Virus record (IMG/VR): IMGVR_UViG_3300020477_000990
Location: 264,150-328,149 of that record
Strand: one strand, 5' to 3'
Length of the DNA stretch: 64,000 nucleotides
The notes beneath the pieces were generated by a model. It had not been told where the DNA came from. It did no database searches and saw nothing but the letters and a program-made list of their open reading frames with translations. This document shows, in pieces, positions 1-64,000 of the stretch (the stretch's first letter is position 1; the number at the start of each line of letters is the position of its first letter). The translations under genes and the position numbers were made by a program.

Positions 1-2
1 CA

Positions 3-434
3 ACTGAAGATGATAAGGCATGGGATTTAGCAAAGCATCAAGCCCAATATGTTATTAATGTTAAGAGAGAACATAAAGAGCAAGAAGAGATTCCAATAGT
101 TCAAGGGCTAATTCCAGTTTTAGATTCAGGAACAGGGTTTATGATGATTAAAAGGTCATGTATAGATAAAATGATAGAAAAATTTCCTGAAACAAAATAT
201 AATAATGATCTTAATACTAATCCTAAATACAATCCTTACTTTTATGCGTTATTCGATACAATGATAGAAGATGGAACAAAGAGATATTTGTCAGAAGATT
301 ACACATTTTGTAGACGTTGGCAGTCAATTGGTGGGGAAATTTGGATGGATCCTTCTATTGATTTAGATCATTATGGAAATTATTCATTTCAGGGTAATAT
401 CAGCGAACAATTTACATTAATCAGAAAAGACTAG
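3..434 (+). CDS. 5'-truncated glycosyltransferase-like protein (GT-A-like phage family)
   Basis: Frame is open from position 3. Motifs DSGTGFMMIKR and YLSEDYTFCRRW..IGG.IW.D are typical of phage GT2-like proteins. Confidence 0.6.
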   Translation, partial: TEDDKAWDLAKHQAQYVINVKREHKEQEEIPIVQGLIPVLDSGTGFMMIKRSCIDKMIEKFPETKYNNDLNTNPKYNPYFYALFDTMIEDGTKRYLSEDYTFCRRWQSIGGEIWMDPSIDLDHYGNYSFQGNISEQFTLIRKD

Positions 435-437
435 TAA

Positions 438-466
438 TTGACTTTTGATACAAAATATAGTATTAT
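438..466 (+). promoter_or_regulatory. sigma70-type promoter, leaderless start
   Basis: TTGACT-N17-TATTAT; the ATG at 473 lies 6 nt after the -10 box. Confidence 0.7.
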
Positions 467-472
467 TAAGTA

Positions 473-964
473 ATGAGTCTACTTGAAAAAATAAAACAAT
501 TATTTCCAACAGCTTCAAAGCCTAATGATGTAAAAACAATTGGAGATGACCTTCTTCATAATAGTTTTTTACAACTTACGGAATATGTTGAGCTTGTAGT
601 TGCACAAATATATAAATTAACTAAAGATACTACATATAGAAGTCGTGAAGATGGGCTTAAAGGTATAGAATGGCTAAAGAAACAAAAAGAAAAAGATATC
701 AAATACCAGTCAGCATTGGATGAAATTAGAATTCTATATACATGGTGGAATGATTTAAGACCAAAAAGAAATGATCCGTGGAAAGGAATTGATCGATCAT
801 TTGGTGATTTTAGAGACGAATGGCTAAATACAACGGAAGATAAAAATCCAGAGTATAAAAGTTTTATGGATCAATGTCGTCATGCAGAGAAAATTCAAAA
901 AGTATATGGCATTGAGGATACCAAGATGCTAATAAGGTTGGTTAACATTAGAGAATATTTGTAA
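473..964 (+). CDS. hypothetical phage protein
   Basis: 163 aa ORF with own promoter; LYTWW..RP.R.DPW and EDTKMLIRLV motifs recur in phage hypotheticals. Confidence 0.6.
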   Translation: MSLLEKIKQLFPTASKPNDVKTIGDDLLHNSFLQLTEYVELVVAQIYKLTKDTTYRSREDGLKGIEWLKKQKEKDIKYQSALDEIRILYTWWNDLRPKRNDPWKGIDRSFGDFRDEWLNTTEDKNPEYKSFMDQCRHAEKIQKVYGIEDTKMLIRLVNIREYL

Positions 965-965
965 T

Positions 966-1217
966 ATGTCAGATAATAATAAAAAAGATGGTTCTAAAAC
1001 TTTTCATTTAACATATCAAGAAATAGTAGATGCATTTGCACAATATCTTTACGATAGACAGTTGCTTGATAATGAAGAATCTGAAGGTTCTTTAGTATTT
1101 GAGCTCAGTGAAGATAACGGTGCTAAAGTAATTGTTACTCCTAAAGTAACAGAAGATGATGAAAGTTCATCAGATTATACAGTTGAGCATATAGATTTAG
1201 AAAAGGAAGAAGAATAA
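966..1217 (+). CDS. acidic hypothetical protein
   Basis: 83 aa ORF, tightly packed. Confidence 0.55.
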   Translation: MSDNNKKDGSKTFHLTYQEIVDAFAQYLYDRQLLDNEESEGSLVFELSEDNGAKVIVTPKVTEDDESSSDYTVEHIDLEKEEE

Positions 1218-1218
1218 T

Positions 1219-1404
1219 ATGGCATACGATGTAGAATTAGAACAATTAAAAGATGAACACGCGAGATTACACATAGCATTAGAAAAATTAGTAGCAGAAG
1301 GTGATGATGACGTTAGAATCGCTGTTATGAAAAAAAGAAAGCTATGGATTAAAGATAAAATTTCACATATTGAAACTAAAAATCAATTAGCACAAGCAAA
1401 TTAA
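1219..1404 (+). CDS. DUF465/YdcH-like small coiled-coil protein
   Basis: L.QLKDEH..L...MKKRKL.IKD.I pattern. Confidence 0.7.
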   Translation: MAYDVELEQLKDEHARLHIALEKLVAEGDDDVRIAVMKKRKLWIKDKISHIETKNQLAQAN

Positions 1405-1420
1405 TATAATAAAAATAATC

Positions 1421-1831
1421 ATGTACGAATATAGATGTAAAATACTAAGAATAGTGGACGGTGATACAGTAGACGTTGACGTAGATTTAGGATTTGGTAC
1501 ATGGATGCACAAAGAACGTGTTAGATTATTAGGAATAGACACTCCAGAATCAAGAACACGTGATAAAGAAGAAAAGAAATTTGGAATATTATCAAAGAAT
1601 TATTTAAAAACCCACTATCCTGTGGGATCATCAGCAGTATTAAGAACCCATAAAGACAAAACAGGAAAGTTTGGTCGTATATTGGGAGAGTTTATATATG
1701 ATAAAACAACAATTAACCAGAAAATGGTTGACGAAGGCTATGCAGTAGTGTACAATGGACAAAGTAAAGATGATATACAAAAAATGCATTTAAATAACCG
1801 TATACGGCTAATTAACGAAGGTAAACTATAA
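1421..1831 (+). CDS. thermonuclease (SNase-like)
   Basis: [17 protein letters not shown] and GKFGRILG motifs. Confidence 0.9.
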
Positions 1832-1857
1832 ATATAGGAAACTATAGACTTAATACA

Positions 1858-3927
1858 ATGAATACTAAAGACTTAACGCGATACAGAAATATAGGTATTA
1901 TTGCCCACGTTGATGCTGGTAAAACAACTACAACAGAAAGAATATTATACTATACCGGAAAATCCCATAAAATTGGTGAAGTTCACGATGGAGCCGCGAC
2001 AACGGACTACATGGAACAAGAACAAGAACGTGGTATAACAATTACATCAGCGGCAACTACAGTTTTTTGGAACGATCACAGAATTAACATTATTGATACA
2101 CCAGGACACATTGACTTTAACATTGAAGTAAACAGATCATTAAGAGTACTTGATGGTGCTGTAGTAGTATTTGATGGAGTTGCAGGTGTAGAACCACAAT
2201 CAGAAACAAACTGGCGTTTAGCAGATCAATACAGAGTTCCAAGACTTTGTTTTGTAAACAAATTAGATAGAACAGGTGCAGATTTTTTAAGATGTGTTGA
2301 AATGATTAAAGAAAGACTAGGTGCAAAACCAGTTATAATGACAATACCAATTGGTGCAGAATCTAATTTGCAAGGTATTGTAGATTTAGTTACAATGAAA
2401 GCAATAGTTTGGGATGGAGAGCAATTAGGTGCTTCATTTAATGAGCAAGAAATTCCAGAAGATATGAAAGCTGATGCTGAAAAATATAGAACAGAATTAA
2501 TTGATACTGTAGTTGAACAAGATGAAGCTGTAATGGAATCATATTTAGAAGGTGAAGAACCAACAGTAGAACAAATTAAGTCTTGTGTTAGAAAAGGTAC
2601 AGTTGCATTTGATTTTGTTCCTGTATTATGTGGTAGTGCATTTAAAAATAAAGGTGTACAACCTTTACTAGATGCAGTAGTTGATTACTTACCTGCACCA
2701 ACAGAAGTTGATGCAATATATTCTATAGATGAAAATGGTGAACAAAAAGATCCTATTAAATCTGACCCGTCATTACCATTTAGTGCGTTAGCATTTAAAA
2801 TTATTAATGACAAGTATGGTGCATTAACATTTGCTAGAGTATATAGTGGTAAGGCAAGTTCAGGACATACACTTTACAATTCAACAAGAGATGAAAAAGA
2901 ACGTATTGGTAGAATATATGAAATGCACGCCAATTCAAAAGAAGAAGTAAAAAATATACAAGCTGGTGATATTATTGCATTTGTAGGATTAAAAAATGTT
3001 ACTACAGGTGATACTTTAGTTGCAGAAGATAGTGAAGTAGTATTAGAAAGAATGGTGTTTCCAGAACCAGTTATTGATATTGCAGTAGAACCAAAAACAA
3101 AAGATGACCAAGAAAAAATGGGAGAAGCACTTGGTAAGTTTGTACAAGAAGATCCAAGTTTACGAGTTAAAACAGATCAAGAAACAGGTCAAACAATTTT
3201 AAGTGGAATGGGTGAATTGCATTTAGAAATTATTGTTGATAGAATGAAAAGAGAATTTAAAGTTGGCGCCAATATTGGTAAGCCACAAGTTGCTTATAGA
3301 GAAACAATAACAAAACCATATGAAGTAACATATACACATAAAAAACAATCAGGTGGTTCAGGACAATTTGCACATATTGTTTGTAATATTGAACCAGGAC
3401 AACGTGGTGATGGGTATACATTTGAAGATGAAATTAAAGGTGGTAATGTTCCTAAAGAATTTATACCATCAGTTGAAGATGGGTTTAAAACACAAGGCTA
3501 TTCAGGAGTATTAGCAGGATGGCCAACAGTAGATTATAAAGTTACATTGTTAGATGGAAAATATCACGAAGTAGATTCATCAGCAATAGCATTTGAAATT
3601 GCGGCAAAGGCCGCTTTTAGAGAAGGTATGAAACAAGCAGGACCAGTATTATTAGAACCTATGATGAAAGTTGAAGTTATTACACCTGAAGAATATTTAG
3701 GAGATGTAATAGGTGATTTAAGTTCACGTAGAGGACAAATTAGAGGGCAAGAACCAAGAGGTAATGGATTAGTGTTAGATGCATTAGTTCCTTTAGCCCA
3801 AATGTTTGGATATGTTGGTAATTTACGTTCTTTAACAAGCGGTAGAGCGTCATACAGCATGGAATTTAATAGTTATGAAATTGTACCAAGCAATGTACAA
3901 GAAGAAATAGTAGCAGGAAACCAATAA
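1858..3927 (+). CDS. fusA: elongation factor G
   Basis: [23 protein letters not shown]; full-length 689 aa with domains IV/V ([11 protein letters not shown]). Confidence 0.98.
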
Positions 3928-3930
3928 TGT

Positions 3931-4170
3931 ATGGGGATACTAGATTTACATGGATATTATATACATGAAGCTTGGGAAGAGTTTAAAAAGTTTATTGATG
4001 ATAGTCAAGATATGAAATATGTAACAGTTATTACAGGCAAAGGTAAAATGCAAGAAGAATTCCAACATTGGGTTGATACAAATCCAAAGTTGAAATCCTG
4101 TGAGTTACTACCAACTGGTGGTGCTTACAAGGTATATTACAAGAAAGATAAGAGGAGTCAAAGTGAATAA
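3931..4170 (+). CDS. stand-alone Smr-domain protein
   Basis: LDLHG...VITGKG...GGAY signature. Confidence 0.8.
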
Positions 4171-4366
4171 AGGTAAAATTAAATGGTTTAATCCGACTAA
4201 AGGTTACGGATTTATTGAAGACAGCGAAGGTGGTAAAGATGTATTTTTACATATTTCTGCACTACACGAAGCTGGAATTGAGTCTATTACAGAAGGCGAA
4301 GAAGTTACTTTTGAAATAGGTGAAAATAGAGGCAAGCCTACCGCTATAAATATTAAAAAGGCATAA
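4163..4366 (+). CDS. csp: cold-shock protein
   Basis: GKIKWFN..KGYGFI..DVFLH; probable GTG start at 4163 after AGGAG. Confidence 0.92.
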
Positions 4367-4376
4367 AGGAGACCAA

Positions 4377-4676
4377 ATGAGTACAGGTAAACTAAAATGG
4401 TATAATGGAGCAAAAGGATTTGGCTTTATAGTACCCTCAGATGGTAGCAAAGATGTTTTTGTTCATGTTACTGCATTTAAAGAAGCAGGCATAACAAAAA
4501 TTGACCAAGGTCAAGCTCTTGAATTTGAGATTAAAGAGCATAACGGGAAACCGGTTGCTACTGCTTTGAAATTATTAGAATCACCTGGTGATGAGTCTGC
4601 AGAAGTTAGTACTGAAGCAAAAGTTGAAGATAAAGCTGAAGAAACACCTGCAGAATCTGAAACACCAGCACAGTAA
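4377..4676 (+). CDS. csp: cold-shock protein with acidic C-terminal tail
   Basis: GKLKWYN..KGFGFI..DVFVH plus an E/A/P-rich tail. Confidence 0.92.
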   Translation: MSTGKLKWYNGAKGFGFIVPSDGSKDVFVHVTAFKEAGITKIDQGQALEFEIKEHNGKPVATALKLLESPGDESAEVSTEAKVEDKAEETPAESETPAQ

Positions 4677-4689
4677 TAAGGAGTAGCAA

Positions 4690-5112
4690 ATGGCTAAAGA
4701 AGTAGTCGGGCTGATTAAATTACAAATTCCAGCCGGACAAGCCAAACCAGCCCCGCCAGTAGGGCCAGCTCTTGGACAGAGAGGTGTGAATATCATGGAC
4801 TTCTGTAAGAAGTTTAATGATAAAACTAAAGCCATGGAAGGTCCAATACCTGTTACTATAACGGTCTATAAAGATAAGAGTTTCATTTTTGAGCTAAAAC
4901 AACCACCAGTATCGTTTTTTATATTAAAAGCGGTTGGTTTAAAAAAAGGTGGCAGAACGCCTGGTCGTTCAGTTATTAAAAGAATAACTAAAGCACAGGT
5001 AAGAGAGATAGCTGAGAAAAAAATGGTTGATATGAATGCCTTCACAGTTGAGCAGGCGATGAAGCAAGTTGAAGGCTCATGTCGTTCGATGAGTATCGAA
5101 GTTGTCAAATAA
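4690..5112 (+). CDS. rplK: 50S ribosomal protein uL11
   Basis: [32 protein letters not shown]; SD AAGGAG. Confidence 0.97.
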
Positions 5113-5241
5113 TTTTTGATTCATTTTTGATATATTATAGGTTTCTTTTAAATCATTTTTTATAAATATTTTTTGGTAGTAAGCCCAACGCCGGTAACGA
5201 CGGTAAGCTGATCCCCACAATAATTTAATCGGAGACAGTCT

Positions 5242-5430
5242 ATGGAAAAAATATTCAGATCCATGGGCGACGGACTCTTAATGGTTGGTGCCCTATTTTC
5301 TAAGAAGCATAGATCATTGGATGTTCCTGCCGACCAGTCGGATCAGGTTAAAAGGTTCAAAAGATGGTTATCCTACGAGCCATCTAAGCATTATTTAGGT
5401 GCTGGCCAAAAAAAGGACACGCATAAGTAA
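5242..5430 (+). CDS. small hypothetical protein
   Basis: GGAG SD; TATAAATA at 5161; C-terminal YEPSKHY motif. Confidence 0.5.
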   Translation: MEKIFRSMGDGLLMVGALFSKKHRSLDVPADQSDQVKRFKRWLSYEPSKHYLGAGQKKDTHK

Positions 5431-5435
5431 TCTTC

Positions 5436-5464
5436 TTGACAAGATGCGTTGTTTCGTGTATTAT
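5436..5464 (+). promoter_or_regulatory. sigma70-type promoter of queD
   Basis: TTGACA-N17-TATTAT. Confidence 0.7.
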
Positions 5465-5497
5465 TATTAATATGCTAAAACAACGCATTTTGCATAT

Positions 5498-5540
5498 TGA
5501 GGTCTTAACGTCATCCCTCTTTAAAAATTCTGCCGTTTTA
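5498..5540 (+). ncRNA. preQ1-I-like riboswitch candidate
   Basis: GAGG-UCUUAACGUCAUC-CCUC stem-loop, then UUUAAAAA; loop AACG can pair with CGUU (5534-5537); directly upstream of the queD SD. Confidence 0.6.
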
Positions 5541-5551
5541 TAGGAGGAAAT

Positions 5552-6004
5552 ATGGGTAAACATTTAAGTACAAAAACATACGGACATAACATTGGTTTAA
5601 GTTCAGTATTTAGACAGCCTAATGCAGACCATTCACATTGTCATTTATTACATGGTTATAGTTTAGCATTTAAGTTCACATTTGGTTGTAATGAGCTAGA
5701 TAATAAAAATTGGGCAGTAGATTTTGGTGGGCTAAAACCATTAAAAGCATGGTTAGAAGATAATTTTGATCATAAAGTTGCATTAGATAAAAACGATCCA
5801 CATCTAGAAAAATTTAAAGAACTTGAGCAATTAGATTTAGCAGAGTTAAGAATATTTGATGGAGTTGGTGCTGAAAAATTTGCGGAACACGCCTTTAACT
5901 TTGCAGATAAATTAATTAGAGAAAAAACAAATAATAGATGCTATTGTATAGAAGTTGAATGTGCGGAGCATGGAGCCAATTCAGCAATATATCGTAATGA
6001 ATGA
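5552..6004 (+). CDS. queD: 6-carboxy-5,6,7,8-tetrahydropterin synthase (QueD-like)
   Basis: SHCHLLHGY, VDFGGLK and FDHK motifs. Confidence 0.85.
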   Translation: MGKHLSTKTYGHNIGLSSVFRQPNADHSHCHLLHGYSLAFKFTFGCNELDNKNWAVDFGGLKPLKAWLEDNFDHKVALDKNDPHLEKFKELEQLDLAELRIFDGVGAEKFAEHAFNFADKLIREKTNNRCYCIEVECAEHGANSAIYRNE

Positions 6005-6650
6005 TGATTATCAAAATTCAGGGTATCCTAATTGGGGTATGCTTGGAGAATTAATTAAAGAAACAAAACCTAAAATAGTTGTAGAAATAGGAACATACTA
6101 CGGAGGGTGGACAAAGTTTCTTTCTGAGAATACTAGTCCAGATACAAGAATTTTTACATTTCAAACACCTGAACGTAGAAGATTAAATCATTTAGCAGAT
6201 ACTACACAAGGAGAAAATAATATTCTTCCTGATTTTGTGGTAGAAGCTTTAACTCAAGATTATCCAGAAACTTGGGGAAATTTTACTGCACAAAATTGGA
6301 AGGATTTAGCAAAGCAAAGTCTAGACAAAAAATATCATGGAATGTATGATTTTAATTTACTTGCTGATGCAATTAGTAATGATAAAAAAATTACTTGTAT
6401 TTTAGCAACTTCTCCACTATCATATCCATGGCCAGTTAAGTATGATTTATGCACAATAAATCTTTCATATCATTTAGATGACAATTTAAAGCAAATAGAT
6501 TATTGGATAAAATATGCCAAAAAGAATGGAATTTTATGTATTAGTTCATATGGGTCTATAGATAAAATTCAAGAAATTTACGGAAAAGATCATAAAGTAA
6601 AACGATGGAGTAATGGTTACTTATGGATTTACGGCAAGTCAAAAATATAA
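5997..6650 (+). CDS. class I SAM-dependent methyltransferase-like
   Basis: VVEIGTYYGG motif I; ATG at 5997 overlaps the end of queD. Confidence 0.6.
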   Translation: MNDDYQNSGYPNWGMLGELIKETKPKIVVEIGTYYGGWTKFLSENTSPDTRIFTFQTPERRRLNHLADTTQGENNILPDFVVEALTQDYPETWGNFTAQNWKDLAKQSLDKKYHGMYDFNLLADAISNDKKITCILATSPLSYPWPVKYDLCTINLSYHLDDNLKQIDYWIKYAKKNGILCISSYGSIDKIQEIYGKDHKVKRWSNGYLWIYGKSKI

Positions 6651-6681
6651 AATTTGTTCATGATTTTATATAAATAATATT

Positions 6682-8064
6682 ATGTTTATGGCAATACTTA
6701 CATTGCTGACTGCATTAAGCATTTCAGCGGTAGCGATTTACTATTCAATTGCAGGTTTGGCGGCTATATTTGCCGCGGCGGCAATCCCTATTATGATTAT
6801 GGGTACTGTTCTTGAGGTTGGTAAGTTAGTAGCGGCCTCTTGGTTGTATCAAAACTGGAAGGCGGCTCCAGGGGCAATTAAAACATATCTATCAATTGCA
6901 GTTGTTGTATTAATGCTAATTACGTCAATGGGTATATTTGGATTTTTATCTAAAGCACACGTAGAGCAAACGTCATTAGGATCTACACAACAAGTTAAAT
7001 TAAACAACATAGAAGAAAAAATTATTAGATCAGAAAATAAAATTGAACGTTGGTCAGATGAAATTGCAAGACTTAATAGTGGGCAAAATGTTCGTGTTGA
7101 TATTTTAATTGATAAGCAAAATGAAGAACTAGCAGTATTGTATGAAAGAATTAAAGAAGAAAAGAACGAATTAAGAGCCCAAGCAGATAAAGATATTGAA
7201 TTACAAAATAATAGATTATTACAAGCAAAAGAACGTAAAGAATCAGATATTGCCGCGGCACAAGAAAGATTTAAAGGTTCTTTTAGTAAAAGAAAATTAG
7301 ATGAAGCTATAGCAGAAGCTAAAGCAAATGAACTTGCAGTTGCTTCGGCGGCACAAAGAATTATTGTAGAAATACAAAATAAGTTACAAGAAAATCTTGC
7401 TAAAATTGATGAAAAATATGCTCCACAAATAGAAAATATTAATGCAACAATTAACGGTTTAAGATCAGAAGCAAACGTTAAGACAGATAATATTGATACA
7501 AGAATTGATGAGTTAGAAATATTCATTGAAGAAGAACAAGATTCGTTAAACCAAGTAAATGAAGATAAAATTATTATTGTAATGGAACAGCAAAAACTTG
7601 AAGTAGAAGTTGGTCCATTAAAATATATTGCAGAATTTATATATGGGCAAGAAGCAGATAGAAATTTATTAGAACAAGCAGTACGTTGGGTTATTATTAC
7701 AATTATATTTGTATTTGATCCACTAGCAGTATGTTTATTAGTAGCGGCTAATATGTCACTTATTAGAAGATTTGGAAGAGGATTTGAAAAACAATATGAG
7801 TACGATCCTAATTTAATAAAAGAATATACTGGTAAGAAGCCAACAAGTGTAACACCAGAGCAAAAAAAAGACGAAAAAGAATTAGCACAGATAAAAGATA
7901 GTAATGCTGAATTAGAAAAAAAATTAAGTGAAGCTGAATCAAAATTAGCTGAACAATTAGATTATCAAAAATCTTTAGAAGATAAACCAGAAAAGTTGGT
8001 CATCAATATTGATGAAACAGCTACAATTGATGCAGAAGATGACACCGAGAAAAAAAAAGGATAA
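6682..8064 (+). CDS. membrane-anchored coiled-coil protein (may extend by -1 frameshift to 8420)
   Basis: Three N-terminal TM helices, long coiled coil, VGPLKYIA...IIFVFDPLAV TM segment; TATAAATA at 6669-6676. Confidence 0.75.
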   Translation: MFMAILTLLTALSISAVAIYYSIAGLAAIFAAAAIPIMIMGTVLEVGKLVAASWLYQNWKAAPGAIKTYLSIAVVVLMLITSMGIFGFLSKAHVEQTSLGSTQQVKLNNIEEKIIRSENKIERWSDEIARLNSGQNVRVDILIDKQNEELAVLYERIKEEKNELRAQADKDIELQNNRLLQAKERKESDIAAAQERFKGSFSKRKLDEAIAEAKANELAVASAAQRIIVEIQNKLQENLAKIDEKYAPQIENINATINGLRSEANVKTDNIDTRIDELEIFIEEEQDSLNQVNEDKIIIVMEQQKLEVEVGPLKYIAEFIYGQEADRNLLEQAVRWVIITIIFVFDPLAVCLLVAANMSLIRRFGRGFEKQYEYDPNLIKEYTGKKPTSVTPEQKKDEKELAQIKDSNAELEKKLSEAESKLAEQLDYQKSLEDKPEKLVINIDETATIDAEDDTEKKKG

Positions 8065-8420
8065 CCAAGTCCGAGGTAGTTAATCTTGTTATTGATGATA
8101 TTAATGAAATTAAAACACAAGAAATACTAAATGAACAGGCCAATGTTTCAACGGTCGAAGAGTATAAGGTTGAAAAGCCAGATGAAATTTTGGTTGAAAA
8201 TATTAAAATTGAACCAAAACCAGAAGTTGAAATGAAATTTAAAGAAGAAGTAAATGTTAGGATGAAGGAAATAGAAAAAAAGATTGACACAGAGCAAAAT
8301 CGTGTTATTATTAATAAAACTATGAAAAATGAAAGTTTAAAGAAAACAACAAATACTTCACAAGAAATTGGATGGCTAAAAGGCTATGTTGGCAAGATTG
8401 CTGGAGATAAAGAAGAATAA
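8050..8420 (+). other. -1 frame extension of the preceding gene starting at an A9 run
   Basis: The -1 frame is open from 8052 to the stop at 8420; no convincing independent start or SD. Confidence 0.55.
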
Positions 8421-9109
8421 TGGATTGGACAAATTTAGACAAAGTTGAGTTTGCTATTACAACACATTGTCAAGCTAAATGTCCGTTGTGTGCTAGAACC
8501 AATAAAGAAACTTTAGAAAAAGTAAATTGGTTGCCATTGCATCATTTATCTTTAGATGAATACAAAAATGCTGTTGATCAATTGTTACCTAATAGAGATA
8601 TAGATTTTTGTGGTGATTACGGTGATCCAATAATGCATCCACAAATTGAAGATTTTATTGATTATGCTATACAAAAAAATCACAATGTAAGTGTACACAC
8701 AAATGGTGGCTTACGTACAAAAGATTGGTATATTAAAGTTGCAAAGAAATATAATAAACTTTTAATGGTGTTTGCTATTGATGGAATAGACGAAGAAACA
8801 AATTCAAAATATAGAGTAGGAGTTAACTTTAATCGTGCTTGGGAAAATATGATAGCTCATGCAGAAAATAGTAATGGGCATACAGTTTGGAACTTTTTAG
8901 TATTTGATTTTAATTATGATCAATTAGATAGAGCAAAAGAATTGTGTCAGAAACATAATATTATATTTGTTCCACATATGAATACTAGAGTAACAGAATA
9001 CTATGATCATTTAATTAAAGATTTAACTTTAAAAGTGCAATTAGAACAAAAGTGTGATAATATGTATGATCCAAAATTAACAGAAAGAGTAGCTTTATAT
9101 GTCGATTAA
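8420..9109 (+). CDS. radical SAM protein (core domain)
   Basis: CQAKCPLC (CxxxCxxC), CGDYGDP, TNGG, FAIDG. Confidence 0.88.
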   Translation: MDWTNLDKVEFAITTHCQAKCPLCARTNKETLEKVNWLPLHHLSLDEYKNAVDQLLPNRDIDFCGDYGDPIMHPQIEDFIDYAIQKNHNVSVHTNGGLRTKDWYIKVAKKYNKLLMVFAIDGIDEETNSKYRVGVNFNRAWENMIAHAENSNGHTVWNFLVFDFNYDQLDRAKELCQKHNIIFVPHMNTRVTEYYDHLIKDLTLKVQLEQKCDNMYDPKLTERVALYVD

Positions 9110-9383
9110 TTGCAAATCAAAAGGTATCATTGTTGATTATAATAATAAAGTTTACCCTTGTTGCTATGTATTAACTAGAGAAATGTTTCCTGAAGAAAAA
9201 AGTAAATATTTAAGTAAGTTAGATAATGATTGGAATGATTTATCAAAGTATACATTAGAAAAAATATTAAGTAATAAAGCATTTACTGAACATTTCAATG
9301 AAAAACATTGGAATGATAAAAACAACTGCGATGAGATATGTACGTCTCAATGCTCAATAAAGAAAGAAAAAAATAATGCCTAA
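9099..9383 (+). CDS. stand-alone SPASM/twitch-like Fe-S domain
   Basis: C...VYPCC...C..QC matches the C-terminal domain of paralogues at 13151 and 25519. Confidence 0.75.
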
Positions 9384-10647
9384 GAAAAAAGACGAACAAT
9401 TTAGTTGTTCATTTTGTGGAAAAAATAGAGAGAAAGTAAAAAAACTTATTGCAGGACCAAAGGTTTATATTTGTAATGAGTGTATTGAACTTTGTCATTC
9501 AATTTTAGAAGAAAGTGATTTACGTCAAGTAGAAGAACGTAAGCAAGAATTAAAACAAATTATACCAGATGAATTAAAAGCACATTTAGATGAACACGTA
9601 ATTGGTCAAGAACAAGCTAAAAAAGTTTTAAGTGTAGCAGTATATAACCATTATAAAAGATTAGCTAATCCTATAGTAGATGGTGTTGAACTTGAAAAAT
9701 CAAATGTTTTATTAGTAGGACCAAGTGGCTGTGGTAAAACATTATTAGCAAAACGTATAGCAGATTATTTAGATGTTCCATTTGCTCAAGCAGATGCAAC
9801 TACATTAACTGAAAGTGGATATGTTGGCGATGATGTAGAAAATATTATATTAAGATTATTACAAAATTGTGATTTTGATGTAGCAAAAGCAGAAAAAGGT
9901 ATTGTTTATATTGATGAAATAGATAAAAAATCACGTAAGTCTGAGTCAACTTCTATTACTAGAGATGTATCAGGAGAAGGTGTGCAACAAGCATTATTAA
10001 AATTGCTTGAAGGTACTATAGTGAGAGTTCCACCAGCTGGTGGAAGAAAACACCCACAGCAAGAAATGATTACTGTTGACACTACAAATATTTTATTTGT
10101 TGTAGGTGGAGCATTTGTTGGGTTAGAGGAAATTATTCGTAAAAGACTTAATTTGAATACAACAATAGGATTTAATTCTTCATCACCATCAAAAGAAGAA
10201 ATTGAAAGAGTATTAGAAAGAGCTGAACCAGATGATATAGTTAAATTTGGATTAATTCCTGAAATGGTAGGTAGGTTGCCAGTTGTTGTTGCTTGTCATA
10301 AACTTGATAAACAACATTTAAATGATATTCTTGTTAAACCTAAAAGTGCCATATTAAAGCAATTCCAAAAAATGTTTAAGTTAGATGGAATTGAATTAGA
10401 GTTTAGTGATGAAGCAATTGAAGTTGTATGCACTTTAGCATTAAAAAAAGATATAGGTGCTAGAGGACTAAGATCTGTTTTAGAAAAGCATTTATTACAA
10501 TTACAATACGAGTTACCAATGCTTAAAGAACAAGGTGTTGAACGTATTGCAATTAATGAAACTTTTATAACAGAAGGAAAGCCACCAATGTTAATATATA
10601 AAGAAGTAAATAAAGATAAAGACGGAACGGATAACGGAGCGAAGTGA
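9376..10647 (+). CDS. clpX: ATP-dependent Clp protease ATP-binding subunit ClpX
   Basis: Zn finger [19 protein letters not shown] loop, IGF. Confidence 0.97.
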
Positions 10648-11201
10648 AAAAGCATTTCATTAGAAGAAACAACAAACCAACGGTATTATTAAACTCTGCA
10701 ATTACCTTTCCAGAAATTAGGTTAATTGATCCAGATGGACAATTTATTGGAATAGTTCGAAATCAAGAAGCACATCAAAAAGCCAGAGATGCAGGATTAG
10801 ATTTAATTTGTATTGCCGATAAGGCAAGTCCTCCTGTTTGCCGTATTATGGACTTTGGTAAATGGAATTATGAAAAACAAAAAGCCGATAAGGAAAAGAA
10901 AAAGAAAGAACGAGCTAATCGAATTGAATTGCATGAAGTACAATTAAGACCAGGAACAGATGTTCATGATCTTAAAGTTAAATTAAAAAAAGTACAAGAA
11001 TTTATAGATGATGGAGATAAAGTAAAAATGGTAATGAAGTTACGAGGTAGAGAAATTGGGCAAGGAACTATGTTTGTAGATCAATTAAAAGTTATGGTTG
11101 CTGGCCAATTAGAATTAGGTAAATTTGATTCTCCACCAAAGCAGTTTGGTAATAAAATTATTGCAACAGTTTCTAAACAAAATGAGAAAAAAAATGCTTG
11201 A
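10644..11201 (+). CDS. infC: translation initiation factor IF-3
   Basis: [20 protein letters not shown] and GDKVK motifs. Confidence 0.93.
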
Positions 11202-11231
11202 CAATAATCTAAATTATGTTATTATATTATT

Positions 11232-11564
11232 ATGAAACACAGTTCTAAACCAAGAAAGACATTCGAAATAGGAAAGTTTCAAGGTGATCGTCCTAATTGG
11301 AAAGATCGTAAAGATAGAAAACCAAGATATGAAAAACTTCCTGGAATGGCAGTTGCAGTTCAAGATAATAATGTTGAAAAAGCAATAAGACGACTTAAAA
11401 AAATGTTACAAAAAGAAGGTATGTTTCAAGAATTACGTGATAGACGATATTATGTTAAACCTTCTGAAAAGAAAAGAGTTGCAAAAAAAGCCGCAATAAG
11501 AAGAGCCAAAAGAGATAGAAAATTAGAAGAACTTGGTTTACCCCCAAAAAGATCAAGATACTAG
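11232..11564 (+). CDS. rpsU: 30S ribosomal protein bS21 with N-terminal extension
   Basis: VEKAIRRLKK..QKEG.FQELR.RRYYVKPSEK; TTGACA promoter at 11198. Confidence 0.92.
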   Translation: MKHSSKPRKTFEIGKFQGDRPNWKDRKDRKPRYEKLPGMAVAVQDNNVEKAIRRLKKMLQKEGMFQELRDRRYYVKPSEKKRVAKKAAIRRAKRDRKLEELGLPPKRSRY

Positions 11565-11568
11565 CATT

Positions 11569-12327
11569 ATGAAAGATAAGATTTCAAAATGGATCAAGGA
11601 TTATGCCTTGGACCATAATCGCAAAGCATTGGTTGTAGGAATATCAGGTGGAATAGATTCATCTGTAGTTAGTACTTTGTGTGCTATGACCGGACTACAA
11701 ACTTATGCAGTATCAATTCCAATTAATCAAATTGAATCACAACATGATTTAAGTATGGATCATGGATCATGGTTAGAAGAAAATTTTAAAAATGTTACAC
11801 ATCATAATATTGATTTAGATAGATTATATGAAAGATTTTATTTAGATATGATGTTTGATTTTAATAATGATATGGCTTTTGCAAATTCAAAATCAAGATT
11901 ACGAATGGTTACATTACATCAAATATCAGGAGCAACACAAGGTATAGTTGTAGGCACAGGTAATAAAGTTGAAGATTTTGGTGTAGGATTTTTTACAAAA
12001 TATGGTGATGGTGGAGTAGATATATCACCAATAGCAGATTTTTATAAAACTGAAATTTGGCAAATGGGCAAAGAATTAGGCATACTACAAGAAATTATTG
12101 ATGCTGAACCTACAGATGGATTATGGGAAGATGGAAGAACTGATGCAGATCAGTTACATGGATTATCATATGAGCAAATGGAACACGCGATGAAAAATGG
12201 ATCTGATAGTGAGTATTACGATAAATATTTAGAGATACGAAAACCAAACTTACATAAAATGAAAGAGATACCGGTATTTAAAAATGATAGAGCACAAACA
12301 TCTGATAGTAAGGGCAGAAGTAAATAA
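11569..12327 (+). CDS. nadE: NH3-dependent NAD+ synthetase
   Basis: GISGGIDS, SRLRM, GTGNK, TKYGDG, PTDGL. Confidence 0.95.
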   Translation: MKDKISKWIKDYALDHNRKALVVGISGGIDSSVVSTLCAMTGLQTYAVSIPINQIESQHDLSMDHGSWLEENFKNVTHHNIDLDRLYERFYLDMMFDFNNDMAFANSKSRLRMVTLHQISGATQGIVVGTGNKVEDFGVGFFTKYGDGGVDISPIADFYKTEIWQMGKELGILQEIIDAEPTDGLWEDGRTDADQLHGLSYEQMEHAMKNGSDSEYYDKYLEIRKPNLHKMKEIPVFKNDRAQTSDSKGRSK

Positions 12328-12652
12328 CCCACCAACAGATCAAAAATGGGCCCATACTTGGCTAACAGAGTTAGTGTCTAAAATTGGCATGGAAATATGC
12401 CAAGGTCCTATTACAACGTATGTAAATGTACCAGGTAATAGAGGCTTAACCGGTCTAGTAATTATAGAAACATCACATATAGCATTGCATTGTTGGGATG
12501 AAACTGATCCTGGCTTATTACAATTAGATGTTTATACCTGTGGAAGTTTGCCAACTGATGTTATATTTGAAGAAATTAAACAATTTGATCCTGTTAAAGT
12601 TGAATACAAATACTTAAATAGAGAACGAGGTTTAACAGAGATTAATATATAG
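12284..12652 (+). CDS. speD: S-adenosylmethionine decarboxylase proenzyme
   Basis: IETSHIALHCW and LDVYTCG (pyruvoyl cleavage site). Confidence 0.88.
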   Translation: MIEHKHLIVRAEVNNPPTDQKWAHTWLTELVSKIGMEICQGPITTYVNVPGNRGLTGLVIIETSHIALHCWDETDPGLLQLDVYTCGSLPTDVIFEEIKQFDPVKVEYKYLNRERGLTEINI

Positions 12653-12727
12653 GCGATTAGCTCAGTTGGTTAGAGCATTCCCTTGATAAGGGAAAGGTCG
12701 TAAGTTCGAGTCTTACATCGCCTACCA
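12651..12727 (+). tRNA. tRNA-Ile(GAT)
   Basis: Cloverleaf; anticodon arm TTCCC-TTGATAA-GGGAA; GTTCGA; CCA encoded. Confidence 0.95.
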
Positions 12728-12728
12728 C

Positions 12729-12804
12729 GGGTGATTAGCTCAGTTGGTAGAGCACCTCGTTTACACCGAGGGGGTCGTTGGTTCGAGTCCAGCATTACCC
12801 ACCA
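12729..12804 (+). tRNA. tRNA-Val(TAC)
   Basis: Arm CCTCG-TTTACAC-CGAGG; CCA encoded. Confidence 0.95.
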
Positions 12805-12805
12805 T

Positions 12806-12882
12806 GGAGTGTTAGCTCAACTGGTTAGAGCACCCGCCTGTCACGCGGGAGGTTGAGGGTTCGAGTCCCTTACACTCCGCCA
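12806..12882 (+). tRNA. tRNA-Asp(GTC)
   Basis: Arm CCCGC-CTGTCAC-GCGGG; CCA encoded. Confidence 0.95.
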
Positions 12883-12900
12883 TATAAATATTATAAAGCT

Positions 12901-13146
12901 ATGAAAAAAAATATTAATAATATAGAAGATTTAGATTTACGAACTTTACAAAAAGAAGCCGCAAGAGCTTTAGCATCACATATTGATGGTACTAATAATG
13001 GATTAGCAGAAATTAATAAAAAATGCCATCATAATTCTACTATATTTTATAAAGAAGTTATTAAACTGTATATTGATAAATTTGGCGATTTACCAAGCAA
13101 AACAGGACCAGGAAAAGAAGTATCATTAGTGTCCGATAAATACTGA
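12901..13146 (+). CDS. hypothetical phage protein
   Basis: ATG at 12901 after TATAAATA; the longer ORF call starts inside tRNA-Asp. Confidence 0.6.
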   Translation: MKKNINNIEDLDLRTLQKEAARALASHIDGTNNGLAEINKKCHHNSTIFYKEVIKLYIDKFGDLPSKTGPGKEVSLVSDKY

Positions 13147-13150
13147 TACT

Positions 13151-14203
13151 ATGCCATTAAGTCTTAATAATATAAAAAAGTTTGATATTGAAATTACAAA
13201 TAAATGTAATGCTAGATGTCCAGGATGTATTCGTACGGTAAATGGAGATACACACCCTTTGCTAAAACAAAATATTACTGAATGGTCAATGGAAGATTTT
13301 TCTAATTTAATTCCTAAAGATATTATTAATGGTAAAGAGTTTATATTTGGTGGCACAGTTGATGATCCTTTTATGAATAAAAATATCATACCAATTACAA
13401 AATATATTTTAGATAATGGTGGATCAATTGAAATACATACTAATACAGGAGCAAATACTGAAAAAACATTTAAAGAAATGGGAAGATTAAGTAAAGAGTC
13501 TGGAAGGCTATTAGTAATATTTTCTGTAGATGGATTTGAAAAAACAAATCATTTATATAGAGTAAATGTTAATTGGAATAAAGTTGTTGAAAATATGAAG
13601 GCATATACAATAGCAGAAGGCAACTGTGAATGGGAATATTTAGTTTTTGATCATAATTATGATGATATAGAGAAAGCAAGACGATTTGCAAATGATTTAG
13701 GAATAAAATTTATATTAAGACAAAATGTAAGAAACAATCATAGTTGGGTTAGTAAAAGCAAAGTAAAAGAAAAAGGTGAAATAGTAACTAAAGAGTTTGA
13801 AGTAAAAACAACCGATAAATTTAAACACCCTGAAACAGAAGAAGTAGTCAAATATAATGATAAATTAAAGGTTTCTAAAGAAGAAGGCCAAAGTATATAT
13901 TGTAAAATGTATCATGATAAAAGTGTATTTGTTGATTGGAACTATAAAGTATGGCCATGTTGTTGGTTTGCAACAGAAAATTTTGAACAGCATGAATATT
14001 TTCATATGTTGATTGATCAATTTGGAGAAACTTGGAATAGTTTAAGGTATCATACTTGGAATGAAATACTAGGCCATGATTATTATTCTAAATTATTATA
14101 TCAAAGTTGGAATGGTCAACAATCAGATTATTATAATCCTACTTGTTTTAAGCAATGTGGTGATAATGCATCTAGACAGAGTTATAAAAAAGAACAATTA
14201 TAG
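13151..14203 (+). CDS. radical SAM protein with C-terminal SPASM/twitch-like domain
   Basis: CNARCPGC, FSVDG, VWPCC, CFKQC. Confidence 0.88.
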   Translation: MPLSLNNIKKFDIEITNKCNARCPGCIRTVNGDTHPLLKQNITEWSMEDFSNLIPKDIINGKEFIFGGTVDDPFMNKNIIPITKYILDNGGSIEIHTNTGANTEKTFKEMGRLSKESGRLLVIFSVDGFEKTNHLYRVNVNWNKVVENMKAYTIAEGNCEWEYLVFDHNYDDIEKARRFANDLGIKFILRQNVRNNHSWVSKSKVKEKGEIVTKEFEVKTTDKFKHPETEEVVKYNDKLKVSKEEGQSIYCKMYHDKSVFVDWNYKVWPCCWFATENFEQHEYFHMLIDQFGETWNSLRYHTWNEILGHDYYSKLLYQSWNGQQSDYYNPTCFKQCGDNASRQSYKKEQL

Positions 14204-14239
14204 ACTTGACAAAAATATAATTGATGCTATTATTATATT

Positions 14240-14485
14240 ATGAACAATTTAGAAATACAAAATAAACAATTAGCTTATGCTTGTATAGATCGTTTAGGTG
14301 GAGAAGCAGAAGGATACGAAGTACGTAAACTTTCTGGAATAGAAGAAGATCCACGAATTAACTATAATGGCCTAAATACACAAATAGCCCTAAGAGGACT
14401 AGAAAAAGAAGGCATTATACATAGAACAAAACGAAATACAAGACAAGTTACTTGGCATATTACAAAGAAAAAAAGAATTATTTAA
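14240..14485 (+). CDS. small winged-helix-like protein
   Basis: ALRGLEKEGII.R wing pattern; promoter TTGACA at 14206. Confidence 0.45.
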   Translation: MNNLEIQNKQLAYACIDRLGGEAEGYEVRKLSGIEEDPRINYNGLNTQIALRGLEKEGIIHRTKRNTRQVTWHITKKKRII

Positions 14486-14570
14486 GTAATTTTAAAAAAA
14501 AGAGCTTTTTGGCTCTTGACTTTTTAAAAATAGTGCTTATATAATAATATACAACATTAGTTGTATAAAT

Positions 14571-14626
14571 ATATGTGTAGATTGCTATGATAGGATCTAC
14601 ATATTAAAACTTGCTTAAAGGAGGAG
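14571..14626 (+). promoter_or_regulatory. ROSE-like RNA thermometer
   Basis: Two hairpins, each pairing UUGCU with AGGA around a bulged G; the second contains the hsp20 SD. Confidence 0.6.
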
Positions 14627-14631
14627 TTAAA

Positions 14632-15075
14632 ATGACTAGAAATCTATCTATTTTTAATCAGTTACGTCCAGTAACTGTAGGGTTCGATAATATATTTGAT
14701 CACTTTGAAAGAATGTTTGACGGAGACGTTATGAACATTCCACAGGTTAATTATCCACCATATAATATCGTAAAGACAGGTGAAAACACCTACGATATTG
14801 AATTAGCATTAGCAGGATTCAGCAAAAATGATATTGATGTTGAATACGAGAATAATGTATTAACTGTAAAATCAATCAAAAAAGCAGAAACCGTACAAGA
14901 AGGAAACAATGGAATGTTACATCAAGGTATTTCCAAAAGAATGTTTTCTAAATCTTTTACTGTTTCAGATGATGTTGAAGTTAAAGGTGCAGAACTTAAA
15001 GATGGTTTGCTTAAAGTTTCTTTGGAAAGAATTATTCCAGAATCTAAAAAGCCAAGAACTATCAAAATTAAGTAA
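14632..15075 (+). CDS. small heat-shock protein Hsp20/IbpA family
   Basis: YPPYNI, ELALAGF, LKDGLLKVSL. Confidence 0.95.
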   Translation: MTRNLSIFNQLRPVTVGFDNIFDHFERMFDGDVMNIPQVNYPPYNIVKTGENTYDIELALAGFSKNDIDVEYENNVLTVKSIKKAETVQEGNNGMLHQGISKRMFSKSFTVSDDVEVKGAELKDGLLKVSLERIIPESKKPRTIKIK

Positions 15076-15103
15076 TTAACAGGAAAGGAGATATATTAGA
15101 ACC

Positions 15104-16996
15104 ATGAGTAAAATAATTGGTATTGACTTAGGTACAACAAACTCTTGCGTATCCATTATGGAAGGTAAGGGAGCCAAAGTTATAGAAAATGCAGAAGGTA
15201 CTAGAACAACACCATCTGTAGTATCGTTTGGAGATGAACGATTAGTAGGTACACCAGCAAAAAGACAGGCTGTTACAAATCCTACTAATACGGTTTTTGC
15301 TTCTAAACGTTTAATAGGAAGAAAATTTGATGGAGATTCTGTACAAAAAGACATACAGACATCACCATTTAAAATTGTAAAGGCGGAAAATGGAGATGCT
15401 TGGGTAGAAGCTAACAACGAAAAATACTCACCATCACAAATTTCGGCTTTCGTTCTTCAAAAAATGAAAGAAACAGCAGAAAAGTATTTAGGACAAGAAG
15501 TAACTAAAGCGGTTATTACTGTTCCTGCGTACTTTAACGATTCACAAAGACAAGCAACTAAAGATGCAGGTAAAATTGCAGGACTTGAAGTTGAAAGAAT
15601 TGTGAATGAACCAACTGCGGCGGCACTTGCCTACGGTTTAGATAAGAAAAAAACTGGTACGGTTGCTGTATATGACTTAGGTGGAGGTACTTTTGATATT
15701 TCTATTTTAGAAATAGGTGACGGAGTATTTGAAGTTAAGTCAACAAATGGTGATACATCATTGGGTGGTGAAGATTTTGACAATGCATTAGTAGATTATA
15801 TACTTGCAGAGTTCAAAAAAGACTCAGGTGTAGACTTAAGAAATGATAATCTTGCACTTCAACGTGTAAGAGAGGCGGCAGAAAAGGCAAAATGTGAATT
15901 ATCATCTGCAACACAAACAGATATTAGTTTACCATTTATTACTGCTGACAAATCTGGACCAAAACATTTAAATCTTAAATTAACAAGAGCTAAATTTGAA
16001 TCATTGGTTGATGATCTAGTTGATAGAACATTGCAACCATGTAAACAAGCTCTAAAAGATTCAGGATTTAGTGCTGGAGACATTAGTGAAGTTATTCTTG
16101 TAGGTGGTATGACAAGAATGCCTAAAGTTCAAAAAGCAGTTCAAGACTTTTTTGGTAAAGAACCAAATAAAAGTGTAAATCCAGATGAAGTAGTAGCAAT
16201 TGGAGCCGCAATTCAAGGTGGTGTATTACAAGGTGATGTTAAAGATGTGTTACTTTTAGATGTAACACCATTATCACTTGGTATTGAAACACTTGGAGGT
16301 GTATGCACGAAGCTAATTGAAAAGAATACAACTATTCCTACAAAGAAAAGTCAAGTATTCTCAACTGCTGATGATGGTCAAACGGCAGTTACTATTAGAG
16401 TAATGCAAGGTGAACGTGAAATGGCCGCTGATAATAAGTTACTAGGTAACTTTGACTTGGTAGGTATTGCATCTGCACCAAGAGGTGTACCTCAAATTGA
16501 AGTAACATTTGATATTGATGCTAATGGTATCGTAAATGTTAGTGCAAAAGACAAAGGTACTGGCAAAGAACAAAAGATACAAATACAAGCATCAGGTGGA
16601 TTAAGTGAAACTGAAATCGATAAGATGGTAAAAGACGCTGAAGCCAATAAAGAAGCAGATAAAAAGAAAAGAGAAGAAGTAGATGTTAAGAATCAAGCAG
16701 ATACAATGATTCATTCTACTGAAAAAACTCTTAAAGAACATGGCGATAAGTTATCAACAGAAGATAAAAAGAAAGTTGAAGACGACTTGACTGCATTAAA
16801 AGATGTAATATCTTCTGGAAATAGCGAAACAATTAAGGATAAAATTAAATCTTTAACTGAATCAGCTATGAAGTTAGGTGAAGCTGTATATAAAGATCAG
16901 CAACAACAAACATCTAATAATAATGAAAATGCTTCTAACGATGCAAAAAACAACGATAATGTTGTTGATGCAGACTTTGAAGAAGTTAAGAAATAA
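15104..16996 (+). CDS. dnaK: chaperone DnaK
   Basis: [24 protein letters not shown]-terminal VVDADFEEV. Confidence 0.98.
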
Positions 16997-17008
16997 TTAG
17001 CTATACAA

Positions 17009-17042
17009 AATCCCCGGTAATTTTTTTTGCTGGGGATTCTCT
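17009..17042 (+). terminator. hairpin after dnaK
   Basis: AATCCCCGGTAA / TTGCTGGGGATT inverted repeat. Confidence 0.65.
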
Positions 17043-17103
17043 TGAATAACGATAAATACTTTAGAATATAAGAATTAGTTTCCGAAAAGGGCTTTTAAGT
17101 AAA

Positions 17104-17667
17104 ATGGATTTTTTAAAAATAAAAAAACACGGGATATTTTTGAAATGGTGGTGGTTTTTCTGCTTATTATTTGCGGCAACCGTACTATTAATTAATTTTG
17201 AAGTACATGAATTACTATGGGATCAAGATAGAACCAAATTATCATTCTTTATTTTATCTATTTTCTATGCAATGACAGTACATTGTGGATATGAAAGTTG
17301 GAAATTAAGTAAATTAGCAAATGGAGATATAAAAAATCTTCCAAATTTAGATACAAGGCACGAACCAGGTTGGTTTGCATCTGACATTTTATTAACATTA
17401 GGTCTAATTGGAACAGTATCAGGATTTATTTTAATGTTAGCTGGGGCTTTTAGTGGAATTAATATTTCTGATGTATCATCAGTACAAACTGCATTAGCAA
17501 GAATGGCAGTAGGAATGTCAACAGCATTATATACAACGTTGACAGGTTTGATAACTAGTACAATTTTAAAATTTCAATATTTTAGATTAGATCAAGACTT
17601 AGAGAGGTATAGACAGAGACAGGCATCAAGCCTAATAGAACAGGTTGTTGAAAACCAAAAGGAATAG
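17104..17667 (+). CDS. MotA/TolQ/ExbB proton-channel family protein
   Basis: LGLIGTVSG and GMSTALYTTLTGL TM motifs. Confidence 0.85.
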   Translation: MDFLKIKKHGIFLKWWWFFCLLFAATVLLINFEVHELLWDQDRTKLSFFILSIFYAMTVHCGYESWKLSKLANGDIKNLPNLDTRHEPGWFASDILLTLGLIGTVSGFILMLAGAFSGINISDVSSVQTALARMAVGMSTALYTTLTGLITSTILKFQYFRLDQDLERYRQRQASSLIEQVVENQKE

Positions 17668-17670
17668 TCA

Positions 17671-18378
17671 ATGTCAAATTTACGTCGCCATCGTAGTTAC
17701 GGATCACAAGTTGCTTTTATAGATTTATTATTCAACACTCTTGTTGGATTTGTATTTTTATTTGTAATGGCGTTCATATTAATTAATCCAGTTGCTAAAA
17801 AATCTAATGTTGAATTAAATGCAGAATTTATTATTACAATGAAATGGCCGAAAAAAGCAGAAGATGATGTAGACCTTTGGGTAAGAGATCCTTTAGGAAA
17901 TACAGCTGGATTTAAATCTAAAGATGTTGGACTTATGAGTTTAGATAGAGATGATTTAGGTGGTGCCAATGATACAGTTATTGGTGCAGATGGTAAAGCA
18001 ATTAAAGTATATAATAATGAAGAGCATATGACAATTAGAGGAATTATACCAGGAGAGTATATTGTTAACGTTCACTTGTATGCCAAAAAAGCAGAAAAAC
18101 AAGTTAAAAGTAAAAGTAAATACTATCCTAGTATACCGGTAACTGTTACAGTAGAAAAATTAAATCCATACGGAATTGTAACAGTTAGAGAAATTATATT
18201 AACGAAAAAAGGACAAGAAATTACGGCAGTTAGATTTACAGTAGATGATCAAGGTAAGATTACGAACATAAATCAATTGCCATATCAAATGATTATTAAT
18301 CCATATTCTGGCACAGATGATGGAATTGGAAGTAGTCATGGAGCCGCGGCAAACACAGAATATTTTGGAGCACCATAA
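17671..18378 (+). CDS. MotB/ExbD-like single-TM partner with YfaP-like periplasmic domain
   Basis: AFIDLLF TM aspartate; DVDLWVRDP...LDRDD...GEYIVNVH. Confidence 0.65.
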   Translation: MSNLRRHRSYGSQVAFIDLLFNTLVGFVFLFVMAFILINPVAKKSNVELNAEFIITMKWPKKAEDDVDLWVRDPLGNTAGFKSKDVGLMSLDRDDLGGANDTVIGADGKAIKVYNNEEHMTIRGIIPGEYIVNVHLYAKKAEKQVKSKSKYYPSIPVTVTVEKLNPYGIVTVREIILTKKGQEITAVRFTVDDQGKITNINQLPYQMIINPYSGTDDGIGSSHGAAANTEYFGAP

Positions 18379-18380
18379 TT

Positions 18381-18947
18381 ATGATACAAGGGCATATATT
18401 TTTAGTACTACTTTTAATGATCATAGGAGCAACAGTTCTATGGACATTTATATCTTCATCTGGAAGTAAATGGAGTATAAAAGCAGTAATGACATTATTG
18501 GTTATATTAGCAATTTTAAGTTCTTGGGTTGGATTAAAAACAATGTATGGATATCCATACGATTCATATCCAAATCATGGAAAGTATTTTTTAATAGGCC
18601 AACACGTTAAAGAGCCAAATATTAAAACTGGTGATCCTGGAGCAATTTATGTATGGTTAATTATTAGAGAGGCCAATGAAGAAAATTTAACTTGGGTAGA
18701 TAAGTTAAGTGATCTATTTAATGGTAGACAACCGCGTGTTTATGCTATACAATATAATAGACAAATGCATGAAGAATTACAAAAGATTGATGAGGAAAGA
18801 AGAGGGCAACCTTTTCCGATAACTATTGCATCTGAAGAAGCAAAAGAAAGAGGCGAAGCACATCAAGGTAATGATCGTGAAGAAAGGCAAAAATTTGTAC
18901 CGTATGTTTTACCAGATACGGTTCTAATTGAAAAAAATGTAAATTAA
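18381..18947 (+). CDS. two-TM membrane protein, third gene of the motor-like operon
   Basis: Two hydrophobic N-terminal helices followed by GYP; starts 2 nt after the previous stop. Confidence 0.6.
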   Translation: MIQGHIFLVLLLMIIGATVLWTFISSSGSKWSIKAVMTLLVILAILSSWVGLKTMYGYPYDSYPNHGKYFLIGQHVKEPNIKTGDPGAIYVWLIIREANEENLTWVDKLSDLFNGRQPRVYAIQYNRQMHEELQKIDEERRGQPFPITIASEEAKERGEAHQGNDREERQKFVPYVLPDTVLIEKNVN

Positions 18948-18958
18948 AAGGATAAAAT

Positions 18959-19282
18959 ATGACAGAATCAGGTAACGCAAACGCATCAGCAAATATACAA
19001 ACAACAACTAGTGTTCAAACAGATTTAAATGAACCTAGCAAGTATAATGTTATTTTATTAAATGATGATTATACGCCTATGGACTTTGTTACTGATATTT
19101 TAACTACAATCTTTAGAAAAACAAAAGAACAGGCTGAAGCAGTTATGTTAAAAATTCATGAGAATGGTAAAGGCGTTGCCGGCAGTTATGTATTTGAAAT
19201 AGCAGAACAAAAAGCAATTGAAACTACAGCAAAAGCGAGGTCGCAAGGACATCCGCTTAATTGTACAGTTGAAAAAGAATAA
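18959..19282 (+). CDS. clpS: Clp protease adaptor ClpS
   Basis: YNVILLNDDYTPMDFV, IHENG, EIAEQK. Confidence 0.95.
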   Translation: MTESGNANASANIQTTTSVQTDLNEPSKYNVILLNDDYTPMDFVTDILTTIFRKTKEQAEAVMLKIHENGKGVAGSYVFEIAEQKAIETTAKARSQGHPLNCTVEKE

Positions 19283-19297
19283 TAATAAGGAATAAAA

Positions 19298-20293
19298 ATG
19301 TTTAGATTTTTTACCACCAGAAAATGGTTACTATGGGCCTGGCTAGGTTCAGCAATTATTTTAGGATCACTTTGGGTTCAAGTAAAAATTGATGTTAAAA
19401 TAAATGAATGGTTTGGTGTGTTTTATGATATGATTCAAAAAGCACTTGCAACACCAAATGCAATTACACTACAAGAATATTTTGCAAGTTTATTATCATT
19501 TATAACACTTGCAGGTATGTATGTTGGATTATATGTTTTAATAAGTTATTTTACAGCTCACTTTTTATTTAGGTGGCGTACTGCTATGGTTGAATGGTAC
19601 CATAGTGTTTATGATAAAGCACGTTCTATAGAAGGTGCATCACAAAGGGTTCAAGAAGATACAATTAAGTTTTCACGTATTATGGAAGGACTTGGTACAA
19701 GTTTAATTGAATCAGTTATGATTTTAATTCAATTTATTCCTATACTATTTGGGTTATCACTTGGTATTCCAATATTCTTTTTTGGTGATTGGCAATATGG
19801 TTTAATTACTGGTGCATTGATTTGGACATTAGGTGGTACTGTATTTTTAATTGGGCTAGGTTGGATATTGAGACTAGTTGGTGTTGAATATGATTTACAA
19901 AAACAAGAAGCGGCTTATAGAAAAATTCTTGTAATTGCTGAAGATGATGGAAATGTAAGACCGAAAAAAATTGAAGAATTCTTTGATGATGTTCGTAAAA
20001 TACATTTTAAAAGTTATCTGCGTTATCTATATTTTAATATTGGACGTATGGCGTACTTACAAGCGAATGTATTATCAGCTTATGTATTTTTAGCACCAGC
20101 CATTGTAGCAGGTGTTGTTACACTTGGTGTAATGCAACAAATTATAAGGGCATTTGGAAGAGTTGAAGGTTCAATGCAGTATCTTTTAAAAGCATGGCCA
20201 ACAATCATTGAGTTAGCAAGTGTTTATAAACGTTTAAGAGAATTTGAAGCTAAATTACCTAAAGAAAAAGATGATACACAACGAGTACATTAA
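19298..20293 (+). CDS. SbmA/BacA-like inner-membrane transporter
   Basis: FRWRTAM, IEGASQRVQEDT, EAAYRK. Confidence 0.9.
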   Translation: MFRFFTTRKWLLWAWLGSAIILGSLWVQVKIDVKINEWFGVFYDMIQKALATPNAITLQEYFASLLSFITLAGMYVGLYVLISYFTAHFLFRWRTAMVEWYHSVYDKARSIEGASQRVQEDTIKFSRIMEGLGTSLIESVMILIQFIPILFGLSLGIPIFFFGDWQYGLITGALIWTLGGTVFLIGLGWILRLVGVEYDLQKQEAAYRKILVIAEDDGNVRPKKIEEFFDDVRKIHFKSYLRYLYFNIGRMAYLQANVLSAYVFLAPAIVAGVVTLGVMQQIIRAFGRVEGSMQYLLKAWPTIIELASVYKRLREFEAKLPKEKDDTQRVH

Positions 20294-20822
20294 AGAAATT
20301 AGTACAAGTATTGATGATAGTTATAGATTAAAGTTAGTTAACTATGCTACCGAATTAGTATATCATGAAGGTATATCGTCGACATATACGGCAATACATT
20401 TTAGTCAAGAATTAGATATTAATAATGAATTATTAAAACCAATAGTTGAAGATTTTAAAAAAGCAGTTCCTGATGCATATAACTTAAATATTAGGTTTTT
20501 TAAATTTCCACCTTTTGGGTCACAGTTCCCTCATTCAGATTTTAGTATTGCTACATCAGAAAATGGAAGATCATTTTTAGTACCACTATATCCTGATCCA
20601 TCTTCAGATTTATATGCTCCATTATTATTTTGGGGTGATGATATTAAAAAAGTACCATATGATTGGTATAATGAAAGTAAAGCAAAATATGTAGTTCCTA
20701 AAATTAAAAATGGATATATAGTTAATATTCATAAAATTCATAGTGTAATGAATCATATACCACTACATAGATATAATTTACAAATAAGATTTAATACTAA
20801 CAATAAGGATATTTTAATATAA
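20271..20822 (+). CDS. 2OG-Fe(II) oxygenase-like protein
   Basis: PHSD...IHSVMN...RYNLQI (HxD..H..R). Confidence 0.55.
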   Translation: MIHNEYIKEISTSIDDSYRLKLVNYATELVYHEGISSTYTAIHFSQELDINNELLKPIVEDFKKAVPDAYNLNIRFFKFPPFGSQFPHSDFSIATSENGRSFLVPLYPDPSSDLYAPLLFWGDDIKKVPYDWYNESKAKYVVPKIKNGYIVNIHKIHSVMNHIPLHRYNLQIRFNTNNKDILI

Positions 20823-21151
20823 TGGAAAATGAAATAGATAAACCAAAATTAACAATATATGCTAAAATTGTTGAAAACTTAAAACAGGTTTATGATCCTG
20901 AAATTTCAGTCAATATATATGATTTAGGATTAATATATAATATTGATTTAGAAAGTTTGCCAAAAGCGACAATAACACATACTCTTACAAGTGCATTTTG
21001 TCCAGCGGCAGACCAAATTGTGGCCGATATAAAAGGTGCGGCTGAAACTGTAGAAGGAGTAGATGCAGTTGAAGTCATTACAACATTTGATCCACCTTTT
21101 GGTCCAGATAAAATGTCAGAAGAGGTAAAATTAGCTCTTGGCATTTTCTAA
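20822..21151 (+). CDS. DUF59/SufT/PaaD-like Fe-S maturation protein
   Basis: VYDPEISVNIYDLGLIY, LTSAFCP, FDPPF. Confidence 0.9.
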   Translation: MENEIDKPKLTIYAKIVENLKQVYDPEISVNIYDLGLIYNIDLESLPKATITHTLTSAFCPAADQIVADIKGAAETVEGVDAVEVITTFDPPFGPDKMSEEVKLALGIF

Positions 21152-21186
21152 TAAGTATAGTATAATATAGAGAAGGATTTAAAAAA

Positions 21187-21405
21187 ATGGATATTTCAAA
21201 AGGTTTATATAAAGCATTAGAAATAAAATATATGGCTGAAATTGAAGATGCAAAAGTGCGTTTAGTAATATATTTTGAAAAATCAGTTGCTATTGGAGAA
21301 CATCCACAGCATACTGAAGAAATGGATAAGTTATTATCACAAATATCTGGTGCTGAAGATAATTTAGAATCGTTAAAAAAATATTTCAATACTTATGACA
21401 ATTAA
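21187..21405 (+). CDS. small hypothetical protein (GEHP motif)
   Basis: 72 aa ORF. Confidence 0.6.
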   Translation: MDISKGLYKALEIKYMAEIEDAKVRLVIYFEKSVAIGEHPQHTEEMDKLLSQISGAEDNLESLKKYFNTYDN

Positions 21406-22885
21406 AGAATTATTAGACGAAATAGGTGTAGATCAAAATTTATATACAGTACCAAATGGAGTACCTGTAATATCTCCAATTGATGCTAAAGAAATAGCTA
21501 AAGTAAAGCATACAACTCGACAAGAGTACGAAGCAAAATTATTAAATGTTAAACAAGCACAAATTGATTGGCGAACAGTACCAGCACCACAACGTGGTGA
21601 ATTAATAAGATTATTTGGCGAAGAGCTTCGCAAATATAAAAACGAACTTGGTAGATTAGTTACTATTGAAAATGGTAAAATATTTCAAGAAGGTTTAGGT
21701 GAAGTTCAAGAAATGATAGACATCTGCGATTTTGCAGTTGGGTTATCAAGACAATTATACGGGTTGACAATGCCAAGTGAAAGACCAGGTCACCGTATGC
21801 AAGAGATGTGGAATCCTTTAGGGGTGGTAGGAGTTGTTACAGCATTTAACTTTCCTGTAGCAGTATGGAGTTGGAACTTTGCACTTGCAACAGTATGTGG
21901 TAATGCAACACTTTGGAAACCATCACCTAAAACACCTCTAGTATCTTTTGCCTGTGAAGCAATATTTAAAAAAGCAGTTGAACGTTCAGGAATACCCCAA
22001 GCAAAAAGTATTTTAGAACTTGTAATTGGGGCTAATGAATCATCTGAATGGATTGCTAATGATAAACTTATTAATTTAGTTTCATTAACAGGATCAACAG
22101 CAATGGGACAAGCATTAGGTAAAAATGTTACAGAAAGATTTGGTAGAGTATTAATGGAACTTGGTGGTAATAATGCAATGATAGTTACACCAAATGCAGA
22201 TATGAAATTAGCAATAAGAGCCATATTGTTTAGTGCTGTAGGTACAGCAGGACAAAGATGTACAACTTTACGTAGAGTTATTGCACATAGATCAATTTAT
22301 GAACAATTAGCAAAATACTTAAAAAAATATTATGCAAAAATTACAATTGGTAATCCATTAGATGAAGGTGTACTAGTTGGTCCTTTAGTAAGTGAACAAG
22401 CATATGATAGTATGAAAGCTACAATAGATGAGTGTGAAAAATTAGGCGAAGTAACAGGTGGAACAAGATTAGATATGCCTGGAGTATATGTAAAACCAGC
22501 AATAGTAGAATTACAAAAAGCAGAAGAAATTACAAAAACAGAAACGTTTGCACCTTTATTATATATTATACCATATGATGAATTAGCAGAAGCAATAGCA
22601 ATTAATAATAATGTACCACAAGGTTTAAGTAGTTGTATCTTTACAAAAGATTTACAAGAAGCTGAATTGTTTATTGGAGCAAATGGATCTGATTGTGGTC
22701 TTGTAAATGTTAATATTGGCCCTAGTGGGGCTGAAATTGGCGGCGCCTTTGGTGGAGAAAAACATACAGGTGGCGGAAGAGAAAGTGGTTCAGATGCATG
22801 GAAACAATATATGCGTAGAAGCACGGTAACGGTAAACTACTCAACAGACTTGCCATTGGCACAAGGAGTTGAATTTAATGTCTAA
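21395..22885 (+). CDS. aldehyde dehydrogenase, ALDH7/P6C dehydrogenase-like
   Basis: [33 protein letters not shown]. Confidence 0.93.
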
Positions 22886-22895
22886 GGAGATGAAT

Positions 22896-23480
22896 ATGAA
22901 TTTAGTACCAATGGTTGTTGAACAATCATCAAGAGGTGAAAGAAGTTATGATATTTTTTCACGTTTATTAAAAGAGAGAATTATTTTTATAACAGGACCA
23001 ATTAACGATACTGTAGCAAGTTTAGTTTGTGCCCAGTTATTATTTTTAGAATCCGAGTCATCAGAAAAAGATATCTATATGTATATTAATTCACCAGGTG
23101 GATCAGTTACATCAGGTTTGGCTATGTATGACACTATGCAATATGTTAAACCAGATATTTCAACAGTAAGTATTGGATTATCAGCAAGTGCTGGTTCTTT
23201 ATTATTAATGGCAGGAACAAAAGGAAAAAGAATTTCGTTACCTCATAGTAAAATAATGATACACCAACCATCTGCAGGTTTTTCAGGACAAGCTACAGAT
23301 ATAGAAATTCATGCTAAAGATATATTAGACACTAAAAAACGTTTAAATGAATTATACGTAAAACATTGTGGTAAAGATCTTAAAACTGTAACTGATGCTA
23401 TGGAACGTGATAATTTTATGACACCAGAACAAGCATTAGAATTTGGGTTAATAGATAAAATCACTGATAAACGTGTTTAG
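22896..23480 (+). CDS. clpP: Clp protease proteolytic subunit
   Basis: [24 protein letters not shown]. Confidence 0.97.
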
Positions 23481-23673
23481 GCTAATTGGTTACGAAGATC
23501 CAGAAAAGCACGAAATAATATCTCAAGATGAAACATTAGACAGAACATGGCTTCCTAGTCATGCAGAAGATATTATTACAGTTACAGATAAGCAATTTGT
23601 TTTGGCCAAGTTAAAATATCCAGACGTAGAAATATTAGGTTTTTATTCATATCCACTTGATCTTTTGAAATAA
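23473..23673 (+). CDS. hypothetical protein
   Basis: 66 aa ORF overlapping the end of clpP. Confidence 0.5.
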
Positions 23674-23692
23674 AACAAGTATAATAAACATT

Positions 23693-24412
23693 ATGGCGTT
23701 AGATATATTTCATTTAAGTTACCAAGAGCCTTATGCGGATAAAACTTGGAAATCACTTGTAAAAAGGTTTCCTTATGCTAGGCGTGTAAAAGGAATAAAA
23801 GGAATTTTTAATGCACACAAACGATGTGCAGAATTGGCTTATACAAAATCTTTTTATGTGGTTGATGCAGATGCTATATTAGAACCTGATTTTGATTTTA
23901 GCTTTAAGCCAAGTAAATGGGATGAACATTGCACTCATGTTTGGCGTTGTAAAAATCCAATAAATGATTTAGTATATGGTTATGGTGGTGTTAAATTATT
24001 TCCTACACAAACTTGTAGATCTGCAAATGAATGGCGAATAGATTTTACAACATCGGTATCAAATAAACCTGGAGAAAAAGGTGCATTTAAGGCAATGCCA
24101 ACTATTAGTAATGTTACGGCATTTAATACAGATCCTTTTAATACATTTAAATCAGCATTTAGAGAATGTACAAAACTAGCGGCAAAGGTAATTGACAAAC
24201 AAAAAGATCATGAAACCGAGCAAAGATTAAATGTTTGGTGTAGTGTAGGTTCAGATAAAGGGTTTGGTGAATATGCAATTGCCGGTGCTATTGCCGGTAG
24301 AGAATATGGTGAAGCAAATAAAAATAATATGGAGGCATTAAGTAAAATAAATGACTTTGGCTGGCTTGAGCAACAGTTCAACAAAATCCAAATCTCATCT
24401 AGAAGTACATGA
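23693..24412 (+). CDS. glycosyltransferase-like protein (DxD)
   Basis: FYVVDADA, YGYGGVKLFP, AFRECTKL; promoter TTGATC-N17-TATAAT at 23657-23685. Confidence 0.55.
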   Translation: MALDIFHLSYQEPYADKTWKSLVKRFPYARRVKGIKGIFNAHKRCAELAYTKSFYVVDADAILEPDFDFSFKPSKWDEHCTHVWRCKNPINDLVYGYGGVKLFPTQTCRSANEWRIDFTTSVSNKPGEKGAFKAMPTISNVTAFNTDPFNTFKSAFRECTKLAAKVIDKQKDHETEQRLNVWCSVGSDKGFGEYAIAGAIAGREYGEANKNNMEALSKINDFGWLEQQFNKIQISSRST

Positions 24413-25250
24413 GTTATTAGATAGATTTGAATTATTGTATGATGATGTAAGTGAATTAAAAGATCTTAGACGTGCTATTCTTGACAAAGATTTATCTAGC
24501 ATATTTCGTTTAAGTAAGAATTATGACGGATATTTAATTGATGAACTCCGTAAATCAGTTTTAGAAGAAAATCAATATTCTATACTTAGGTTATTAAAAA
24601 TTTATGTAAAGAACAAATCGTTAACAACACTAACAAAAACGATTAAAAATTTTCCTAAAAGTAATATTAAAGATGCATATTCTAGAGGGCAGTTACACAG
24701 TAAAAAATGGTTAGTATCTGAAGTTGAAAAAATAGGAATGCATTTAGGTACAGTATTTTTGTGTGCTGGCTGGTATGGAACGTTAGCAACAATGCTTTTT
24801 GAATCTGAAAAAATACATTTAGATAAAATAAGAAGTTTTGATATTGATCCTACGTGTTGGCAAATTGCAGAGTCAATTAATAAACCTTGGGTTATGACTG
24901 AATGGAAATTTAAAGCAACTACACAAGACATACATAGTATTAATTTTAACGAGTATACGTACAAAACATTAAGATCAGATAAAACAGAAAGAGAATTATT
25001 TGATAAGCCAAATACAGTTATTAATACAAGTTGTGAACATATTGAAAATTGGCAAGAATGGTGGAATAAAATTCCTAATGGAAAATTATGTATTTTACAA
25101 TCAAATGATTATTTTGAATTACCTGAACATATTAATTGTGTTAAAGATGTTAGCAATTTTAAATCTATAGCACCAATGGCAACTTACCTTTACACTGGCG
25201 AATTAATGTTAGGCAAATATACGAGGTATATGCTTATAGGTATTAAGTAA
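24351..25250 (+). CDS. class I SAM methyltransferase-like protein
   Basis: LCAGWYG, SFDIDP, INTSCEH. Confidence 0.6.
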   Translation: MTLAGLSNSSTKSKSHLEVHELLDRFELLYDDVSELKDLRRAILDKDLSSIFRLSKNYDGYLIDELRKSVLEENQYSILRLLKIYVKNKSLTTLTKTIKNFPKSNIKDAYSRGQLHSKKWLVSEVEKIGMHLGTVFLCAGWYGTLATMLFESEKIHLDKIRSFDIDPTCWQIAESINKPWVMTEWKFKATTQDIHSINFNEYTYKTLRSDKTERELFDKPNTVINTSCEHIENWQEWWNKIPNGKLCILQSNDYFELPEHINCVKDVSNFKSIAPMATYLYTGELMLGKYTRYMLIGIK

Positions 25251-25507
25251 TGCCAAAGTATGTATATAGATTAAAGTCTAAAGATCAACCAGTTCTTTTT
25301 CGTGAAACAGGAAAGTTCATGGAGATTCCAATGGTAGAAGACGAATTAGAAGTAGTACATCAAATTGAAGAATGGATAAAAGAAAATTGTTCTCAGTCTG
25401 CAAGTATAGAATCCTTTGATAATTATGATTATACAGGTAAGGACAAAATTACCATTTACTTTAAAAGTAAAGAAGATTTGCTACTTTTTAAGCTCAAGTT
25501 TGAGTAG
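25250..25507 (+). CDS. hypothetical protein
   Basis: 85 aa, translationally coupled. Confidence 0.55.
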   Translation: MPKYVYRLKSKDQPVLFRETGKFMEIPMVEDELEVVHQIEEWIKENCSQSASIESFDNYDYTGKDKITIYFKSKEDLLLFKLKFE

Positions 25508-25518
25508 TAAATACATAT

Positions 25519-26628
25519 ATGTACAGATATGAAGATATACGAACAGTACATTTAGAAATCACAGCGAAATGTCAGGCCGCTTGTTTGCAATGTGATAGAA
25601 ATGTTAATGGTGGTGAAATAAATCCAAATATTTCACTTGATGAGTTATCTCTTGAAGATTGCAAAAAAATATTTCCACCTGAATTTGTAAAACAATTAGA
25701 TAGTTTGTTTATGTGTGGTAATTTAGGTGACCCAGTTATTGCACAAGATTCACTTGAAGTAATGGAATATTTACGTAGTCAAAATTCTAATATTTGGTTA
25801 AGCATGAATACAAATGCCGGCGCCAAAAAATCAGAGTGGTGGAAAGATTTAGCAAAAATACTTGGTAAGCAAGGCCATGTAATTTTTAGTTTTGATGGAT
25901 TAAAAGATACTAATCATTTATATAGGCAAAATGTTAATTGGGATATATGTATGGATTCGGCACAGGCGTTTATTGATGCAGGTGGTAGAGCAAGATGGGA
26001 TTATTTAATATTTGGACATAATCAGCATCAAGTTGAAGATGCAAAAGCATTATCAGAACGTATGGGATTTGAAAAATTTATGAGTAAAAAAACTGGTAGA
26101 TTTTTTAGTAATGTAAAAGCAAAAGGAAAAGAAGAACATCAAGGTGTAAATCGTAAAGGTAAACAAACACAAAAACTTACAAAGCCAGATGAAAAATATG
26201 TAAACAAAGCTCTTAAGAAAGAAGATTTACTTATAGAAAAATATGGATCTATGAATAATTATTATGATAAAGCACATATTAATTGTAAAGTATTAAAAGA
26301 TATGAATGTATATGTAAGTGCATCAGGACATTTGATGCCTTGTTGTTGGGTAGCAGGACAAATGTACAAGTGGTGGGAGAAGCCAGGAGAAAATCAAATT
26401 TATAGATTTATAGAGCAAGTAGGTGGACTTGATGAGCTATCAGTTTTACAACATGGTTTTAAAAAAGTTTTAGAAGGAGACTTTTTTAATAATATAAAAG
26501 CAAGTTGGAAAAAAACTTCTTGTAATGGCGGCGATGGAAAATTAAAAGTATGTTCTGTTAAATGTGGTACAGAGTTTGATCCATTTGGTGCACAATTTGA
26601 AGATAACTTCGTTACAACAGCAAGGTAA
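25519..26628 (+). CDS. radical SAM protein with C-terminal SPASM/twitch-like domain
   Basis: CQAACLQC, CGNLGDP, MPCCW, CSVKC. Confidence 0.88.
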   Translation: MYRYEDIRTVHLEITAKCQAACLQCDRNVNGGEINPNISLDELSLEDCKKIFPPEFVKQLDSLFMCGNLGDPVIAQDSLEVMEYLRSQNSNIWLSMNTNAGAKKSEWWKDLAKILGKQGHVIFSFDGLKDTNHLYRQNVNWDICMDSAQAFIDAGGRARWDYLIFGHNQHQVEDAKALSERMGFEKFMSKKTGRFFSNVKAKGKEEHQGVNRKGKQTQKLTKPDEKYVNKALKKEDLLIEKYGSMNNYYDKAHINCKVLKDMNVYVSASGHLMPCCWVAGQMYKWWEKPGENQIYRFIEQVGGLDELSVLQHGFKKVLEGDFFNNIKASWKKTSCNGGDGKLKVCSVKCGTEFDPFGAQFEDNFVTTAR

Positions 26629-26637
26629 ATATATAAA

Positions 26638-28107
26638 ATGAGCAATAATAAACTACCATCAAAAACGTTTTGTGCGTTACCGTGGATGCATTTATCAACT
26701 AGACCAGATGGAAATATGCGAGTATGTTGTACAGCTAACGCAAGTTCAGTAGGTGCAACTAATGATAAAAAGCATGGTGGACAAGTTGGTATTCTAAAAA
26801 AAGATAATGGTGTTCCTGCAAACTTAAATAATTCAGATTTAATGTCATCGTGGAATAATGATTATATGAAGAACGTTCGTTTACAAATGTTAAACGGAGA
26901 AAAACCACCAGCTTGTTTAAAATGTTTTAAAGAAGAAGATGCAGGTCATAATTCAAAACGTATGTGGGAAACTGAATATTGGATGAATAGATATTCTTTA
27001 GAAGATATGATTGGTGAAACAAAAGAAGACGGTTCTATTCCACCTAAAATTAGATATATTGATTTGCGTATGGGATCTAAATGTAATTTAAAATGTATTA
27101 TGTGTAGTCCACATGATTCTTCATTATGGGTCAAAGATTGGTTAGACGTATATCCTACAATTAAAAATCCACAGCTAAAGCAAACAATGGGTTGGGATAA
27201 TAAAGGTAAAGTACATGGCGCTGGTTATAACTGGCATAAAAATAACGAAGTATTTTGGAAGCAGTTATATGAGCAAATACCTCATATGTATCAATTATAT
27301 TTTGCAGGCGGTGAGTCTACAATTATAGAAGAACATTATACATTATTAGAAGAAGTTATTAGAAGAGGATATGCTCCTAAAATAGAATTACGTTATAATT
27401 CAAATGGTGTTGAAATGCCAGATAGATTATTTGAATTATGGAGTCATTTTAAAAGAGTGCGTTTTCATTATAGTGTAGATTCAATTGAAGAAATGAATCG
27501 TTATATACGTTTTCCTGCAGATTGGGATAATACAGTTAAACAATTTCATTTGTTAGATAATACAGAAGATAAAGTAGAAGTAACAATTGCCTGTGCAGTA
27601 CAGGCTTTGAATATACATTATATTCCAGATTTTATTAAATGGAAATGGAAACAAAATTTTAAAAAAATAAATGTATGGCCATTTGGAGCAGGTATGTTAA
27701 ATTATCACTTTGTATATTGGCCTGGGCAATTAAATGTAAAAGCATTGCCACAATGGATGAAAAATAAAACAAAAGAAAAATATGAAGCATTTTATCCTTG
27801 GTTATTAGAAAATTGGAAACTATCCGGTGCACCAAGTAAAGAAGCATTTATGGAAGCAAGTTACGGTATTAAAAGATTAAAAGGAATGATTCAATTTATG
27901 ATGTCAGAAGATTGGTCAAGACGTATGCCAGAATTTAGAGAATATATTACAAAATTTGATAAGCAACGTGGCACAGATTTTGCTAAAACTTTTCCGGATA
28001 TGGCTGATATGTTAGATGAGTCATTAGATTATAGTGTTAAACCAATAACCGGTGAAAGTATTGATGAAAAAACAGAGAAGGAATTAGAAGATGGCGGAAC
28101 AATCTGA
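26638..28107 (+). CDS. radical SAM protein with N-terminal twitch-like domain
   Basis: FCALPW..RVCC..CLKC, then CNLKCIMC and FAGGE. Confidence 0.88.
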   Translation: MSNNKLPSKTFCALPWMHLSTRPDGNMRVCCTANASSVGATNDKKHGGQVGILKKDNGVPANLNNSDLMSSWNNDYMKNVRLQMLNGEKPPACLKCFKEEDAGHNSKRMWETEYWMNRYSLEDMIGETKEDGSIPPKIRYIDLRMGSKCNLKCIMCSPHDSSLWVKDWLDVYPTIKNPQLKQTMGWDNKGKVHGAGYNWHKNNEVFWKQLYEQIPHMYQLYFAGGESTIIEEHYTLLEEVIRRGYAPKIELRYNSNGVEMPDRLFELWSHFKRVRFHYSVDSIEEMNRYIRFPADWDNTVKQFHLLDNTEDKVEVTIACAVQALNIHYIPDFIKWKWKQNFKKINVWPFGAGMLNYHFVYWPGQLNVKALPQWMKNKTKEKYEAFYPWLLENWKLSGAPSKEAFMEASYGIKRLKGMIQFMMSEDWSRRMPEFREYITKFDKQRGTDFAKTFPDMADMLDESLDYSVKPITGESIDEKTEKELEDGGTI

Positions 28108-28657
28108 TTTACATAAAAAGTGGGAAGAAATGAAAGACCACGTTACAAAGCCACGTAAAGAGTTAGATGGTATGGCTATTTGTCCATTTGCTAAAATGGG
28201 ATTCAAACGTAATGAAGTTGAAGTTAAATGGGTTAAAAAAGATATGTTTAAAATTGCCAATGAAGCAATTGAAAATTATCCTGAAGAAAAACAGTTAGTA
28301 TTATGTATTGGAGATCCAAAAGATTATTCATTAGAAGAATTAGAAAAATGGGAAAATGAAAACCAAGCAAAAGCAGTTGCAAATGATTTATACATTTATA
28401 CATCTTATAAGTCAGAAGAAAAACAAGGATCAGTAGGAGTTGAAAAAAATACAGATAAACTTATTCCTGGATTAGGTTCTGGTAATAAAGGTTTAGCAAT
28501 CATACAAATACAAGGGTTAAGTGATTTAAATGAAAAATCTGAATGGGTACATAGAAATACAAAGTATTATGATAAATGGAATAAAAAATATTATGATGCT
28601 ATTGTAAAAAGAAGATATAAAGATAGTAACTATGATAGTGAGGAGTTTGAAAAATAA
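28091..28657 (+). CDS. hypothetical protein, DUF1415-like CPFA motif
   Basis: ICPFAK motif. Confidence 0.45.
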   Translation: MAEQSDLHKKWEEMKDHVTKPRKELDGMAICPFAKMGFKRNEVEVKWVKKDMFKIANEAIENYPEEKQLVLCIGDPKDYSLEELEKWENENQAKAVANDLYIYTSYKSEEKQGSVGVEKNTDKLIPGLGSGNKGLAIIQIQGLSDLNEKSEWVHRNTKYYDKWNKKYYDAIVKRRYKDSNYDSEEFEK

Positions 28658-29739
28658 TGGTTAATAATTACAATAAATTTTTTAGTGATACGTCTCTAGT
28701 AAAGTGCTATTCAGAATTTCAACGATTAGAAGAAGTAATTGTTGGTAGTGCATATAAACCAGATTGCTTTGATAGTAGTGAGCAATTTAGCCAAGAAGCC
28801 AAAGACTTATTAAAAAGAGTGTTTACAGAAACAGCAGAAGATTTAGAAGTACTTGTTAGTATATTAAAAGCTGAAGGCATAATAGTACAACGTCCTAAAG
28901 TAATGCAAGATCCACTTGCAAAATATAATATGGGAGAATTTGATATTGAATATGCAAACCAACCTTTGCAACCAAGAGATATATTAGGATTTTATGGTAA
29001 TAAAATTATTGAAGCATACACAAAAGACAGAACAAGATATTTTGAAAATTGGTGTTCAAGAGATATATTAAAGCAATATTATTTGCGTGGTGCAGAGTGG
29101 ATAGCAATGCCACCACCACAATTAAATAAAAAAACATACCAAGATTATTATCAAAATAGTGAAGTACTTTTTCATAATGCTAACTTAATTAAATGTGGTA
29201 AAGATATATTCCATTCACAATCACATCAAAAAGATCCTGTAAAAGGTAAAGGTACAGAACAAGGTTTAGAATGGTATAAAAAGCAATTGCCAGAATTTAC
29301 ATTTAATGAAATACCTGTTGGAGGTCATGCTGATGGTAAAATTGCATTAATTAAACCAGGTTTATTAGTAACTTGGAAAAAAGAATGGATACCAGAAAAG
29401 TTAAAATCATGGGATTGTATTATAACAGAATCAGGAACAAAGTTTCCAGAAGATTTTAAAAAAACACGTAAAGAACATTTTTATAAAGATTATATTGAAA
29501 AATGGTTATCGCATTGGATTGGTTATGTTGATGAAACAGTATTTGATGTTAATATGTTGAGTATATCAGAAGATAAAGTTATTTGTACAGGAACAGATAA
29601 AGAAGTATTTGCAAAATTAGAACAACACGGAGTAACACCTATATATTGGAAATTTAGACATCAATATTTTTGGGATGGCGGAGTACATTGTTTAACAGCA
29701 GATGTAAGACGTAAAGGAGAACAGGAAAATTATTTCTAA
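28657..29739 (+). CDS. amidinotransferase (glycine/inosamine-phosphate family)
   Basis: SEFQRLEEVIVG, QPRD, HADG, FDVN, GGVHCLT. Confidence 0.88.
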   Translation: MVNNYNKFFSDTSLVKCYSEFQRLEEVIVGSAYKPDCFDSSEQFSQEAKDLLKRVFTETAEDLEVLVSILKAEGIIVQRPKVMQDPLAKYNMGEFDIEYANQPLQPRDILGFYGNKIIEAYTKDRTRYFENWCSRDILKQYYLRGAEWIAMPPPQLNKKTYQDYYQNSEVLFHNANLIKCGKDIFHSQSHQKDPVKGKGTEQGLEWYKKQLPEFTFNEIPVGGHADGKIALIKPGLLVTWKKEWIPEKLKSWDCIITESGTKFPEDFKKTRKEHFYKDYIEKWLSHWIGYVDETVFDVNMLSISEDKVICTGTDKEVFAKLEQHGVTPIYWKFRHQYFWDGGVHCLTADVRRKGEQENYF

Positions 29740-31022
29740 TGGACAATCAAGCATGGAAGAAACGTGATTGGGATTGGCACAAAACAATCACTAAAAAATG
29801 TGTAGCACCTTGGCATAGTTTAACTATCGAATGGGATGGTGAAGTATATGCTGATGCTGTGGCGTTTAAACCATATGGAAGTATATATGAAAATACTTTA
29901 ACTGAATTATGGAATTCTCCAAAAGCAGTTAATCTTCGTAAATCATGGAGCAAAGGATTGCCAGATAATATAATATGTGCTAGTTGTATAAAGAAAGAAG
30001 AAACAGTAGGTAGTTCTAGACGACAATACTTTTATAGAAATTTGCCATCTGAATTATTAAAAACAGCAACATATGATCCAGAGCAAAAACCTAATATATG
30101 GTATTTAGAAATTAACTCATCAAATAAATGTAATTTAAAATGTAGAATGTGTAATGGGCAAGTTTCAAGTACTTGGATTAAAGAAGAAACACAATTAGCA
30201 AAAATATCTCCTAGTTGGATGCCAAAAAGAAAAAATGGAAAATACTCTAGAGTTGATTTTGATGTTATTAAAAATGTTTTAGAAAAAAGAGAATATTTTA
30301 AAGATTTGCAATTTTTAAAGTTAACAGGCGGTGAGCCATTAATGGAAGAACAAAATTATCAATTAATGGAACAATTTATTGAATGGGATATTGCAAAAAA
30401 TGTTATGCTTGATATTAACACTAACGGAACATTTATGAATGAAAGATTAATAAACATTGCTAAACATTTTAAATTAGTTAAGTTACATATAAGTTTAGAA
30501 GGAACAGGAGAGTTATATCAATATATACGTGGTGGAGAAAACTTTACTTTAGATCAATTAGAAACAAATATAATTGAATTCAACAAGTTACCAAATACAG
30601 TAATAATTTATACTGTTACAGTACAAATATATAATATTTTTAATTTATCAGATATATGGAATTGGTATTTAAAAATAAGAAAACCAACTAATGAAATTTA
30701 TTTTAAAAATGTTGTAGTTAATCCTCCACATTTAAATTTTCAAATATTACCTAATAGTTTAAAGTTAGAAGCATATGAAATAATGAAACAAGCAGATTTA
30801 CCACAAGGTGAGTATTGGGAATTAGATGATTTTAGTCAAGGTGATATAGGATTTAGCAATATTATGAAGAATTTACAGAATCTAAATACATATAACGAGC
30901 AACGTTTAAAAGAGTTTGTCCAGTTTACACGTGATATTGATACTATAAGAAAAACGGATATTAAAAAAATTGTCCCGCAATTAGCAGGATTATTTGAGGA
31001 AGTATATGAAGCAAGAGCCTAA
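29739..31022 (+). CDS. radical SAM protein with N-terminal twitch-like domain
   Basis: CVAPW, CASC, CNLKCRMC, TGGEP. Confidence 0.88.
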   Translation: MDNQAWKKRDWDWHKTITKKCVAPWHSLTIEWDGEVYADAVAFKPYGSIYENTLTELWNSPKAVNLRKSWSKGLPDNIICASCIKKEETVGSSRRQYFYRNLPSELLKTATYDPEQKPNIWYLEINSSNKCNLKCRMCNGQVSSTWIKEETQLAKISPSWMPKRKNGKYSRVDFDVIKNVLEKREYFKDLQFLKLTGGEPLMEEQNYQLMEQFIEWDIAKNVMLDINTNGTFMNERLINIAKHFKLVKLHISLEGTGELYQYIRGGENFTLDQLETNIIEFNKLPNTVIIYTVTVQIYNIFNLSDIWNWYLKIRKPTNEIYFKNVVVNPPHLNFQILPNSLKLEAYEIMKQADLPQGEYWELDDFSQGDIGFSNIMKNLQNLNTYNEQRLKEFVQFTRDIDTIRKTDIKKIVPQLAGLFEEVYEARA

Positions 31023-32223
31023 AACATTTTGTATTTTGCCATGGATGCATTTAGCAACAAATTCTAGTGGAAATTATAGAGTATGTTGTAATTCAACTCC
31101 AGGTAAAAATTTTATTTTAGATAAAAATGGTGAGCCTTATAAAATTTATAAAGCTGATATTAAAGAAATGTGGAACTCTGAAACATATAGAAATTTACGT
31201 TTGCAACTACTTAAAGAAGAATATCCAGATATGTGTCAACGTTGCTGGAGAGAAGAAGCAAGTGATATTAAATCTGCTCGTCAAAGTTTTAACGAAGCAT
31301 ATTCACATTTTATTGATGGAGCATTATCAAATACAGATATAGAAGGTAAAGCACCATTAAAAGTAGGGTATGTTGATTTACGTTTAGGAAACTTATGTAA
31401 TTTAAAATGTCGTATGTGTAATCCATGGGCAAGTAACCAATGGACTAAAGAATGGAATAAAACAACATCATATGATGGTAAAGATATACCAGAAGATGAA
31501 CGTACGAGATTAGAGCATATGGATTGGCCCACAAATGAAAAAACGTGGGAAAACTTAATGCCAATTATAGATTCAGTAGAAGAAATTTACTTAACAGGTG
31601 GAGAACCTACATTAGCATTAGAACAATATAAGTTATTTGATAAATGTATTGAATTAGACAAAGCAAAAGATATTGTATTAAAGTATAATACTAATTTAAC
31701 TAATATACCACCTAAAATGATTGAGTATTGGAAAAACTTTAAAAAGATTAAGATTAATGCTTCAATAGATGGGTTTGATGAGCTTAATAGATATATTAGG
31801 TATCCAACAAATTGGAAGTCAGTTGATAAAAATCTTAAAATATTTCATGAAATAGAAAAAGAAGGTAAAATGAGAGTGCAGATTCATACTACTGTACAAT
31901 TATATAATATACTTGATATAACAGATTTATTTGAATATGTTGATCAGTTTGGTTATTTTCCGTATTTAAATATATTAGATCATCCAGATTACTTAAATGT
32001 AAGAGTGTTGCCATTGCACCTTAAAGAATGTGTAGCAGAAGAATTACAAAAGTATATTGATAAGCCAAAAGTAAAAGGGTTAATAACTTATATGATGGAC
32101 GAAGATTGGTCACAGCATACAGATAAATTTATTGAATATACTAATTGGCTAGATAAATCACGTAAGCAAAATGTTCTTGATATTGTTCCTGGATTAGAAG
32201 ACATAATAAATTTAAAAAAATAA
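31006..32223 (+). CDS. radical SAM protein with N-terminal twitch-like domain
   Basis: FCILPW..RVCC..CQRC, CNLKCRMC, TGGEP. Confidence 0.88.
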   Translation: MKQEPKTFCILPWMHLATNSSGNYRVCCNSTPGKNFILDKNGEPYKIYKADIKEMWNSETYRNLRLQLLKEEYPDMCQRCWREEASDIKSARQSFNEAYSHFIDGALSNTDIEGKAPLKVGYVDLRLGNLCNLKCRMCNPWASNQWTKEWNKTTSYDGKDIPEDERTRLEHMDWPTNEKTWENLMPIIDSVEEIYLTGGEPTLALEQYKLFDKCIELDKAKDIVLKYNTNLTNIPPKMIEYWKNFKKIKINASIDGFDELNRYIRYPTNWKSVDKNLKIFHEIEKEGKMRVQIHTTVQLYNILDITDLFEYVDQFGYFPYLNILDHPDYLNVRVLPLHLKECVAEELQKYIDKPKVKGLITYMMDEDWSQHTDKFIEYTNWLDKSRKQNVLDIVPGLEDIINLKK

Positions 32224-32286
32224 CTTGACAATATATAGTATCATGCTATTATAAAAACACATTAACAATTTAACAAGAGAGGTTAT

Positions 32287-32508
32287 ATGTTCAAATACTT
32301 TGTAAAACATTTTAGCCAAGCATTATTGTTTTTATTAGCAATAGTTGGCTTTGCATGGCTTGGAGTTGAAATTGGCAAATTTGTAGGTGGCCAATTACAA
32401 AACGAATCATATACACATATTGTTTCTATTGGATTTATATTTTTAGTAGGAATAGTATATTATGCATATGGTCAAGCAAAGATTGATATAAAATATCAAT
32501 CCAAATAA
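32287..32508 (+). CDS. small two-TM membrane protein
   Basis: Two hydrophobic helices; SD GAGG; promoter TTGACA at 32225. Confidence 0.6.
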   Translation: MFKYFVKHFSQALLFLLAIVGFAWLGVEIGKFVGGQLQNESYTHIVSIGFIFLVGIVYYAYGQAKIDIKYQSK

Positions 32509-32514
32509 GGCTTT

Positions 32515-32589
32515 GACCCCTTCGTCTATCGGTTAGGACATCAGGTTTTCATCCTGAAAAGAGGAGTTCGATTCTCCTAGGGGTCGCCA
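32515..32589 (+). tRNA. tRNA-Glu(TTC)
   Basis: Arm TCAGG-TTTTCAT-CCTGA; CCA encoded. Confidence 0.93.
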
Positions 32590-32613
32590 GATAAATAAAA
32601 TAAAAGGAAAAAA

Positions 32614-35208
32614 ATGTTTGATTATTTAATTGAAAAAATTAATAATAGTAAGAAATCTAAAGAACTAGATAGTGTAGTTGACGCATTTACATTTGATAAT
32701 TTTTTTACAAATCAACATTATAGTAAGTTATCAAAAGATGCTGATAGTTTTAAAGAATTTGTTCAGGAAGATTCTCCTATTGAAGGTAAAGACCCATCAG
32801 TAATATCACTAAATGATTTAACTAACTTAAACAAAGATGATACTTGGTTTTACGATCAATTAATTAAAACAGTTAAAAGTCAAAGTTTTAAACGTGCAAT
32901 TTTAACAAAAGCTGGATTTGATAATAGTGAAGCTGTAAAGTTATCACAATTAATTGAGTCTACAGCAACTTTTCATACTGATTATACACACCAATCTGAT
33001 AATAGGCATACTGATCAAAAAAATAATTTTATTAGTATAACATTACAAATATATTTGCCAGATAATAATAGTAATAAAAATTATGGAACAGAATTTTATA
33101 ATAGAAATAATGAAAAAATTTATCAGACTGACTTTTCCCCAAATACTGGATATCTTTTGGTATCAAATAATAATTCGTGGCATAAATCAATAAATGGAGT
33201 TTATAGGAAATCAATATTATTTAGATACTATGTTCCTTTTGATTTATATTTTTCTAGAGAGCATAGTTATCTAGAAAATGAAATGCCGTTGCCAGCTATT
33301 TTTAATAGAAATAAACAAAACAATACTTGTTGTATAGTTTGGAATAAAGATATGGGAGTGCCTACTAAAATTACTGATTGGTTTGCAAATATGACGTTTC
33401 GTAATTGTATAGATCTTAGGCTTCAAAATTTAATAGTATTAAATAATCCGTTTAAATATGATATAGAGGCGTTGTCTATATTAAAAGAAATACATAATTT
33501 TAAGAAAGCATTTATATTTTTTGGTGGCTTTGTATGGAAAAATAAAGACATATATGAATATGCTGTAAATTTAGATATGAAAGATAATGTTATAGCAGGA
33601 TTATTAGATGAAGATCAATTTTTGAGGCAATGTGTTATTATTAATTTAGATAAGTTAGATGAAATAAATGAAGATGATGCACATGGTGATGGTGGATTTT
33701 TTGAAAGGTTTATTGGAAAGCATATTAGTTTAGAAGATATGTGGTTGCCGAGAACATACTATCACCCAGAAGTTGAAGAAAATCAGATAGTTATAAAATG
33801 CTTGTATAATTCAAATGAAATTTCTAATTTTCCTAAATTAGAATATATTAAAAAATATCAAACTAAAACAACAATACAAGAATATAAAAATGCATTGCAA
33901 AAGATAAGTTATGAGGGATACCCCGACGATTTTTCTTATATTGATAATCAAATAGATAATGCTAAACCAATAAATGAGTTACAAGGAACAACTAAAGCAT
34001 TCACATTAGATAATTTTTTTAATGATATTGATTATAAGAAAATATCACAAGATGTTATTGATTATATACATTATACTAAAGAAGATGCTCCTATTGAAGG
34101 TGAAGAACCGTCAATTATTACTTTTGACAGGTTAGAAAAACAAGATTCATTTTATAAAAATCTTTGGGCATATTTTAATACACGAAAAATGAAAAGAAAA
34201 ATTTTAGAAAAATTTGGTTATGGATCTGATATAGAAGAGCTTTTACAATGTATGCACCATTCAATATGTTTTCATACAGAATATCCACATCAAATTGATA
34301 ATGTGCATTCTGATCAGAAATTTACATTATCAACTTTTACATTACAAGTATATTTGCCACAAGATGATAGTATTAAAGAATATGGAACACAATTTGTAAA
34401 CAATAATGATGATATTATTTTTCATAAACAATTTGTGCCAAATCAAGGGTACATGATGGAGTCGAATAATAATTCTTGGCATAAACCAAAAATGGGGGCT
34501 GAACGAAAGTCTTTAATAGTTAGGTATCTTATTGAAATTGATTATGAAAAGGTAAAAAGAGTCTTTAATTATAATAAAGATAATGATACTTGTTATATTA
34601 TATGGAATAAATCATATAATAAAGTTCATACTAAAATTACTGATTGGTTTACAATAGCATCATTGCAGAATGCACAAGAACAAAATATTGAAAATATAGT
34701 AGCTACATCAAACATTACTAACACATTGAAGTATTTGCAAAAGCAAGGGTATAAAAATGTTGTAGTATGTTATGGTGGGCATATTTTTAGTGATAATAAG
34801 ATACAACAATATGCTATTTCAATAGAAAATGTTATTGTACAAGATTTAGGAAAAATTATTGGTAGTAACGTAAGTTATTATGAACCAAAAGCAAGTGCTT
34901 CTGCAGAATTGCTTGGGTATATACAACGTAATAAAAGTGTAGAGTATGTGCAGAGTGAATACCCTGAATTAGCTAAACAGCTACAATACATTAAATCTTA
35001 TAGAAATAATTACAGTTCTTTTAACAAAATATCAAAATCTATTATTCCTAAAACTTTTCTTTATTGCAATGATTGTCAAAAACAAACAATTCATCTTGAT
35101 ACATATCCTAGTGGATTTTATTGTAATAGTTGTAAATGTTATAAACAAGAAGATCCAGGGGCATATCTTAGTCCAACTGATTATGTAGAGTCTGATTTTA
35201 AAGATTAA
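32614..35208 (+). CDS. internally duplicated 2OG-Fe(II) oxygenase-like protein with C-terminal Zn ribbon
   Basis: Two copies of HxDQK..TLQxYLP..YGT.F..NNNSWH..RKS, each followed by a WNK..TKITDWF domain; CNDC/CNSC at the end. Confidence 0.6.
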   Translation: MFDYLIEKINNSKKSKELDSVVDAFTFDNFFTNQHYSKLSKDADSFKEFVQEDSPIEGKDPSVISLNDLTNLNKDDTWFYDQLIKTVKSQSFKRAILTKAGFDNSEAVKLSQLIESTATFHTDYTHQSDNRHTDQKNNFISITLQIYLPDNNSNKNYGTEFYNRNNEKIYQTDFSPNTGYLLVSNNNSWHKSINGVYRKSILFRYYVPFDLYFSREHSYLENEMPLPAIFNRNKQNNTCCIVWNKDMGVPTKITDWFANMTFRNCIDLRLQNLIVLNNPFKYDIEALSILKEIHNFKKAFIFFGGFVWKNKDIYEYAVNLDMKDNVIAGLLDEDQFLRQCVIINLDKLDEINEDDAHGDGGFFERFIGKHISLEDMWLPRTYYHPEVEENQIVIKCLYNSNEISNFPKLEYIKKYQTKTTIQEYKNALQKISYEGYPDDFSYIDNQIDNAKPINELQGTTKAFTLDNFFNDIDYKKISQDVIDYIHYTKEDAPIEGEEPSIITFDRLEKQDSFYKNLWAYFNTRKMKRKILEKFGYGSDIEELLQCMHHSICFHTEYPHQIDNVHSDQKFTLSTFTLQVYLPQDDSIKEYGTQFVNNNDDIIFHKQFVPNQGYMMESNNNSWHKPKMGAERKSLIVRYLIEIDYEKVKRVFNYNKDNDTCYIIWNKSYNKVHTKITDWFTIASLQNAQEQNIENIVATSNITNTLKYLQKQGYKNVVVCYGGHIFSDNKIQQYAISIENVIVQDLGKIIGSNVSYYEPKASASAELLGYIQRNKSVEYVQSEYPELAKQLQYIKSYRNNYSSFNKISKSIIPKTFLYCNDCQKQTIHLDTYPSGFYCNSCKCYKQEDPGAYLSPTDYVESDFKD

Positions 35209-35295
35209 TCTAGTTTTACTACTATAAAATACATACTTAATTTTTTACAAAAAAATTGTAAATAATAGTAGCAGAGAATAAGGTAGAACTAGTTC

Positions 35296-36246
35296 ATGAA
35301 ATTTCTAAAAATTATTATATTAATGGTACTCTTAGGTGTGGCTCCAATAGCACTTGCAGACACAACTAATTCAGGTTCTACTACAAACTCTCAAACAAAT
35401 GCATCAGGGTCCAACACTACAATTTCAGGCGGATATTCTGCTGAAACTACCAATACATATCAGTCTGGATCGTCAAATAACACTACTACCAACAATGATA
35501 CCACTAATACAACTAATAATAAAAATACAATTCCGGTTCCATCAGCTGGTGCACCGTCAATGAGTGCATATTCACAAGATGTTTGTGCTGTTGGAAAATC
35601 AGGTGGTATCCAACTACCGGGTGTTGGAGTCTCTGGTGGTGCTACATCACGTGATATGAATTGTGAACGTATGAAACTTTCTAAATTATTAAATGATTAT
35701 GGTATGAAGGTTGCCGCGGTAGCAATACTATGTCAAGATCCAAGAGTATTTGAAGCAATGGAACAAGCTGGTACTCCATGTCCATTTGAAGGTAAAATTG
35801 GTAAAGAAGCAATGGATCAATGGAACAAATATGATATTGAAAGACCAGATTATAAAAAATATGTAGATAAAATGGATGATCGTTTAGAAATTGATGAACG
35901 TATTATGAAAGAAGAAGGTATTTTAGAAGAAAACGAATCATTAAAAACTGATATCAAACAAATTGCAAAAGATAATAAGAAGTTGCAAAAAGAAATTTTA
36001 AAGTTACAAAAAATGCAGGTTGAGTTACTTAAAGCGGCAGAAGAAGAAGCTAAAGCGGCAGAAGAAGCTCTAAAAGAACAAATGGTTAAAGAAAGAGATC
36101 CAGTAGAAGTACATACTGGTGATAATGTAACTGACCCAGCAGAACTTCCTAATATAGAAGTAGTAGATGAAGAAGAAATAATTATTATTCCTTTACCAAA
36201 ACCAGAACAAACAAATAGCGAAGAATTTAACGCCGCTGGGAAATAA
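35296..36246 (+). CDS. secreted Cys-containing phage protein with coiled coil
   Basis: Signal peptide (ALA-D), T/N/S-rich linker, QDVC...NCER...LCQD...TPCP. Confidence 0.65.
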   Translation: MKFLKIIILMVLLGVAPIALADTTNSGSTTNSQTNASGSNTTISGGYSAETTNTYQSGSSNNTTTNNDTTNTTNNKNTIPVPSAGAPSMSAYSQDVCAVGKSGGIQLPGVGVSGGATSRDMNCERMKLSKLLNDYGMKVAAVAILCQDPRVFEAMEQAGTPCPFEGKIGKEAMDQWNKYDIERPDYKKYVDKMDDRLEIDERIMKEEGILEENESLKTDIKQIAKDNKKLQKEILKLQKMQVELLKAAEEEAKAAEEALKEQMVKERDPVEVHTGDNVTDPAELPNIEVVDEEEIIIIPLPKPEQTNSEEFNAAGK

Positions 36247-36249
36247 TAT

Positions 36250-38076
36250 ATGAGAGTGTTTATTTCAACACTCCTGCTAACATTGGCATTGGTGTTATTT
36301 TCTACAAACGTAGGTGGCGAAACTGCTACATCAGGAAACTTGCTACCAAACAGCACAGGTTGTAATCAAGTTTATGATGATAATAGTGCAGGTGTGCCAG
36401 GAGTAGGTTGTTCAGGTACCGCCAATAGTGGTTTAGAATCAGGTGACACAACCGGTCAAGGTTTTGATGTAAGATCAGGTACAGGTCATGATTGGGGTAC
36501 AGCAGGAACTCAAGACATAGAAGCAGATGGTAATATCACAATAGGTGATTCAGGATCTCTAGAAAATATCACAGTAACAAAACAAAACGGTGGAACTACT
36601 ACAACAGATACAGATATGCTAGATGGTGGTGTTACACTAAAGTCAACCACAGAAACGCAAAACTGTGAATGGACAGGATCAAGTTATCAATGTGGACAAG
36701 CACGTTCAGGCAGAGACACATTCACAGTCAGAGTACAGATCAAAGATGCTAGTGGTAACGTGTTGGCCACAGTAGAACAACAAAGGAACACAGATGCTGG
36801 TTATTATGGTAATACAGCCGTACACGAAGACACAGTAATTTATACAGGAGAAGGCTCAAGAAGTTTTGACTGGCAATGGACAGGTACAGACGGTAACAGT
36901 CCGAATGCTACTAGTAATCTTAGAGGACCAAACTTGATAGGTGCGGCATTAGAAATGACACTAGCAGATATAGATTATTCTCCACAACCACCCATATCAG
37001 AAGAAACACAAGAAGAAATTGAAGAAGCAGAAGAAACTGTAGAAGAAGTAGAGCAAATAATTGAAACGTTACCAATTGAGGAAGTAATAAATGAAGTAGA
37101 AGAAGTTAATGTGGAAGAACCAACAGTAGAAATTACAGAACCTACAATTGAAGAACCAACAGTAGAAATTACAGAAGAAGTATTTCAAGAATCGTTTGAA
37201 GAAAACTTTACGGCAGTACTTGAAGAAGAAGGTTTAACAGAAGAATTTGAACAAGCATTAGAAGAAGAAGGTATTACTGAAGAACAGTTTTTTGAATCTG
37301 TAACAGAAATGATAACAGAAGAATTTGCAACACCTACAGAAGAAGAGCCAACAGTAGAAGAGCCAACAGTAGAAGAAGAGCCAACAGTAGAAGAAGAAAC
37401 AGTAAATACTACTGAAGAAACAGTAGAAACAGAAACTACTACAGAAACAGAAACTACTACAGAAACAGAAACTACTGAAAATGAAACTAATACTGAGACA
37501 TCAACAGAATCAGAGCAAACTGAAACGGAAACAGAAAGCACAGAGAGTGAGACCGAGTCTAGCGAAACTGAAGAAACTGAAAATACTGAACAAGAAGAGT
37601 CCACTAGTAATGAAGAAGAGTCGGTGGACGAAAGTAATGAAGAAGCATCCACTGATGAACAAGATGGTGCAGATGCAAGTGTTGATGGAACTGACGTAGA
37701 TTCTGGTGTTAGTGAATTAAGCAAAAAAGTTGCAAACATAATTAAAAAATTAGAATCAAAATTAAAAACTCTTGATCAAAAATTAAAAGTTATATCAATG
37801 GTAACAGCACAGGCAATGGTTGAAGATCAGCCAGATATGTCTGAGTATACTGAACAACAATTTTATGATACAAGAAAATTAGCTGATAATCCTGATTGGT
37901 ATGCAGAAGATACAATTTTAGCGGCATATGGTAGATCAATATATCAAGATAAAACATTATCAGCTTATCAAATTAATGATCCGGTGTTTCAACACCAGGA
38001 AGAGGTAAATAGAGTAAATGAGAATATTAGTAGGCTGGAAGCCGAACTAGAGGTATTAAGAAATGAACGTAATTAA
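36250..38076 (+). CDS. secreted protein with beta-rich N-domain and long acidic E/T repeat stalk
   Basis: Signal peptide; EEPTVE and TETETT repeats; C-terminal coiled coil. Confidence 0.7.
   Translation: MRVFISTLLLTLALVLFSTNVGGETATSGNLLPNSTGCNQVYDDNSAGVPGVGCSGTANSGLESGDTTGQGFDVRSGTGHDWGTAGTQDIEADGNITIGDSGSLENITVTKQNGGTTTTDTDMLDGGVTLKSTTETQNCEWTGSSYQCGQARSGRDTFTVRVQIKDASGNVLATVEQQRNTDAGYYGNTAVHEDTVIYTGEGSRSFDWQWTGTDGNSPNATSNLRGPNLIGAALEMTLADIDYSPQPPISEETQEEIEEAEETVEEVEQIIETLPIEEVINEVEEVNVEEPTVEITEPTIEEPTVEITEEVFQESFEENFTAVLEEEGLTEEFEQALEEEGITEEQFFESVTEMITEEFATPTEEEPTVEEPTVEEEPTVEEETVNTTEETVETETTTETETTTETETTENETNTETSTESEQTETETESTESETESSETEETENTEQEESTSNEEESVDESNEEASTDEQDGADASVDGTDVDSGVSELSKKVANIIKKLESKLKTLDQKLKVISMVTAQAMVEDQPDMSEYTEQQFYDTRKLADNPDWYAEDTILAAYGRSIYQDKTLSAYQINDPVFQHQEEVNRVNENISRLEAELEVLRNERN
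37113..37475 (+). repeat. coding tandem/direct repeats (EEPTVEITE x2, EEPTVE x3, TETETT x3)
   Basis: GAAGAACCAACAGTAGAAATTACAGAA twice; GAAGAGCCAACAGTA three times; ACAGAAACAGAAACTACT repeats. Confidence 0.8.
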
Positions 38077-38443
38077 TAAACTTACACAATGGGGATCTTT
38101 AATCGGTGTTATTTGTGCTATCGGTGGTGGATTTTATGCTTGGGGTGAATTTAATACAAGATTAGCAAATATTGAAAGTAGACCAGTTGCTGACATGACA
38201 TCTATAACTGAAGATGTAGCAAATTTAAAAGTAGATATGGTTGATAGAATTACTGCTATTGAAGATAAACTTGAAGCACAATCAGATACAGAATTAGGTA
38301 CAATCCAAGCCGACATTAGTGAAATAAAAGACTCACTAGTTAAAGCATTAAAAGATATCGAGATTCAAAGTAAAGTAAATGAATTGCAAGATCAAAAAAT
38401 TGAACAAGTAAGATTAAAAGCAACAAATCCATTAGCAAATTAA
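38063..38443 (+). CDS. single-TM coiled-coil protein
   Basis: IGGGFYAWGEF TM segment, coiled coil, NPLAN end. Confidence 0.65.
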   Translation: MNVINKLTQWGSLIGVICAIGGGFYAWGEFNTRLANIESRPVADMTSITEDVANLKVDMVDRITAIEDKLEAQSDTELGTIQADISEIKDSLVKALKDIEIQSKVNELQDQKIEQVRLKATNPLAN

Positions 38444-39435
38444 ATTTCAGCGAATGTATGTTGTTTTTTTCCAAAGTGAGAACAACTCTTTTGACATCTT
38501 GACAAGAACATAGGATGGTTTTCATTCCAACTATCTTTTAGTATTTGTGAGAACCATTCATGATCTAATATATCTTGAATATCATGTTCAAGTGAATTAT
38601 TCCAATTAGAACTATATTTAGAAAATTTTTCAGACATATCATCACGTTTGTACCAATTATTATCATACAAATAACAACAAGGCCAAATTTGATAATTAGC
38701 ACCAAAGTAAATTTCACCTTCATGTATTAGTTTACATTTTATATTTAAATTTTTAGTTTCGTTTTTAATTTCAGGATGTTGATATTTTTTATTTGTTAAA
38801 GATACTTTGTTTATAACTTCTTTAGTTTTTTTATTAACTACAGTATGCGTACTTTCTTGTTTCATAGAATAACGTAGTGAAAATTTAAATCCAAGTTTAG
38901 TAGATAGTTGTTGTGCTTTTTCTATATCATCGATATTATGATCAAATGGATTATAAACCCATTGTCCTTTGCCACCAGCATCAGAATATGCAGTCATATT
39001 TTCTACAAGTTTATTCCAATTAACACCAACTCTATAAATGTGATTTGTATTTTCAAAGCCATCTACACAAAAACGCATATCTAATTTTGGATTGTCTTTG
39101 CTAATTGCTCCTAGTTCTGCCCAATATTCTTTTGAACGCAATCCACCGTTAGTAGAAACAATTATAACCTTTGGATTCATAGATAATGTGTATTCACATA
39201 TTTCTATAAATTCTTGATTTACTAATGGATCGCCTAAAACACCACAATAAAAAATTTCTTTGTTTTCTATATATTCTTTTGAGTGTAATACTTTTTTATA
39301 GTTTTCTAGAGTAATATCAGCTAATTCTACATCTGGGTTAGTTTCCCCTTTTAATGTTCTAGCACACCCAGGACATCTAGCATTACATCTAGTGGTTAAT
39401 TCTACTTCTATTTTCTTAAGATTTTGTACGAGCAT
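38440..39435 (-). CDS. radical SAM protein with C-terminal SPASM/twitch-like domain
   Basis: CNARCPGC, CGVLGDP, IWPCC, CQKSC; the only clearly real minus-strand gene; TATAAATA 5 nt upstream of its ATG. Confidence 0.88.
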   Translation of the reverse strand: MLVQNLKKIEVELTTRCNARCPGCARTLKGETNPDVELADITLENYKKVLHSKEYIENKEIFYCGVLGDPLVNQEFIEICEYTLSMNPKVIIVSTNGGLRSKEYWAELGAISKDNPKLDMRFCVDGFENTNHIYRVGVNWNKLVENMTAYSDAGGKGQWVYNPFDHNIDDIEKAQQLSTKLGFKFSLRYSMKQESTHTVVNKKTKEVINKVSLTNKKYQHPEIKNETKNLNIKCKLIHEGEIYFGANYQIWPCCYLYDNNWYKRDDMSEKFSKYSSNWNNSLEHDIQDILDHEWFSQILKDSWNENHPMFLSRCQKSCSHFGKKQHTFAEI

Positions 39436-39506
39436 AGTAATATTTATAGTGCTTATTTTACTAGGAAATACTATATATAGTGGCCTATTTTTTTGGCATT
39501 TTTTGG

Positions 39507-39534
39507 TTGACAGATCTCTAATATATGCTATATT
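39507..39534 (+). promoter_or_regulatory. sigma70-type promoter
   Basis: TTGACA-N16-TATATT with extended -10 TG. Confidence 0.6.
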
Positions 39535-39561
39535 AAATTATAAACTATTTTAAAGGAGAAG

Positions 39562-39759
39562 ATGCAAATGTCATCAAAAGTAATATTTAAAAATGTAAGC
39601 CTATCAAAAAAACCAGAAGAGGCTTTATACAAAGTAGTAAAAACGGCTAATGTAACAGATACAACTATTAATGGCCAACTTTACAATACACAAGAATTAA
39701 ACGGCTTTTTAAAGTCATTATCAACTAGACATATTAACTGGGAGATTATAAGTGAGTAA
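39562..39759 (+). CDS. hypothetical protein
   Basis: SD AAGGAG; follows the promoter. Confidence 0.6.
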   Translation: MQMSSKVIFKNVSLSKKPEEALYKVVKTANVTDTTINGQLYNTQELNGFLKSLSTRHINWEIISE

Positions 39760-40438
39760 TCAAATGAAAAAAATTGTTCCTACTTACGATACTAAAATTG
39801 CTCTAGCAGTTGCTAATAATGTTTATGTTAAGCACGGTTACGTTAGAACTACTGAAGCAACATTTGGTGAACGTCAATCTAATAAGCAAAGAGTTACTGA
39901 AGCTCTTGCTAAAGAGAATCCAAAATATACTAAAAAAGATATGGCAATGGCTGAAGAAATTATTGATCATTATCAAGGATTGTTATTATTTAAATTAGGT
40001 GATAAGCAAAGCGATTTTCAAGAATCTGTATTATCTTGTATTGCACAAGATACAGTTCAATATAAAATGTTAGGTGTGTTGGCTTCTTTACCACACACTT
40101 ATAAATGTACTATTGAAAGAGAAAAAAGGCAAGAACACGAAAAGAAAATGGCAAAAGAAAGTTCATTTGTAGGCGAAGCAAAGAAAAGAAATATATTTGA
40201 TATTGTAGTTGAAATGGTTAAACCATTACCACATAAAGGTTTGAACATTATTACATTTTTAGATTCTAACAAAAACATTATTAAGTATTTTACACCTAAT
40301 GATCCTGCTGTAGATGGAATTGTAATAGGTGCTAATTTACAAATTAGTGGATATGTTAAAGATCATCAAATTAACAAATATAATAATGGTAAAGAAACTA
40401 TTGTTAATAGAATTAAAGTATTAAGGATTGAAAAATAA
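39752..40438 (+). CDS. hypothetical phage protein, possible C-terminal OB fold
   Basis: SSFVG...GYVKDH...ETIVNRIK pattern. Confidence 0.55.
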   Translation: MSNQMKKIVPTYDTKIALAVANNVYVKHGYVRTTEATFGERQSNKQRVTEALAKENPKYTKKDMAMAEEIIDHYQGLLLFKLGDKQSDFQESVLSCIAQDTVQYKMLGVLASLPHTYKCTIEREKRQEHEKKMAKESSFVGEAKKRNIFDIVVEMVKPLPHKGLNIITFLDSNKNIIKYFTPNDPAVDGIVIGANLQISGYVKDHQINKYNNGKETIVNRIKVLRIEK

Positions 40439-40725
40439 TGTCAGGATGGATATTAGCTATATGGATTACCTTTGTTCCTTTGGAAGCAGGTAAAGAACCA
40501 CAAGAATTACAATTAAGTATTCCACATGATTCATACAAATCATGTCAAGAAGAAGTTAGTAAGATAGATAAATTTATGTTTACTATGCCAGGATTAACTT
40601 TAAAAGTTGATGCAGAATGCCAACCAAATGAAAATTATTGCACAGATGATGGTTGCCCAGATTTTTATAAAGAAGATATAATAGAGGAAAATAATGTACA
40701 AAGTCATACAAGAACTAGAATCTAA
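40438..40725 (+). CDS. hypothetical exported protein
   Basis: Hydrophobic N-terminus; Cys pairs. Confidence 0.5.
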   Translation: MSGWILAIWITFVPLEAGKEPQELQLSIPHDSYKSCQEEVSKIDKFMFTMPGLTLKVDAECQPNENYCTDDGCPDFYKEDIIEENNVQSHTRTRI

Positions 40726-42004
40726 TAATTCTAGATTATTTAAAGAAGATGTTATTAAGAGAGAAGCAGAATCTAATAACATTGAATTTTTTAGTGGTGC
40801 CAAATTAGCATTAGATCCGTTGGCTACATTTGGAGTTAAACAAGTTCCAACAACAGATACAAATGGAGCAGGATTATCATTTGACGAGTTTACTGAAGTT
40901 GTAGATAAATTAATGGCACGTGAATTAACAGGACACGCCGCAAGAGATGCCATACAAGATTTAGCCAACCAAGCAACAAAAGAGCAATGGAATGATTGGT
41001 ATAGAAGAATACTAATTAAAGATTTAAGATGTGGTGTTAGTGAAAAGACTGTAAACAATGTTGTTAAGAAAGCAAATAAAGATTATACTATACCGGTTTT
41101 TAAATGTATGTTAGCACACGATTCAGCTAATCATGAAAAGAAATTAGTAGGTGAAAAACTTTTAGATTATAAATTAGATGGTGTTAGAGTATTGGCTATC
41201 TATGATGCTAAAGCAGATTCAGTTACAATGTATTCAAGAAATGGTAAGCAGTTTATTAACTTTGGGCATATAGAAGAAGAAATACTTAATACAATTGCAA
41301 GTAAGTTTTCAGAGTCTATGGTATTAGATGGTGAAATGGTTAGTAGTTCGTTTCAAGCATTAATGAAACAAGTGCATAGAAAAGATAATGTTCAAGCCAA
41401 AGATGCTCAATATGCCTTATTTGATGTATTAACATTAAAAGAGTTTATGTCGGGTGGAACTAAAAAAGGTTGTTGGGACAGGCATTTACAATTACAAGAT
41501 TTACTTAAAGATGCTAAAGAAGATAGCAATATGTTTGTAGTAGATAAAGTAGAATGTAATTTTGATACAAAAGAAGGTCAAAAAATATTTAAAGATTATA
41601 ATGCAATGGCAATTGAAAAAGGTTTTGAAGGTATAATGATTAAAGATAGAGATGCTCCATATGAGTGTAAAAGAAGTCATTATATGTTAAAAGCAAAACC
41701 ATTTATTGAAGTAAGTTTAGAAGTTAAATCAACAGAAGAAGGTACAGGTAGAAACAAAGGTAAACTTGGTGCATTAATTTGTGAAGGCACAGATGATGGA
41801 AAGTTTATTAGAGTTAATGTTGGTAGCGGATTAAGTGATGCTAATAGAGATGAATTTTGGGCTAGTAAGGATAAACTTATTGGACAAATTGTAGAAGTAA
41901 GGGCAGATGCTATAACTAAAAACCAAGAAGCTGATAATGAATGGAGTTTAAGATTTCCTAGATTCCTAAGATTTAGAGGCTTTGAAATAGGAGAAAAAAT
42001 ATAA
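40694..42004 (+). CDS. lig: ATP-dependent DNA ligase
   Basis: KLDGVR, LDGE, EGIMIK, KRS, LRFPRF. Confidence 0.95.
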   Translation: MYKVIQELESNNSRLFKEDVIKREAESNNIEFFSGAKLALDPLATFGVKQVPTTDTNGAGLSFDEFTEVVDKLMARELTGHAARDAIQDLANQATKEQWNDWYRRILIKDLRCGVSEKTVNNVVKKANKDYTIPVFKCMLAHDSANHEKKLVGEKLLDYKLDGVRVLAIYDAKADSVTMYSRNGKQFINFGHIEEEILNTIASKFSESMVLDGEMVSSSFQALMKQVHRKDNVQAKDAQYALFDVLTLKEFMSGGTKKGCWDRHLQLQDLLKDAKEDSNMFVVDKVECNFDTKEGQKIFKDYNAMAIEKGFEGIMIKDRDAPYECKRSHYMLKAKPFIEVSLEVKSTEEGTGRNKGKLGALICEGTDDGKFIRVNVGSGLSDANRDEFWASKDKLIGQIVEVRADAITKNQEADNEWSLRFPRFLRFRGFEIGEKI

Positions 42005-42249
42005 TGGACATTTGGGTTAATCCTGTACAGGAAAATAAAATAAGAAAGTTAGGATTTACTATTCCTGAAAGACCAGGAAGAGGTAAAGTTTTTTATGAAA
42101 ATGAAGAAGTAGGTTTTATTGATGACTTTATTGGAATAAGAATAGAAGATAATAAAACAGACGCAATTATAAAGTTATTGGACAATGAAGAAGCATTGAA
42201 ATTATGTATATGGAATCCACCGTCAATAGAAAGAACTAACCATGGATAA
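42004..42249 (+). CDS. hypothetical protein
   Basis: Coupled ORF. Confidence 0.5.
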   Translation: MDIWVNPVQENKIRKLGFTIPERPGRGKVFYENEEVGFIDDFIGIRIEDNKTDAIIKLLDNEEALKLCIWNPPSIERTNHG

Positions 42250-42505
42250 TATTATAAACATAAAAGAATTAAGAACTAAAAAGAATAAACAAGCAAGTAA
42301 TAGTGCTGAAGAAATATGTCAGCATGGATTTAAAGGATTGCTATCTCATATGTATGCAAGTGGCTTTCCTATCATGGAGCCAGAATTCCAAAAAGATTTA
42401 TCAATAGCATTTAAATTTATTCATGCCGCAGTTTCTAGGCAATATGGTTTAGAAAGTCCTTTTATAGAAGCAATAGACGAGTTTAAGAAGAACCAAAAGT
42501 TCTAA
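42242..42505 (+). CDS. hypothetical protein
   Basis: Coupled ORF. Confidence 0.5.
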   Translation: MDNIINIKELRTKKNKQASNSAEEICQHGFKGLLSHMYASGFPIMEPEFQKDLSIAFKFIHAAVSRQYGLESPFIEAIDEFKKNQKF

Positions 42506-42759
42506 TGATAACTAAAGAGCAGTATAAAAACTTAAAGGCCTATTACGATTATCAAAGATTAAAAGAATATAATAAAGAAAAGTTAAGAGAAAAGATATTT
42601 CATTTAGTAAAGCAATTTGACGATGAAGATGGAGATGATTTCAATATTGATACAATATTTGAAAGAATGTGGGCAGATATGAAAGAAGAAGATTATGATA
42701 GGCCTATTCCATGGAGTTGGGTTCCTAAAGATCCTAAATGGAGATTGTGGAATGAATAA
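42505..42759 (+). CDS. hypothetical protein
   Basis: Coupled ORF. Confidence 0.5.
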   Translation: MITKEQYKNLKAYYDYQRLKEYNKEKLREKIFHLVKQFDDEDGDDFNIDTIFERMWADMKEEDYDRPIPWSWVPKDPKWRLWNE

Positions 42760-42804
42760 TAAAAAAGTATTGATTTTTTAATTAAACTATTGTATTATAA
42801 ACAT

Positions 42805-43053
42805 ATGGTCGACAGCAAAATAGTAAATTTAGATAAAATCCGGAAAACAAGAAAAAGAAAAAGTCCAAGTAAAACTTCAAAAGCATTTGATCTTGGTGAT
42901 TTATTAAAATGTGATCTCGAGAAAGCTAGAAAAATGCTAGAAAGTGTTTTTCCAGGACACAATATATTAGAAGTTATAGATGATGGTAAGAAGAGATTAT
43001 TAATTAGAGGTCCAAAGTTAAATTGTGTGTTGACAGCGAGGGAAGATTTATGA
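42805..43053 (+). CDS. hypothetical protein (leaderless start)
   Basis: TTGATT-N17-TATTAT at 42770-42798; ATG 6 nt later. Confidence 0.55.
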   Translation: MVDSKIVNLDKIRKTRKRKSPSKTSKAFDLGDLLKCDLEKARKMLESVFPGHNILEVIDDGKKRLLIRGPKLNCVLTAREDL

Positions 43054-44060
43054 AAAAAATAGTATGTTTAGGGACTAGTCATACTTATGGTGGAGCAAAT
43101 GAACGAAACTATACATTTGATGAAGCATGGCCAGGACAGTTAAGTAAGTATCTTAAAGACAATGGTGTTGATAATTATGTTTATAACGGAGGTGAAAGTT
43201 CTTTTTCATCTTTCTTCTATCCAACTAAAATTATAAATTTTTATAATGAATATAAACCAGATATGTTTGTTATTGAAGTACCTGATACAGATAAAGTTGA
43301 TATTGAAATATCAAGTGCTATTACAGGGCATTATATTAAAAAGCATGGCGGAAGAGATAGTAAGCCGTATCATCCAATTTATGCAAGGCAAAGAGTACTA
43401 ACACAAGATTGGGAACGTGGAGAACAATATAATTGGCCCAATAGAAAAAGTATATCTAAAGGTGAAGCAGTAGATTTTTATCATGGAGCAGACACTACAG
43501 TAAAAATTAAAGAATTTTTTAAAGGTGAAACAGGAAGAGCAGTAAAAGAATTTTATGAAAGTGCTAGTTTAGGTGATCATGAAAGAGATAATGTTAAAAG
43601 AAAATTTAATGAGTTATACACAGCCTTAGGAAGAAATGATGAAAATTTTAAAGCAATGCTGGCTTATTGTTATTTTCATTCAGTATTCATAGATATGAGT
43701 GACTTTGAAGTATCTTGTTATCTTGCAAATTTAATGAATATAATTAATACTTTAAAAATGTTGAATGTTAAATTTTCGTTGCATTCACACGTAAACAGAC
43801 AGCATTGGTTAGATCATTTTATATATAAAGAAACATATGAGCCAATTATTAATAAACCAGACTATTGGATGACAGGTGATATGGATTGGTCTGTAAAAAA
43901 ATGGGCAATAGATAAATGCACGTCAAATAATCGTAGTGATAAAGAAGCACAAGAAGAATGGGAGAAAATGAAATCAGATAAAGTTCATTTTCATCCATGG
44001 GTTTATACAATGCTTATTGATGAAGTGTTTGGACCAGAAATATTAAGAAAGTTAAAATAA
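43050..44060 (+). CDS. SGNH/GDSL hydrolase-like protein
   Basis: CLGTSHTYG block I and C-terminal DKVH. Confidence 0.55.
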   Translation: MKKIVCLGTSHTYGGANERNYTFDEAWPGQLSKYLKDNGVDNYVYNGGESSFSSFFYPTKIINFYNEYKPDMFVIEVPDTDKVDIEISSAITGHYIKKHGGRDSKPYHPIYARQRVLTQDWERGEQYNWPNRKSISKGEAVDFYHGADTTVKIKEFFKGETGRAVKEFYESASLGDHERDNVKRKFNELYTALGRNDENFKAMLAYCYFHSVFIDMSDFEVSCYLANLMNIINTLKMLNVKFSLHSHVNRQHWLDHFIYKETYEPIINKPDYWMTGDMDWSVKKWAIDKCTSNNRSDKEAQEEWEKMKSDKVHFHPWVYTMLIDEVFGPEILRKLK

Positions 44061-45112
44061 TGAGAATTAATAACGAACCAAAATTAAATTTTGAAGACGT
44101 TTTATTACAGCCAAAACGTTCTACACTACAATCACGTAAAGATGTTGATATGATGCGTAAATTTACTTTTCGAAATTCAAAAAAAGTATTAAGTTTTTTA
44201 CCTATTTTTGCAAGTAATATGGATGGTGTTGGTACATTTAGTATGGCAAAAGTATTACAAGAATATAAAATGATGACAGTAATAACAAAAACTACTACTC
44301 CAGATCAATGGAAAGAAGCAGTAGGGTCAGGATTAAGATTACAATCAGTTGCAGTATGTACTGGTACAAATAAAATGTTTGATGATGAAGCAGAAGATTA
44401 TACTAGTATGCAACGAGTATTAGATAGTTTTCCTGATATTAAATTTATTTGTATTGATGTTGCCAATGCTTATCATCAAAATATGGTTGGGTTTGTAAAA
44501 AAAGTAAGAGAAGAATATCCAGATAAAGTTATTATAGCAGGTAACGTAGTTACACCTGAAATGACAGAAGAATTAATTATTAGTGGTGCTGATGTAGTTA
44601 AAATTGGAATAGGACCAGGTAGTGTTTGTACAACAAGAACAATGGCTGGTGTAGGAGTTCCACAATTTTCAGCAATACTAGAATGTGCAGATGCGGCCAA
44701 TGGTGTTGATGGACACATAATGGCAGATGGCGGATGTACAACACCTGGTGATATTGCAAAAGCATTAGGTGGAGGTGCCCATATGGTAATGATCGGCGGT
44801 ATGTTAGCAGGGCATGATGAATCAGAAATCCCATCTACTGATGGGAAACGAGAATTCTACGGTATGAGTTCAGATCGTGCAAGAGAAGTACACGGTAAAA
44901 GAAAAGATGGCTATAGAGGTAATGAAGGAAGATTAATTCATTTACCTGATAGAGGTCCAGTTAAAGATACAGTAGAAGATATACTTGGGGGTGTAAGAAG
45001 TGCTTGTACATATATTGGAGCAAGAAGATTAAAAGATATGCCTAAATGTGCTACCTTTGTTACAACTCAAAATATAATTAACAGGGTATACGAAAACTAT
45101 ACTCAAAAATAA
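44060..45112 (+). CDS. guaC: GMP reductase
   Basis: DVLLQPKRSTL, NMDGVG, GIGPGSVCTTR, FYGMSS, GGVRSACTY. Confidence 0.95.
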   Translation: MRINNEPKLNFEDVLLQPKRSTLQSRKDVDMMRKFTFRNSKKVLSFLPIFASNMDGVGTFSMAKVLQEYKMMTVITKTTTPDQWKEAVGSGLRLQSVAVCTGTNKMFDDEAEDYTSMQRVLDSFPDIKFICIDVANAYHQNMVGFVKKVREEYPDKVIIAGNVVTPEMTEELIISGADVVKIGIGPGSVCTTRTMAGVGVPQFSAILECADAANGVDGHIMADGGCTTPGDIAKALGGGAHMVMIGGMLAGHDESEIPSTDGKREFYGMSSDRAREVHGKRKDGYRGNEGRLIHLPDRGPVKDTVEDILGGVRSACTYIGARRLKDMPKCATFVTTQNIINRVYENYTQK

Positions 45113-45124
45113 TTAGGGGGGTGT

Positions 45125-46060
45125 ATGAAAATAATCGCCGGGCAAAGTAATAGAAATTTAGCAGAATCTATTGCAGAGCATTGTTTTACTAGTTTAGTTC
45201 CTGCTAACATTGGAACATTTGCAGACGGCGAATGTTCAGTTGAATTATTAGAGAATGTTCGAGGAGAAGATTGTTTTATAATTCAATCAACAAGTTCACC
45301 AGTTAATGATAATTTAATGGAATTGTTAATTATGATTGACACACTTAAAAGAGCATCAGCGAAACGTATTACAGCAGTTATGCCATATTTTGGTTATGCA
45401 AGGCAAGATAGAAAGAGTGCATCACGTACTCCTATTACGGCAAGATTAGTTGCTAACTTATTAACTGAAGCAGGTGCAAATAGAATTTTAACAATGGATC
45501 TTCATGCTGGGCAGATACAAGGATTTTTTAATATACCTGTTGATGATTTAACATCTAGATTATTGTTTGTAAAAGATATTAAAAGGAAATTGCAAGATGA
45601 AGCAACTAAAACAGTTTTTGTATCACCAGATGCAGGAGGAGTTGTAAGGGCAAGAAAATTTGCAGATGCATTTAGTGGCATGATTGCAATTGTTGATAAA
45701 AGAAGATCAAGACCAGGTGTTAGTGAAGCTATGCACGTTATTGGTAATGTAAGAGATAAACACGCAATATTAGTTGATGATATGGTAGACTCAGGCGGCA
45801 CACTTTGTAATGCGGCAAAAATATTATTGGCCAAAGGTGCGTTAAGTGTAAGAGCATATATTACTCATGGAGTATTAACAAATGATTCTTGTAAAAAAAT
45901 TCAGGATAGTGATTTAAAAGAATTGGTTATAACAGATTCTATAAAATATAATTGTCCTCCAGAAATTACAAAAATTAAAATAGTATCAATTGATAAATTG
46001 TTTGGAGAAGCTCTTAGAAGAGTAACAAATGAGGAATCAGTAAGTACCTTATTTTCTTAA
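45125..46060 (+). CDS. prs: ribose-phosphate pyrophosphokinase
   Basis: [33 protein letters not shown]. Confidence 0.96.
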
Positions 46061-46100
46061 ATTATAGACTAAATAGTTGTATACTTTCAAAGGTACAACT

Positions 46101-46367
46101 ATGTCTATTAAAAACAAAGCAAAAGAGGATCTTGAAATAATTGATATTACCTTATTGTTAAGGCAAAGGCGATGTCGAGATTCGATAGATGAAGAATTAC
46201 AAAAAATGCAGATGTATGATTCCTATTATGGAGATGCGGACATTATATTAGAAGGTAAGATATATCGTTTACAGCCATTTGTAATTCATAGAAGAACAGG
46301 TAAAAGAATAGATGTATTGTATAATGAAGATACACACAAAGTCGAAGCTCATATTATTCCGCAGTAG
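46101..46367 (+). CDS. hypothetical protein (3' end overlaps tRNA-Asn)
   Basis: ORF after TAAATA at about 46070; the stop codon lies inside the tRNA. Confidence 0.5.
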   Translation: MSIKNKAKEDLEIIDITLLLRQRRCRDSIDEELQKMQMYDSYYGDADIILEGKIYRLQPFVIHRRTGKRIDVLYNEDTHKVEAHIIPQ

Positions 46368-46433
46368 CTCAGTTGGTAGAGCAGTTGACTGTTAATCAAT
46401 TGGTCGCAGGTTCGAGTCCTGCCTGCGGAGCCA
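46358..46433 (+). tRNA. tRNA-Asn(GTT)
   Basis: Arm GTTGA-CTGTTAA-TCAAT; CCA encoded. Confidence 0.95.
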
Positions 46434-46450
46434 GTTAAGATATTATTAAA

Positions 46451-46717
46451 ATGTATAGAAGAAAGCAGTTTAAAAAACATAAGAAACATCCTAGTGAATT
46501 TAAAAAAACTAGTTACAATCGTACTGGCGATTTTAAGCATAATAATAATGGTTATAATAAAGTACGTAGTTTATCAAAAAATTCAAAATATCAAAGACTA
46601 TCACAGATAGATAAAGAGTTAGCAGATATTGTATTTGAACCAGAATATAGAGCTGGTGACAGATATGATAAATTATTGCTAGAACGTTGGCGATTACGTT
46701 ACGAATTAGGCCTCTAA
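46451..46717 (+). CDS. basic hypothetical protein
   Basis: 88 aa, K/R-rich N-terminus. Confidence 0.5.
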   Translation: MYRRKQFKKHKKHPSEFKKTSYNRTGDFKHNNNGYNKVRSLSKNSKYQRLSQIDKELADIVFEPEYRAGDRYDKLLLERWRLRYELGL

Positions 46718-46766
46718 AAACTATATATATAATAGAAAAAGCATAAATATTAAAAAGTACATATAT

Positions 46767-46829
46767 TTCTATGACTTGGGCGTAAGCCCGGACAGTCCAA
46801 TTAGTTGGATACGAAGGGCTGACATGGAG
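46767..46829 (+). ncRNA. structured 5' leader (three-way junction sequestering SD)
   Basis: UUCUAUG/CAUGGAG outer stem, GGGC-GUAA-GCCC hairpin, CAGUCC/GGGCUG stem; GC-rich island after TAAATA at 46744. Confidence 0.55.
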
Positions 46830-46834
46830 ACAAA

Positions 46835-48031
46835 ATGGCAGTAGTTTATAATTTAAAAGGGACATCAAATCCTTATTTTAAAATCGGTAAAAGTGGGTCT
46901 ACCCTATTTCAGGGTACGTCAGATCCTTCAGGTTCATATACTGTAGCAAATGGTGACGTTTGGTTTGATACATCAAATGGTACATTAAAATTTAGATCTT
47001 CAGGTTCATGGTCAGGTATTACAACAGCATCAGATTTAAATGTAACTGGTAATTTAACAGTTAGTGGTACTACAACTACAGTAAATTCTACAACAATTGA
47101 TGTACAAAATTCTATAAGATTTGAAGGTGCTTCAGCAGATGAATACGAAACTATATTAACAGTTGAAGATCCAACAGCAGACAGAACAGTTACGATACCA
47201 AATGCTACAACAACACTAGTAGGTACGGATACTACACAAACACTTACAAATAAAACATTTACAAATCCAACGATCAACAGCAGAAGTCTTACTGGTACTG
47301 TAGTTGGAACAACAACAGCAGACACATTAACAAATAAAACTTTATCAGCTGGAATATTAACAGGAAATACAGTTTTAAGTGGTACAAATGATTTAATTGG
47401 TCTTAGTGGATATACTGGAAACTATTTCTTGCAATTCCAATCAGGAATAACAGTATTATCTGGAGGAGTTGGTACAAGTCAAGGTGTAGATCTTAGAGGA
47501 TCAGGAGTAGTAAGATTGCTAACTGGTGGATCAGTTAGAGTTCATATTGATGATAGTGGTAATGTTGGTATTGGTACTGTTTCTCCAGATCATCCATTAG
47601 ATGTAGCTGGTAATATAGGAACAACAGGTAGTATAGTATTTGAAGGTGCTACAGCAGATGCACATGAAACAACTTTATCAGTAACTGACCCAACACAAGA
47701 TAATACAATTACATTACCAGATGAAACTGGTACAGTTGTAACTAAATCTTCTACTACAGGTGCTATTACAATGCCAGTTGGAACTACAGCACAAAGACCT
47801 GGAACTCCAGCAACAGGCATGATTAGGTTTAATACTGATATAGATTATTTTGAAGGCTACAATGGAGTAAGTTGGGTTAAACTTGGACACTCTACTCCAA
47901 CTGGTGACACACGTGATTATGGTGCTATTACAGATACATCGAAAGTATCTGAAGTTGATTATGGTGCTATTACAGATACAGATGCTACAGAAACAGAATA
48001 TGGTTCTGTAACTGATGACGATGAAGTGTAG
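46835..48031 (+). CDS. fibre/virion structural protein
   Basis: G/T/S-rich; GNLTVSGTTTTVNST, TQTLTNKT, GNVGIGT and GTTAQRP..GMIRFN..FEGY motifs typical of phage fibres. Confidence 0.75.
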   Translation: MAVVYNLKGTSNPYFKIGKSGSTLFQGTSDPSGSYTVANGDVWFDTSNGTLKFRSSGSWSGITTASDLNVTGNLTVSGTTTTVNSTTIDVQNSIRFEGASADEYETILTVEDPTADRTVTIPNATTTLVGTDTTQTLTNKTFTNPTINSRSLTGTVVGTTTADTLTNKTLSAGILTGNTVLSGTNDLIGLSGYTGNYFLQFQSGITVLSGGVGTSQGVDLRGSGVVRLLTGGSVRVHIDDSGNVGIGTVSPDHPLDVAGNIGTTGSIVFEGATADAHETTLSVTDPTQDNTITLPDETGTVVTKSSTTGAITMPVGTTAQRPGTPATGMIRFNTDIDYFEGYNGVSWVKLGHSTPTGDTRDYGAITDTSKVSEVDYGAITDTDATETEYGSVTDDDEV

Positions 48032-48270
48032 TCAACTTTAGTTAATTTTGGCCAAATTTCACTAATTTTAAGTTATAATATAAACACATATATTGCGTCT
48101 AATTGCGCCGTTAATCCTATTTTAAGGCGTCTTGTAGCTTGATTAACACGCAATTTATCCAAATACTGCACTTGATATAATAGTTTTTAATGGTTTAAAC
48201 ACATGGCCTTAAATATAAAGGAGTTGCATAGACTCACACATACGCGAGGACTTTTAAAAGGAGATTACTT

Positions 48271-48495
48271 ATGTGGGATAAAGTTATTAATGGCGTTAAG
48301 AAATTAACTGAAGTAGGAATTACGTTAATTTCATTTGGCGTTGTATTACAGGTGTTATTTGGTGACAAACTAATTGGGTTTTATGACCTTGATGTAGTTG
48401 CTAATATCATTAATATCGTAAATCAAATCGGTAGCCAAGGTCTTGTAGGCCTTGTAGCTTTATGGATCCTTTGGTGGATTTTTACTAAGAGATAA
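48271..48495 (+). CDS. small two-helix membrane protein (paralogue of 58937)
   Basis: LTEV...VLQV.FG...DVV.N...GLVGLVA; SD AAGGAG. Confidence 0.75.
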   Translation: MWDKVINGVKKLTEVGITLISFGVVLQVLFGDKLIGFYDLDVVANIINIVNQIGSQGLVGLVALWILWWIFTKR

Positions 48496-48522
48496 ATTCC
48501 GTAGAATTAAACTGTAAATGAT

Positions 48523-48559
48523 AAAAGGTGCTCCGGGCTTACTTCTGGGCACCTTTTTT
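48523..48559 (+). terminator. rho-independent terminator
   Basis: AAAAGGTGCTC...GGGCACCTTTTTT. Confidence 0.8.
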
Positions 48560-48606
48560 CTTGATAGATAAATACAATTATATTAACGTTAATAGGAGAT
48601 TCTACT

Positions 48607-48870
48607 ATGTGGGATTTAATAAAATATGAAATACCTGAAATGCTAGACAACTGGAGAGTAATTCCAAGATTGTTAATTTTCTTATATGCAGTAGTATTTT
48701 ACCAAACAATGAGTTGGTTTATGTTGCTAGAGAATCCAAACAATGCACAGGCAGGATTTGTATCAGTAATAGTTGGTGCAGGTGCGGCATGGTTTGGTTT
48801 ATATGTAAATTCAGGAACAGGTAAAAAAGTAAGATTTGAAACAACAAATAGAGGTAGTAAAAGTAGCTAA
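48607..48870 (+). CDS. small two-TM protein (holin-like topology)
   Basis: WRVIPRL...QAGFVSVIVGAGAAWFGLY. Confidence 0.6.
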   Translation: MWDLIKYEIPEMLDNWRVIPRLLIFLYAVVFYQTMSWFMLLENPNNAQAGFVSVIVGAGAAWFGLYVNSGTGKKVRFETTNRGSKSS

Positions 48871-49307
48871 TGTCACCAGATCTTAACACATTATCGATGG
48901 ATTTAACAGGTATGCTATTACCTTGGATTATAGTATTAATATCTTTGGTGATAGCTGTTTGGTTTAAAGATTTTGCTACAGGTTTAGCAAAAGGTTTAGC
49001 ATTTAAATATGATCCGGCATTTAAAGAAGGCGATGAGGTTATATTAGATGGATGTACAGCAATGATTGTTAAGATTGGGTCAAGGCAAACTGTATTTGGA
49101 TTATATTCGGAAAGAGGTTATACTTGGAGATATGTTCCAAATGAAAGAATACCATATTTAAAACTTGAAAAAGTTGTTAAAAAAGATTTACATATAGACT
49201 CAGAAGAAGAAAAAGCAGAAAAGCTAAAAACAATTATTGATAAAATACAAGATAAGCAAATTCAAGAAAATAAAGATGCAATTGAAAGAATAAAGGTTAA
49301 AAAGTAA
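48870..49307 (+). CDS. MscS-like mechanosensitive channel domain protein
   Basis: TM segment plus FKEGDEVILDG...VPNE beta-domain. Confidence 0.6.
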   Translation: MSPDLNTLSMDLTGMLLPWIIVLISLVIAVWFKDFATGLAKGLAFKYDPAFKEGDEVILDGCTAMIVKIGSRQTVFGLYSERGYTWRYVPNERIPYLKLEKVVKKDLHIDSEEEKAEKLKTIIDKIQDKQIQENKDAIERIKVKK

Positions 49308-49678
49308 TGAGACCATACCAACATCATATTAGATTGTATGTAAATGAAGAATTGCCAAGAGAAGCAATTGTTGTAGTTTATAAAACAGTTGAGTTAGTTG
49401 TTCCTGAAGGAGTATTAAGAGCTCACGTAAGATTTAATAAAGAACCAACTGATGTGTTATATCATATTAAAGATGGACGTCATGCATATGATATGCCTAC
49501 AACAAGAGATTTAACACCAGAAGAAACAGAAACATTGTTTATTGCTTTAGATATGGTTATGAGCATTGACTTTGATATAGAATCTACCACACCTGTAGTT
49601 GGAAAATTAGGTGATCCAGAAAAAGATGCTATTGAAGTTGGCATCGACGCTTATAATAAAGCATTACAATCTAACTAA
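49307..49678 (+). CDS. hypothetical protein
   Basis: Coupled ORF. Confidence 0.55.
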   Translation: MRPYQHHIRLYVNEELPREAIVVVYKTVELVVPEGVLRAHVRFNKEPTDVLYHIKDGRHAYDMPTTRDLTPEETETLFIALDMVMSIDFDIESTTPVVGKLGDPEKDAIEVGIDAYNKALQSN

Positions 49679-49723
49679 AAATAATCCTCTTTACAAATAA
49701 TTTATTTGTGCTATAATACAATT

Positions 49724-50302
49724 ATGGATTTAATGATCGATTTAGAAACCCTGTCTACATCAAACAATGCCGCTATTGTAACAATGGCCGCTATTAAGTT
49801 TGATCCACACGCAAACTATAGTGGAATTAAAGTAGAACAATTGCCACCAAATCAAGTTTTTTATAGAAGAATTGATTTAGATTCTTGTATAAAAATTGGT
49901 TTAGTTACTAACGAGCAAACTATTCAATGGTGGGGAACACAACCAAAAGAAGCACAAGACGAAGCATTTGGTGAAGGTAATAGAATTAGTATAGAAGAAG
50001 CCATGCGTGAATTAAACAAGTTTACATTTGGAATGAAAAAGCCTTGGAGTCATGGATCATGTTTTGATTTAATGATTATTGAAGAAGTTTGTAAACGGTT
50101 AGAGCTAGGAGTACGTTGGAAGTTTTATGACATACGTGATACTAGAACATTATTTGACCTAGGAATTGATCCTAAAATGCCAAAAGCAGATAAGCACCAT
50201 GCGTTGCACGATGCATTTAGACAAGTAGTTGGCGTACAAAATGTTATGCGTGAATTAGTCAAAAATGGTGTACCAGTTAAAAATACAGTAAAATTATTTT
50301 AA
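49724..50302 (+). CDS. 3'-5' exonuclease (DEDDh family)
   Basis: MIDLETL, WSHG..FD, RDTRT, HHALHDA; promoter TTTACA-N16-TATAAT. Confidence 0.85.
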   Translation: MDLMIDLETLSTSNNAAIVTMAAIKFDPHANYSGIKVEQLPPNQVFYRRIDLDSCIKIGLVTNEQTIQWWGTQPKEAQDEAFGEGNRISIEEAMRELNKFTFGMKKPWSHGSCFDLMIIEEVCKRLELGVRWKFYDIRDTRTLFDLGIDPKMPKADKHHALHDAFRQVVGVQNVMRELVKNGVPVKNTVKLF

Positions 50303-50334
50303 ATTTAGTTGCTGTTTGTCATATAAATATTATT

Positions 50335-50904
50335 ATGGATTGGCAACAAATACTTAAAAATAAAAAGCAGACATTCAATTGGTCTGATAAAGTTCCAGAA
50401 CGAAAAATAATTGATCAAATATTAGATGAAGTACATACATATTGTCCAAGTAAGCAAAATAATGTTCCGTACTCAATTGAAGTATTAGATTGGTCTAATC
50501 CAGCAGAACGAAATGAGATATTTAAAAATACATGGTGTGATTCAAATACACCTGAAGATAGACGGAATCCACAAGTATTGGCACCTTATTTGTTTATTTG
50601 GCGTTCTAGAGATGTAGGAAATTCTACAGATAACAGCTATTCGCAACTAGAAATTGGGTTAGCATCAATGTTTGTAGTAGCATCAGCAGTAAATTATGGA
50701 CTCGATATAGGATTTTGTGGATGTCATAATCAAGATGATATTATATTATCTGTAGGTGTTGGATATGCTGGAGTTAAAGATGGTGGAAAGTTTTGGAATC
50801 CAATATCACAAAAAGAAGAGTGGTCTCCTGGAATAGTGCCTGGAAATGATACAAATGATGGGCAAGTAAAGCCAAATAAAAGCGATTATATTAAATTTCA
50901 TTAG
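50335..50904 (+). CDS. nitroreductase-like protein
   Basis: PSKQN..PY, AP, GLDIGFCGC pattern. Confidence 0.6.
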   Translation: MDWQQILKNKKQTFNWSDKVPERKIIDQILDEVHTYCPSKQNNVPYSIEVLDWSNPAERNEIFKNTWCDSNTPEDRRNPQVLAPYLFIWRSRDVGNSTDNSYSQLEIGLASMFVVASAVNYGLDIGFCGCHNQDDIILSVGVGYAGVKDGGKFWNPISQKEEWSPGIVPGNDTNDGQVKPNKSDYIKFH

Positions 50905-50965
50905 GTTTTTAATTTTCTCTTGACAGTATAAATATGTATGTATATACATAGATTAAGGAATTGTC

Positions 50966-51352
50966 ATGACAGATAAAACATTTAAAGATTATTTGAAGCT
51001 AGTTGAAGACGGTACTCCAGAGCCAAGTGTAACACCACATGATGATCTTGGTTTAGCAGACGAGTTAGTTAATATAGCACAAAATGATCCAGATTTATAT
51101 AATAGACAGTATTTTCCAATAATCAAGAACTTATTGCGTAAAAGAGTAAAAGGAGTATATGATCATAATTTAGCTATTAAATTATGGCGTTACTTAATTG
51201 ACAATGTTGCTAAACATGATGCAGGGCATATGGCTAGACATAAATGGTCAGGTGTAGTTAGAAATTTAGCCGCAAAAGAACTTGCAGATGAAGAACTTGG
51301 TAATATGGAAAATGGTGAATATGATCATATTGATTTAAAACGAGGAGCATAA
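50966..51352 (+). CDS. putative internal head protein
   Basis: N-terminus KTFKDYLKLVE resembles T4-type capsid-targeting sequences; TATAAATA upstream. Confidence 0.5.
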   Translation: MTDKTFKDYLKLVEDGTPEPSVTPHDDLGLADELVNIAQNDPDLYNRQYFPIIKNLLRKRVKGVYDHNLAIKLWRYLIDNVAKHDAGHMARHKWSGVVRNLAAKELADEELGNMENGEYDHIDLKRGA

Positions 51353-51354
51353 TA

Positions 51355-51498
51355 ATGGCGATAAAGAGTGTAGAATCAATTATCGATCATAAGCCTAAAC
51401 GCACTAGTCAAGGTGGCAAAAAACCAAAGATGTCATCAATGAATAAAGATAAAAGAAGAACATATAAGAAATATAGAGGGCAAGGTAGAGGTAAATGA
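51355..51498 (+). CDS. 47-aa highly basic phage peptide (not in ORF track)
   Basis: MAIKSVESIIDHKPKRTSQGGKKPKMSSMNKDKRRTYKKYRGQGRGK; SD GAGGAG; ATGA overlap with the next gene. Confidence 0.75.
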   Translation: MAIKSVESIIDHKPKRTSQGGKKPKMSSMNKDKRRTYKKYRGQGRGK

Positions 51499-54400
51499 AA
51501 TTAAACGAACTTATACAACCTAAAGGGACAAAAGCGTCATTTACATTTGGTAGATTTAATCCACCAACTAAAGGTCATTCTCATCTTTTAAATGTAGTTA
51601 AGAAAGCGGCAGGAACAGGTGATCATTATGTTTTCACAGGAAGAACAAATGATAAAGATCGTAATCCATTAAGATATGAAGATAAAATTACATTAATGAG
51701 AGCAATGTTCCCAACAATTAATATTGTAGATGATCCAAATGTAAAAAATCCTTGGCAGGCACTTGAAGAGTTAGGTAAGCATTATGATGATGTTACTTTA
51801 GTTGTTGGTTCGGATAGGCAACAAGATTTCCAATCTCAAATGAGACCATATATGAAAGAGTTTGGTATTAAAAATTTTCAAGTAATTAGTTCAGGAGAAC
51901 GTGATGCAGACTCAACTGATGTGCAAGGTATTTCGGCAACTAAAGCTAGAGCATTTGCTAGAGTAGGAGACTTTAAATCATTTTCACAAACAGTAGATGG
52001 TGGCGAAACACTTAAAAAAGAATTATATAATAAAGTAAGACAAGGTATGGGAGTTACTGAAAGTAAAAAGCCAGTACCACCTAAAAAACCAAATCCAGTT
52101 GCAAAACAATTAACAGATCCAAAATTTAGACCACAAACAGTTAAAGATAAGAAAAAAGAAATTGATAAAGGATATGTTAAGCACAAAGGCAAGGCGTATG
52201 ATATTAATGAAGCATATATTATGGATTTAAATCAAAACCAAGATTTACTTGTATTAAGAGTTAAAGACACAGATAAAAAAGGACATATAGAAGTTAGAGG
52301 TAAAAAGAATTATGAAACAGATGGGTATGATCCAAAAGATCCATTGCACAGAGTTTTAGATCAATTAGATGGAGCAACAGTTTCAAGATTATATTCAGAT
52401 GAAAAAGTAGTTTTAAATCCAAAAAATCCTAGAACAGCACCAACAATAAAAAAAGCACAAGAACTTATGAAAGAACAAGAGCCAAGTAAGCCAATTGTTT
52501 ATGTTGACATGGACGGCGTATTAGCAAACTTCTTTGAAGAGTATGCTAAATTGGCAGGAGTTAAATCAGGAAACTATAAAGATATTCCACCAGCTAAAAC
52601 AGACCCTACATTAAATAAAATGGTAGGTACAGATTTTTTTAATAGATTACCAAAGTTTCCAACAGCAGATAAATTATTGCAATTAGTTACATCGATGTTT
52701 GGTAGCTATTCAATTTTATCAGCACCATTAAGAGGTGATCATCAAAATAGTACAGCACAAAAACATAAATGGATACAACGTGAACTTGCTATTAAGCCAG
52801 ATAATGTTATTATAGTTGGAAGAAAAGATTCTTATGCTACACAGGCAGATGGCACACCTAATATATTAATTGATGATAGAGGAAGAAATGTTGAAGCATG
52901 GAGAAATAGAGGTGGGCTTGGAGTTAAGTATCAAGCTGATGAAGATCCTTTATCTAAAGTAGAACAAGCACTTACACAATTTAAAGGACAGTTTACTTTG
53001 AAAGAATGGGGCGGGCTAATTGTTAAGGGCATAAATACCACAGCAGATGTAGGTATGGATGCAATTAAAAAGCAGTCAGGAAAATTAGGATTTAAAGTTG
53101 ATAAACAAGGAAAGCCACCAATAATGAATACAAAAGGTCAAGCAGTAGTTAAACGTATGCAAGAGCAGTTAATTAAAATTAACGGTTCAAATAAAGATTT
53201 AACATTACAGCAACAAATAGATTTATTAGAAATTACTAAAGGTATTAAAAATATCGTTAAAGAAAGAAAAGCAAAAAGAGTTAAAAAAGCATCATCTAAT
53301 GCATCAGAAGTTCCATATCAAAATGATGCAGGAACAATGAGTTTACTTACACATCCTGGTACAGAGCTTTGGCAAAAAATGAAAGCAACATCTAAGCCAG
53401 GAACAGAAGAATGGTTTAAAACTTGGAGAACATTATCATACTTAACTAAAGGTAGAAAGAATCATTATATGTTACCTATTAAAGAAGAATTAGAAAAACT
53501 TTTAGTTAAGTATAAAATTATTAAAGAAAGTGATGTAGTTGATTTACAACAAGCAATTGCTAAAAGAGTTTCATCAGTAACTGATCCAGCACTTTTAAAT
53601 AAAATAGCAAGTATGTTACGTAGAAGTAATATTGGTAACATTTCAAGAATGGCATTTAAGCAAGACGAAGATGCGGCAAAATTTATTAATAGGTTATCAG
53701 AAATAATTGTAGGAATTGAAGTTCCAATAAATGATAAAATTGCGTTCCTTAGAAAATTTGGAAGATCTAATTTTATTAAACCTGAAGTACTATTTGATAA
53801 TAGTGGTGCAGTACATTCAATGGATGATTGGTGGGAAGGAACTGGATTTGCAACAACTATGTTTAAGTTAATGATAAACGATCCACAGCTTCAAGGAAAA
53901 TCAGCAGGTGAATCTGGACCAGGTGAAGTTGCAATAGCTTGTTTCCATAAAAAGATTTCAGTAGGTTCTGATCCATCAGCAGGATACGATTTAAAATGGG
54001 GTAATCAAGAAATTGAAGTTAAAACAAAAGCATCAGAAAAATCTAGTTCAGGTGGCGGACGTTGGACAGCATATGATGGTGCTCCATTAGAAACTTATTT
54101 ACAAAGTGGTCAAAGTTTATTAGATCCAGAAAAAGTTCCTGCAGGTGTTAGAGCAACAAAATCATCACGTGCTGGAACACAAATAAGTTTTGCAGAAGTT
54201 TTAAATAATCCACAATACTTAAAAGATCCTAATACACCGTTAACTCAACAACAACAAAAAGAAATTTTTGCAAAAGTATTAAAACAAGCATATCAAAGTG
54301 CACCTAATGAAATTATTAATACAGCATTAGCAAATTATCCTAACGTAACAGATAAAGATATTGCACAGGCGGCATTTGCTAGTTATAGAGTTAAGCAAGG

Positions 54401-54557
54401 ATTTCAGTCAATGCTATTAATGAAGGCATCAGGTGGCGGAATTAGTACAATACACTTTAGTGAATTAGATAAAGGAATTGATAATTTTAAAGTTAATGGT
54501 CCGTATGTACGTGGACAAAAGCAACGTGGAATGGATGTTCAAGCAACATTAAGGTAA
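51495..54557 (+). CDS. multidomain polyprotein: cytidyltransferase-like + HAD 5'-nucleotidase-like + PD-(D/E)xK-like
   Basis: GRFNPPTKGH (HxGH-type), VYVDMDGVLANF...LIDD (HAD), GPGE...D...EIEVK; N-terminal MKLNEL tag. Confidence 0.7.
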   Translation: MKLNELIQPKGTKASFTFGRFNPPTKGHSHLLNVVKKAAGTGDHYVFTGRTNDKDRNPLRYEDKITLMRAMFPTINIVDDPNVKNPWQALEELGKHYDDVTLVVGSDRQQDFQSQMRPYMKEFGIKNFQVISSGERDADSTDVQGISATKARAFARVGDFKSFSQTVDGGETLKKELYNKVRQGMGVTESKKPVPPKKPNPVAKQLTDPKFRPQTVKDKKKEIDKGYVKHKGKAYDINEAYIMDLNQNQDLLVLRVKDTDKKGHIEVRGKKNYETDGYDPKDPLHRVLDQLDGATVSRLYSDEKVVLNPKNPRTAPTIKKAQELMKEQEPSKPIVYVDMDGVLANFFEEYAKLAGVKSGNYKDIPPAKTDPTLNKMVGTDFFNRLPKFPTADKLLQLVTSMFGSYSILSAPLRGDHQNSTAQKHKWIQRELAIKPDNVIIVGRKDSYATQADGTPNILIDDRGRNVEAWRNRGGLGVKYQADEDPLSKVEQALTQFKGQFTLKEWGGLIVKGINTTADVGMDAIKKQSGKLGFKVDKQGKPPIMNTKGQAVVKRMQEQLIKINGSNKDLTLQQQIDLLEITKGIKNIVKERKAKRVKKASSNASEVPYQNDAGTMSLLTHPGTELWQKMKATSKPGTEEWFKTWRTLSYLTKGRKNHYMLPIKEELEKLLVKYKIIKESDVVDLQQAIAKRVSSVTDPALLNKIASMLRRSNIGNISRMAFKQDEDAAKFINRLSEIIVGIEVPINDKIAFLRKFGRSNFIKPEVLFDNSGAVHSMDDWWEGTGFATTMFKLMINDPQLQGKSAGESGPGEVAIACFHKKISVGSDPSAGYDLKWGNQEIEVKTKASEKSSSGGGRWTAYDGAPLETYLQSGQSLLDPEKVPAGVRATKSSRAGTQISFAEVLNNPQYLKDPNTPLTQQQQKEIFAKVLKQAYQSAPNEIINTALANYPNVTDKDIAQAAFASYRVKQGFQSMLLMKASGGGISTIHFSELDKGIDNFKVNGPYVRGQKQRGMDVQATLR

Positions 54558-54565
54558 ATATTATT

Positions 54566-54862
54566 ATGCGTATATTAGAAATTATAAGTGAAAATGACAG
54601 ACGTGATTTTATGAAACGTTTGGGTAAAACAGCGGCGGCTACAGCTGGTGCTTTAGCTTTAGGATCATTTGCACTTCCATCAAAAGCATGGCCTAGTGAA
54701 TTACCTGATAATTTTAACTTTATGGATGAGTTTTTAAGTGATAAAGTTTTAAATGATCCAAAATATAAAGAATTTAAATTAAATGGTGAAAAGCTTCTTG
54801 ATATGTTAAAGAATATAGAAAAAAATAAGTTAAAAAAACAGGATAAAGGCATAGACGTTTAA
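54566..54862 (+). CDS. putative internal head protein with internal Tat signal
   Basis: MRILEIISE followed by RRDFMK, a hydrophobic stretch and SKA. Confidence 0.6.
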   Translation: MRILEIISENDRRDFMKRLGKTAAATAGALALGSFALPSKAWPSELPDNFNFMDEFLSDKVLNDPKYKEFKLNGEKLLDMLKNIEKNKLKKQDKGIDV

Positions 54863-55114
54863 ATGAAAATTGGTGATATTATTACTGAAGAAGCTACAGT
54901 AGGATCTACTATGGCTGGTAATTTTGCGGCATTGGCATTTCCTATGACTCCTGGTACTACACATGATCAGGCTATTAAAGCAGTAGATCCATTCGGTAAA
55001 ATATTCAAAAATGCTAAAAAGAAACGTAAAGATATATGGAAAATGGGTTACAGCCCAGATGCTTTAGCATATAGGACTAAAGTGAAAGATATCTATCCTA
55101 TTTTAAAACGTTAA
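54863..55114 (+). CDS. putative internal head protein
   Basis: MKIGDIITEE tag. Confidence 0.55.
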   Translation: MKIGDIITEEATVGSTMAGNFAALAFPMTPGTTHDQAIKAVDPFGKIFKNAKKKRKDIWKMGYSPDALAYRTKVKDIYPILKR

Positions 55115-55145
55115 AAAAGATAAATATTTGTAAGGTACACATATT

Positions 55146-55655
55146 ATGAAATTAAACGAGCTATTTAAACCAGAACAATCATCGTCATTACAAGATTTTA
55201 AAGATTATTATGACAATGCTACTCAATCTATGATTACTAGAGTAAAAGCTGGTGAAAATTATCATGAAGTAATTAATCAATTAGCACGAGAGTTTGCATC
55301 ACAACATAGTGATAGTTACGAAATGTTTGATTTAATGGCTGACGGTTTAAAAAAGCGACATTGGGAAATGTTTTGGGATGAAAAAGAAGAAAAATCAGAA
55401 CCAGAAACACCTGTTGCAATAGTAGTACAACCAGATGAAAAAGAAGTTAAAGAATATGATGGTCCAGATGAAACCCAAGATAATCAAGGATATACAGATA
55501 AGGAAATTAAAATGGCATTTGGTATTTTAAATGATCCTAGATATAAGCAAGGTAATTATTCAGGAGCATACGCGGCCATTGAAAAAATTGCTAAAGGTTT
55601 AGCAAGTCATCCAAGTGTAGCAAACGCATTAAGACGAGCAAACGAGTCGGAGTAA
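55146..55655 (+). CDS. putative internal head protein
   Basis: MKLNELF tag; TAAATA upstream. Confidence 0.55.
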   Translation: MKLNELFKPEQSSSLQDFKDYYDNATQSMITRVKAGENYHEVINQLAREFASQHSDSYEMFDLMADGLKKRHWEMFWDEKEEKSEPETPVAIVVQPDEKEVKEYDGPDETQDNQGYTDKEIKMAFGILNDPRYKQGNYSGAYAAIEKIAKGLASHPSVANALRRANESE

Positions 55656-55659
55656 CGCC

Positions 55660-58134
55660 ATGCGTATCCACGAAGTTGCACCCCCAGGAAGAGAAAAGCA
55701 AGTAAAGAAACTTAAAAAGAAGTTTGATGATCCATCGGCGGCTTACGCCATTGCTTGGGCTCAACATAACAAACATGGTAAGCCTAAAAAAGAAACAAAG
55801 TATGCAAACGTTCCAGGAAGAGAATACGATGCAGATGATAGAGCAGAAGCAAAATTATGGTCTTTGCAAGATCGTAAATCAGCACTTTTAAAAAAATTAG
55901 ATAGAGTTGCAGGCGAAGGTGGCAAAGTTAATATTAATGATCCAATATATAAAGAATTACAAGCAGTTAAAAAAGCAATAGGAAATTTCAAAAAGCAAGG
56001 AATTGGCGAAGATAAAATTCCAAACGATATGCCTGGTATGGTTGGTGATAGTGCTTGGTATAAAAAAACAGGTCAATTAGTTAGAATAGTCGATTACACT
56101 CAAGATGGTAAAGATGGAATTTACACAATTTCATTTGGTGATGGCAGAGGTGAAATGGATGTATTGGTGCATGATTTAGAATTTATAGATGATACAACAT
56201 ATCAAGATTTACCAGACTATGGTGATACAGAAGATAATATGTCTGATATAGAAGCAGATGCAGATACACTAGCATCAGCTGGAATGGGTAGCGATGAAGA
56301 TTATGGCTACTATGGTGATAATGAATCAGTTGATCCTATTAGAAGTGATAGAGGTGCTAAAGAAGAATTAGCAAAAGAAATTTATTACAATGGATCTAGT
56401 GCAAAACATTATCAAAAAATGTATCCTACTTGGGAAGACTTTATGAACTCAGAAGACTTCGAAGAAGAAAATATGAGATTATGGAATAAGTTTGGTGAAA
56501 GTAAAAATGTTGAAATGTGTCCAGAAGCTTGTTGCGGTGTACCAGTAACAGAGTGTTCATGTGGTTCAGATTGTAAACATTGTGATTGTAATGCAAAAAA
56601 TAATGAAGTAAAAGAAGATTTAAAAAAATCATTAAATGAAAGAATGCCTGCTTCAGTTATTAAACATAAACAAAAACTTTCTTTTATGACTGATAAAGAA
56701 TTAGCAGATAGATTTAAAGATTTTGATGAAACAAGATTACGTCAAATGGCATGGAGACATGGCTATGGCAAAATGAGTTCACACTATTGGGATAGAGTAC
56801 AAGCTGGTAAAAACGAATCAGTAACTAATGAAGACCAAACAACAGTTGACGTTAAAGCAATATTAGACAAGCACGGTATTAAAAGTACATACGATATTGA
56901 ATATGGTTCAGATGCCTTTAGTGATTTATTTGATTATTTTTCAAGTGATCCTGATGAAATGCCATACGGTGTTCAAAAAGCAAGAACAGGAATGCCAGAT
57001 GAATGGATTGCAAATAGACTTATAGACTTAGGTTTACTTAAAGAAGCACCATTCCGAAGAAGATTTGCAACAAAAAGTAAAAATCCATTTAGCGGAACAC
57101 AAAAAGCATTAAACACATTAGGGTCAATGTTTGGTTCAAGAAAAGCACAAGGTAGATTAAACACAGGCGTTGAAGCAAATAAAATTGCAAAAGATTGGGA
57201 AGATTATACTTCAGGAGATACAGCAAGACAAATAAATAAAAACTTTAATGGATTTTTAGGTAGCATTGGAGGTAGTGGCAATCCTGAAACATCAGCAAAA
57301 TGGTTTCAAAAAAATCATAAAATAACAATTCCACCAGCTGACTATCAAAAAACTTTTAAACAAGATGGTACTCCACAAGAAAGAGATACAGTATTCAATA
57401 TTATAAAAAAGAGTTCATTAGACTCAGATAGTATTCAGACTTGGTTTAAAAATAATCATGGTATGGTACTTACGCAACCTGATGTAAATCAATTATTAGC
57501 AAATCCAAAAACAGCAATTATAGATTTTGTAAAAAGAAAAGAAGCAGGACAAATGGGTCCAAAAGCTGATGCAACAAAGCCAGAAACTAAACCAGATGCA
57601 CAAGGAGATTTATTTACAGGTGATGATCAAGCTGATCCAACATTAGCACAAATTAAAAAATTAAATCCAGATGCTTCACAAAAATCTGTGAAAGCATTAG
57701 ATAAACTTAAACCAGATGCACAAGGAAAAATGGCACCGTTAAATCCAGAAGAAGAAAAAGAATTAGCACCAATATTACAAAAGATAGGTGCGGCATTAAC
57801 TGATCCTGCTAAAAGAGCCAAGTTAGTAAATATGATGACGTCAGGTAAGTATAGTGATTTTAAAGATTTTACATCAATATTGAGTGAATCAATTAGTAGA
57901 GAAGAATTATCTAAATTGGATTATTTGGCTAGACAAGGACTAGTTCCAAGTTCTAAAGTATCAAGATTTAAGACAGCCATGCGTACACTTGCTAAAGGTA
58001 AAGACTTATCAATAACATATAAAAATGATGTAGTAGATGTAGTTGTTAAATTAGCTGGTATTATTACTAAACCTGGTGTAATGCAAATGGTTAGAAGGGG
58101 ACTAAATAAAGATAAGGGTAAAGGTAAAAAGTAA
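55660..58134 (+). CDS. putative internal head polyprotein with Cys-rich module
   Basis: MRIHE tag; modules separated by xxE-S/A/D sites; CPEACCGVPVTECSCGSDCKHCDC. Confidence 0.6.
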   Translation: MRIHEVAPPGREKQVKKLKKKFDDPSAAYAIAWAQHNKHGKPKKETKYANVPGREYDADDRAEAKLWSLQDRKSALLKKLDRVAGEGGKVNINDPIYKELQAVKKAIGNFKKQGIGEDKIPNDMPGMVGDSAWYKKTGQLVRIVDYTQDGKDGIYTISFGDGRGEMDVLVHDLEFIDDTTYQDLPDYGDTEDNMSDIEADADTLASAGMGSDEDYGYYGDNESVDPIRSDRGAKEELAKEIYYNGSSAKHYQKMYPTWEDFMNSEDFEEENMRLWNKFGESKNVEMCPEACCGVPVTECSCGSDCKHCDCNAKNNEVKEDLKKSLNERMPASVIKHKQKLSFMTDKELADRFKDFDETRLRQMAWRHGYGKMSSHYWDRVQAGKNESVTNEDQTTVDVKAILDKHGIKSTYDIEYGSDAFSDLFDYFSSDPDEMPYGVQKARTGMPDEWIANRLIDLGLLKEAPFRRRFATKSKNPFSGTQKALNTLGSMFGSRKAQGRLNTGVEANKIAKDWEDYTSGDTARQINKNFNGFLGSIGGSGNPETSAKWFQKNHKITIPPADYQKTFKQDGTPQERDTVFNIIKKSSLDSDSIQTWFKNNHGMVLTQPDVNQLLANPKTAIIDFVKRKEAGQMGPKADATKPETKPDAQGDLFTGDDQADPTLAQIKKLNPDASQKSVKALDKLKPDAQGKMAPLNPEEEKELAPILQKIGAALTDPAKRAKLVNMMTSGKYSDFKDFTSILSESISREELSKLDYLARQGLVPSSKVSRFKTAMRTLAKGKDLSITYKNDVVDVVVKLAGIITKPGVMQMVRRGLNKDKGKGKK

Positions 58135-58394
58135 TGAAAGATCAAATTATAATGTTACTAATAGGTATTTTAATTGCGTTAGGCGGTTGGAACCTTACCC
58201 AAACTTTTAGTTTATCAACTACTCAAGCAGTTATTGATGATAAAGTTGATAAATTAGAAAGAAGCGTCGAGAAATTGCAAGATCAAATGGATGATATGCA
58301 AAAAATGGATGAAGAGATTGTTGAACAACATGAAGATTTGTTTAGACAATTACAAGAAGGCAATACAGCACCATCAACAGGATATAATTACTAA
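58134..58394 (+). CDS. single-TM coiled-coil protein
   Basis: Hydrophobic N-terminus plus heptad repeats. Confidence 0.6.
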   Translation: MKDQIIMLLIGILIALGGWNLTQTFSLSTTQAVIDDKVDKLERSVEKLQDQMDDMQKMDEEIVEQHEDLFRQLQEGNTAPSTGYNY

Positions 58395-58783
58395 TGAAAA
58401 TACATGATATTATAAATGAAGACAATGTTATTGATCTTAAAGGCCCACAAGGTAATGCTTATTTCCTTTTAGGCACAGCTAAAAAATTAGCAAAAGATTT
58501 AAATCTTGATTACGACAAAATTCAAAAAGAAATGACTGCTTGTAATTACGATAATTTAGTAGATGTTTTTAAAAAATACTTTGGTGAATATGTTGATGTT
58601 AGAGAAAATGAACTTGGTGTGCCACGTATGAACAAGTATAACATTTATACAACAAAAAGCAAAGATGGTGATTTTCAGGCCTGGCAAGGTGAAAAACATC
58701 TTGGAACTTTTAAAACGATTCAAGATTTAAATAAATTTTGGGATCACGCAATAAACAGCGGAAAAATTAAACCTCAAGAGTAA
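58394..58783 (+). CDS. putative internal head protein
   Basis: MKIHDIINE tag followed by an IDLKGPQGNAYFLLG domain. Confidence 0.6.
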   Translation: MKIHDIINEDNVIDLKGPQGNAYFLLGTAKKLAKDLNLDYDKIQKEMTACNYDNLVDVFKKYFGEYVDVRENELGVPRMNKYNIYTTKSKDGDFQAWQGEKHLGTFKTIQDLNKFWDHAINSGKIKPQE

Positions 58784-58853
58784 TTTTACAATTATAAGTT
58801 TAAAATATTTTGGATATTTTAGGCCTATAATTCATTATGACGTTATTATTCTA

Positions 58854-58882
58854 TTGACAGGAAAGCATTTATAACGTATTAT
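58854..58882 (+). promoter_or_regulatory. sigma70-type promoter
   Basis: TTGACA-N17-TATTAT. Confidence 0.7.
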
Positions 58883-58936
58883 GTAATATGATCAAGAATA
58901 AGAAAGTTCTTAACCAAATATCAAGGAGGATAAATT

Positions 58937-59161
58937 ATGCTTGATAAAATTAAATCGGTACTGTCAAGTCTTACAGAAGTGGCATTAACGTTTTTACTAC
59001 TTGGCATCGTGTTGCAAGTGGTGTTCGGATCAGTTCCGTTCTTCCCTGCAGATGTCGTAGGTAATCTTGTTGCACTAGTTGGGTCACTTGGTGACGCAGG
59101 TGTAGTAGGACTTATTGCAATTGGTGTTATTTATTGGCTCGCTAACAGAGGCAAGAAGTAA
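58937..59161 (+). CDS. small two-helix membrane protein (paralogue of 48271)
   Basis: LTEV...VLQV.FG...DVVGN...GVVGLIA; SD AAGGAGG. Confidence 0.75.
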   Translation: MLDKIKSVLSSLTEVALTFLLLGIVLQVVFGSVPFFPADVVGNLVALVGSLGDAGVVGLIAIGVIYWLANRGKK

Positions 59162-59191
59162 TCTCTCTTTACAAATAACAAGTATTGCACT

Positions 59192-59221
59192 TTATAGGGC
59201 GTCTCTAGGGTCGCCCTATAA
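59192..59221 (+). terminator. hairpin overlapping the late promoter of tRNA-Thr
   Basis: TTATAGGGCG...CGCCCTATAA; its 3' arm runs into TATAAATA at 59217-59224. Confidence 0.65.
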
Positions 59222-59231
59222 ATATATATAG

Positions 59232-59307
59232 GCCCTCTTAGCTCAGTTGGTAGAGCAACTGATTTGTAATCAGTAGGTCCGCAGTTCGAATCTGTGAGGG
59301 GGCACCA
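59232..59307 (+). tRNA. tRNA-Thr(TGT)
   Basis: Arm ACTGA-TTTGTAA-TCAGT; CCA encoded. Confidence 0.95.
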
Positions 59308-59337
59308 TTCTAAAATATAAACATAAATAAAAGTACA

Positions 59338-59580
59338 ATGGCAAAGTTAAGAATTTTCCCTCAAGAAGTAATGGAAGTCGTAGATGTTTCACAAATGGAA
59401 CTACCTATTATTGCCGCTAAAATGTTTAGAATGAAATTACGTCCTACATTAGTAGATTGTTTAATTGCATTAAAAAATAAAGAAGTAGACCCAGCAACAA
59501 TTATAGAAGCAATTAAAGAAGATGCTCGTCCTAAAAAAATTGAAAAAGATTTAGATCAATCACAAGATCAAGTAGAATAA
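59338..59580 (+). CDS. hypothetical protein
   Basis: 80 aa ORF after TAAATA at 59324. Confidence 0.55.
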   Translation: MAKLRIFPQEVMEVVDVSQMELPIIAAKMFRMKLRPTLVDCLIALKNKEVDPATIIEAIKEDARPKKIEKDLDQSQDQVE

Positions 59581-59602
59581 TTCAAATAATCCACATTATA
59601 TA

Positions 59603-59631
59603 TTGACAAAATACAACTTTTACGTTATACT
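59603..59631 (+). promoter_or_regulatory. sigma70-type promoter of porin
   Basis: TTGACA-N17-TATACT. Confidence 0.75.
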
Positions 59632-59701
59632 AACTTTGAATATACAATAGTATATTCGAGTTCTTCCCTTTGGAGGAAATTTATAAAGAGGAGAAAAGAA
59701 G

Positions 59702-60634
59702 ATGAGAATATTTCCAAGCAAGGCTTTAATAGGCTTTTTAGCAGTAATATTTGCGTTTGTATTAGTCAGTTGTAGTGAAGCTGAAGCTGTAGAGACAAAA
59801 ATCTACGGTACGTTTAACTACAAATTGAGTAATGACGAGAATAGTTCTGGTACAAGTCATTTAAAGGCTGAAAACAACTCATCGTTGGTAGGCATTGACG
59901 CCGCTGAAGATATTGGCGAAGGCATAACTGGCTTTGCTAAATTAGAAGTAGGTGTTGATACTGATGATGGCAATAACAATCCTTTTGATTCACGTTTAGC
60001 TTATGTAGGCTTAAACTTTGGTCAACTAGGATCGATATCTGCAGGACGTCAGTCATCTCCATTTACTGATAATGTAAGTGGAATAACAAATGTATTTGAA
60101 GTTTATGGTTCAGGTGCAGATCAAAATTTGTTCACACGTGATGCAAATACGATCGCATACTCGAATCAAATGGCGGGAATTACATTTGATGGTCTAGCAA
60201 AGATAGACGGTTCTACAGGTAAGAATGGGATAGATGTTTCAGAAGCAACAGCTACCTATTCTACATTTGGAGTAACTGTAAGTGGTGGTGTATCAAATGA
60301 TCATGTAAATGATATTGATTACTACGGCGCTGGAGTATCTTATGATGCTTCGTCAATGGGTGTACCTGTAAGTGTAGGTTATACTTACACATATAAGGAT
60401 GCCGCAACTGATGTTACAGGCAATGAAATCATTGGATCTTATTCTGTTAGTAATGATTTAAAAGTTACTGGTGGATACGGTAAAATCGAAGATTCAACTG
60501 CATTTTATACAGCAGGAGCATCATATGGAATAACTGGTTCATTATCAACGTATGTTGAATATGAGCATCAAAACAAAACTGGATCAAATAACGATACAGA
60601 CAGTTATTCTACCGGTCTTAAATTTACATTCTAA
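59702..60634 (+). CDS. Gram-negative porin
   Basis: Signal peptide, IYG, S..G..E..G...AKLE, RLAYVGL..G.I.AGR, C-terminal GLKFTF beta-signal. Confidence 0.88.
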   Translation: MRIFPSKALIGFLAVIFAFVLVSCSEAEAVETKIYGTFNYKLSNDENSSGTSHLKAENNSSLVGIDAAEDIGEGITGFAKLEVGVDTDDGNNNPFDSRLAYVGLNFGQLGSISAGRQSSPFTDNVSGITNVFEVYGSGADQNLFTRDANTIAYSNQMAGITFDGLAKIDGSTGKNGIDVSEATATYSTFGVTVSGGVSNDHVNDIDYYGAGVSYDASSMGVPVSVGYTYTYKDAATDVTGNEIIGSYSVSNDLKVTGGYGKIEDSTAFYTAGASYGITGSLSTYVEYEHQNKTGSNNDTDSYSTGLKFTF

Positions 60635-60664
60635 TTTAAGGCTCTTTCAAGAACGTCTTGATCA

Positions 60665-60725
60665 AAGGGGAGGTTGGTATTTTACCAGCTTTCCTCTTGA
60701 CAAATTGCATATCGGTAAATATAAT
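60665..60725 (+). terminator. hairpin after porin abutting a sigma70 promoter for rpiB
   Basis: AAGGGGAGGTTGGTA/TACCAGCTTTCCTCTT hairpin; TTGACA(60697)-N17-TATAAT. Confidence 0.7.
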
Positions 60726-60731
60726 ATACAT

Positions 60732-61196
60732 ATGAAAACTATTGATCTTATTCTAGGTTCTGATCATAGAGGCCTAGAATTAAAACATGAATTGCTAGAT
60801 TGGATATCACCGGACGATATCGAAAACGAAACAAAGTTTGATGTGGCGGTAATACAAAATTTAAAACCACATGATAATAAAAAACCTGTTGACTATCCAG
60901 ATGTATTAAAAGAGTTTGGACATTATTTTGATATATACAATCATGGTATATTAATATGTGGATCTGGATTTGGTATGTGTATTGGTGCAAATAGATTTAA
61001 AAATGTTAGAGCAGTAGTTTGTAGAGATGTATTTGATGTTGAACAGGCTAGACAACATAACAATATGAATGTATTATGTATGGGTGCAGATTATACAGAT
61101 TTTGATACAGCAAAATATATGGTTGAAGCTTTCTTTACAGAAAAGTTTGAAGGTGGTAGACATTTGCGTAGAGTTAAAAAGTTAGGTAAGTTATGA
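60732..61196 (+). CDS. rpiB: ribose-5-phosphate isomerase B
   Basis: GSDHRG, DYPD, ICGSGFG, ARQHNN.N, FEGGRH..RV. Confidence 0.95.
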   Translation: MKTIDLILGSDHRGLELKHELLDWISPDDIENETKFDVAVIQNLKPHDNKKPVDYPDVLKEFGHYFDIYNHGILICGSGFGMCIGANRFKNVRAVVCRDVFDVEQARQHNNMNVLCMGADYTDFDTAKYMVEAFFTEKFEGGRHLRRVKKLGKL

Positions 61197-61528
61197 GTGA
61201 TTTAGTAGTACTTCATATAATTGATCGTAAAGGTGAGAAACGCACAATAGAAGCAGAAGTTGGTAAAACTTTAAAAGATGTTATAGCAAAAGAAATTGAA
61301 ATGGATCATTTTGGTGACTGTGGAGGTTGTTGTGCCTGTGCAACTTGTCATTTGTATATTGAATCAAGTATGGCATGGTCATTAAATGGTCATCATGAAT
61401 TAGGTGAAGAAGAAAAAGATATGCTTGAAATGACAGACAACGTTACTACAGAATCTAGATTAGGTTGCCAAGTAGAAATAAATCCTCAAATGGATGGAAT
61501 GACAATAACAGTAGCACAAGATATTTAA
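61193..61528 (+). CDS. fdx: 2Fe-2S ferredoxin (adrenodoxin/ISC type)
   Basis: CGGCCACATCH and SRLGCQ. Confidence 0.93.
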   Translation: MSDLVVLHIIDRKGEKRTIEAEVGKTLKDVIAKEIEMDHFGDCGGCCACATCHLYIESSMAWSLNGHHELGEEEKDMLEMTDNVTTESRLGCQVEINPQMDGMTITVAQDI

Positions 61529-61929
61529 TGACAAGAATTAATTTAATAGAGCCTAATAAATTAACTAATCAACATTTAGTTGCAGAATATAGAGAAATTT
61601 TTATGGTTGGATCATCTTTACAAAGATCATTAAAATCACCTAGTTGGGAAAAAACAAAAAATACACTTCCTACTGAATTTACATTAAATGGTGGTCATGT
61701 TAAATTTTTTTATAACAAAGGAAAATATTTAAGTAAAAGATATTTAAAACTTATTAAAGAAATGAAACGTAGAGGTATGAATCCTGATCCAAATCGCAAA
61801 TTTAAAAAAGAACAATGGCCTAATGAATTATATAAAGATTGGCATCCAACAAGTAAAGATATAAAAATAATTAAAAAACGAATAGAAGAAAAAATAAATT
61901 TAAAACCTGATTGGTATAGATATGGTTGA
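61528..61929 (+). CDS. denV: pyrimidine-dimer DNA glycosylase (endonuclease V)
   Basis: MTRIN..L..QHLVAEYRE, GHVKFFYNK, KPDWY. Confidence 0.93.
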   Translation: MTRINLIEPNKLTNQHLVAEYREIFMVGSSLQRSLKSPSWEKTKNTLPTEFTLNGGHVKFFYNKGKYLSKRYLKLIKEMKRRGMNPDPNRKFKKEQWPNELYKDWHPTSKDIKIIKKRIEEKINLKPDWYRYG

Positions 61930-62863
61930 AAAATCACAATACACAGAATCAAATACAGAGTTTAAGCGAAATGGAAACTCAATTTATAATGGTGAGTTTT
62001 TATCATACTTACTTGATAAAGATTTTTTTAATACAGCATTAAAAGAAGATGTAATGTGTCAACAGAAGTTTGTTGATTACTATCCAGACTGGGTGTGTAG
62101 TAGTACATTAAATTGTATTCGCGGTTTATCTACGTTCAACTATCGTTTTCCATCAGTTGGAGTTACACAATCATTAGACGAATTTCATTATACAATATTA
62201 GAAGAACATAGAACGTTAAGAATGTTTAGGGGTGAATATCCTTACAACAGAGATGTACATAAATTTTTTAATGATGTACAATCTAATTTTATAGATGATA
62301 GACCTTTACAAAAAAATGATGCAGTTATTATAAGTTGTCCATTTAGTGGTACAGGATCCACGCATGAAAAAATGAATGAAATGCTTGATCAAGCATTAGA
62401 ACTTAAAGTTCCAGTTTTTGTTGATATGGCCTGGTTTGGAACGTGTGCTAATATTGATATAGATTTATCACATTTAGCAATACAAGAAGTTGCGTTCTCT
62501 ACAACTAAAGGATTGTGTACCGGTGATTACAGGGCTGGTATAAGGTTTAGTAGGCATGGAAAAGTAGATTATACATCAGGAGAACGTAAAGATAGATTAG
62601 CCTTACAGGCTGATTGGACTCATGGCTGTCATCTTAATACTAGAATTAGTTTAGAATTAATGGCACATTTTGGTCCAGATCATCAATGGAATAAATATAG
62701 CAAAGCACAAAAGCAAGTTTGTGAAACATATAATTTAACACCAAGTAATTGTGTCCATATAGCATTAGGTGATGAAAATTGGTTGCAATTCAATAGAGAT
62801 AAATTGTATAATAGAGTAAATATAGGTAAAGTTGTAAAAAGAACACATGGGCAAAGTAATTGA
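61922..62863 (+). CDS. PLP-dependent enzyme-like (aminotransferase fold I)
   Basis: GEY.Y, PVFVDMAW (Asp), FSTTKG (Schiff-base Lys), RAGIR. Confidence 0.6.
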   Translation: MVEKSQYTESNTEFKRNGNSIYNGEFLSYLLDKDFFNTALKEDVMCQQKFVDYYPDWVCSSTLNCIRGLSTFNYRFPSVGVTQSLDEFHYTILEEHRTLRMFRGEYPYNRDVHKFFNDVQSNFIDDRPLQKNDAVIISCPFSGTGSTHEKMNEMLDQALELKVPVFVDMAWFGTCANIDIDLSHLAIQEVAFSTTKGLCTGDYRAGIRFSRHGKVDYTSGERKDRLALQADWTHGCHLNTRISLELMAHFGPDHQWNKYSKAQKQVCETYNLTPSNCVHIALGDENWLQFNRDKLYNRVNIGKVVKRTHGQSN

Positions 62864-63065
62864 TTTAATAAAGCATCCAAAATATATTAAAAAGATGATG
62901 CATGAAAAAGAGCTAAAGCAACGTATAATTAGTTTAGAAGAATTTTATAAGCATTTTGCTCATTTAGAAAAATTAAATAAAGAAGTACATAAGTTAAACA
63001 AAAGAGTTGAAAAGAAATTAGATAAGCTACTTTCTAAAAAAGATAAACCAGATGGCAAAAAATAA
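62847..63065 (+). CDS. small coiled-coil hypothetical protein
   Basis: 72 aa, coupled. Confidence 0.5.
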   Translation: MGKVIDLIKHPKYIKKMMHEKELKQRIISLEEFYKHFAHLEKLNKEVHKLNKRVEKKLDKLLSKKDKPDGKK

Positions 63066-63267
63066 ACCTAAAACTAAAAAACCATATTTAAAAGTTAGAC
63101 TAGTACCAGAAGATTCTAAAATGAAAGACCATGCGTTTTATTATTACGCAATGAAGCCAACTAAAGGCGAAAAGAAAAATCAAAAATTAAGAGTAAGAAA
63201 ATACGATCCAATAACAAGAGAGCACATTTGGTGGGTTGAAAAAAAATTACCTCCGCATAGTAAATAA
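63052..63267 (+). CDS. rpmG: 50S ribosomal protein bL33 (Zn-free type)
   Basis: KVRLV...YY..K...KLRVRKYDPITREH..WVEKK. Confidence 0.85.
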   Translation: MAKNKPKTKKPYLKVRLVPEDSKMKDHAFYYYAMKPTKGEKKNQKLRVRKYDPITREHIWWVEKKLPPHSK

Positions 63268-63278
63268 AAATTCCACAT

Positions 63279-63746
63279 ATGAAAAAACTTTGGTATCAGA
63301 AACGATCATCTGTTGAAGGAAATGGACTTTTTGCTAATCGATATATTGGTAAAGGTAAAAGAGTTATTCAATATACCGGTGATAAAGTTAAAAAGAAAAT
63401 TGGGTATAAACGAGCAGAAAAACATTTACCAAAAATTTTTATATTTGAATTGAATCATCATTATCTTATTGATGGTAAAGTTAGATGGAATCCTGCTAGA
63501 TTTATAAATCATTCATGTAATCCAAATTGTGATATAGAAATAGAAAATAATGAAATTTGGGTAATATCTAAAAAAAATATCAGAAAGCATCAAGAGTTAA
63601 ATTATAATTATGGTTATGCATTTGATACTGTTGACGTTAAAGATCATCCTTGTAAGTGTGGAGCCAAAAATTGTGTAGGATATATTTTAGATGAAGATGA
63701 TTGGCCAAAGTTAAAGAAATTCAAGAAAAAATTGACAAAAGTATAG
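63279..63746 (+). CDS. SET-domain lysine methyltransferase with post-SET
   Basis: GNGLFA, RFINHSCNPN, ELNYNY, CKCGAKNC. Confidence 0.92.
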   Translation: MKKLWYQKRSSVEGNGLFANRYIGKGKRVIQYTGDKVKKKIGYKRAEKHLPKIFIFELNHHYLIDGKVRWNPARFINHSCNPNCDIEIENNEIWVISKKNIRKHQELNYNYGYAFDTVDVKDHPCKCGAKNCVGYILDEDDWPKLKKFKKKLTKV

Positions 63747-63760
63747 AAATGTATTATAGT
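63732..63760 (+). promoter_or_regulatory. sigma70-type promoter of RNase P RNA
   Basis: TTGACA-N17-TATAGT; predicted start about 63767. Confidence 0.75.
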
Positions 63761-63768
63761 AAATACAT

Positions 63769-63922
63769 TAGCATAATCGGGCTATCGCTGGTAACAGAGG
63801 AAAGTCAGGACACAGGCAGATATGTGCAAGTCCAAATAGATTGTCAACGACTGCCAGGACAACGGGTAGGACGCAAAGATAAATGGTAGCAATGAACAGA
63901 ATCCTGCTTATGAATTATGCTA
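63769..63922 (+). ncRNA. rnpB: minimal RNase P RNA (catalytic domain only)
   Basis: Conserved blocks GAGGAAAGUC, GUGCAAG, AGAUAAAUG and AACAGAAUCCUGCUUA; P1, P2, P3, P4 (bulged U), P5, P6, P15 and P16 all pair. Confidence 0.88.
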
Positions 63923-63925
63923 TGT

Positions 63926-64000
63926 GGGGGATTAGCTCAGCTGGGAGAGCGCCTGATTTGCATTCAGGAGGTCAGCGGTTCGATCCCGCTATCCTCCACC
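63926..64000 (+). tRNA. tRNA-Ala(TGC), last A cut by window end
   Basis: Arm CCTGA-TTTGCAT-TCAGG; G3-U70 pair; ends ...CCACC. Confidence 0.93.

What the first reader, a model, noticed from the sequence alone, without database searches (positions are those of the whole stretch)
438..60734. Pervasive leaderless-mRNA architecture alongside phage-encoded IF3 and bS21
Seen: sigma70 -10 boxes end 6 nt before the ATG at 473, 11232, 14240, 42805, 49724 and 60732 (7 nt at 23693), with no SD. Late-type TAAATA cores end 5 nt before the ATG at 6682, 25519, 50335, 54566 and 39435(-), and 6-8 nt before it at 26638, 13151 and 59338. This places the transcription start at or within a few nt of the AUG. Established: IF3 levels govern leaderless initiation and bS21 modulates SD usage. 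Inference: the phage may retune host ribosomes (IF3, bS21, uL11, bL33, EF-G) toward its leaderless or short-leader transcripts; rpsU itself looks leaderless.
Basis: partly seen in the sequence, partly recalled or inferred. Interest (0 to 1): 0.78.

Follow-up and report, generated by a model that had tools for sequence, protein, structure and literature searches.

The report
Promoters fused directly to start codons
In this 328-kb marine giant phage and its uncultivated relatives, many promoters sit so close to the ATG that the first gene of each transcript should be made from an mRNA with no leader; this is real and unusual for T4-like phages, but nothing shows that the phage's own IF3 or bS21 serve it.

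Summary
The window is the last 64 kb of a circular 328,149-bp marine phage genome (31.8% GC) that is distantly T4-like.

Two promoter classes abut start codons far more often than chance:
- Full sigma-70 promoters whose -10 box ends 6 nt before the ATG.
- A T4-late-type TAAATA box that ends 5 or 8 nt before the ATG. The phage encodes a gp55-like late sigma factor.

About 70 of roughly 417 genes (17%) look like this, which is nearly half of the recognisable promoters. Internal cistrons use Shine-Dalgarno sites or overlap their neighbour, so "pervasive" overstates it.

The layout is conserved, with diverged spacer sequence, in front of terL and uvsW in dozens of uncultivated relatives and genome-wide in two long relative contigs. 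It is absent from PA5oct, T4 and Vibrio phage 2.275.O, whose late boxes lie 22-30 nt upstream.

These starts are almost always ATG. Protein N-termini are conserved from that ATG. Two metatranscriptome contig ends fall exactly on predicted 5' ends.

IF3, IF1, bS21, uL11, bL33 and EF-G are present and look canonical. Published work says IF3 and bS21 disfavour leaderless translation, so the "retuning" idea is unsupported.

The parts
438..475 (+). Early sigma-70-type promoter fused to its ATG. -35 TTGACT 438-443, 17-nt spacer, -10 TATTAT 461-466, 6 nt, ATG 473. The ORF is 473-964 (163 aa, no family match).
11198..11564 (+). Early promoter plus rpsU (bS21). -35 TTGACA 11198-11203 overlaps the IF3 stop codon. 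TG-extended -10 TATTAT 11220-11225, 6 nt, ATG 11232. The 110-aa bS21 has a roughly 38-aa basic N-terminal extension.
14206..14242 (+). Early promoter. TTGACA 14206-14211, 16-nt spacer, TG-extended TATTAT 14228-14233, 6 nt, ATG 14240 (81-aa ORF).
23657..23695 (+). Early promoter. TTGATC 23657-23662, 17-nt spacer, TATAAT 23680-23685, 7 nt, ATG 23693 (239-aa ORF).
42770..42807 (+). Early promoter. TTGATT 42770-42775, 17-nt spacer, TATTAT 42793-42798, 6 nt, ATG 42805 (82-aa ORF).
49690..49726 (+). Early promoter. TTTACA 49690-49695, 16-nt spacer, TATAAT 49712-49717, 6 nt, ATG 49724. The product is a 3'-5' exoribonuclease-like protein whose Pfam domain starts at residue 2.
60697..60734 (+). Early promoter. 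TTGACA 60697-60702, 17-nt spacer, TATAAT 60720-60725, 6 nt, ATG 60732. The product is RpiB-like, with the Pfam domain starting at residue 7.
6671..6684 (+). Late box TAAATA 6671-6676, 5 nt, ATG 6682 (460-aa ORF).
13137..13153 (+). Late box TAAATA 13137-13142, 8 nt, ATG 13151 (350-aa ORF). T then A at positions 5 and 6 after the box predict a 3-nt leader.
25508..25521 (+). Late box TAAATA 25508-25513, 5 nt, ATG 25519 (radical SAM protein, 369 aa).
26626..26640 (+). Late box TAAATA 26626-26631, 6 nt, ATG 26638 (radical SAM-like protein, 489 aa).
39433..39446 (-). Late box TAAATA 39446-39441 on the minus strand, 5 nt, ATG 39435 (radical SAM protein, 331 aa). The site is at a divergent gene junction.
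50324..50337 (+). Late box TAAATA 50324-50329, 5 nt, ATG 50335 (189-aa ORF).
54555..54568 (+). Late box TAAATA 54555-54560, 5 nt, ATG 54566 (98-aa ORF).
59324..59340 (+). Late box TAAATA 59324-59329, 8 nt, ATG 59338 (80-aa ORF). It lies 16 nt after the end of tRNA-Thr (59232-59307).
4347..5112 (+). Contrast case: a leadered late promoter. TAAATA 4347-4352 lies 24 nt before ATG 4377, with an AAGGAG SD in between. The unit runs into the SD-led uL11 gene (4690-5112).
10607..11201 (+). Contrast case: IF3 (infC-like, 185 aa, GTG start at 10644) with a GGAG SD at 10636-10639. A TAAATA box at 10607-10612 lies 31 nt upstream, so the mRNA is leadered.
1829..3927 (+). EF-G gene (1858-3927). A TAAATA box at 1829-1834 lies 23 nt upstream, so it is not leaderless. 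Its nearest cellular homologues are marine alphaproteobacterial EF-Gs.
63052..63267 (+). bL33 gene. The Pfam L33 match covers 63091-63246.

Best explanation
The phage uses two promoter classes. Early promoters are of the host sigma-70 type: TTGACA, 16-17 nt, TAT(A/T)AT. Late promoters are of the T4 type: a TAAATA box with no -35 element, read by a phage gp55-like sigma factor.

In nearly half of the recognisable promoters of each class, the box is placed so that the normal initiation point is the A of the ATG. That point is the 7th nt after the -10 hexamer, or the 6th nt after TAAATA, and is marked by a conserved T then purine. In a smaller late set, initiation would fall 3-4 nt upstream of the ATG.

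The first cistron of each such transcript would therefore be translated from a leaderless or near-leaderless mRNA through its 5'-terminal AUG. Downstream cistrons of the same operon use SD sites or start/stop overlap.

This layout is an inherited, selected trait of a clade of uncultivated marine and freshwater giant phages related to PA5oct, Rak2 and Atu_ph07. Their cultured relatives do not have it.

Status of each step:
- Shown: the motif geometry, its enrichment, its conservation, the exclusive use of ATG and the conserved protein N-termini.
- Partly shown: the RNA 5' ends, at two sites.
- Inferred: that translation is really leaderless, and why this layout is used.

Possible reasons for the layout are genome compaction, since the intergenic gap is exactly one promoter long, or SD-independent and S1-independent expression of first cistrons.
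For: Geometry and enrichment in this genome:
- document the spacing and its excess over background.
- In both the N5 and N8 late classes, the 5th nt after TAAATA is T (23 of 25 and 10 of 12) and the 6th is a purine. The conserved unit is therefore box plus initiation site, not box plus ATG.

The boxes behave as promoters:
- A gp55-like sigma factor is present: T4 gp55 E 8.7e-5, phrog_12791 E 2.9e-81.
- Late boxes precede terL, virion proteins and the operon holding the gp23-type capsid gene.
- The same box lies 12-32 nt upstream of other genes here, most of them SD-led, and 22-30 nt upstream of gene starts in PA5oct, T4 and a Vibrio phage.

Conservation in relatives:
- About 67 of 76 terL relatives (55-93% identity) have TAA(A/G)TA 4-6 nt before the terL ATG. 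It often follows a hairpin plus T-run terminator directly, and the spacer sequence varies.
- In those loci, TAAATA-N5-ATG opens an ORF in 47 of 48 and 96 of 101 distinct cases.
- Many uvsW relatives keep TTGACA or TTGCAT, about 17 nt, TATAAT, 5-7 nt, ATG. In those loci, a full promoter plus N6 plus ATG opens an ORF in 46 of 51 cases, against 0-6 at nearly all other spacings; the neighbouring N5 gives 14 and N3 gives 10.
- The pattern is repeated genome-wide in relatives G001 and G002.

The ATG is the true start:
- The DnaJ J-domain begins at residue 3, the RpiB domain at residue 7 and the exoribonuclease domain at residue 2.
- The terL N-terminus (K-S-L-D-G-V-L) is kept through synonymous codon changes.
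- The bS21 extension is conserved where no internal Met exists.

Other support:
- In this genome, gene-start-like hits at these spacings are 44 ATG against 1 GTG and 0 TTG. In relatives they are about 230 ATG against 5 or fewer GTG/TTG. SD-preceded starts are 16% GTG or TTG.
- Early-type leaderless genes have a median upstream gap of 37 nt, the length of one promoter. 30% of late-type ones lie at divergent junctions.
- RNA: contig X25#19 starts exactly at the A of the ATG at genome 125969. Contig X20#13 ends at 123519, the 6th nt after the TAAATA box of the minus-strand gene. Coverage of gene 123727 begins 16 nt after its ATG. No contig covers the intergenic DNA upstream of these three starts.
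Against: - No direct 5'-end mapping exists. The RNA evidence is a handful of short assembled metatranscriptome contigs, which have no strand information, show presence but not absence, and come from a region outside the window.
- The raw TAAATA-N5-ATG count is only about 1.8 sd above the Markov expectation.
- Many leaderless-type genes lie in same-strand arrays. Read-through transcripts would also carry them internally without an SD.
- A T4 gp45 clamp homologue was not found by sequence, and gp33 was not looked for.
- The 5' coding regions of leaderless-type genes are no less structured than those of SD-led genes (p = 0.21).
- Contigs from the candidate host lineage show no clear spike of a -10 box next to the ATG.
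Confidence: 0.75

Rival explanations
1. One reading: the phage-encoded IF3, bS21, uL11, bL33 and EF-G reprogram host ribosomes so that they prefer the phage's leaderless or short-leader mRNAs.
For: - These genes lie in the same genome as the leaderless layout.
- The IF3-bS21 tandem is also present in marine relative G001.
- bS21 carries an unusual, conserved basic N-terminal extension of about 38 aa and is itself expressed from a promoter fused to its ATG.
Against: - IF3 is canonical in domains and key residues.
- IF1 is encoded and IF2 is not.
- Published work points the other way. IF3 antagonises leaderless initiation, and phiYS40 lowers IF3 and raises IF2 (PMC3594737; Tedin 1999 as listed in the references of PMC12340547). 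Ribosomes lacking uS2 and bS21 translate the lambda cI leaderless mRNA better (PMC10491246).
- Relative G002 has late leaderless sites but no IF3 or bS21 in its 232 kb, although that record is only 65% complete.
- Most phage genes are SD-led.
Confidence: 0.1
2. The boxes are real promoters, but the adjacent ATG is not the start codon. Translation would begin at a downstream in-frame start, so the apparent 5' coding sequence is really a leader.
For: - The Pfam S21 domain starts at residue 41 of the 110-aa ORF, and a Met lies at residue 39.
- Several leaderless-type ORFs are small proteins with no family match, whose starts cannot be checked.
Against: - G001 bS21 keeps the extension with Leu in place of the internal Met.
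- Domains start at residues 2-7 in the DnaJ, RpiB and exoribonuclease proteins.
- The terL N-terminal residues are conserved through synonymous changes immediately after the ATG.
- The fixed promoter-to-ATG distance and the near-exclusive use of ATG would be unexplained.
Confidence: 0.05
3. TAAATA-N5-ATG is a translation signal (an A/U-rich enhancer or Kozak-like context) inside long polycistronic mRNAs, not a transcription start.
For: - Many late-type sites lie in same-strand gene arrays with short gaps.
- SD use seems weak in the candidate host lineage.
Against: - The identical box occurs 12-32 nt upstream of other genes, most of them SD-led, in this phage, and 22-30 nt upstream of gene starts in cultured relatives.
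- It matches the T4 late consensus, and a gp55 homologue is present.
- In relatives it follows a terminator hairpin directly.
- In the N8 class, the T-purine pair stays fixed relative to the box, not to the ATG.
- Contig ends fall at the predicted starts.
- It cannot explain the early sites, which have a full -35 and -10.
Confidence: 0.07
4. The pattern is a chance product of AT-rich sequence.
For: Low-stringency promoter-like matches are at background level, and the raw TAAATA-N5-ATG count is only modestly above simulation.
Against: - Sharp single-offset peaks occur at gene starts.
- Full promoter plus N6 plus ATG is seen 12 times against 0.75 expected.
- The pattern is conserved across hundreds of kb of diverged relatives.
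- It is absent from equally AT-rich PA5oct and T4.
Confidence: 0.01

Closest known systems
Thermus phage phiYS40 (Sevostyanova et al. 2007, as summarised in PMC3594737)
   Same: A large lytic phage in which most middle and late transcripts are leaderless, so a whole temporal class of phage genes bypasses SD-dependent initiation.
   Different: - The phiYS40 host phylum (Deinococcus-Thermus) commonly has -10 boxes next to ORFs (PMC12340547).
- phiYS40 is reported to raise host IF2 and lower IF3, whereas this phage encodes IF3 and IF1.
- Here the layout affects sigma-70-type early promoters and gp55-type late promoters.
- Here only first cistrons are affected.
T4-type late transcription (gp55 sigma, TATAAATA box), including PA5oct, Rak2-like phages, Atu_ph07 and Vibrio phage 2.275.O
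   Same: - A gp55-like sigma factor is encoded.
- The box has a TAAATA core and no -35 element.
- It stands before structural and packaging genes.
- The terL, gp23-type capsid and uvsW genes are homologous to those of these phages.
   Different: In T4, PA5oct and the Vibrio phage, the box lies 22-30 nt before the ATG and an SD lies between them. Here and in the uncultivated clade, a large share of boxes end 4-8 nt before the ATG. The two bases upstream of TAAATA are not TA here.
Lambda cI mRNA from PRM and other single leaderless phage mRNAs
   Same: A sigma-70 promoter placed so that +1 is the A of the AUG; translation through the 5'-terminal AUG.
   Different: Those are isolated regulatory genes. 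Here there are about 70 genes per genome across two promoter classes.
-10 box adjacent to ORFs in Deinococcus-Thermus (PMC12340547) and leaderless genes of Actinobacteria
   Same: The same promoter-to-ATG geometry, used as a common mode of expression.
   Different: - That is a cellular, phylum-wide trait with a weak or absent -35 element.
- Here it is a viral trait with a strong -35 element or a phage sigma factor.
- The candidate host lineage (low-GC marine Alphaproteobacteria) shows no such spike in the contigs examined.
Phage-encoded bS21 (pelagiphage HTVC008M, PMC6375957; freshwater phages, PMC9723584)
   Same: An aquatic phage carries a bS21 gene that Pfam recognises clearly.
   Different: - Here bS21 has a basic N-terminal extension of about 38 aa.
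- It lies directly after a phage IF3 gene.
- It is driven by an early-type promoter fused to its ATG. In PMC9723584, bS21 sits among late structural genes.

Membership tests
Leaderless mRNA | The transcript's 5' end is the A of the AUG, or at most a few nt upstream. | tested here: inconclusive
   Promoter geometry predicts it. Two metatranscriptome contig ends coincide with predicted 5' ends, and none of the three covered units has a contig over the intergenic DNA upstream of its start. Contigs are not 5'-end mapping.
Leaderless mRNA | No Shine-Dalgarno sequence and no room for one. | tested here: met
   Only 4-8 nt lie between the box and the ATG. None of the 27 early-type sites and 2 of the 44 late-type sites have a strict SD motif nearby.
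Leaderless mRNA | Dependence on a 5'-terminal AUG rather than GUG or UUG. | tested here: met
   At these spacings, 44 gene-start-like ATG against 1 GTG and 0 TTG in this genome. Relatives give about 230 ATG against 5 or fewer GTG/TTG. SD-preceded starts are 16% GTG or TTG.
Leaderless mRNA | Shown to be translated from the 5' end. | not testable with these tools
   This needs toeprinting, reporter assays or N-terminal proteomics.
T4-type late promoter (gp55-dependent) | The phage encodes a gp55-family sigma factor. | tested here: met
   Genome 192150-192956. T4 gp55 match E 8.7e-5; phrog_12791 E 2.9e-81 and phrog_234 E 7.7e-23.
T4-type late promoter (gp55-dependent) | A TATAAATA-like box around -10 with no conserved -35 element. 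| tested here: met
   The TAAATA core is invariant by selection, and nothing is conserved further upstream. The two bases 5' of the core are not TA, so this is a shortened variant.
T4-type late promoter (gp55-dependent) | Located in front of late (structural or packaging) genes. | tested here: met
   It precedes terL, virion structural proteins and the head-gene operon that contains the gp23-type capsid gene.
T4-type late promoter (gp55-dependent) | gp33 co-activator and gp45 sliding-clamp activator. | tested here: inconclusive
   T4 gp45 found no match in the genome, but sequence divergence could hide it. gp33 was not searched.
Sigma-70-type (housekeeping) promoter | -35 TTGACA-like and -10 TATAAT-like hexamers 16-18 nt apart. 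| tested here: met
   Seven sites in the window score 9-11 of 12 matches, and two of them have a TG-extended -10 box. Genome-wide there are 12 against 0.75 expected at the 6-nt spacing.
phiYS40-like strategy (leaderless mRNAs plus a shifted IF2/IF3 balance) | Infection raises IF2 and lowers IF3. | tested here: not met
   Host factor levels cannot be measured here. The phage itself encodes IF3 and IF1 and no IF2, which is the opposite direction.
Canonical IF3 | IF3_N and IF3_C domains with the 30S-binding and fidelity residues. | tested here: met
   Both Pfam domains are present. In the alignment to E. coli IF3 (8jsg_A, E 4.4e-34), the Y75, R99, R131, R133 and E134 equivalents are conserved. 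R112 and R129 are Lys, and R116 is Glu.
Ribosomal protein bS21 | Ribosomal_S21 domain. | tested here: met
   PF01165 E 4.2e-18 over residues 41-92 and phrog_21469. The added N-terminal extension is conserved in G001.

The most novel reading that the evidence does not exclude
The IF3-bS21 module, conserved in at least one marine relative, together with the phage IF1 could build a phage-specific initiation regime. The roughly 38-residue basic N-terminal extension of bS21 lies next to the 16S 3' tail and the mRNA exit channel. It might let ribosomes accept 5'-terminal AUG mRNAs even when IF3 is high, while the extra IF3 and IF1 penalise host messages. That would be a virus-made specialised ribosome matched to a clade-wide leaderless gene layout.
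Probability: 0.1. Interest if true: 0.85.

Novelty: new variant of a known kind. Interest (0 to 1): 0.62.

Why it matters
- Leaderless mRNAs in phages are known as single cases (lambda cI) or in phiYS40, whose host phylum uses them routinely.
- Here both host-sigma early promoters and phage-sigma (T4-type) late promoters are systematically fused to start codons. This holds across a whole clade of abundant, transcriptionally active marine and freshwater giant phages. Their cultured relatives keep ordinary leaders.
- This gives a natural comparison for asking why a virus drops 5' leaders. Candidate reasons are genome compaction, independence from SD and S1, escape from host or phage mRNA-targeting controls, or timing.
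- It is a practical warning for gene callers and start-site annotation in metagenomic phages.
- It makes the function of phage-encoded IF3, IF1 and bS21 testable against two mRNA types from the same genome.

Tried and rejected
- Nucleotide search of the phage collection found only a tRNA match.
- A T4 gp45 search in this genome found nothing.
- bS21 relatives in IMG/VR are distant and mostly SD-led, so they say nothing about the early promoter.
- Raw motif counts do not separate this genome from cultured phages. This genome gives 30 against 20 for the reversed-pattern control, and PA5oct gives 15 against 12. I therefore switched to a criterion that the ATG must look like a gene start.
- The ESM Atlas look-up of EF-G gave no host clue.
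- The EF-G search in genomes points to low-GC marine Alphaproteobacteria, including Pelagibacteraceae single-cell genomes, at 64-67% identity, but the margin over other Alphaproteobacteria is small.
- I tested whether that lineage has a -10 box next to its ATGs. About 380 kb of contigs show no clear spike, only weak SD use.
- The 5' coding regions of leaderless-type genes are no less structured than those of SD-led genes (p = 0.21). A at position +4 is only mildly more frequent, 54% against 40%.
- Metatranscriptome contigs gave fragmentary coverage of the region I chose. Run X27 gave nothing, and three leaderless-type genes there had no coverage.
- My recollection that Pelagibacter lacks bS21 was wrong (PMC6375957).
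- Sevostyanova 2007 could not be read directly.
- Rfam and tRNA scans of an expressed, apparently non-coding stretch found nothing.

Full report
WHAT THE SEQUENCE IS

The window is bases 264150-328149 of a single 328,149-bp contig. The contig has a 75-bp terminal overlap and 31.8% GC, and most genes lie on one strand. The genome collection lists it as a complete IMG/VR virus record with direct terminal repeats.

DNA runs that hold it are marine metagenomes from several studies. Marine metatranscriptomes hold 52-61% of the sampled words in its capsid-gene region. The phage is therefore widespread and is transcribed in nature.

It is distantly T4-like:
- It has a gp23-type major capsid protein and a UvsW-like helicase.
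- Its large terminase is 56% identical to that of Pseudomonas phage PA5oct, with weaker matches to Sinorhizobium phage Phosso, Vibrio phage 2.275.O, Atu_ph07 and the Rak2-like coliphages.

The nearest cellular homologues of its EF-G are marine alphaproteobacterial single-cell genomes, including Pelagibacteraceae, at 64-67% identity. Together with the GC content, this suggests a low-GC marine alphaproteobacterial host. This is a hint, not a result.

CHECKING THE OBSERVATION

- Seven sites have a full promoter: TTGACA-like, 16-17 nt, TAT(A/T)AT. The -10 box ends 6 nt before the ATG, or 7 nt at 23693.
- Eight sites have a TAAATA box that ends 5, 6 or 8 nt before the ATG.

I called 417 ORFs with a simple hexamer model and measured motif positions relative to the first ATG of each.
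- TAT[AT]AT peaks at offset 6: 16 against about 2 elsewhere.
- TAAATA peaks at offset 5 (18) and offset 8 (12), against about 1.8 elsewhere.

Without any gene calls, 25 of 30 TAAATA-N5-ATG and 12 of 20 TAAATA-N8-ATG occurrences open an ORF of at least 50 aa. Other spacings give 0-5. A full promoter followed by 6 nt and ATG occurs 12 times, against 0.75 +/- 1 in third-order Markov simulations.

Two cautions apply:
- The raw TAAATA-N5-ATG count is only modestly above simulation (30 against 20.6 +/- 5.1).
- Loose promoter-like matches are at background level in this AT-rich DNA.

The signal is the single-nucleotide-sharp coincidence with gene starts, not motif abundance.

HOW MUCH OF THE GENOME IS INVOLVED

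A rule-based classification gives:
- 27 early-type and 44 late-type promoter-adjacent starts.
- 162 strict and 59 weak SD-led starts.
- 125 starts with neither feature.

The last class has a median upstream gap of -4 nt, so it mostly consists of genes that overlap the upstream gene. Early-type leaderless genes have a median gap of 37 nt, the length of one promoter. Thirty per cent of late-type ones sit at divergent junctions.

Both promoter classes also exist in a leadered form. About 20-25 strong sigma-70 promoters lie 17-40 nt before an SD-led start. TAAATA boxes form a second hump 18-25 nt before starts.

The picture is tightly packed operons. The first cistron is either leaderless or has a short SD leader, and internal cistrons use an SD or overlap. 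The word "pervasive" fits promoters (nearly half) but not genes (about 17%).

WHY THE BOXES ARE PROMOTERS

- The phage encodes a gp55-family late sigma factor.
- Late boxes precede terL, virion structural proteins, the head-gene operon and candidate lysis genes.
- In both the N5 and N8 classes, the 5th base after TAAATA is T and the 6th is a purine. The conserved unit is box plus initiation dinucleotide, with the ATG at +1 or +4.
- The cultured relatives PA5oct, Vibrio phage 2.275.O, Atu_ph07 and PBECO4 carry the same (G/A)nTAAATA box before neighbouring late genes. In three of the four an SD lies between box and ATG, with leaders of roughly 20-30 nt; the Vibrio phage example has a gap of about 14 nt and no evident SD.
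- PA5oct promoters of the TTGAC and TATAATA type were reported around RNA-seq transcription starts (PMC7318152).

CONSERVATION IN RELATIVES

Eighty IMG/VR loci with terL relatives (55-93% identity) were fetched.
- About 67 of 76 usable loci have TAA(A/G)TA 4-6 nt before the terL ATG.
- The box often follows a GC-rich hairpin and T-run directly, and the spacer sequence varies.
- Seven loci have an SD instead. In two of these (L047, L049) the TAAATA box lies about 28 nt upstream of the ATG, followed by an AAGGAA SD. This is a natural control showing that box and SD alternate.
- Across these loci, TAAATA-N5-ATG opens an ORF in 47 of 48 and 96 of 101 distinct cases.

For uvsW, many relatives of 62-94% identity keep a -35 box, about 17 nt, a -10 box, 5-7 nt and the ATG, with diverged sequence. 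A full promoter plus N6 plus ATG opens an ORF in 46 of 51 distinct cases, against 0-6 at nearly all other spacings; the neighbouring N5 gives 14 and N3 gives 10.

Two long relative contigs repeat the genome-wide pattern.

Applying the same statistic to complete PA5oct and T4 and to 320 kb of Vibrio phage 2.275.O shows no peak at these spacings. Their boxes sit 22-30 nt upstream. The layout is therefore a derived trait of an uncultivated aquatic clade.

IS THE ADJACENT ATG THE START CODON?

- Pfam domains begin at residues 2-7 in the exoribonuclease, RpiB and DnaJ proteins.
- The terL N-terminus is conserved through synonymous codon changes immediately after the ATG.
- The bS21 ORF has a 38-aa basic extension before the S21 domain and an internal Met. 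In relative G001 the homologous extension is present with Leu at that position, and the gene again follows IF3 and a promoter that ends 8 nt from the ATG.
- Starts at these spacings are ATG almost without exception, while SD-preceded starts are 16% GTG or TTG. G would also be a good initiating nucleotide for transcription. The absence of GTG therefore points to a translational need for a 5'-terminal AUG, as is known for leaderless mRNAs in E. coli. That last point rests on my own knowledge; Brock et al. 2008 is cited for it in PMC5312081.

RNA EVIDENCE

One read-laying run was available. I laid contigs from four metatranscriptome runs on genome 120600-126500, a late-gene region with divergent junctions. 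Coverage was fragmentary. Three transcription units with a silent upstream region were covered.
- For the gene at 125969 (TAAATA-N6-ATG), the outermost contig starts exactly at the A of the ATG.
- For the minus-strand operon starting at 123515 (TAAATA-N9-ATG), the outermost contig ends at 123519, the 6th nt after the box.
- For the gene at 123727 (TAAGTA-N5-ATG), coverage begins 16 nt after the ATG.
- No contig covers the intergenic DNA upstream of any of these three starts.

This agrees with the model but is not 5'-end mapping.

THE TRANSLATION GENES

All are confirmed: EF-G, uL11, IF3, bS21 and bL33 in the window, plus IF1 elsewhere in the genome. IF2 was not found.
- IF3 has both domains and keeps the key E. 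coli residues. It uses a GTG start with a GGAG SD.
- uL11 and probably IF3 lie behind leadered late promoters. EF-G has a late box 23 nt upstream. Only bS21 is leaderless-type.
- Published work indicates that IF3 antagonises leaderless initiation, and phiYS40 lowers IF3 and raises IF2 (PMC3594737). Ribosomes lacking uS2 and bS21 favour the lambda cI leaderless mRNA (PMC10491246). bS21 supports SD to anti-SD pairing (PMC9723584).

A canonical IF3, IF1 and bS21 set is therefore more simply read as support for SD-led 30S initiation, which most phage cistrons use, or for general translational capacity. The phage's SD signal is clearly stronger than in contigs of the candidate host lineage. The bS21 extension is the one feature that hints at this.

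COMPARISON WITH WHAT IS KNOWN, AND VERDICT

- In the papers I searched, phiKZ was reported to have no leaderless transcripts and AR9 only 5' UTRs of 26-491 nt (PMC8244752, PMC5312081).
- Searches for leaderless together with jumbo phage, cyanophage or pelagiphage returned only method citations.
- The nearest precedents are phiYS40 and the -10-box-next-to-ORF mode of Deinococcus-Thermus (PMC12340547).

This is a new variant of a known kind: leaderless first cistrons driven by both host-type and T4-type promoters, as a clade trait.

Confidence that these are promoter-fused, leaderless or near-leaderless starts is about 0.75. Confidence that the phage IF3 and bS21 exist to serve them is about 0.1.

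Noticed in passing
window 63926-64000 and genome 1-75: The contig's 75-bp terminal overlap lies inside a tRNA-Ala gene. The window also carries tRNA-Ile, Val, Asp, Glu, Asn and Thr.
   Followed up: partly
window 11198-11203: The -35 hexamer TTGACA of the rpsU promoter contains the TGA stop codon of IF3. The whole promoter fits in the 30 nt between the two genes.
   Followed up: yes
window 25519-26628, 26638-28107, 38440-39435(-); genome 224363, 250903, 146195(-): At least six radical SAM paralogues are present, each behind a start-codon-adjacent late box. Their function is unknown.
   Followed up: partly
window 15104-16996; genome 27739-28629: The phage encodes a DnaK (phrog_22485, 927 bits) and a DnaJ. 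The DnaJ gene has an early promoter fused to its ATG.
   Followed up: partly
genome 24872-25081 (outside the window): An IF1 gene (PF01176, E 3.4e-23) with an SD-led start. No IF2 gene was detected.
   Followed up: yes
genome 192150-192956 (L017:994-1800): The gp55-like late sigma factor is 268 aa, against 185 aa in T4; only T4 residues 51-116 align. It is driven by a leadered sigma-70-type promoter and lies divergent from a late virion-protein operon.
   Followed up: partly
genome 121395-121968 (L008:1395-1968): Contigs from two metatranscriptome runs both start at 121395, in a stretch where I called no gene (121225-121795). There is no Rfam or tRNA match. It may be an unannotated small gene or a non-coding RNA.
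   Followed up: partly
genome 126353-128322: A stretch of about 2 kb with no ORF passing my coding-score filter; nothing is known about it.
   Followed up: no
window 59308-59340; genome 99007: Late boxes lie only a few nt after the 3' end of a tRNA gene, so tRNA and late mRNA units are packed end to end.
   Followed up: no
window 51495-54557: A 1020-aa ORF combines a cytidyltransferase-like N-terminal part with a 5'-3' deoxyribonucleotidase-like domain.
   Followed up: no
L020-L099 (terL relatives): In most freshwater and marine relatives, a GC-rich hairpin with a T-run ends 1-4 nt before the late box of terL. Terminator, promoter and start codon together occupy about 45 nt.
   Followed up: partly
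G006, G008, G010 contigs (L315-L334): Marine alphaproteobacterial single-cell genomes that carry the closest EF-G (29-30.5% GC) show a much weaker SD signal before ORF starts than the phage does.
   Followed up: partly
run X8: A small DNA run of 5 million letters, labelled with a coded organism name rather than 'metagenome', holds 60% of the sampled words of window 9000-15000. It may be a single-cell genome of an infected host.
   Followed up: no

Follow-up and report, generated by a model that had tools for sequence, protein, structure and literature searches.

In bacteriophage T4, internal head proteins carry short (10-19 aa) N-terminal capsid-targeting sequences (CTS), whose properties have been described (PMC9026906), and the prohead protease cleaves its substrates after glutamate (PMC5694885). 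Substrates encoded by the T4 genome (NC_000866) include IPII and IPIII (MKTYQEFIAE|A, the bar marking the cut), gp24 (MAKINELLRE|S), Alt (MELITE|LF) and gp23 (FLTE|A). In the T4 sequence an aspartate blocks processing and leaves targeting intact (PMC9026906). A gp21-related protease of the phages phiKZ, 201phi2-1 and SPN3US likewise cuts many head-internal proteins after Glu, at a three-residue motif, and the propeptides removed are thought to target these proteins into the prohead (PMC5694885). For the polyvalent proteins that Iyer et al. (2017) describe in phages and conjugative elements, delivery with the DNA and processing into separate units have been proposed (PMC5512222).

Here we analyse a gene cluster in a 64,000-nt stretch of DNA (the window) from a marine jumbo myovirus that is related to T4 and has an affinity to Pseudomonas phage PA5oct. 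From its sequence we think it probable that T4-style capsid targeting and prohead proteolysis have been extended to modular polyproteins, encoded in a late cargo operon.

Results

A gene cluster with a common N-terminal tag

The cluster comprises the following features, the bar marking a predicted cut:

50927..50934, +: TATAAATA, T4-type late-promoter motif; the first cluster gene follows 31 nt downstream
50966..51352, +: 128-aa protein, start MTDKTFKDYLKLVE, then D after the predicted cut; KTFKDYL in common with L024:8400-9011
51355..51498, +: 47-aa very basic protein, untagged (phrog_516, phrog_17967)
51495..54557, +: 1020-aa putative polyprotein, tag MKLNE|LI, six modules
54566..54862, +: 98-aa protein with MRILEIISE|N as its tag, then a Tat signal (aa 11-42) and a small mature part
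54863..55114, +: 83-aa tagged protein, MKIGDIITEE|ATVG
55146..55655, +: 169-aa tagged protein, MKLNE|LF, C-terminal ...RRANESE
55660..58134, +: 824-aa tagged putative polyprotein, MRIHE|VA, at least eight modules
58134..58394, +: 86-aa untagged protein with a membrane segment and a coiled coil; weak match to phrog_739 (Rz-like spanin, 6e-7)
58394..58783, +: 129-aa tagged protein, MKIHDIINE|D (phrog_1933)

The N-termini that the earlier note had quoted from neighbouring genes were all recovered exactly (MKLNELI at 51495, MRILEIISE at 54566, MKIGDIITEE at 54863, MKLNELF at 55146, MRIHEV at 55660, MKIHDIINE at 58394 and MTDKTFKDYLKLVE at 50966). A strict form of this tag, ^M[KR][ILV]x[DE][ILVF], marked 6 of the 7 genes that follow one another from 51495 to 58783 and none of the 82 remaining ORFs in the window (Fisher p = 1.2e-8, for a pattern picked after the data were seen), and its six residues occurred at internal positions with a frequency of 0.0013 per position. 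The sequence [IL]xE was found inside the first 10 residues in 6/7 cluster genes versus 7/82 others. Two genes within the span, 51355-51498 and 58134-58394, are untagged, which corrects the earlier note. When position 3 was also allowed to be F, Y or M and 127 kb of the same genome were searched (168 ORFs called), 11 genes matched: 6 in the cluster, 2 in the head module, 2 between helicase and RNR, and 1 stray; the 54566 gene, displaced in that calling by an overlapping minus-strand ORF, was added from the separate count. Across the superfamily, the tag was carried by 73 of 159 distinct N-termini. A further hydrophobic-x-Glu followed downstream in 19/24 tags with Asp at position 5, compared with 25/49 of the rest, a difference inflated by sequence relatedness; this excess fits the effect of Asp in T4.

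Copies of TATAAATA on the plus strand of the window were intergenic in 9 out of 9 cases, lying 5-113 nt upstream of a gene in a window that is 93% coding, and the motif was also found upstream of the portal gene and of the tagged p131 gene (MKIYEI) in the head module. Within 50966-58783 we detected no sigma-70-like promoter scoring >10 of 12 and no terminator-like site on the plus strand. As part of the overall explanation, the cluster is likely to be a late operon of cargo proteins, its lateness being read from the promoter motif.

The KTFKDYL of the first protein, which gave no match in Pfam or PHROG, also resembles MKTFKEF of T4 IPI. The 47-aa gene and the 1020-aa gene overlap at stop and start, respectively; L003 and L004 also keep the small basic gene directly ahead of their polyprotein orthologue. 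The Tat signal of the 98-aa protein, aa 11-42, scored 24.7 bits with TIGR01409 (cut-off 16.7), a profile for an RRxF[LM]K motif, a hydrophobic stretch and an AxA-like end. Homologues of the 83-aa protein in L002 and L003 start MLISEICNKKLKE|DATAG and MLIAEIFNIEINE|DATAG, and the 129-aa protein matches, over aa 12-67, a small protein that stands alone in phage Melnitz and, over aa 31-128, L002:13381. The 86-aa protein is encoded inside the operon yet is probably not cargo.

Modules and junctions of the long proteins

Homology divides the 1020-aa protein as follows, with the predicted cut at the end of each module:

51513..52061, +: module 1, cytidylyl/adenylyltransferase-like (NMNAT-like), aa 7-189, end GVTE|S
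52062..52211, +: module 2, DUF7230 basic peptide, aa 190-239, end DINE|A
52212..52475, +: module 3, inserted segment, aa 240-327, end LMKE|Q
52476..53006, +: module 4, NT5C 5'(3')-deoxyribonucleotidase-like, aa 328-504, end TLKE|W
53007..53528, +: module 5, no function assigned, aa 505-678, end IIKE|S
53529..54557, +: module 6, C-terminal domain, aa 679-1020

Module 1 matched PF01467 (3.4e-7) and phrog_3041 (6e-46) and exists in cyanomyophages as a separate gene, with 40-42% identity. Module 2 matched phrog_1359 and, with a score under the Pfam cut-off, PF23876, and stands directly behind an N-terminal tag in L002:9629 and L003:7403; a phmmer search of the PDB gave no match, and hhalign against ArfA reached 43.5% probability (E = 2.4e-4 for one pair) over only 24 columns with 42% identity. 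Module 3 is missing in the orthologues P0151 and P0157, and another segment takes its place in P0158. Module 4 matched PF06941 (8.7e-9, over the cut-off) and phrog_2643 (1e-21), and in phage Melnitz it is a stand-alone gene without the tag. Module 5 corresponds to a homology block (502-678) shared with L003:1161 and L002:3776, both of which terminate there. Module 6 is possibly a PD-(D/E)xK nuclease, with E131, D152, E161 and K163 invariant (numbering of window:53535-54557) and Atlas leads scoring 0.81-0.82; its best PDB matches, HinP1I and MvaI, were not significant (E = 0.08-0.9, TM 0.2-0.3). According to its AF2 model (pLDDT 82.7, pTM 0.80) module 6 would fold as a domain of its own, in line with the independent domains that the earlier note had proposed to look for. 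Among the predicted modules of the cluster are nucleotidyltransferase and 5'-nucleotidase domains, a possible nuclease and a protein with a Tat signal. Orthologues of the whole protein (932, 943 and 992 aa, start M[NDI]INELLEP) differ from it by entire modules.

The junctions of the 1020-aa protein fall at E189, E239, E327, E504 and E678, and those of the 824-aa protein at E45, E117, E222, E280, E327, E386, E462 and possibly E743, the latter lying ~25 aa upstream of the closest homology boundary. The earlier note had placed the module borders of the 1020-aa protein at Glu sites, and a hydrophobic-x-E was indeed found at most 5 residues from 5/5 homology-defined boundaries (P ~1e-4 under random placing of its 17 hydrophobic-x-E sites). 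The RMPAS module of the 824-aa protein, the most common one and seen in 80 copies, had a Glu within 6 residues upstream in 78 of them, followed by a variable spacer of 1-3 small residues, and in 50 of 63 unique contexts its P3 residue was L, V, I, M or F, against a background of 24% (p = 4e-20); module A, likewise from the 824-aa protein, displayed the same junction pattern. It should be considered that P3 is non-hydrophobic at some junctions (DNE and KNE, which correct the earlier note, and also ANE and TNE), which counts against our proposal, and that Glu-rich linkers are common anyway, so that linker composition could make up part of the junction signal. By analogy, the junction motif would be the T4 gp21 rule, which we assume to carry over to the phage's own protease; the relatives of this protease in phiKZ and SPN3US favour A/S/G at P3 (PMC5694885).

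The same modules occur alone and within longer proteins. Module 6 has 53 stand-alone homologues (242-401 aa), of which 44 start with a tag (MRFQDFKLVE|A, MRYSELKE|A and others), and when internal it is preceded by IIKE|S just upstream. The RMPAS module follows MKLQELITLGE|R when stand-alone and SLNE|R when internal, and the Tat module, module A and the KYANVPGR module are also tagged when alone and have hydrophobic-x-Glu upstream when internal. The Tat module, its signal included, is internal in L002:12280 (aa ~178 of 272), P0060 and P0073, behind IAE|E, LAE|E and VAE|E, respectively; a Tat signal in such a position makes sense only if the protein is cut. Moreover, aa 94-168 of the 169-aa protein and aa 385-462 of the 824-aa protein are contiguous in a single 670-aa protein of L002, joined at ...KRTNE|NLTE. 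The 824-aa protein gave no match in Pfam, PHROG or cultured phages, but modules of it recur in 765 representative proteins, where they occupy any position in polypeptides of 45-1537 aa; this family has been seen so far in uncultured marine phages only, a point against our proposal. The shuffling between related phages that the earlier note had raised as a check was thus found, modules being swapped exactly at x-x-Glu junctions. Such shuffling would be possible because only an N-terminal tag and the junction motif are required, leaving the modules free to fuse, split and swap.

Head genes and prohead protease of the same genome

The head module was read further upstream in the source contig (Tara Oceans, 328 kb), from a contig whose identity to the source is 99.99% across 13 kb. 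Its genes are ordered portal, p131, p66, acidic protein, Peptidase_S77, scaffold-like protein and Gp23, and the gp21-like protease that the earlier note had suggested looking for is present:

L028:15548-16177: Peptidase_S77 (gp21-family) prohead protease, PF03420 93.4 bits (cut-off 27), 1.7e-26

This protein is 33% identical to T4 gp21 (blastp 2e-22), and the alignment sets GEADHP opposite GELNHP and GVSSRG opposite GVSSRG, where we take GEADHP and GVSSRG to be the catalytic (His, Ser) motifs of the prohead protease. The scaffold-like protein has many hydrophobic-x-E sites, and the Gp23 capsid protein (PF07068, 327.8 bits) contains YLAE|AATTG; overall, the phage has T4-type gp13, gp15, gp4, gp20, gp21 and gp23. 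Two small proteins in the gp67/gp68 position, p131 (MKIYEI...VLGE|A) and p66 (MRYRELIKE|N), are tagged, the former behind the late-promoter motif, which extends the tag beyond the cluster as the earlier note required of late genes. The ~110 kb between cluster and head module count against packaging.

Near the head module, beside the gp4 homologue, L024:8400-9011 starts MKTFKDYLAEA, compared with MKTYQEFIAEA in the T4 CTS, and is homologous to PA5oct EST35_0202, annotated as structural (ESI-MS/MS). Although the strings are too short for statistics, MKTFKDYLAEA and KTFKDYLKLVE are near the T4 sequences MKTYQEFIAEA and MKTFKEF, and the common tag MKLNELF is nearer Alt (MELITELF) and gp24 (MAKINELL). 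In PA5oct an ESI-MS/MS note accompanies 5/6 tagged versus 34/94 untagged proteins (p = 0.03, a weak test), most of these tagged proteins being labelled 'structural protein'; PA5oct enzymes such as RNR bear such notes as well, so the notes are not strictly structural.

Discussion

Our proposal builds directly on the tag and its portability, on the junction motif and module shuffling, and on the promoter motif, the protease gene and the tags of head genes; from them we infer targeting, cleavage, injection and the roles of the modules. Each product would carry a propeptide of 5-14 residues, M-[KR]-hydrophobic-x-[DE]-hydrophobic and usually ending in hydrophobic-x-Glu, that acts like a T4 capsid-targeting sequence and directs the protein to the prohead's scaffolding core. 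There the gp21-family (Peptidase S77) protease would take off the tag and also cut the long proteins at hydrophobic-x-Glu between modules; since the tag is T4-like and the Glu junctions fit the phage's own protease, loading into the capsid and cutting at that place are probable. Small proteins and enzymes would thereby be freed in the head and exit along with the DNA when the next cell is infected. In the earlier note's picture of a cassette system, the 'capsid-targeting-like tag' and the 'cut after Glu' are well supported as predictions, every check of that note open to sequence analysis having had a favourable outcome, and a recognisable function was found in only some of the modules.

The junctions and the Tat signal at an internal position speak for cleavage, which does not in itself entail packaging. 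The polyproteins might instead be cut in the cytoplasm, by the prohead protease or a different one, and the pieces act late in the producing cell, the Tat piece going to the periplasm and the enzymes reshaping nucleotide pools, with the tag merely a first cleavage site or a docking site for the protease. The metabolic modules (NMNAT-like and NT5C here, SOD-like and PAP2-like in relatives) and the distant head module agree with this, and those for nucleotide metabolism would also serve unpackaged in the late-infection cytoplasm, which counts against packaging. We nevertheless consider it unlikely: T4-type prohead proteases work within the prohead, a point established for T4 (PMC9026906), and the tag, which has nothing upstream to free and is thus hard to read as a mere cleavage site, differs from the junctions in its K/R at position 2, its hydrophobic residue after the acidic one and its tolerance of Asp. 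It is furthermore shared with head-module proteins and with ESI-MS/MS-annotated PA5oct proteins, mostly 'structural protein'.

Alternatively, these could be ordinary 'beads on a string' proteins that are never cleaved. In that case hydrophobic-x-Glu would mark where a linker helix ends, and the common N-terminus would be a product of gene splitting and fusion at linkers. Many modules are in fact preceded by acidic linkers (EEVDLEEGG...), and for the 824-aa protein single-sequence AF2 modelling gave many short helices and long stretches of disorder. We judge this quite unlikely, given that it leaves unexplained the internal Tat signal, the N-terminus-specific Met-Lys/Arg start and hydrophobic position 6, the variable spacer between Glu and module, the match to the T4 CTS and gp21 substrates, and the tag at the gp67/gp68 position. 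There is little chance, finally, that the tag is another kind of signal, either a translation-initiation optimum in an AT-rich genome, where the second codons are often AAA/AAT-rich, or a signal to the phage's own ClpX/ClpP, for degradation or as an adaptor. The genome does encode ClpX (window 9376-10647) and ClpP, and cutting after residue 5 would expose Leu or Phe, which are bacterial N-degron residues, in 47/73 tags. However, the tag is missing from 82 other ORFs of the window, well-expressed late genes among them, its amino acids are conserved while the codons vary, and neither the internal junction motif nor the shuffling would be accounted for.

Among known systems, the P1 Dar proteins (DarA, DarB, Hdf, DdrB) resemble the proposed cargo in forming an accessory-protein operon whose products, in P1, are incorporated into the head, injected and in some cases processed. 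Incorporation of the Dar proteins follows an ordered hierarchy of protein-protein interactions and is not known to use a shared short N-terminal tag, and we found no sequence relation between that system and the cluster. The polyvalent proteins, as described in the part of PMC5512222 used here, are similar in joining many unrelated domains per polypeptide; the 1020-aa protein with its six modules lies within their range of 2 to 15, as does the 824-aa protein, which has at least eight. In that account they depend on a zincin-like (MPTase) peptidase of their own and on a characteristic set of domains (ART, ArdC-N, DarB-like and others), whereas Pfam, PHROGs and NCBIfam revealed neither a peptidase domain nor a domain named there in the cluster proteins, which, unlike polyvalent proteins, have a common N-terminal tag and would be processed in trans by the prohead protease, at the conserved junctions. 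Like the phage studied here, phiKZ, 201phi2-1 and SPN3US are jumbo myoviruses, but they belong to the phage-nucleus-forming lineage, whereas this phage has T4-type head genes; their motif is A/S/G-x-E, their propeptides mostly span 80-130 residues, and they have families of paralogues instead of shuffled polyproteins.

T4 has features of tag and head genes in common with this phage. IPI, IPII, IPIII and Alt also bear a short propeptide with a hydrophobic-x-Glu end on otherwise unrelated proteins, the predicted cargo gene set here is likewise hypervariable and, to go by its promoter motif, may be expressed late as in T4, and a gp21-family protease is encoded in one genome with portal, scaffold and Gp23. 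The common tag is, however, shorter than the T4 CTS and follows a consensus different from it (M-[KR]-hydrophobic-x-[DE]-hydrophobic). Whereas the T4 internal proteins are single small proteins, the predicted cargo here includes polyproteins of 800-1000 aa with 6-9 modules linked at the predicted cleavage motif, the family is large (765 representative clusters), and the repertoire extends to enzymes and a Tat-signal protein.

Proteins of the cluster share an N-terminal motif

The window lies at the end of a Tara Oceans contig of 328,149 bp (= JGI 3300020477 Ga0211585_10000017), of which it makes up the final 64 kb; its G+C content is ~31%, and almost all of its genes are on the plus strand. 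The features considered here were the following.

50927, TATAAATA motif, upstream of the cluster
50966-58783 (+), the cluster
51355-51498 (+), 47-aa basic protein, untagged
51495-54557 (+), 1020-aa protein
from 54566 (+), 98-aa protein
from 55146 (+), 169-aa protein
55660-58134 (+), 824-aa protein
58134-58394 (+), 86-aa membrane/coiled-coil protein, untagged
from 58394 (+), 129-aa protein

The earlier note had described otherwise unrelated neighbours in this cluster that begin with a common capsid-targeting-like tag, and the N-termini that it gave were read identically in the cluster genes; the consensus of the tag is M-[KR]-hydrophobic-x-[DE]-hydrophobic. The claim of a shared tag held for six of the seven consecutive genes at 51495-58783 and failed for those at 51355-51498 and 58134-58394. 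The pattern ^M[KR][ILV]x[DE][ILVF], which was chosen post hoc, matched 6/7 of these consecutive genes versus 0/82 other window ORFs (Fisher p = 1.2e-8), and the same six-residue string was found at a rate of 0.0013 per internal position. A looser motif, in which position 2 need not be K/R, was rejected as yielding chance matches, for instance in an aldehyde dehydrogenase (21395-22885) and an Smr protein (3931-4170).

The cluster genes were arranged head to tail and tightly packed, with overlapping stop and start codons in several cases, and neither a sigma-70-like site scoring >10/12 nor a plus-strand terminator-like site was found inside the cluster. TATAAATA, the T4 late-promoter motif, had nine plus-strand copies in the window, and all of them (9/9) were intergenic and 5-113 nt 5' of a gene, in a sequence that is 93% coding. 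A megablast comparison of the cluster with cultured phages found no DNA-level similarity.

Several neighbouring genes deserve mention in their own right. Two paralogous 74-aa membrane proteins (38% identity over 73 aa, E = 9e-19) were encoded 2.5 kb upstream of the cluster (48271-48495) and directly downstream of it (58937-59161), the latter preceded by a near-consensus sigma-70-like promoter at 58854. The sequence of a 310-aa protein (59702-60634) shows a signal peptide and a pattern of alternating beta-strands, and on this basis the protein looks like an outer-membrane porin. The cluster also had a homologue of denV (T4 endonuclease V; 61465-61929) and a tRNA (59232-59307) within 3 kb; in the T4 genome, ipII and ipIII directly adjoin denV and a tRNA cluster is close by, and the likeness may be a synteny remnant or chance.

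The window also encoded seven tRNAs, DnaK, ClpX, a DNA ligase and a translation-related set that is unusually full for a phage, comprising an EF-G-like GTPase (689 aa), L11, S21, IF3, two cold-shock proteins and the Smr protein (1858-3927, 4690-5112, 10644-11201, 11232-11564, 4377-4676). At least seven radical-SAM-like genes were present, of which five lay in the 25.5-39.4 kb stretch (among the genes: 8420-9109, 13151-14203, 25519-28107, 29739-32223 and 38440-39435, minus strand); no link between them and the tagged cluster was found, and the idea that tagged proteins are RiPP precursors for these enzymes was rejected, the proteins being far too long and 20 kb away. PRPP synthase and NAD synthase (45125-46060 and 11533-12327), together with an NMNAT-like module at 51513-52061, point to phage-encoded NAD/nucleotide salvage, which could bear on NAD-depleting host defences.

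Tag and junction alternate with the position of a module

Four further viral contigs (L002, L003/L004, L011) carried syntenic clusters, in which successive genes start with the tag or a close variant of it (for example MRLNEV, MKLQEL, MRLAEL, MRISEI, MLINEI, MKIKEI, MRLYEI, MKLAEF and MKVNEV), and looser variants (MRYSEL and MRFFEL, for instance) were seen as well. Among the collected homologous proteins, 73 of 159 distinct N-termini were tagged, with the consensus M, K/R (63/73), I/L/Y/F, x, E/D, F/L/I/V. Over 127 kb of the source genome, with F/Y/M also allowed at position 3, tags were located in two head-module genes (see below), six cluster genes, a helicase-RNR block (two strict and two relaxed) and one stray site. 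That block (source contig 247932-254420; L021:1226-7714) lies outside the window, between a gp41-like helicase and RNR, and encodes in order a 664-aa DUF6267 protein (MKINDI) and proteins starting MQIAEV, MNISEF (behind TATAAATA) and MKITEV. P0186, a tagged nuclease-like protein that stands alone, is common: the index of the assembly collection lists it in 168 blocks. Contigs bearing it (L017-L020) also carried CsgF/CsgG, FecR, guanylate cyclase, S21 and heme oxygenase and look like pelagimyophage or Melnitz, and the tag is therefore not confined to jumbo phages.

The same modules occurred behind a tag when first in a gene and behind a junction (hydrophobic-x-Glu) when internal, since four of them all behaved in this way. 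The RMPAS module was preceded by MKLQELITLGE/RMP when stand-alone and by ...SLNE/RMP when internal (the slash marks the predicted cut or module boundary), module A by M[KR][IF]xE[IV]A/PPG at the N-terminus and by ...VGEKA/PPG internally, and the KYANVPGR module followed suit. The C-terminal domain of the 1020-aa protein had IIKE/S ahead of it, and 44 of its 53 stand-alone homologues began with a tag (MRFQDFKLVE/APGDE, MRYSELKE/AGDE, MRYKELKE...), followed by a variable linker and then the domain.

A Glu stood at most six residues upstream of RMPAS in 78 of 80 copies. At P3, the 63 unique contexts had L 22 times, V 21 times, I four times, M twice and F once; together these five residues accounted for 79% vs 24% in the background (p = 4e-20), with P2 unconstrained. 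The spacer between Glu and RMPAS consisted of one to three small residues (R, GG, G, AG), and this variability argues that the junction motif is not part of the module fold. The proposal that module boundaries of the 1020-aa protein fall at Glu sites was borne out, a hydrophobic-x-Glu site being present at all five homology-defined boundaries (random placement P ~1e-4). Some junctions were of an N-E type with a polar P3 (DNE, KNE, ANE, TNE). Unlike internal junctions, tags carried K/R at position 2, had a hydrophobic residue next to the acidic position on its C-terminal side and tolerated Asp; an extra hydrophobic-x-Glu just downstream accompanied 19/24 Asp tags vs 25/49 others. In the T4 capsid-targeting sequence (CTS), different residues serve targeting and processing, Asp at the cleavage position stopping processing but not targeting (PMC9026906).

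Shuffling of modules between related phages had also been put forward as a check, and protein bodies were indeed reshuffled among related contigs. The 98-aa protein was a whole gene in L003 and the C-terminal module of a 272-aa protein in L002; a 670-aa L002 protein joins in one stretch what in the window are the C-terminal 75 residues of the 169-aa protein and residues 385-462 of the 824-aa one, and residues 324-384 of the 824-aa protein occur in L003 as a tagged gene of their own. In two other proteins, an N-terminal tag was directly followed by the DUF7230 segment of the 1020-aa protein, and close orthologues of the 1020-aa protein (932, 943 and 992 aa) had one whole module different, flanked by DINE/ and MKE/. 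When 1.84 billion representative proteins were scanned in full by HMMER, 765 matched the 824-aa protein at E < 1e-3, its single modules being matched at every position in proteins of 45-1537 residues. DNA-level recombination cassettes were rejected, conservation being at the peptide level with varying codons. No match to the 824-aa protein, the DUF7230 segment or the C-terminal domain was obtained in cultured phages (tblastn).

Predicted functions of the modules

The 1020-aa protein contained a cytidylyl/adenylyltransferase-like module (labelled NMNAT in some cyanophages), an NT5C deoxyribonucleotidase-like module and a C-terminal domain with an invariant E...D...ExK pattern. Structure prediction, proposed earlier as a way of recognizing independent domains, gave a confident fold for this domain (pLDDT 82.7); Foldseek matched it to the restriction endonucleases HinP1I and MvaI in the PDB without significance, and to uncharacterised phage proteins only in a viral library. 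A basic DUF7230 peptide (52062-52211; KPNPMAKAL-SDPKFKPKTETDKKK) aligned to E. coli ArfA with an hhalign probability of 43.5%, a likeness that is suggestive only; a search against solved structures found nothing. The 98-aa protein had a Tat signal above the curated cut-off, and the same signal was internal in three other proteins, each time behind [ILV]AE/E, which makes sense only if the chain is cut. Modules behind the tag in relatives included Fe/Mn-SOD-like and PAP2-phosphatase-like ones. The 824-aa protein consisted mostly of small modules without assigned function, and its AF2 model made without an alignment was unusable (pLDDT 42).

Head module and prohead protease of the same phage

The head module was reached by 10-kb steps up the source contig with exact-protein look-ups, the final stretch being taken from an ENA contig that shares 99.99% identity with the JGI contig over 13 kb. 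The genes passed were, in order, RNR and a DnaB/gp41-like helicase; ThyX, ClpP and UvsW; RecA/UvsX, gp32 and a gp17-type terminase; a homologue of T4 gp4, followed by tail tube and sheath; T4 gp13 and gp15; and then the head module.

Gene order in the head module
1. Portal (PF07230)
2. Basic 131-aa protein, start MKIYEI...VLGE/A
3. 66-aa protein, start MRYRELIKE/N
4. Acidic 334-aa protein
5. 209-aa Peptidase_S77 (L028:15548-16177; 93.4 bits)
6. 370-aa scaffold-like protein, many hydrophobic-x-E sites
7. Gp23 capsid protein, propeptide ending YLAE/AATTG (327.8 bits)

The gp21-like prohead protease that the earlier note had advised looking for elsewhere in the genome was thus present, with 33% identity to T4 gp21 and the motifs GEADHP and GVSSRG. 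The two small tagged proteins occupied the positions of the T4 core proteins gp67 and gp68, and TATAAATA was found upstream of the portal and MKIYEI genes. T4 head proteins gave no phmmer match in the window and the first loci examined, head genes were lacking in the context of P0098, and the head module was absent from Melnitz 8-57 kb and PA5oct 97-120 kb.

The scaffold-like protein (L028:14424-15536) ended in a second recurrent motif, L-x-x-LAG-[ILV] (...IVELKKLAGLGVK), which as LKKLAG[ILV] recurred at the N-terminus of or inside several putative cargo proteins. It opened the SOD-like protein (MDLEYLKKLAGIGE) and an MS-detected protein of the Pseudomonas phage PA5oct (MFNINDILRLAGV), as well as within or at the ends of polyproteins; the occurrences beyond the scaffold were at L002:11645-12283, L003:7403-9514, L024:9011-9331 (source genome outside the window) and PA5oct EST35_0203. 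This motif may be a second, scaffold-mimicking head-entry signal.

Interpretation and significance

The analysis shows the tag, its portability and its presence on genes of the head module, together with the junction motif, module shuffling, the promoter motif and the prohead protease. These are explained most simply, and probably correctly, by capsid targeting and prohead proteolysis in the manner of T4, here extended to polyproteins built of modules; that the proteins enter the prohead, are cut at their junctions and are ejected, and that the modules act as effectors, is what we infer. Processing of the polyproteins without packaging seems unlikely to us. Among 100 PA5oct genes examined, an ESI-MS/MS note accompanied 5/6 tagged vs 34/94 untagged genes (p = 0.03), which is soft evidence because the MS-noted list also includes enzymes. 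We consider it slightly less likely still that no processing takes place at all. That the N-terminal motif is a different kind of signal appears very improbable.

Beyond the T4-style account, a general plug-in cargo system with pieces sent to different host sites, and possibly the second entry signal, can be envisaged, although as a whole we regard it as tentative and rather doubtful. Its users would be marine T4-related phages, jumbo PA5oct-like as well as pelagimyophage-like. A module would enter by gaining a 5-10 residue tag or by inserting behind a hydrophobic-x-Glu junction of an existing polyprotein, would be carried into the prohead and would there be freed by the prohead protease; in the next host, the Tat-signal piece would go to the periplasm, the ArfA-like basic peptide to the ribosome, and the nucleotide and NAD enzymes and the nuclease to the cytoplasm.

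If the T4-style account is right, the capsid-targeting principle would be widespread in abundant ocean phages, with at least 765 protein clusters sharing the modules of the 824-aa protein alone, and its extension to shuffled polyproteins would offer phages a cheap trial of new injected functions. Tag and junction would amount to a sequence rule from which the cargo of virions, and the ends of mature proteins, could be predicted for the genomes of uncultured phages. They would also single out candidates for host takeover in the first minute or for countering host defences, namely the NAD/nucleotide enzymes, the nuclease-like domain, the protein directed to the periplasm and the peptide resembling a ribosome factor. 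Foreign proteins could, moreover, be loaded into the capsids of marine phages by means of a short natural tag.

Comparison with known systems

The T4 capsid-targeting sequence has so far been a model-phage speciality, restricted to a few small internal proteins of coliphages; this curiosity would become a testable cargo sequence rule for abundant ocean phages. In the T4 record, IPII and IPIII start MKTYQEFIAE/A, IPI MKTFKEF...ITE/A, Alt MELITE/LF and gp24 MAKINELLRE/S, while gp23 is cut at FLTE/A, the cleavage positions being taken from the literature. A 203-aa protein adjoining the gp4 homologue in the source genome starts MKTFKDYLAEA, almost the T4 CTS; its PHROG carries a virion-structural annotation, its homologue in PA5oct is EST35_0202 (annotated structural, ESI-MS/MS), and the surrounding gene order is shared with PA5oct. 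The helicase-RNR block was likewise syntenic with a PA5oct block of mostly MS-detected structural proteins. phiKZ and SPN3US likewise follow the rule of cutting after Glu at a motif of three residues (PMC5694885). As the polyvalent-protein class is defined, the cluster falls outside it because Pfam shows no embedded peptidase. The proposed cargo of the cluster resembles the T4 internal proteins in its proposed mode of working, yet it is not homologous to them.

What the first reader, a model, noticed from the sequence alone, without database searches (positions are those of the whole stretch)
51495..54557. Nucleotidyltransferase + HAD nucleotidase + PD-(D/E)xK-like domains in one tagged polyprotein
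Seen: N-terminal GRFNPPTKGH cytidyltransferase-like domain, central DMDGV HAD domain and C-terminal GPGE..D..EIEVK nuclease-like motif, separated by basic linkers and Glu sites. Inference: if injected, these could act at once on nucleotide or NAD pools, signalling nucleotides or DNA, for example against host defence.
Basis: partly seen in the sequence, partly recalled or inferred. Interest (0 to 1): 0.62.

Follow-up and report, generated by a model that had tools for sequence, protein, structure and literature searches.

The report
Tagged multi-enzyme head cargo polyprotein
A marine T4-like giant phage encodes a 1020-residue fusion of a nucleotidyltransferase, a nucleotidase and a restriction-enzyme-like nuclease whose N-terminal leader and Glu-ending domain junctions look like T4's signals for loading proteins into the capsid and cutting them, so it is probably enzyme cargo delivered with the DNA, though nobody has shown this.

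Summary
Window 51495-54557 (+) is one 1020-aa ORF. It has a HIGH-type nucleotidyltransferase domain (Pfam CTP_transf_like; TKGH and SATKAR motifs) and a DUF7230 basic module. It also has an NT5C-type HAD nucleotidase with all four HAD motifs, and a conserved basic region with no confident predicted fold. The C-terminal domain has an invariant E811...D832...E841-x-K843.

The genome is a complete 328-kb T4-like phage with a gp21-type prohead protease and a gp23 capsid protein. The leader MKLNEL resembles the cleaved propeptides of T4 gp24 (MAKINELLRE) and Alt. Six of seven consecutive genes here carry such leaders.

L/I/V-x-E, the gp21 cleavage motif, is conserved at every domain junction. The C domain also exists as a stand-alone gene family (834 cluster representatives). 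About half of the listed members start with their own leader, at the point where the fusion reads KYKIIKE|S. A 34%-identical cyanophage homologue of the N domain was detected in virions by mass spectrometry (PMC10665884).

Best reading (about 0.55): this is capsid-targeted, protease-processed enzyme cargo, like T4 internal proteins or Alt. Packaging, cleavage and all substrates are inferred. The anti-defence role is untested. Novelty: a new variant of a known kind.

The parts
50927..50934 (+). TATAAATA, a T4-late-promoter-like box 39 nt upstream of ORF 50966. It is the likely start of the transcription unit that runs through the small ORF, the target and the tagged genes.
   Evidence: The genome has 25 copies on the + strand and 4 on the - strand, mostly 13-80 nt upstream of ORF starts, including the portal gene and the tagged head-module ORF. 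A TTGACA box overlaps it, so timing is not settled. No strong internal promoter or terminator was found up to about 58850.
51355..51498 (+). Small, very basic ORF (47 aa, pI 10.9). Its stop overlaps the target's start codon (ATGA).
   Evidence: Read from the sequence. It is conserved directly upstream of the homologues in L002 (47 aa) and L005 (45 aa), with 21 invariant positions. No Pfam match.
51495..51509 (+). N-terminal leader MKLNE (the tag; L-N-E fits the L/I-x-E motif).
   Evidence: M1, E5, L6 and P9 are at least 90% conserved in 22 homologues. Compare T4 gp24 MAKINELLRE and Alt MELITELFDE, translated from NC_000866. The gp21 cleavage rule and the Alt propeptide of 7 residues come from PMC9026906.
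51510..52061 (+). HIGH-motif (class I) nucleotidyltransferase domain, residues 6-189, ending in the invariant VTE189.
   Evidence: Pfam PF01467 over its cut-off, and PHROGs 3041/395. T25-x-G27-H28 and S147-A148...R152 are invariant. The weak PDB profile hits are PPAT and NMNAT. It is 34% identical (E 8e-26) to the S-CREM2 virion-detected cytidylyltransferase.
52062..52211 (+). Basic DUF7230 module, residues 190-239 (pI 10.0), ending in INE239.
   Evidence: PF23876 scores 28.9 bits against a cut-off of 27 when scanned alone and 28 bits in the genome scan. phrog_1359 also matches. Alignment A7.
52212..52475 (+). Variable insert, residues 240-327, found only in this protein and its 95%-identical relative.
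   Evidence: BLAST of the segment finds only P0001 and P0002. Homologues carry other inserts of different lengths here.
52476..53006 (+). NT5C-type HAD phosphatase (5'(3')-deoxyribonucleotidase-like), residues 328-504, ending in the invariant L-x-E504.
   Evidence: Pfam PF06941 over its cut-off and phrog_2643 at 1e-21. The four HAD motifs are D338-x-D340, S409, K444 and D460-D461, all invariant. The same domain (about 70% identity) is fused to CCA-adding-enzyme-like proteins elsewhere.
53007..53528 (+). Conserved basic region M, residues 505-678 (pI 10.0). It holds two near-invariant blocks, GINTTxDVG...GFKV...PP and PGTxxWFKTWRTLxYLTKGRKNHYMLP, and ends in IKE678.
   Evidence: Alignment A4. 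The AlphaFold2 model has pLDDT 56.5 and pTM 0.23, so there is no confident fold. No match in PDB, Pfam, the Atlas or the phage collection. Short-form homologues (560-680 aa) end after this region.
53529..54557 (+). C-terminal domain, residues 679-1020 plus the stop: a helical N-subdomain followed by a PD-(D/E)xK-like core (E811, D832, E841-x-K843, R856).
54566..54862 (+). Tagged ORF (98 aa): MRILEIISE|ND followed by a twin-arginine-like signal, RRDFMKRLGKTAAATAGALALGS.
   Evidence: Conserved in L002 and L005. No Pfam or PHROG match.
54863..55114 (+). Tagged ORF (83 aa), MKIGDIITE|E.
55146..55655 (+). Tagged ORF (169 aa), MKLNELFKPE, the same leader type as the target.
   Evidence: Its orthologue in L002 starts identically.
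55660..58134 (+). Tagged ORF (824 aa), MRIHEVAPPG. No known family.
   Evidence: Its orthologue in L002 is 571 aa.
58394..58783 (+). Tagged ORF (129 aa), MKIHDIINE|D.
   Evidence: phrog_1933, unknown function.

Best explanation
The gene encodes capsid-targeted enzyme cargo in polyprotein form, the counterpart in a marine T4-like jumbo phage of T4's internal proteins and Alt.

Proposed mechanism:
1. The gene is expressed with the downstream tagged genes, probably from a late-type promoter.
2. The N-terminal leader (M-K-L-N-E-L...) directs the 114-kDa basic protein (pI 9.5) into the prohead scaffolding core.
3. The phage's gp21-type serine protease then cuts after L/I/V-x-E. This removes the leader and probably separates the modules at VTE189, INE239, LKE504 and IKE678.
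4. The pieces stay in the head with the DNA and enter the host cell at infection. They are a PPAT/NMNAT-like nucleotidyltransferase, a basic DUF7230 peptide, an NT5C-type nucleotidase, conserved basic segments and a PD-(D/E)xK-type nuclease-like protein. There they could act before any phage gene is expressed.

Shown here: the domain identities and intact catalytic motifs, the T4-type protease and capsid genes, the leader and its clustering, the conserved junction motifs, and the modular occurrence of each part elsewhere.

Inferred: targeting, cleavage, ejection, every substrate and any anti-defence role.
For: 1. The genome is a complete T4-like phage. It has Peptidase_S77 (2.4e-27) and Gp23 (5.9e-97). 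The gene order is portal, two small tagged ORFs, an acidic protein, protease, scaffold, MCP. The MCP carries YLAE|A where T4 gp23 has FLTE|A.

2. T4 propeptides were translated from NC_000866: gp24 MAKINELLRE, Alt MELITELFDE, IPII/III MKTYQEFIAE. They share hydrophobic-x-acidic-hydrophobic-hydrophobic-x-E with the window's leaders. According to PMC9026906, gp21 cuts after L/I-X-E, and the first 10 residues of IPIII suffice for head targeting.

3. Six of seven consecutive genes are tagged, and two more tagged ORFs sit at the gp67/gp68 position of the head module. This resembles T4's diverse internal proteins, which share only the CTS (PMC3012670).

4. Hydrophobic-x-E is 86-100% conserved at all domain borders.

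5. Each module occurs alone or in other fusions:
- The C domain forms a stand-alone family. Of 146 listed members, 71 start with the strict leader. MRYKELKEVE|TDVVQLQ aligns with the fusion's KYKIIKE|SDVVDLQ.
- NT5C is fused to CCA-adding-like enzymes that start MRLNEVILHEE.
- DUF7230 is a 42-residue Pfam family.
- Tagged proteins of 1557-2074 aa end in the same C domain.

6. Cyanophage homologues start with T4-like leaders: MKKFSAFLKEA, MKLFNQFFKEAE, MKNFSSFLTEA. The S-CREM2 homologue (34% identity, E 8e-26) was found in purified virions by MS (PMC10665884). Homologues in non-T4-like jumbo phages lack the leader.

7. The protein is basic like the T4 IPs.
Against: - There is no proteomic, N-terminal or expression evidence for this protein or this phage.
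- The target's own leader lacks the second Glu of the T4 CTS (LIQP instead of xxE). In short-form homologues the leader runs straight into the first Rossmann strand, so part of it may simply be the enzyme's N-terminus.
- The gene lies about 110 kb from the head module, beside metabolic genes: GMP reductase, PRPP synthetase and an exonuclease. T4 ip and alt genes are also remote from the head genes.
- In relatives the leader also occurs on a PAP2 phosphatase and on a protein with a Tat-like signal. These are unusual head cargo.
- Hydrophobic-x-E is a short motif, and conserved copies also lie inside folded domains (E92, E349).
- The strong conservation of region M argues that it does more than act as a linker.
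- The S-CREM2 authors themselves caution that their MS detection (3 peptides) could be carry-over.
- TATAAATA also precedes non-structural genes such as EF-G and Hsp20, so late-type expression does not discriminate.
Confidence: 0.55

Rival explanations
1. It is an ordinary cytoplasmic multi-domain auxiliary enzyme of nucleotide metabolism, made during infection and never packaged. On this view the shared N-terminus reflects common descent of neighbouring genes or a preference at translation starts, and the junction Glu residues are just linker composition.
For: It sits in conserved synteny with GMP reductase, PRPP synthetase and an Rv2179c-like exonuclease. Two domains belong to housekeeping enzyme families. 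Region M is highly conserved, as expected of a functional part of one enzyme. No direct packaging data exist.
Against: - The leader is shared by unrelated proteins and varies in codons, not in residue class.
- It matches verified T4 propeptides and reappears at the head of stand-alone C-domain genes.
- It sits on small ORFs inside the head module.
- A homologue was detected in virions.
- Homologues in phages that are not T4-like lack it.
Confidence: 0.27
2. The N domain is an NMN/NaMN adenylyltransferase that rebuilds NAD+ together with the phage NAD synthetase. This would counter NAD-depleting defences in a NARP2-like way, whether or not the protein is packaged.
For: The weak best hits are NadD, NadR, NadM and PPAT. 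The same window encodes NAD synthase (PF02540, 2e-43) and PRPP synthetase. The only other CTP_transf_like gene in the genome is TagD-like. The cyanophage literature calls the family an NMNAT homologue.
Against: All NMNAT/NadD equivalog models fail by a wide margin (18 bits against a cut-off of 112; 14.6 against 341). The active-site motif is T-x-G-H as in PPAT, not H-x-G-H. The genome has no Nampt/NAPRTase or QPRTase to supply the mononucleotide. This reading does not explain the fused nucleotidase or the nuclease-like domain.
Confidence: 0.15
3. It is a nucleic-acid end-processing or repair enzyme. In this reading the HAD domain acts as a polynucleotide 3'-phosphatase (as in T4 Pnkp) and the PD-(D/E)xK domain as an endonuclease, working on broken tRNA or DNA.
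For: There is a weak PHROG hit of the HAD region to polynucleotide kinase (0.0015). The same HAD domain is fused to CCA-adding-enzyme-like nucleotidyltransferases with an RNA-binding domain. A nuclease-like domain is present.
Against: The HAD domain matches NT5C far better than Pnkp. There is no kinase or ligase domain. The N domain has the Rossmann-type HIGH fold, not a ligase or Pol-beta fold.
Confidence: 0.08

Closest known systems
T4 internal proteins IPI/IPII/IPIII and their capsid targeting sequence (CTS)
   Same: The leaders are short and have the same residue pattern. The genes form a cluster of otherwise unrelated proteins that share only the leader. The proteins are basic. The phage has a gp21-type protease that cuts after L/I-x-E.
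   Different: The cargo here is a 1020-aa multi-enzyme fusion, not a small protein. The target's leader lacks the terminal Glu of the 10-residue CTS. Internal junction sites suggest polyprotein processing, which is not described for the IPs. Nothing has been shown experimentally.
T4 Alt (ADP-ribosyltransferase packaged in the head and injected)
   Same: Both are large enzymes with an N-terminal propeptide (MELITEL...). Alt is cut by gp21 at both ends and delivered with the DNA to act at once on the host.
   Different: The enzyme families differ: here a HIGH nucleotidyltransferase, an NT5C HAD domain and a PD-(D/E)xK-like domain. Here there are several modules in one chain.
Virion-associated cytidylyltransferases of T4-like cyanophages (S-CREM2 ORF154; T4-GC 190 in P-SSM4, S-CRM01)
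   Same: The N domain is homologous (33-40% identity; E 8e-26 to S-CREM2). The homologues have CTS-like leaders and a conserved hydrophobic-x-E at the domain end. The S-CREM2 protein was reported in virions by MS.
   Different: The cyanophage proteins are 285-383 aa and have other C-terminal extensions. None has the HAD, M or nuclease-like modules.
Type II restriction endonucleases of the HinP1I/MspI/HhaI group (PD-(D/E)xK fold)
   Same: They are the best structural and language-model neighbours of the C domain. Both have an E...D...ExK arrangement on helix-strand-strand.
Ejection-protein processing in giant phages phiKZ/SPN3US
   Same: Many head-internal proteins are cut after Glu by a gp21-related protease and ejected into the host.
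   Different: Those phages use other site motifs and belong to a different lineage. The present phage has a canonical T4-type gp23 and S77 protease.

Membership tests
Cytidylyltransferase-like / HIGH nucleotidyltransferase superfamily (PF01467) | Profile match above the curated threshold | tested here: met
   30.9 bits against a cut-off of 21. 34.9 bits in the genome scan.
Cytidylyltransferase-like / HIGH nucleotidyltransferase superfamily (PF01467) | (H/T)xGH and ISxxxxR-type nucleotide-binding motifs | tested here: met
   T25-K-G27-H28 and S147-A-T-K-A-R152 are present. T25, G27, H28, S147, A148 and R152 are invariant or nearly so.
NMN/NaMN adenylyltransferase (NadD/NadR/NadM) or PPAT (CoaD) proper | Equivalog-level profile match | tested here: not met
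   TIGR00482 scores 18.3 against 112.45, TIGR01510 15.3 against 103.3 and TIGR01526 14.6 against 341. The PDB profile hits have E 0.013-0.07.
NMN/NaMN adenylyltransferase (NadD/NadR/NadM) or PPAT (CoaD) proper | Catalytic activity on NMN, NaMN or 4'-phosphopantetheine | not testable with these tools
   This needs an enzyme assay.
NT5C 5'(3')-deoxyribonucleotidase family of HAD phosphatases (PF06941) | Profile match above the curated threshold | tested here: met
   35.9 bits against a cut-off of 24.8. phrog_2643 at 1e-21.
NT5C 5'(3')-deoxyribonucleotidase family of HAD phosphatases (PF06941) | HAD motifs I-IV (DxDxV, S/T, K, DD) | tested here: met
   D338-M-D340-G-V, S409, K444 and D460-D461 are all invariant in 22 homologues.
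PD-(D/E)xK nuclease superfamily | Conserved acidic and lysine residues, E...(P)D...(D/E)xK | tested here: met
   E811, D832, E841 and K843 are invariant in 28 sequences that are 14-59% identical.
PD-(D/E)xK nuclease superfamily | Alpha-beta-beta-beta core with the motif on helix 1, strand 2 and strand 3, and significant structural similarity to known members | tested here: inconclusive
PD-(D/E)xK nuclease superfamily | Sequence-profile membership in a described family | tested here: not met
   No Pfam, NCBIfam or PDB sequence hit.
T4-type CTS-bearing head-internal proteins (IP/Alt class) | The phage encodes a gp21-type (S77) prohead protease and a T4-type head module | tested here: met
T4-type CTS-bearing head-internal proteins (IP/Alt class) | N-terminal leader of the CTS/propeptide pattern ending in L/I-x-E | tested here: inconclusive
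   The target has L-N-E at residues 3-5, like Alt's I-T-E at 4-6, but lacks the second Glu. The neighbouring ORFs fit fully, for example MKIHDIINE|D.
T4-type CTS-bearing head-internal proteins (IP/Alt class) | Presence in the virion and cleavage by the prohead protease | not testable with these tools
   The only evidence is indirect: MS detection of a 34%-identical cyanophage homologue.
NARP2-type NAD+ reconstitution (Nampt + NMNAT) | A partner nicotinamide phosphoribosyltransferase in the genome | tested here: not met
   PF04095 is absent from the complete genome, and the control genomes were positive. QPRTase is also absent.
DUF7230 (PF23876) | Profile match above the curated threshold | tested here: met
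   28.9 bits against a cut-off of 27 for residues 190-245 scanned alone. 28 bits in the genome scan. 23 bits when scanned within the whole protein.

The most novel reading that the evidence does not exclude
Marine T4-like phages, from pelagimyophage-like relatives and cyanophages to this 328-kb jumbo phage, may use a CTS-like leader plus L/I/V-x-E junctions as a plug-and-play system. Shuffled enzyme modules would be loaded into the capsid as polyproteins of up to about 2000 residues, cut apart by the prohead protease and delivered with the DNA.

The candidate modules are nucleotidyltransferases, NT5C nucleotidases, CCA-adding-like enzymes, a large unnamed PD-(D/E)xK family, PAP2 phosphatases and even proteins whose Tat signal would be exposed by leader removal.

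The target would then be a three-enzyme first-strike package acting on host nucleotides and nucleic acids.
Probability: 0.35. Interest if true: 0.78.

Novelty: new variant of a known kind. Interest (0 to 1): 0.62.

Why it matters
If the reading holds, it extends T4's capsid-targeting principle, so far known for a few small proteins and Alt, to a large and diverse arsenal of enzymes in abundant uncultured marine phages.

It gives a simple sequence rule for predicting what such phages inject: the leader plus Glu junctions.

It defines an unnamed nuclease-like family with more than 800 cluster representatives.

It offers a concrete explanation for the repeated but unexplained detection of 'cytidyltransferases' in cyanophage virions.

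It also proposes polyprotein processing of ejected cargo in a tailed phage, which a protease-substrate assay could test directly.

Tried and rejected
- **ArfA lead.** From memory, the DUF7230 linker resembled the ribosome-rescue factor ArfA. The Pfam ArfA model gives no match even at E 10 in the genome or in the protein scans. Dropped.
- **NARP2-type NAD+ salvage.** There is no Nampt/NAPRTase or QPRTase, so membership is not supported. It is kept only as a weak rival because NadE is present.
- **Paralogues of the modules elsewhere in the genome.** None found.
- **GenBank phage collection.**
  - No nucleotide match.
  - The protein search finds only N- or HAD-domain hits and no full-length relative.
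  - The DUF7230 linker, region M and the C domain give nothing.
- **Sequence searches for the C domain.** Pfam on 18 and on 28 members, NCBIfam and PDB profiles gave only chance-level hits.
- **Foldseek against the PDB.** No match at E 0.001 or better.
- **Region M.** The AlphaFold2 model has low confidence. There is no PDB, Atlas or family hit. Its role stays open.
- **Promoter and terminator scan.** Sigma-70 promoter and terminator matches were not above shuffled expectation.
- **Giant proteins with the same C domain.** Pfam finds only a borderline Amidoligase_2 match.


Full report
**What is there.** Window 51495-54557 (+) is one uninterrupted ORF of 1020 codons. The window is the last 64 kb of a complete 328,149-bp virus record with direct terminal repeats. 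It has about 31% G+C, and nearly all genes lie on one strand.

**Modules of the protein.**
- Residues 17-153 match Pfam CTP_transf_like above its threshold, and PHROG 'cytidyltransferase' families at 6e-46. The two signature motifs of HIGH-type nucleotidyltransferases are present and conserved: T25-K-G-H28 within GRFNPPTKGH, and S147-A-T-K-A-R152.
- Residues 190-239 are a lysine-rich segment (pI 10.0). Scanned alone, it passes the DUF7230 threshold.
- Residues 240-327 are an insert found only in this protein and one 95%-identical relative.
- Residues 332-473 match Pfam NT5C above its threshold. All four HAD motifs are invariant: D338xD340, S409, K444 and D460-D461.
- Residues 505-678 (region M) are basic and contain two almost invariant blocks. 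AlphaFold2 gives no confident fold (pLDDT 56.5), and no library recognises the region.
- Residues 679-1020 form the C domain discussed below.

**The C domain.** It has no Pfam, NCBIfam or PDB sequence match.
- In 28 sequences that are only 14-59% identical to it, G808, E811, D832, E841, K843 and Y964 are invariant.
- An AlphaFold2 model (pLDDT 78, pTM 0.73) puts E811 in a helix, D832 at the start of a strand and E841-x-K843 in the next strand. This is the canonical PD-(D/E)xK layout.
- Four searches that share no method are each weak, but they agree:
  - Foldseek's first hit is R.HinP1I, at E 0.54.
  - The language-model search names R.HinP1I, Eco47II, SmaI and ThaI clusters as the nearest annotated ones, at 0.82-0.84.
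  - After the family's own clusters, the Atlas shape search returns RAI1, YqaJ, PDDEXK_1 and alkaline exonuclease, at TM 0.21-0.28.

I take the domain to be a PD-(D/E)xK fold, probably a nuclease, with about 0.75 confidence. It is a new sequence family, not a member of a described one. A profile search of 1.84 billion representatives finds 834 members at E 1e-3 or better. Most are stand-alone proteins of 320-480 aa. Some are the C-terminus of proteins of 1557-2074 aa.

**What kind of phage.** The genome encodes a T4-type prohead protease (Peptidase_S77, 2.4e-27) and a T4-type major capsid protein (Gp23, 5.9e-97). The gene order is portal, a 131-aa ORF, a 66-aa ORF, an acidic 334-aa protein, protease, scaffold and capsid protein. 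This mirrors T4's 20-67-68-21-22-23 order. The capsid protein has YLAE|A where T4 gp23 has FLTE|A. TATAAATA, the T4 late-promoter box, occurs 25 times on the coding strand and 4 times on the other. Most copies lie 13-80 nt upstream of ORFs. One lies 39 nt upstream of ORF 50966, which is followed by a small ORF and then the target.

**The tag.** The target starts MKLNELIQP. The next genes start MRILEIISEND, MKIGDIITEE, MKLNELFKPE, MRIHEVAPPG and MKIHDIINED.
- With a simple pattern, 13 of about 453 crude gene calls in the genome are tagged. Six of these lie in seven consecutive genes, and none of 200,000 permutations reached that. Two more are the small ORFs between portal and protease.
- Codons differ while residue classes are kept, so selection acts on the peptide.
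- I translated the T4 genes from NC_000866: gp24 MAKINELLRE|S, Alt MELITELFDE|D, IPII and IPIII MKTYQEFIAE|A, and IPI MKTFKEF. The pattern hydrophobic-x-acidic-hydrophobic-hydrophobic-x-E is the same, and K-I/L-N-E-L is shared with gp24.
- According to PMC9026906, gp21 cuts after L/I-X-E, and the first 10 residues of IPIII suffice for head targeting. Virion proteins lose propeptides of 7 (Alt) to 65 (gp23) residues. The authors suggest that the CTS may be how T4-like phages incorporate varied proteins into their capsids.
- PMC3012670 describes the internal proteins as diverse defence-related proteins that share only the CTS.
- The same tagged gene run recurs in related metagenomic contigs, where it also includes a PAP2 phosphatase.

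**The polyprotein idea.** In 22 homologues, hydrophobic-x-E is conserved at E5, at VTE189 (100%), INE239 (95%), LKE504 (100%) and IKE678 (86%). These are the borders defined independently by the ends of domain matches. Each module also exists on its own or in other company:
- Short forms have N, HAD and M only.
- The HAD domain, about 70% identical, is fused to CCA-adding-enzyme-like proteins that start MRLNEVILHEE.
- DUF7230 is a 42-residue family.
- Stand-alone C-domain genes 50-60% identical to this one start MRYKELKEVE, MRFQDFKLVE or MRAFEFLKE.
- Across the wider family, 71 of 146 representatives match the strict leader pattern, and many more nearly do.
- The stand-alone start MRYKELKEVE|TDVVQLQ lines up with the fusion's VKYKIIKE|SDVVDLQ. 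The junction therefore looks like a retained leader.
- phrog_455 links another tagged ORF of this genome (664 aa) to the cytidyltransferase domain in other phages.

**Outside evidence for packaging.**
- The N domain is 33-40% identical to the 'cytidyltransferase' of T4-like cyanophages.
- Those proteins begin with T4-like leaders: P-SSM4 MKKFSAFLKEA, S-CRM01 MKLFNQFFKEAE and S-CREM2 MKNFSSFLTEA.
- Homologues in phages that are not T4-like (GAP32, Pseudomonas phage 30-3) start directly with the Rossmann strand.
- S-CREM2 ORF154 (E 8e-26 to the N domain) was detected in CsCl-purified virions by mass spectrometry.
- The authors note 'frequent detection' of cytidyltransferases in cyanophage virion proteomes, but they caution about carry-over (PMC10665884).

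**What the enzymes do.** This remains open.
- The N domain fails every NMNAT, NadD and PPAT equivalog by a wide margin. Its T-x-G-H motif is PPAT-like.
- The window encodes NAD synthase, and PRPP synthetase and GMP reductase lie nearby. The genome has no Nampt/NAPRTase or QPRTase.
- The second CTP_transf_like gene is TagD-like.
- A role in NAD metabolism is therefore possible but not supported as a pathway.
- The HAD domain is NT5C-like. Its substrate, whether dNMP, NMN or a polynucleotide 3'-phosphate, cannot be told from sequence.

**Verdict.** The domain calls hold. The 'tagged, Glu-cut, injected' reading is the best explanation on comparative grounds (about 0.55), but no step of it has been shown for this protein. 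The anti-defence role is speculation. The nearest known systems are the T4 CTS internal proteins and Alt. This is a new variant of that kind: larger, multi-enzyme, apparently processed at internal junctions, and built partly from an undescribed nuclease-like family.

Noticed in passing
window 54566-54862: This tagged 98-aa ORF carries a twin-arginine-like signal (NDRRDFMKRLGKTAAATAGALALGS) straight after the leader MRILEIISE. Removing the leader after Glu would leave a Tat-type signal at the new N-terminus. The ORF is conserved in L002 and L005.
   Followed up: partly
window 51355-51498: A conserved 47-aa, very basic ORF (pI 10.9) has a stop codon that overlaps the target's start (ATGA). It is present upstream of both long and short homologues. 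It loosely resembles the DUF7230 linker (NKDKKRxYKKY) but has no family match.
   Followed up: partly
window 1858-23480: The phage encodes cellular-type translation and proteostasis genes, all far above Pfam cut-offs: EF-G (1858-3927), ribosomal protein L11 (4690-5112), IF3 (10644-11201), ClpX (9376-10647), DnaK (15104-16996), ClpS (18959-19282) and ClpP (22869-23480). It also encodes PTPS/QueD (5552-6004) and NAD synthase (11533-12327).
   Followed up: partly
window 12651-12882, 32515-32589, 46358-46433, 59232-59307, 63926-64000: There are seven tRNA genes (Ile, Val, Asp, Glu, Asn, Thr, Ala), all on the + strand.
   Followed up: no
window 59702-60634: A phage-encoded Gram-negative porin (Porin_4, 6.6e-22) with a signal-peptide-like N-terminus. 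It is also present in the related contig L002.
   Followed up: no
window 44060-46060: GMP reductase (NCBIfam equivalog, 460 bits against a cut-off of 397) and ribose-phosphate diphosphokinase lie side by side. They are syntenic with the target in relatives.
   Followed up: partly
G000:C1:203534-204138 (L013:4535-5139): Two small tagged ORFs (MKIYEISNTD, 131 aa; MRYRELIKEN, 66 aa) sit between the portal and the prohead protease, where T4 has the core proteins gp67 and gp68. A 334-aa extremely acidic protein follows.
   Followed up: partly
G000:C1:247932-249926 (L014:1933-3927): This tagged 664-aa ORF (MKINDIKIDE) matches phrog_455 at 5.9e-86. The C-terminal part of that family profile matches the target's nucleotidyltransferase domain, so the two are fused in other phages.
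   Followed up: no
proteins P0113-P0121 (marine metagenome contigs): These are CCA-adding-enzyme-like proteins (PolyA_pol plus RNA-binding domain) fused to the same NT5C domain (about 70% identity). They start with the same kind of leader (MRLNEVILHEE), so they may be tRNA-end-modifying cargo.
   Followed up: partly
proteins P0170, P0222, P0231, P0277, P0262, P0308, P0310: These proteins of 1557-2074 aa start with a tag-like leader (MKAKDFKSLETLLKEYGM) and end in the same C domain. Pfam sees only a borderline Amidoligase_2 match. P0170 lies downstream of a gp41-like helicase and DUF6267, as the cytidyltransferase does in P-SSM4.
   Followed up: partly
G000:C1:15110-15682 (L021:1429-2001): A second CTP_transf_like gene in the genome has a TagD-like motif (FSTFDLFHSGH). 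It is probably a sugar- or glycerol-phosphate nucleotidyltransferase.
   Followed up: no
whole genome G000: TATAAATA shows a strong strand and position bias (25 on +, 4 on -, mostly just upstream of ORFs). This is consistent with T4-type late promoters. It also precedes the EF-G, cold-shock-like and Hsp20-like genes.
   Followed up: partly
window 8420-9383, 13151-14203, 25519-32223: Several ORFs have Cys-rich N-termini that look like radical-SAM/SPASM enzymes when read by eye. I did not scan them against any family library. Relatives carry Radical_SAM genes near the target.
   Followed up: no
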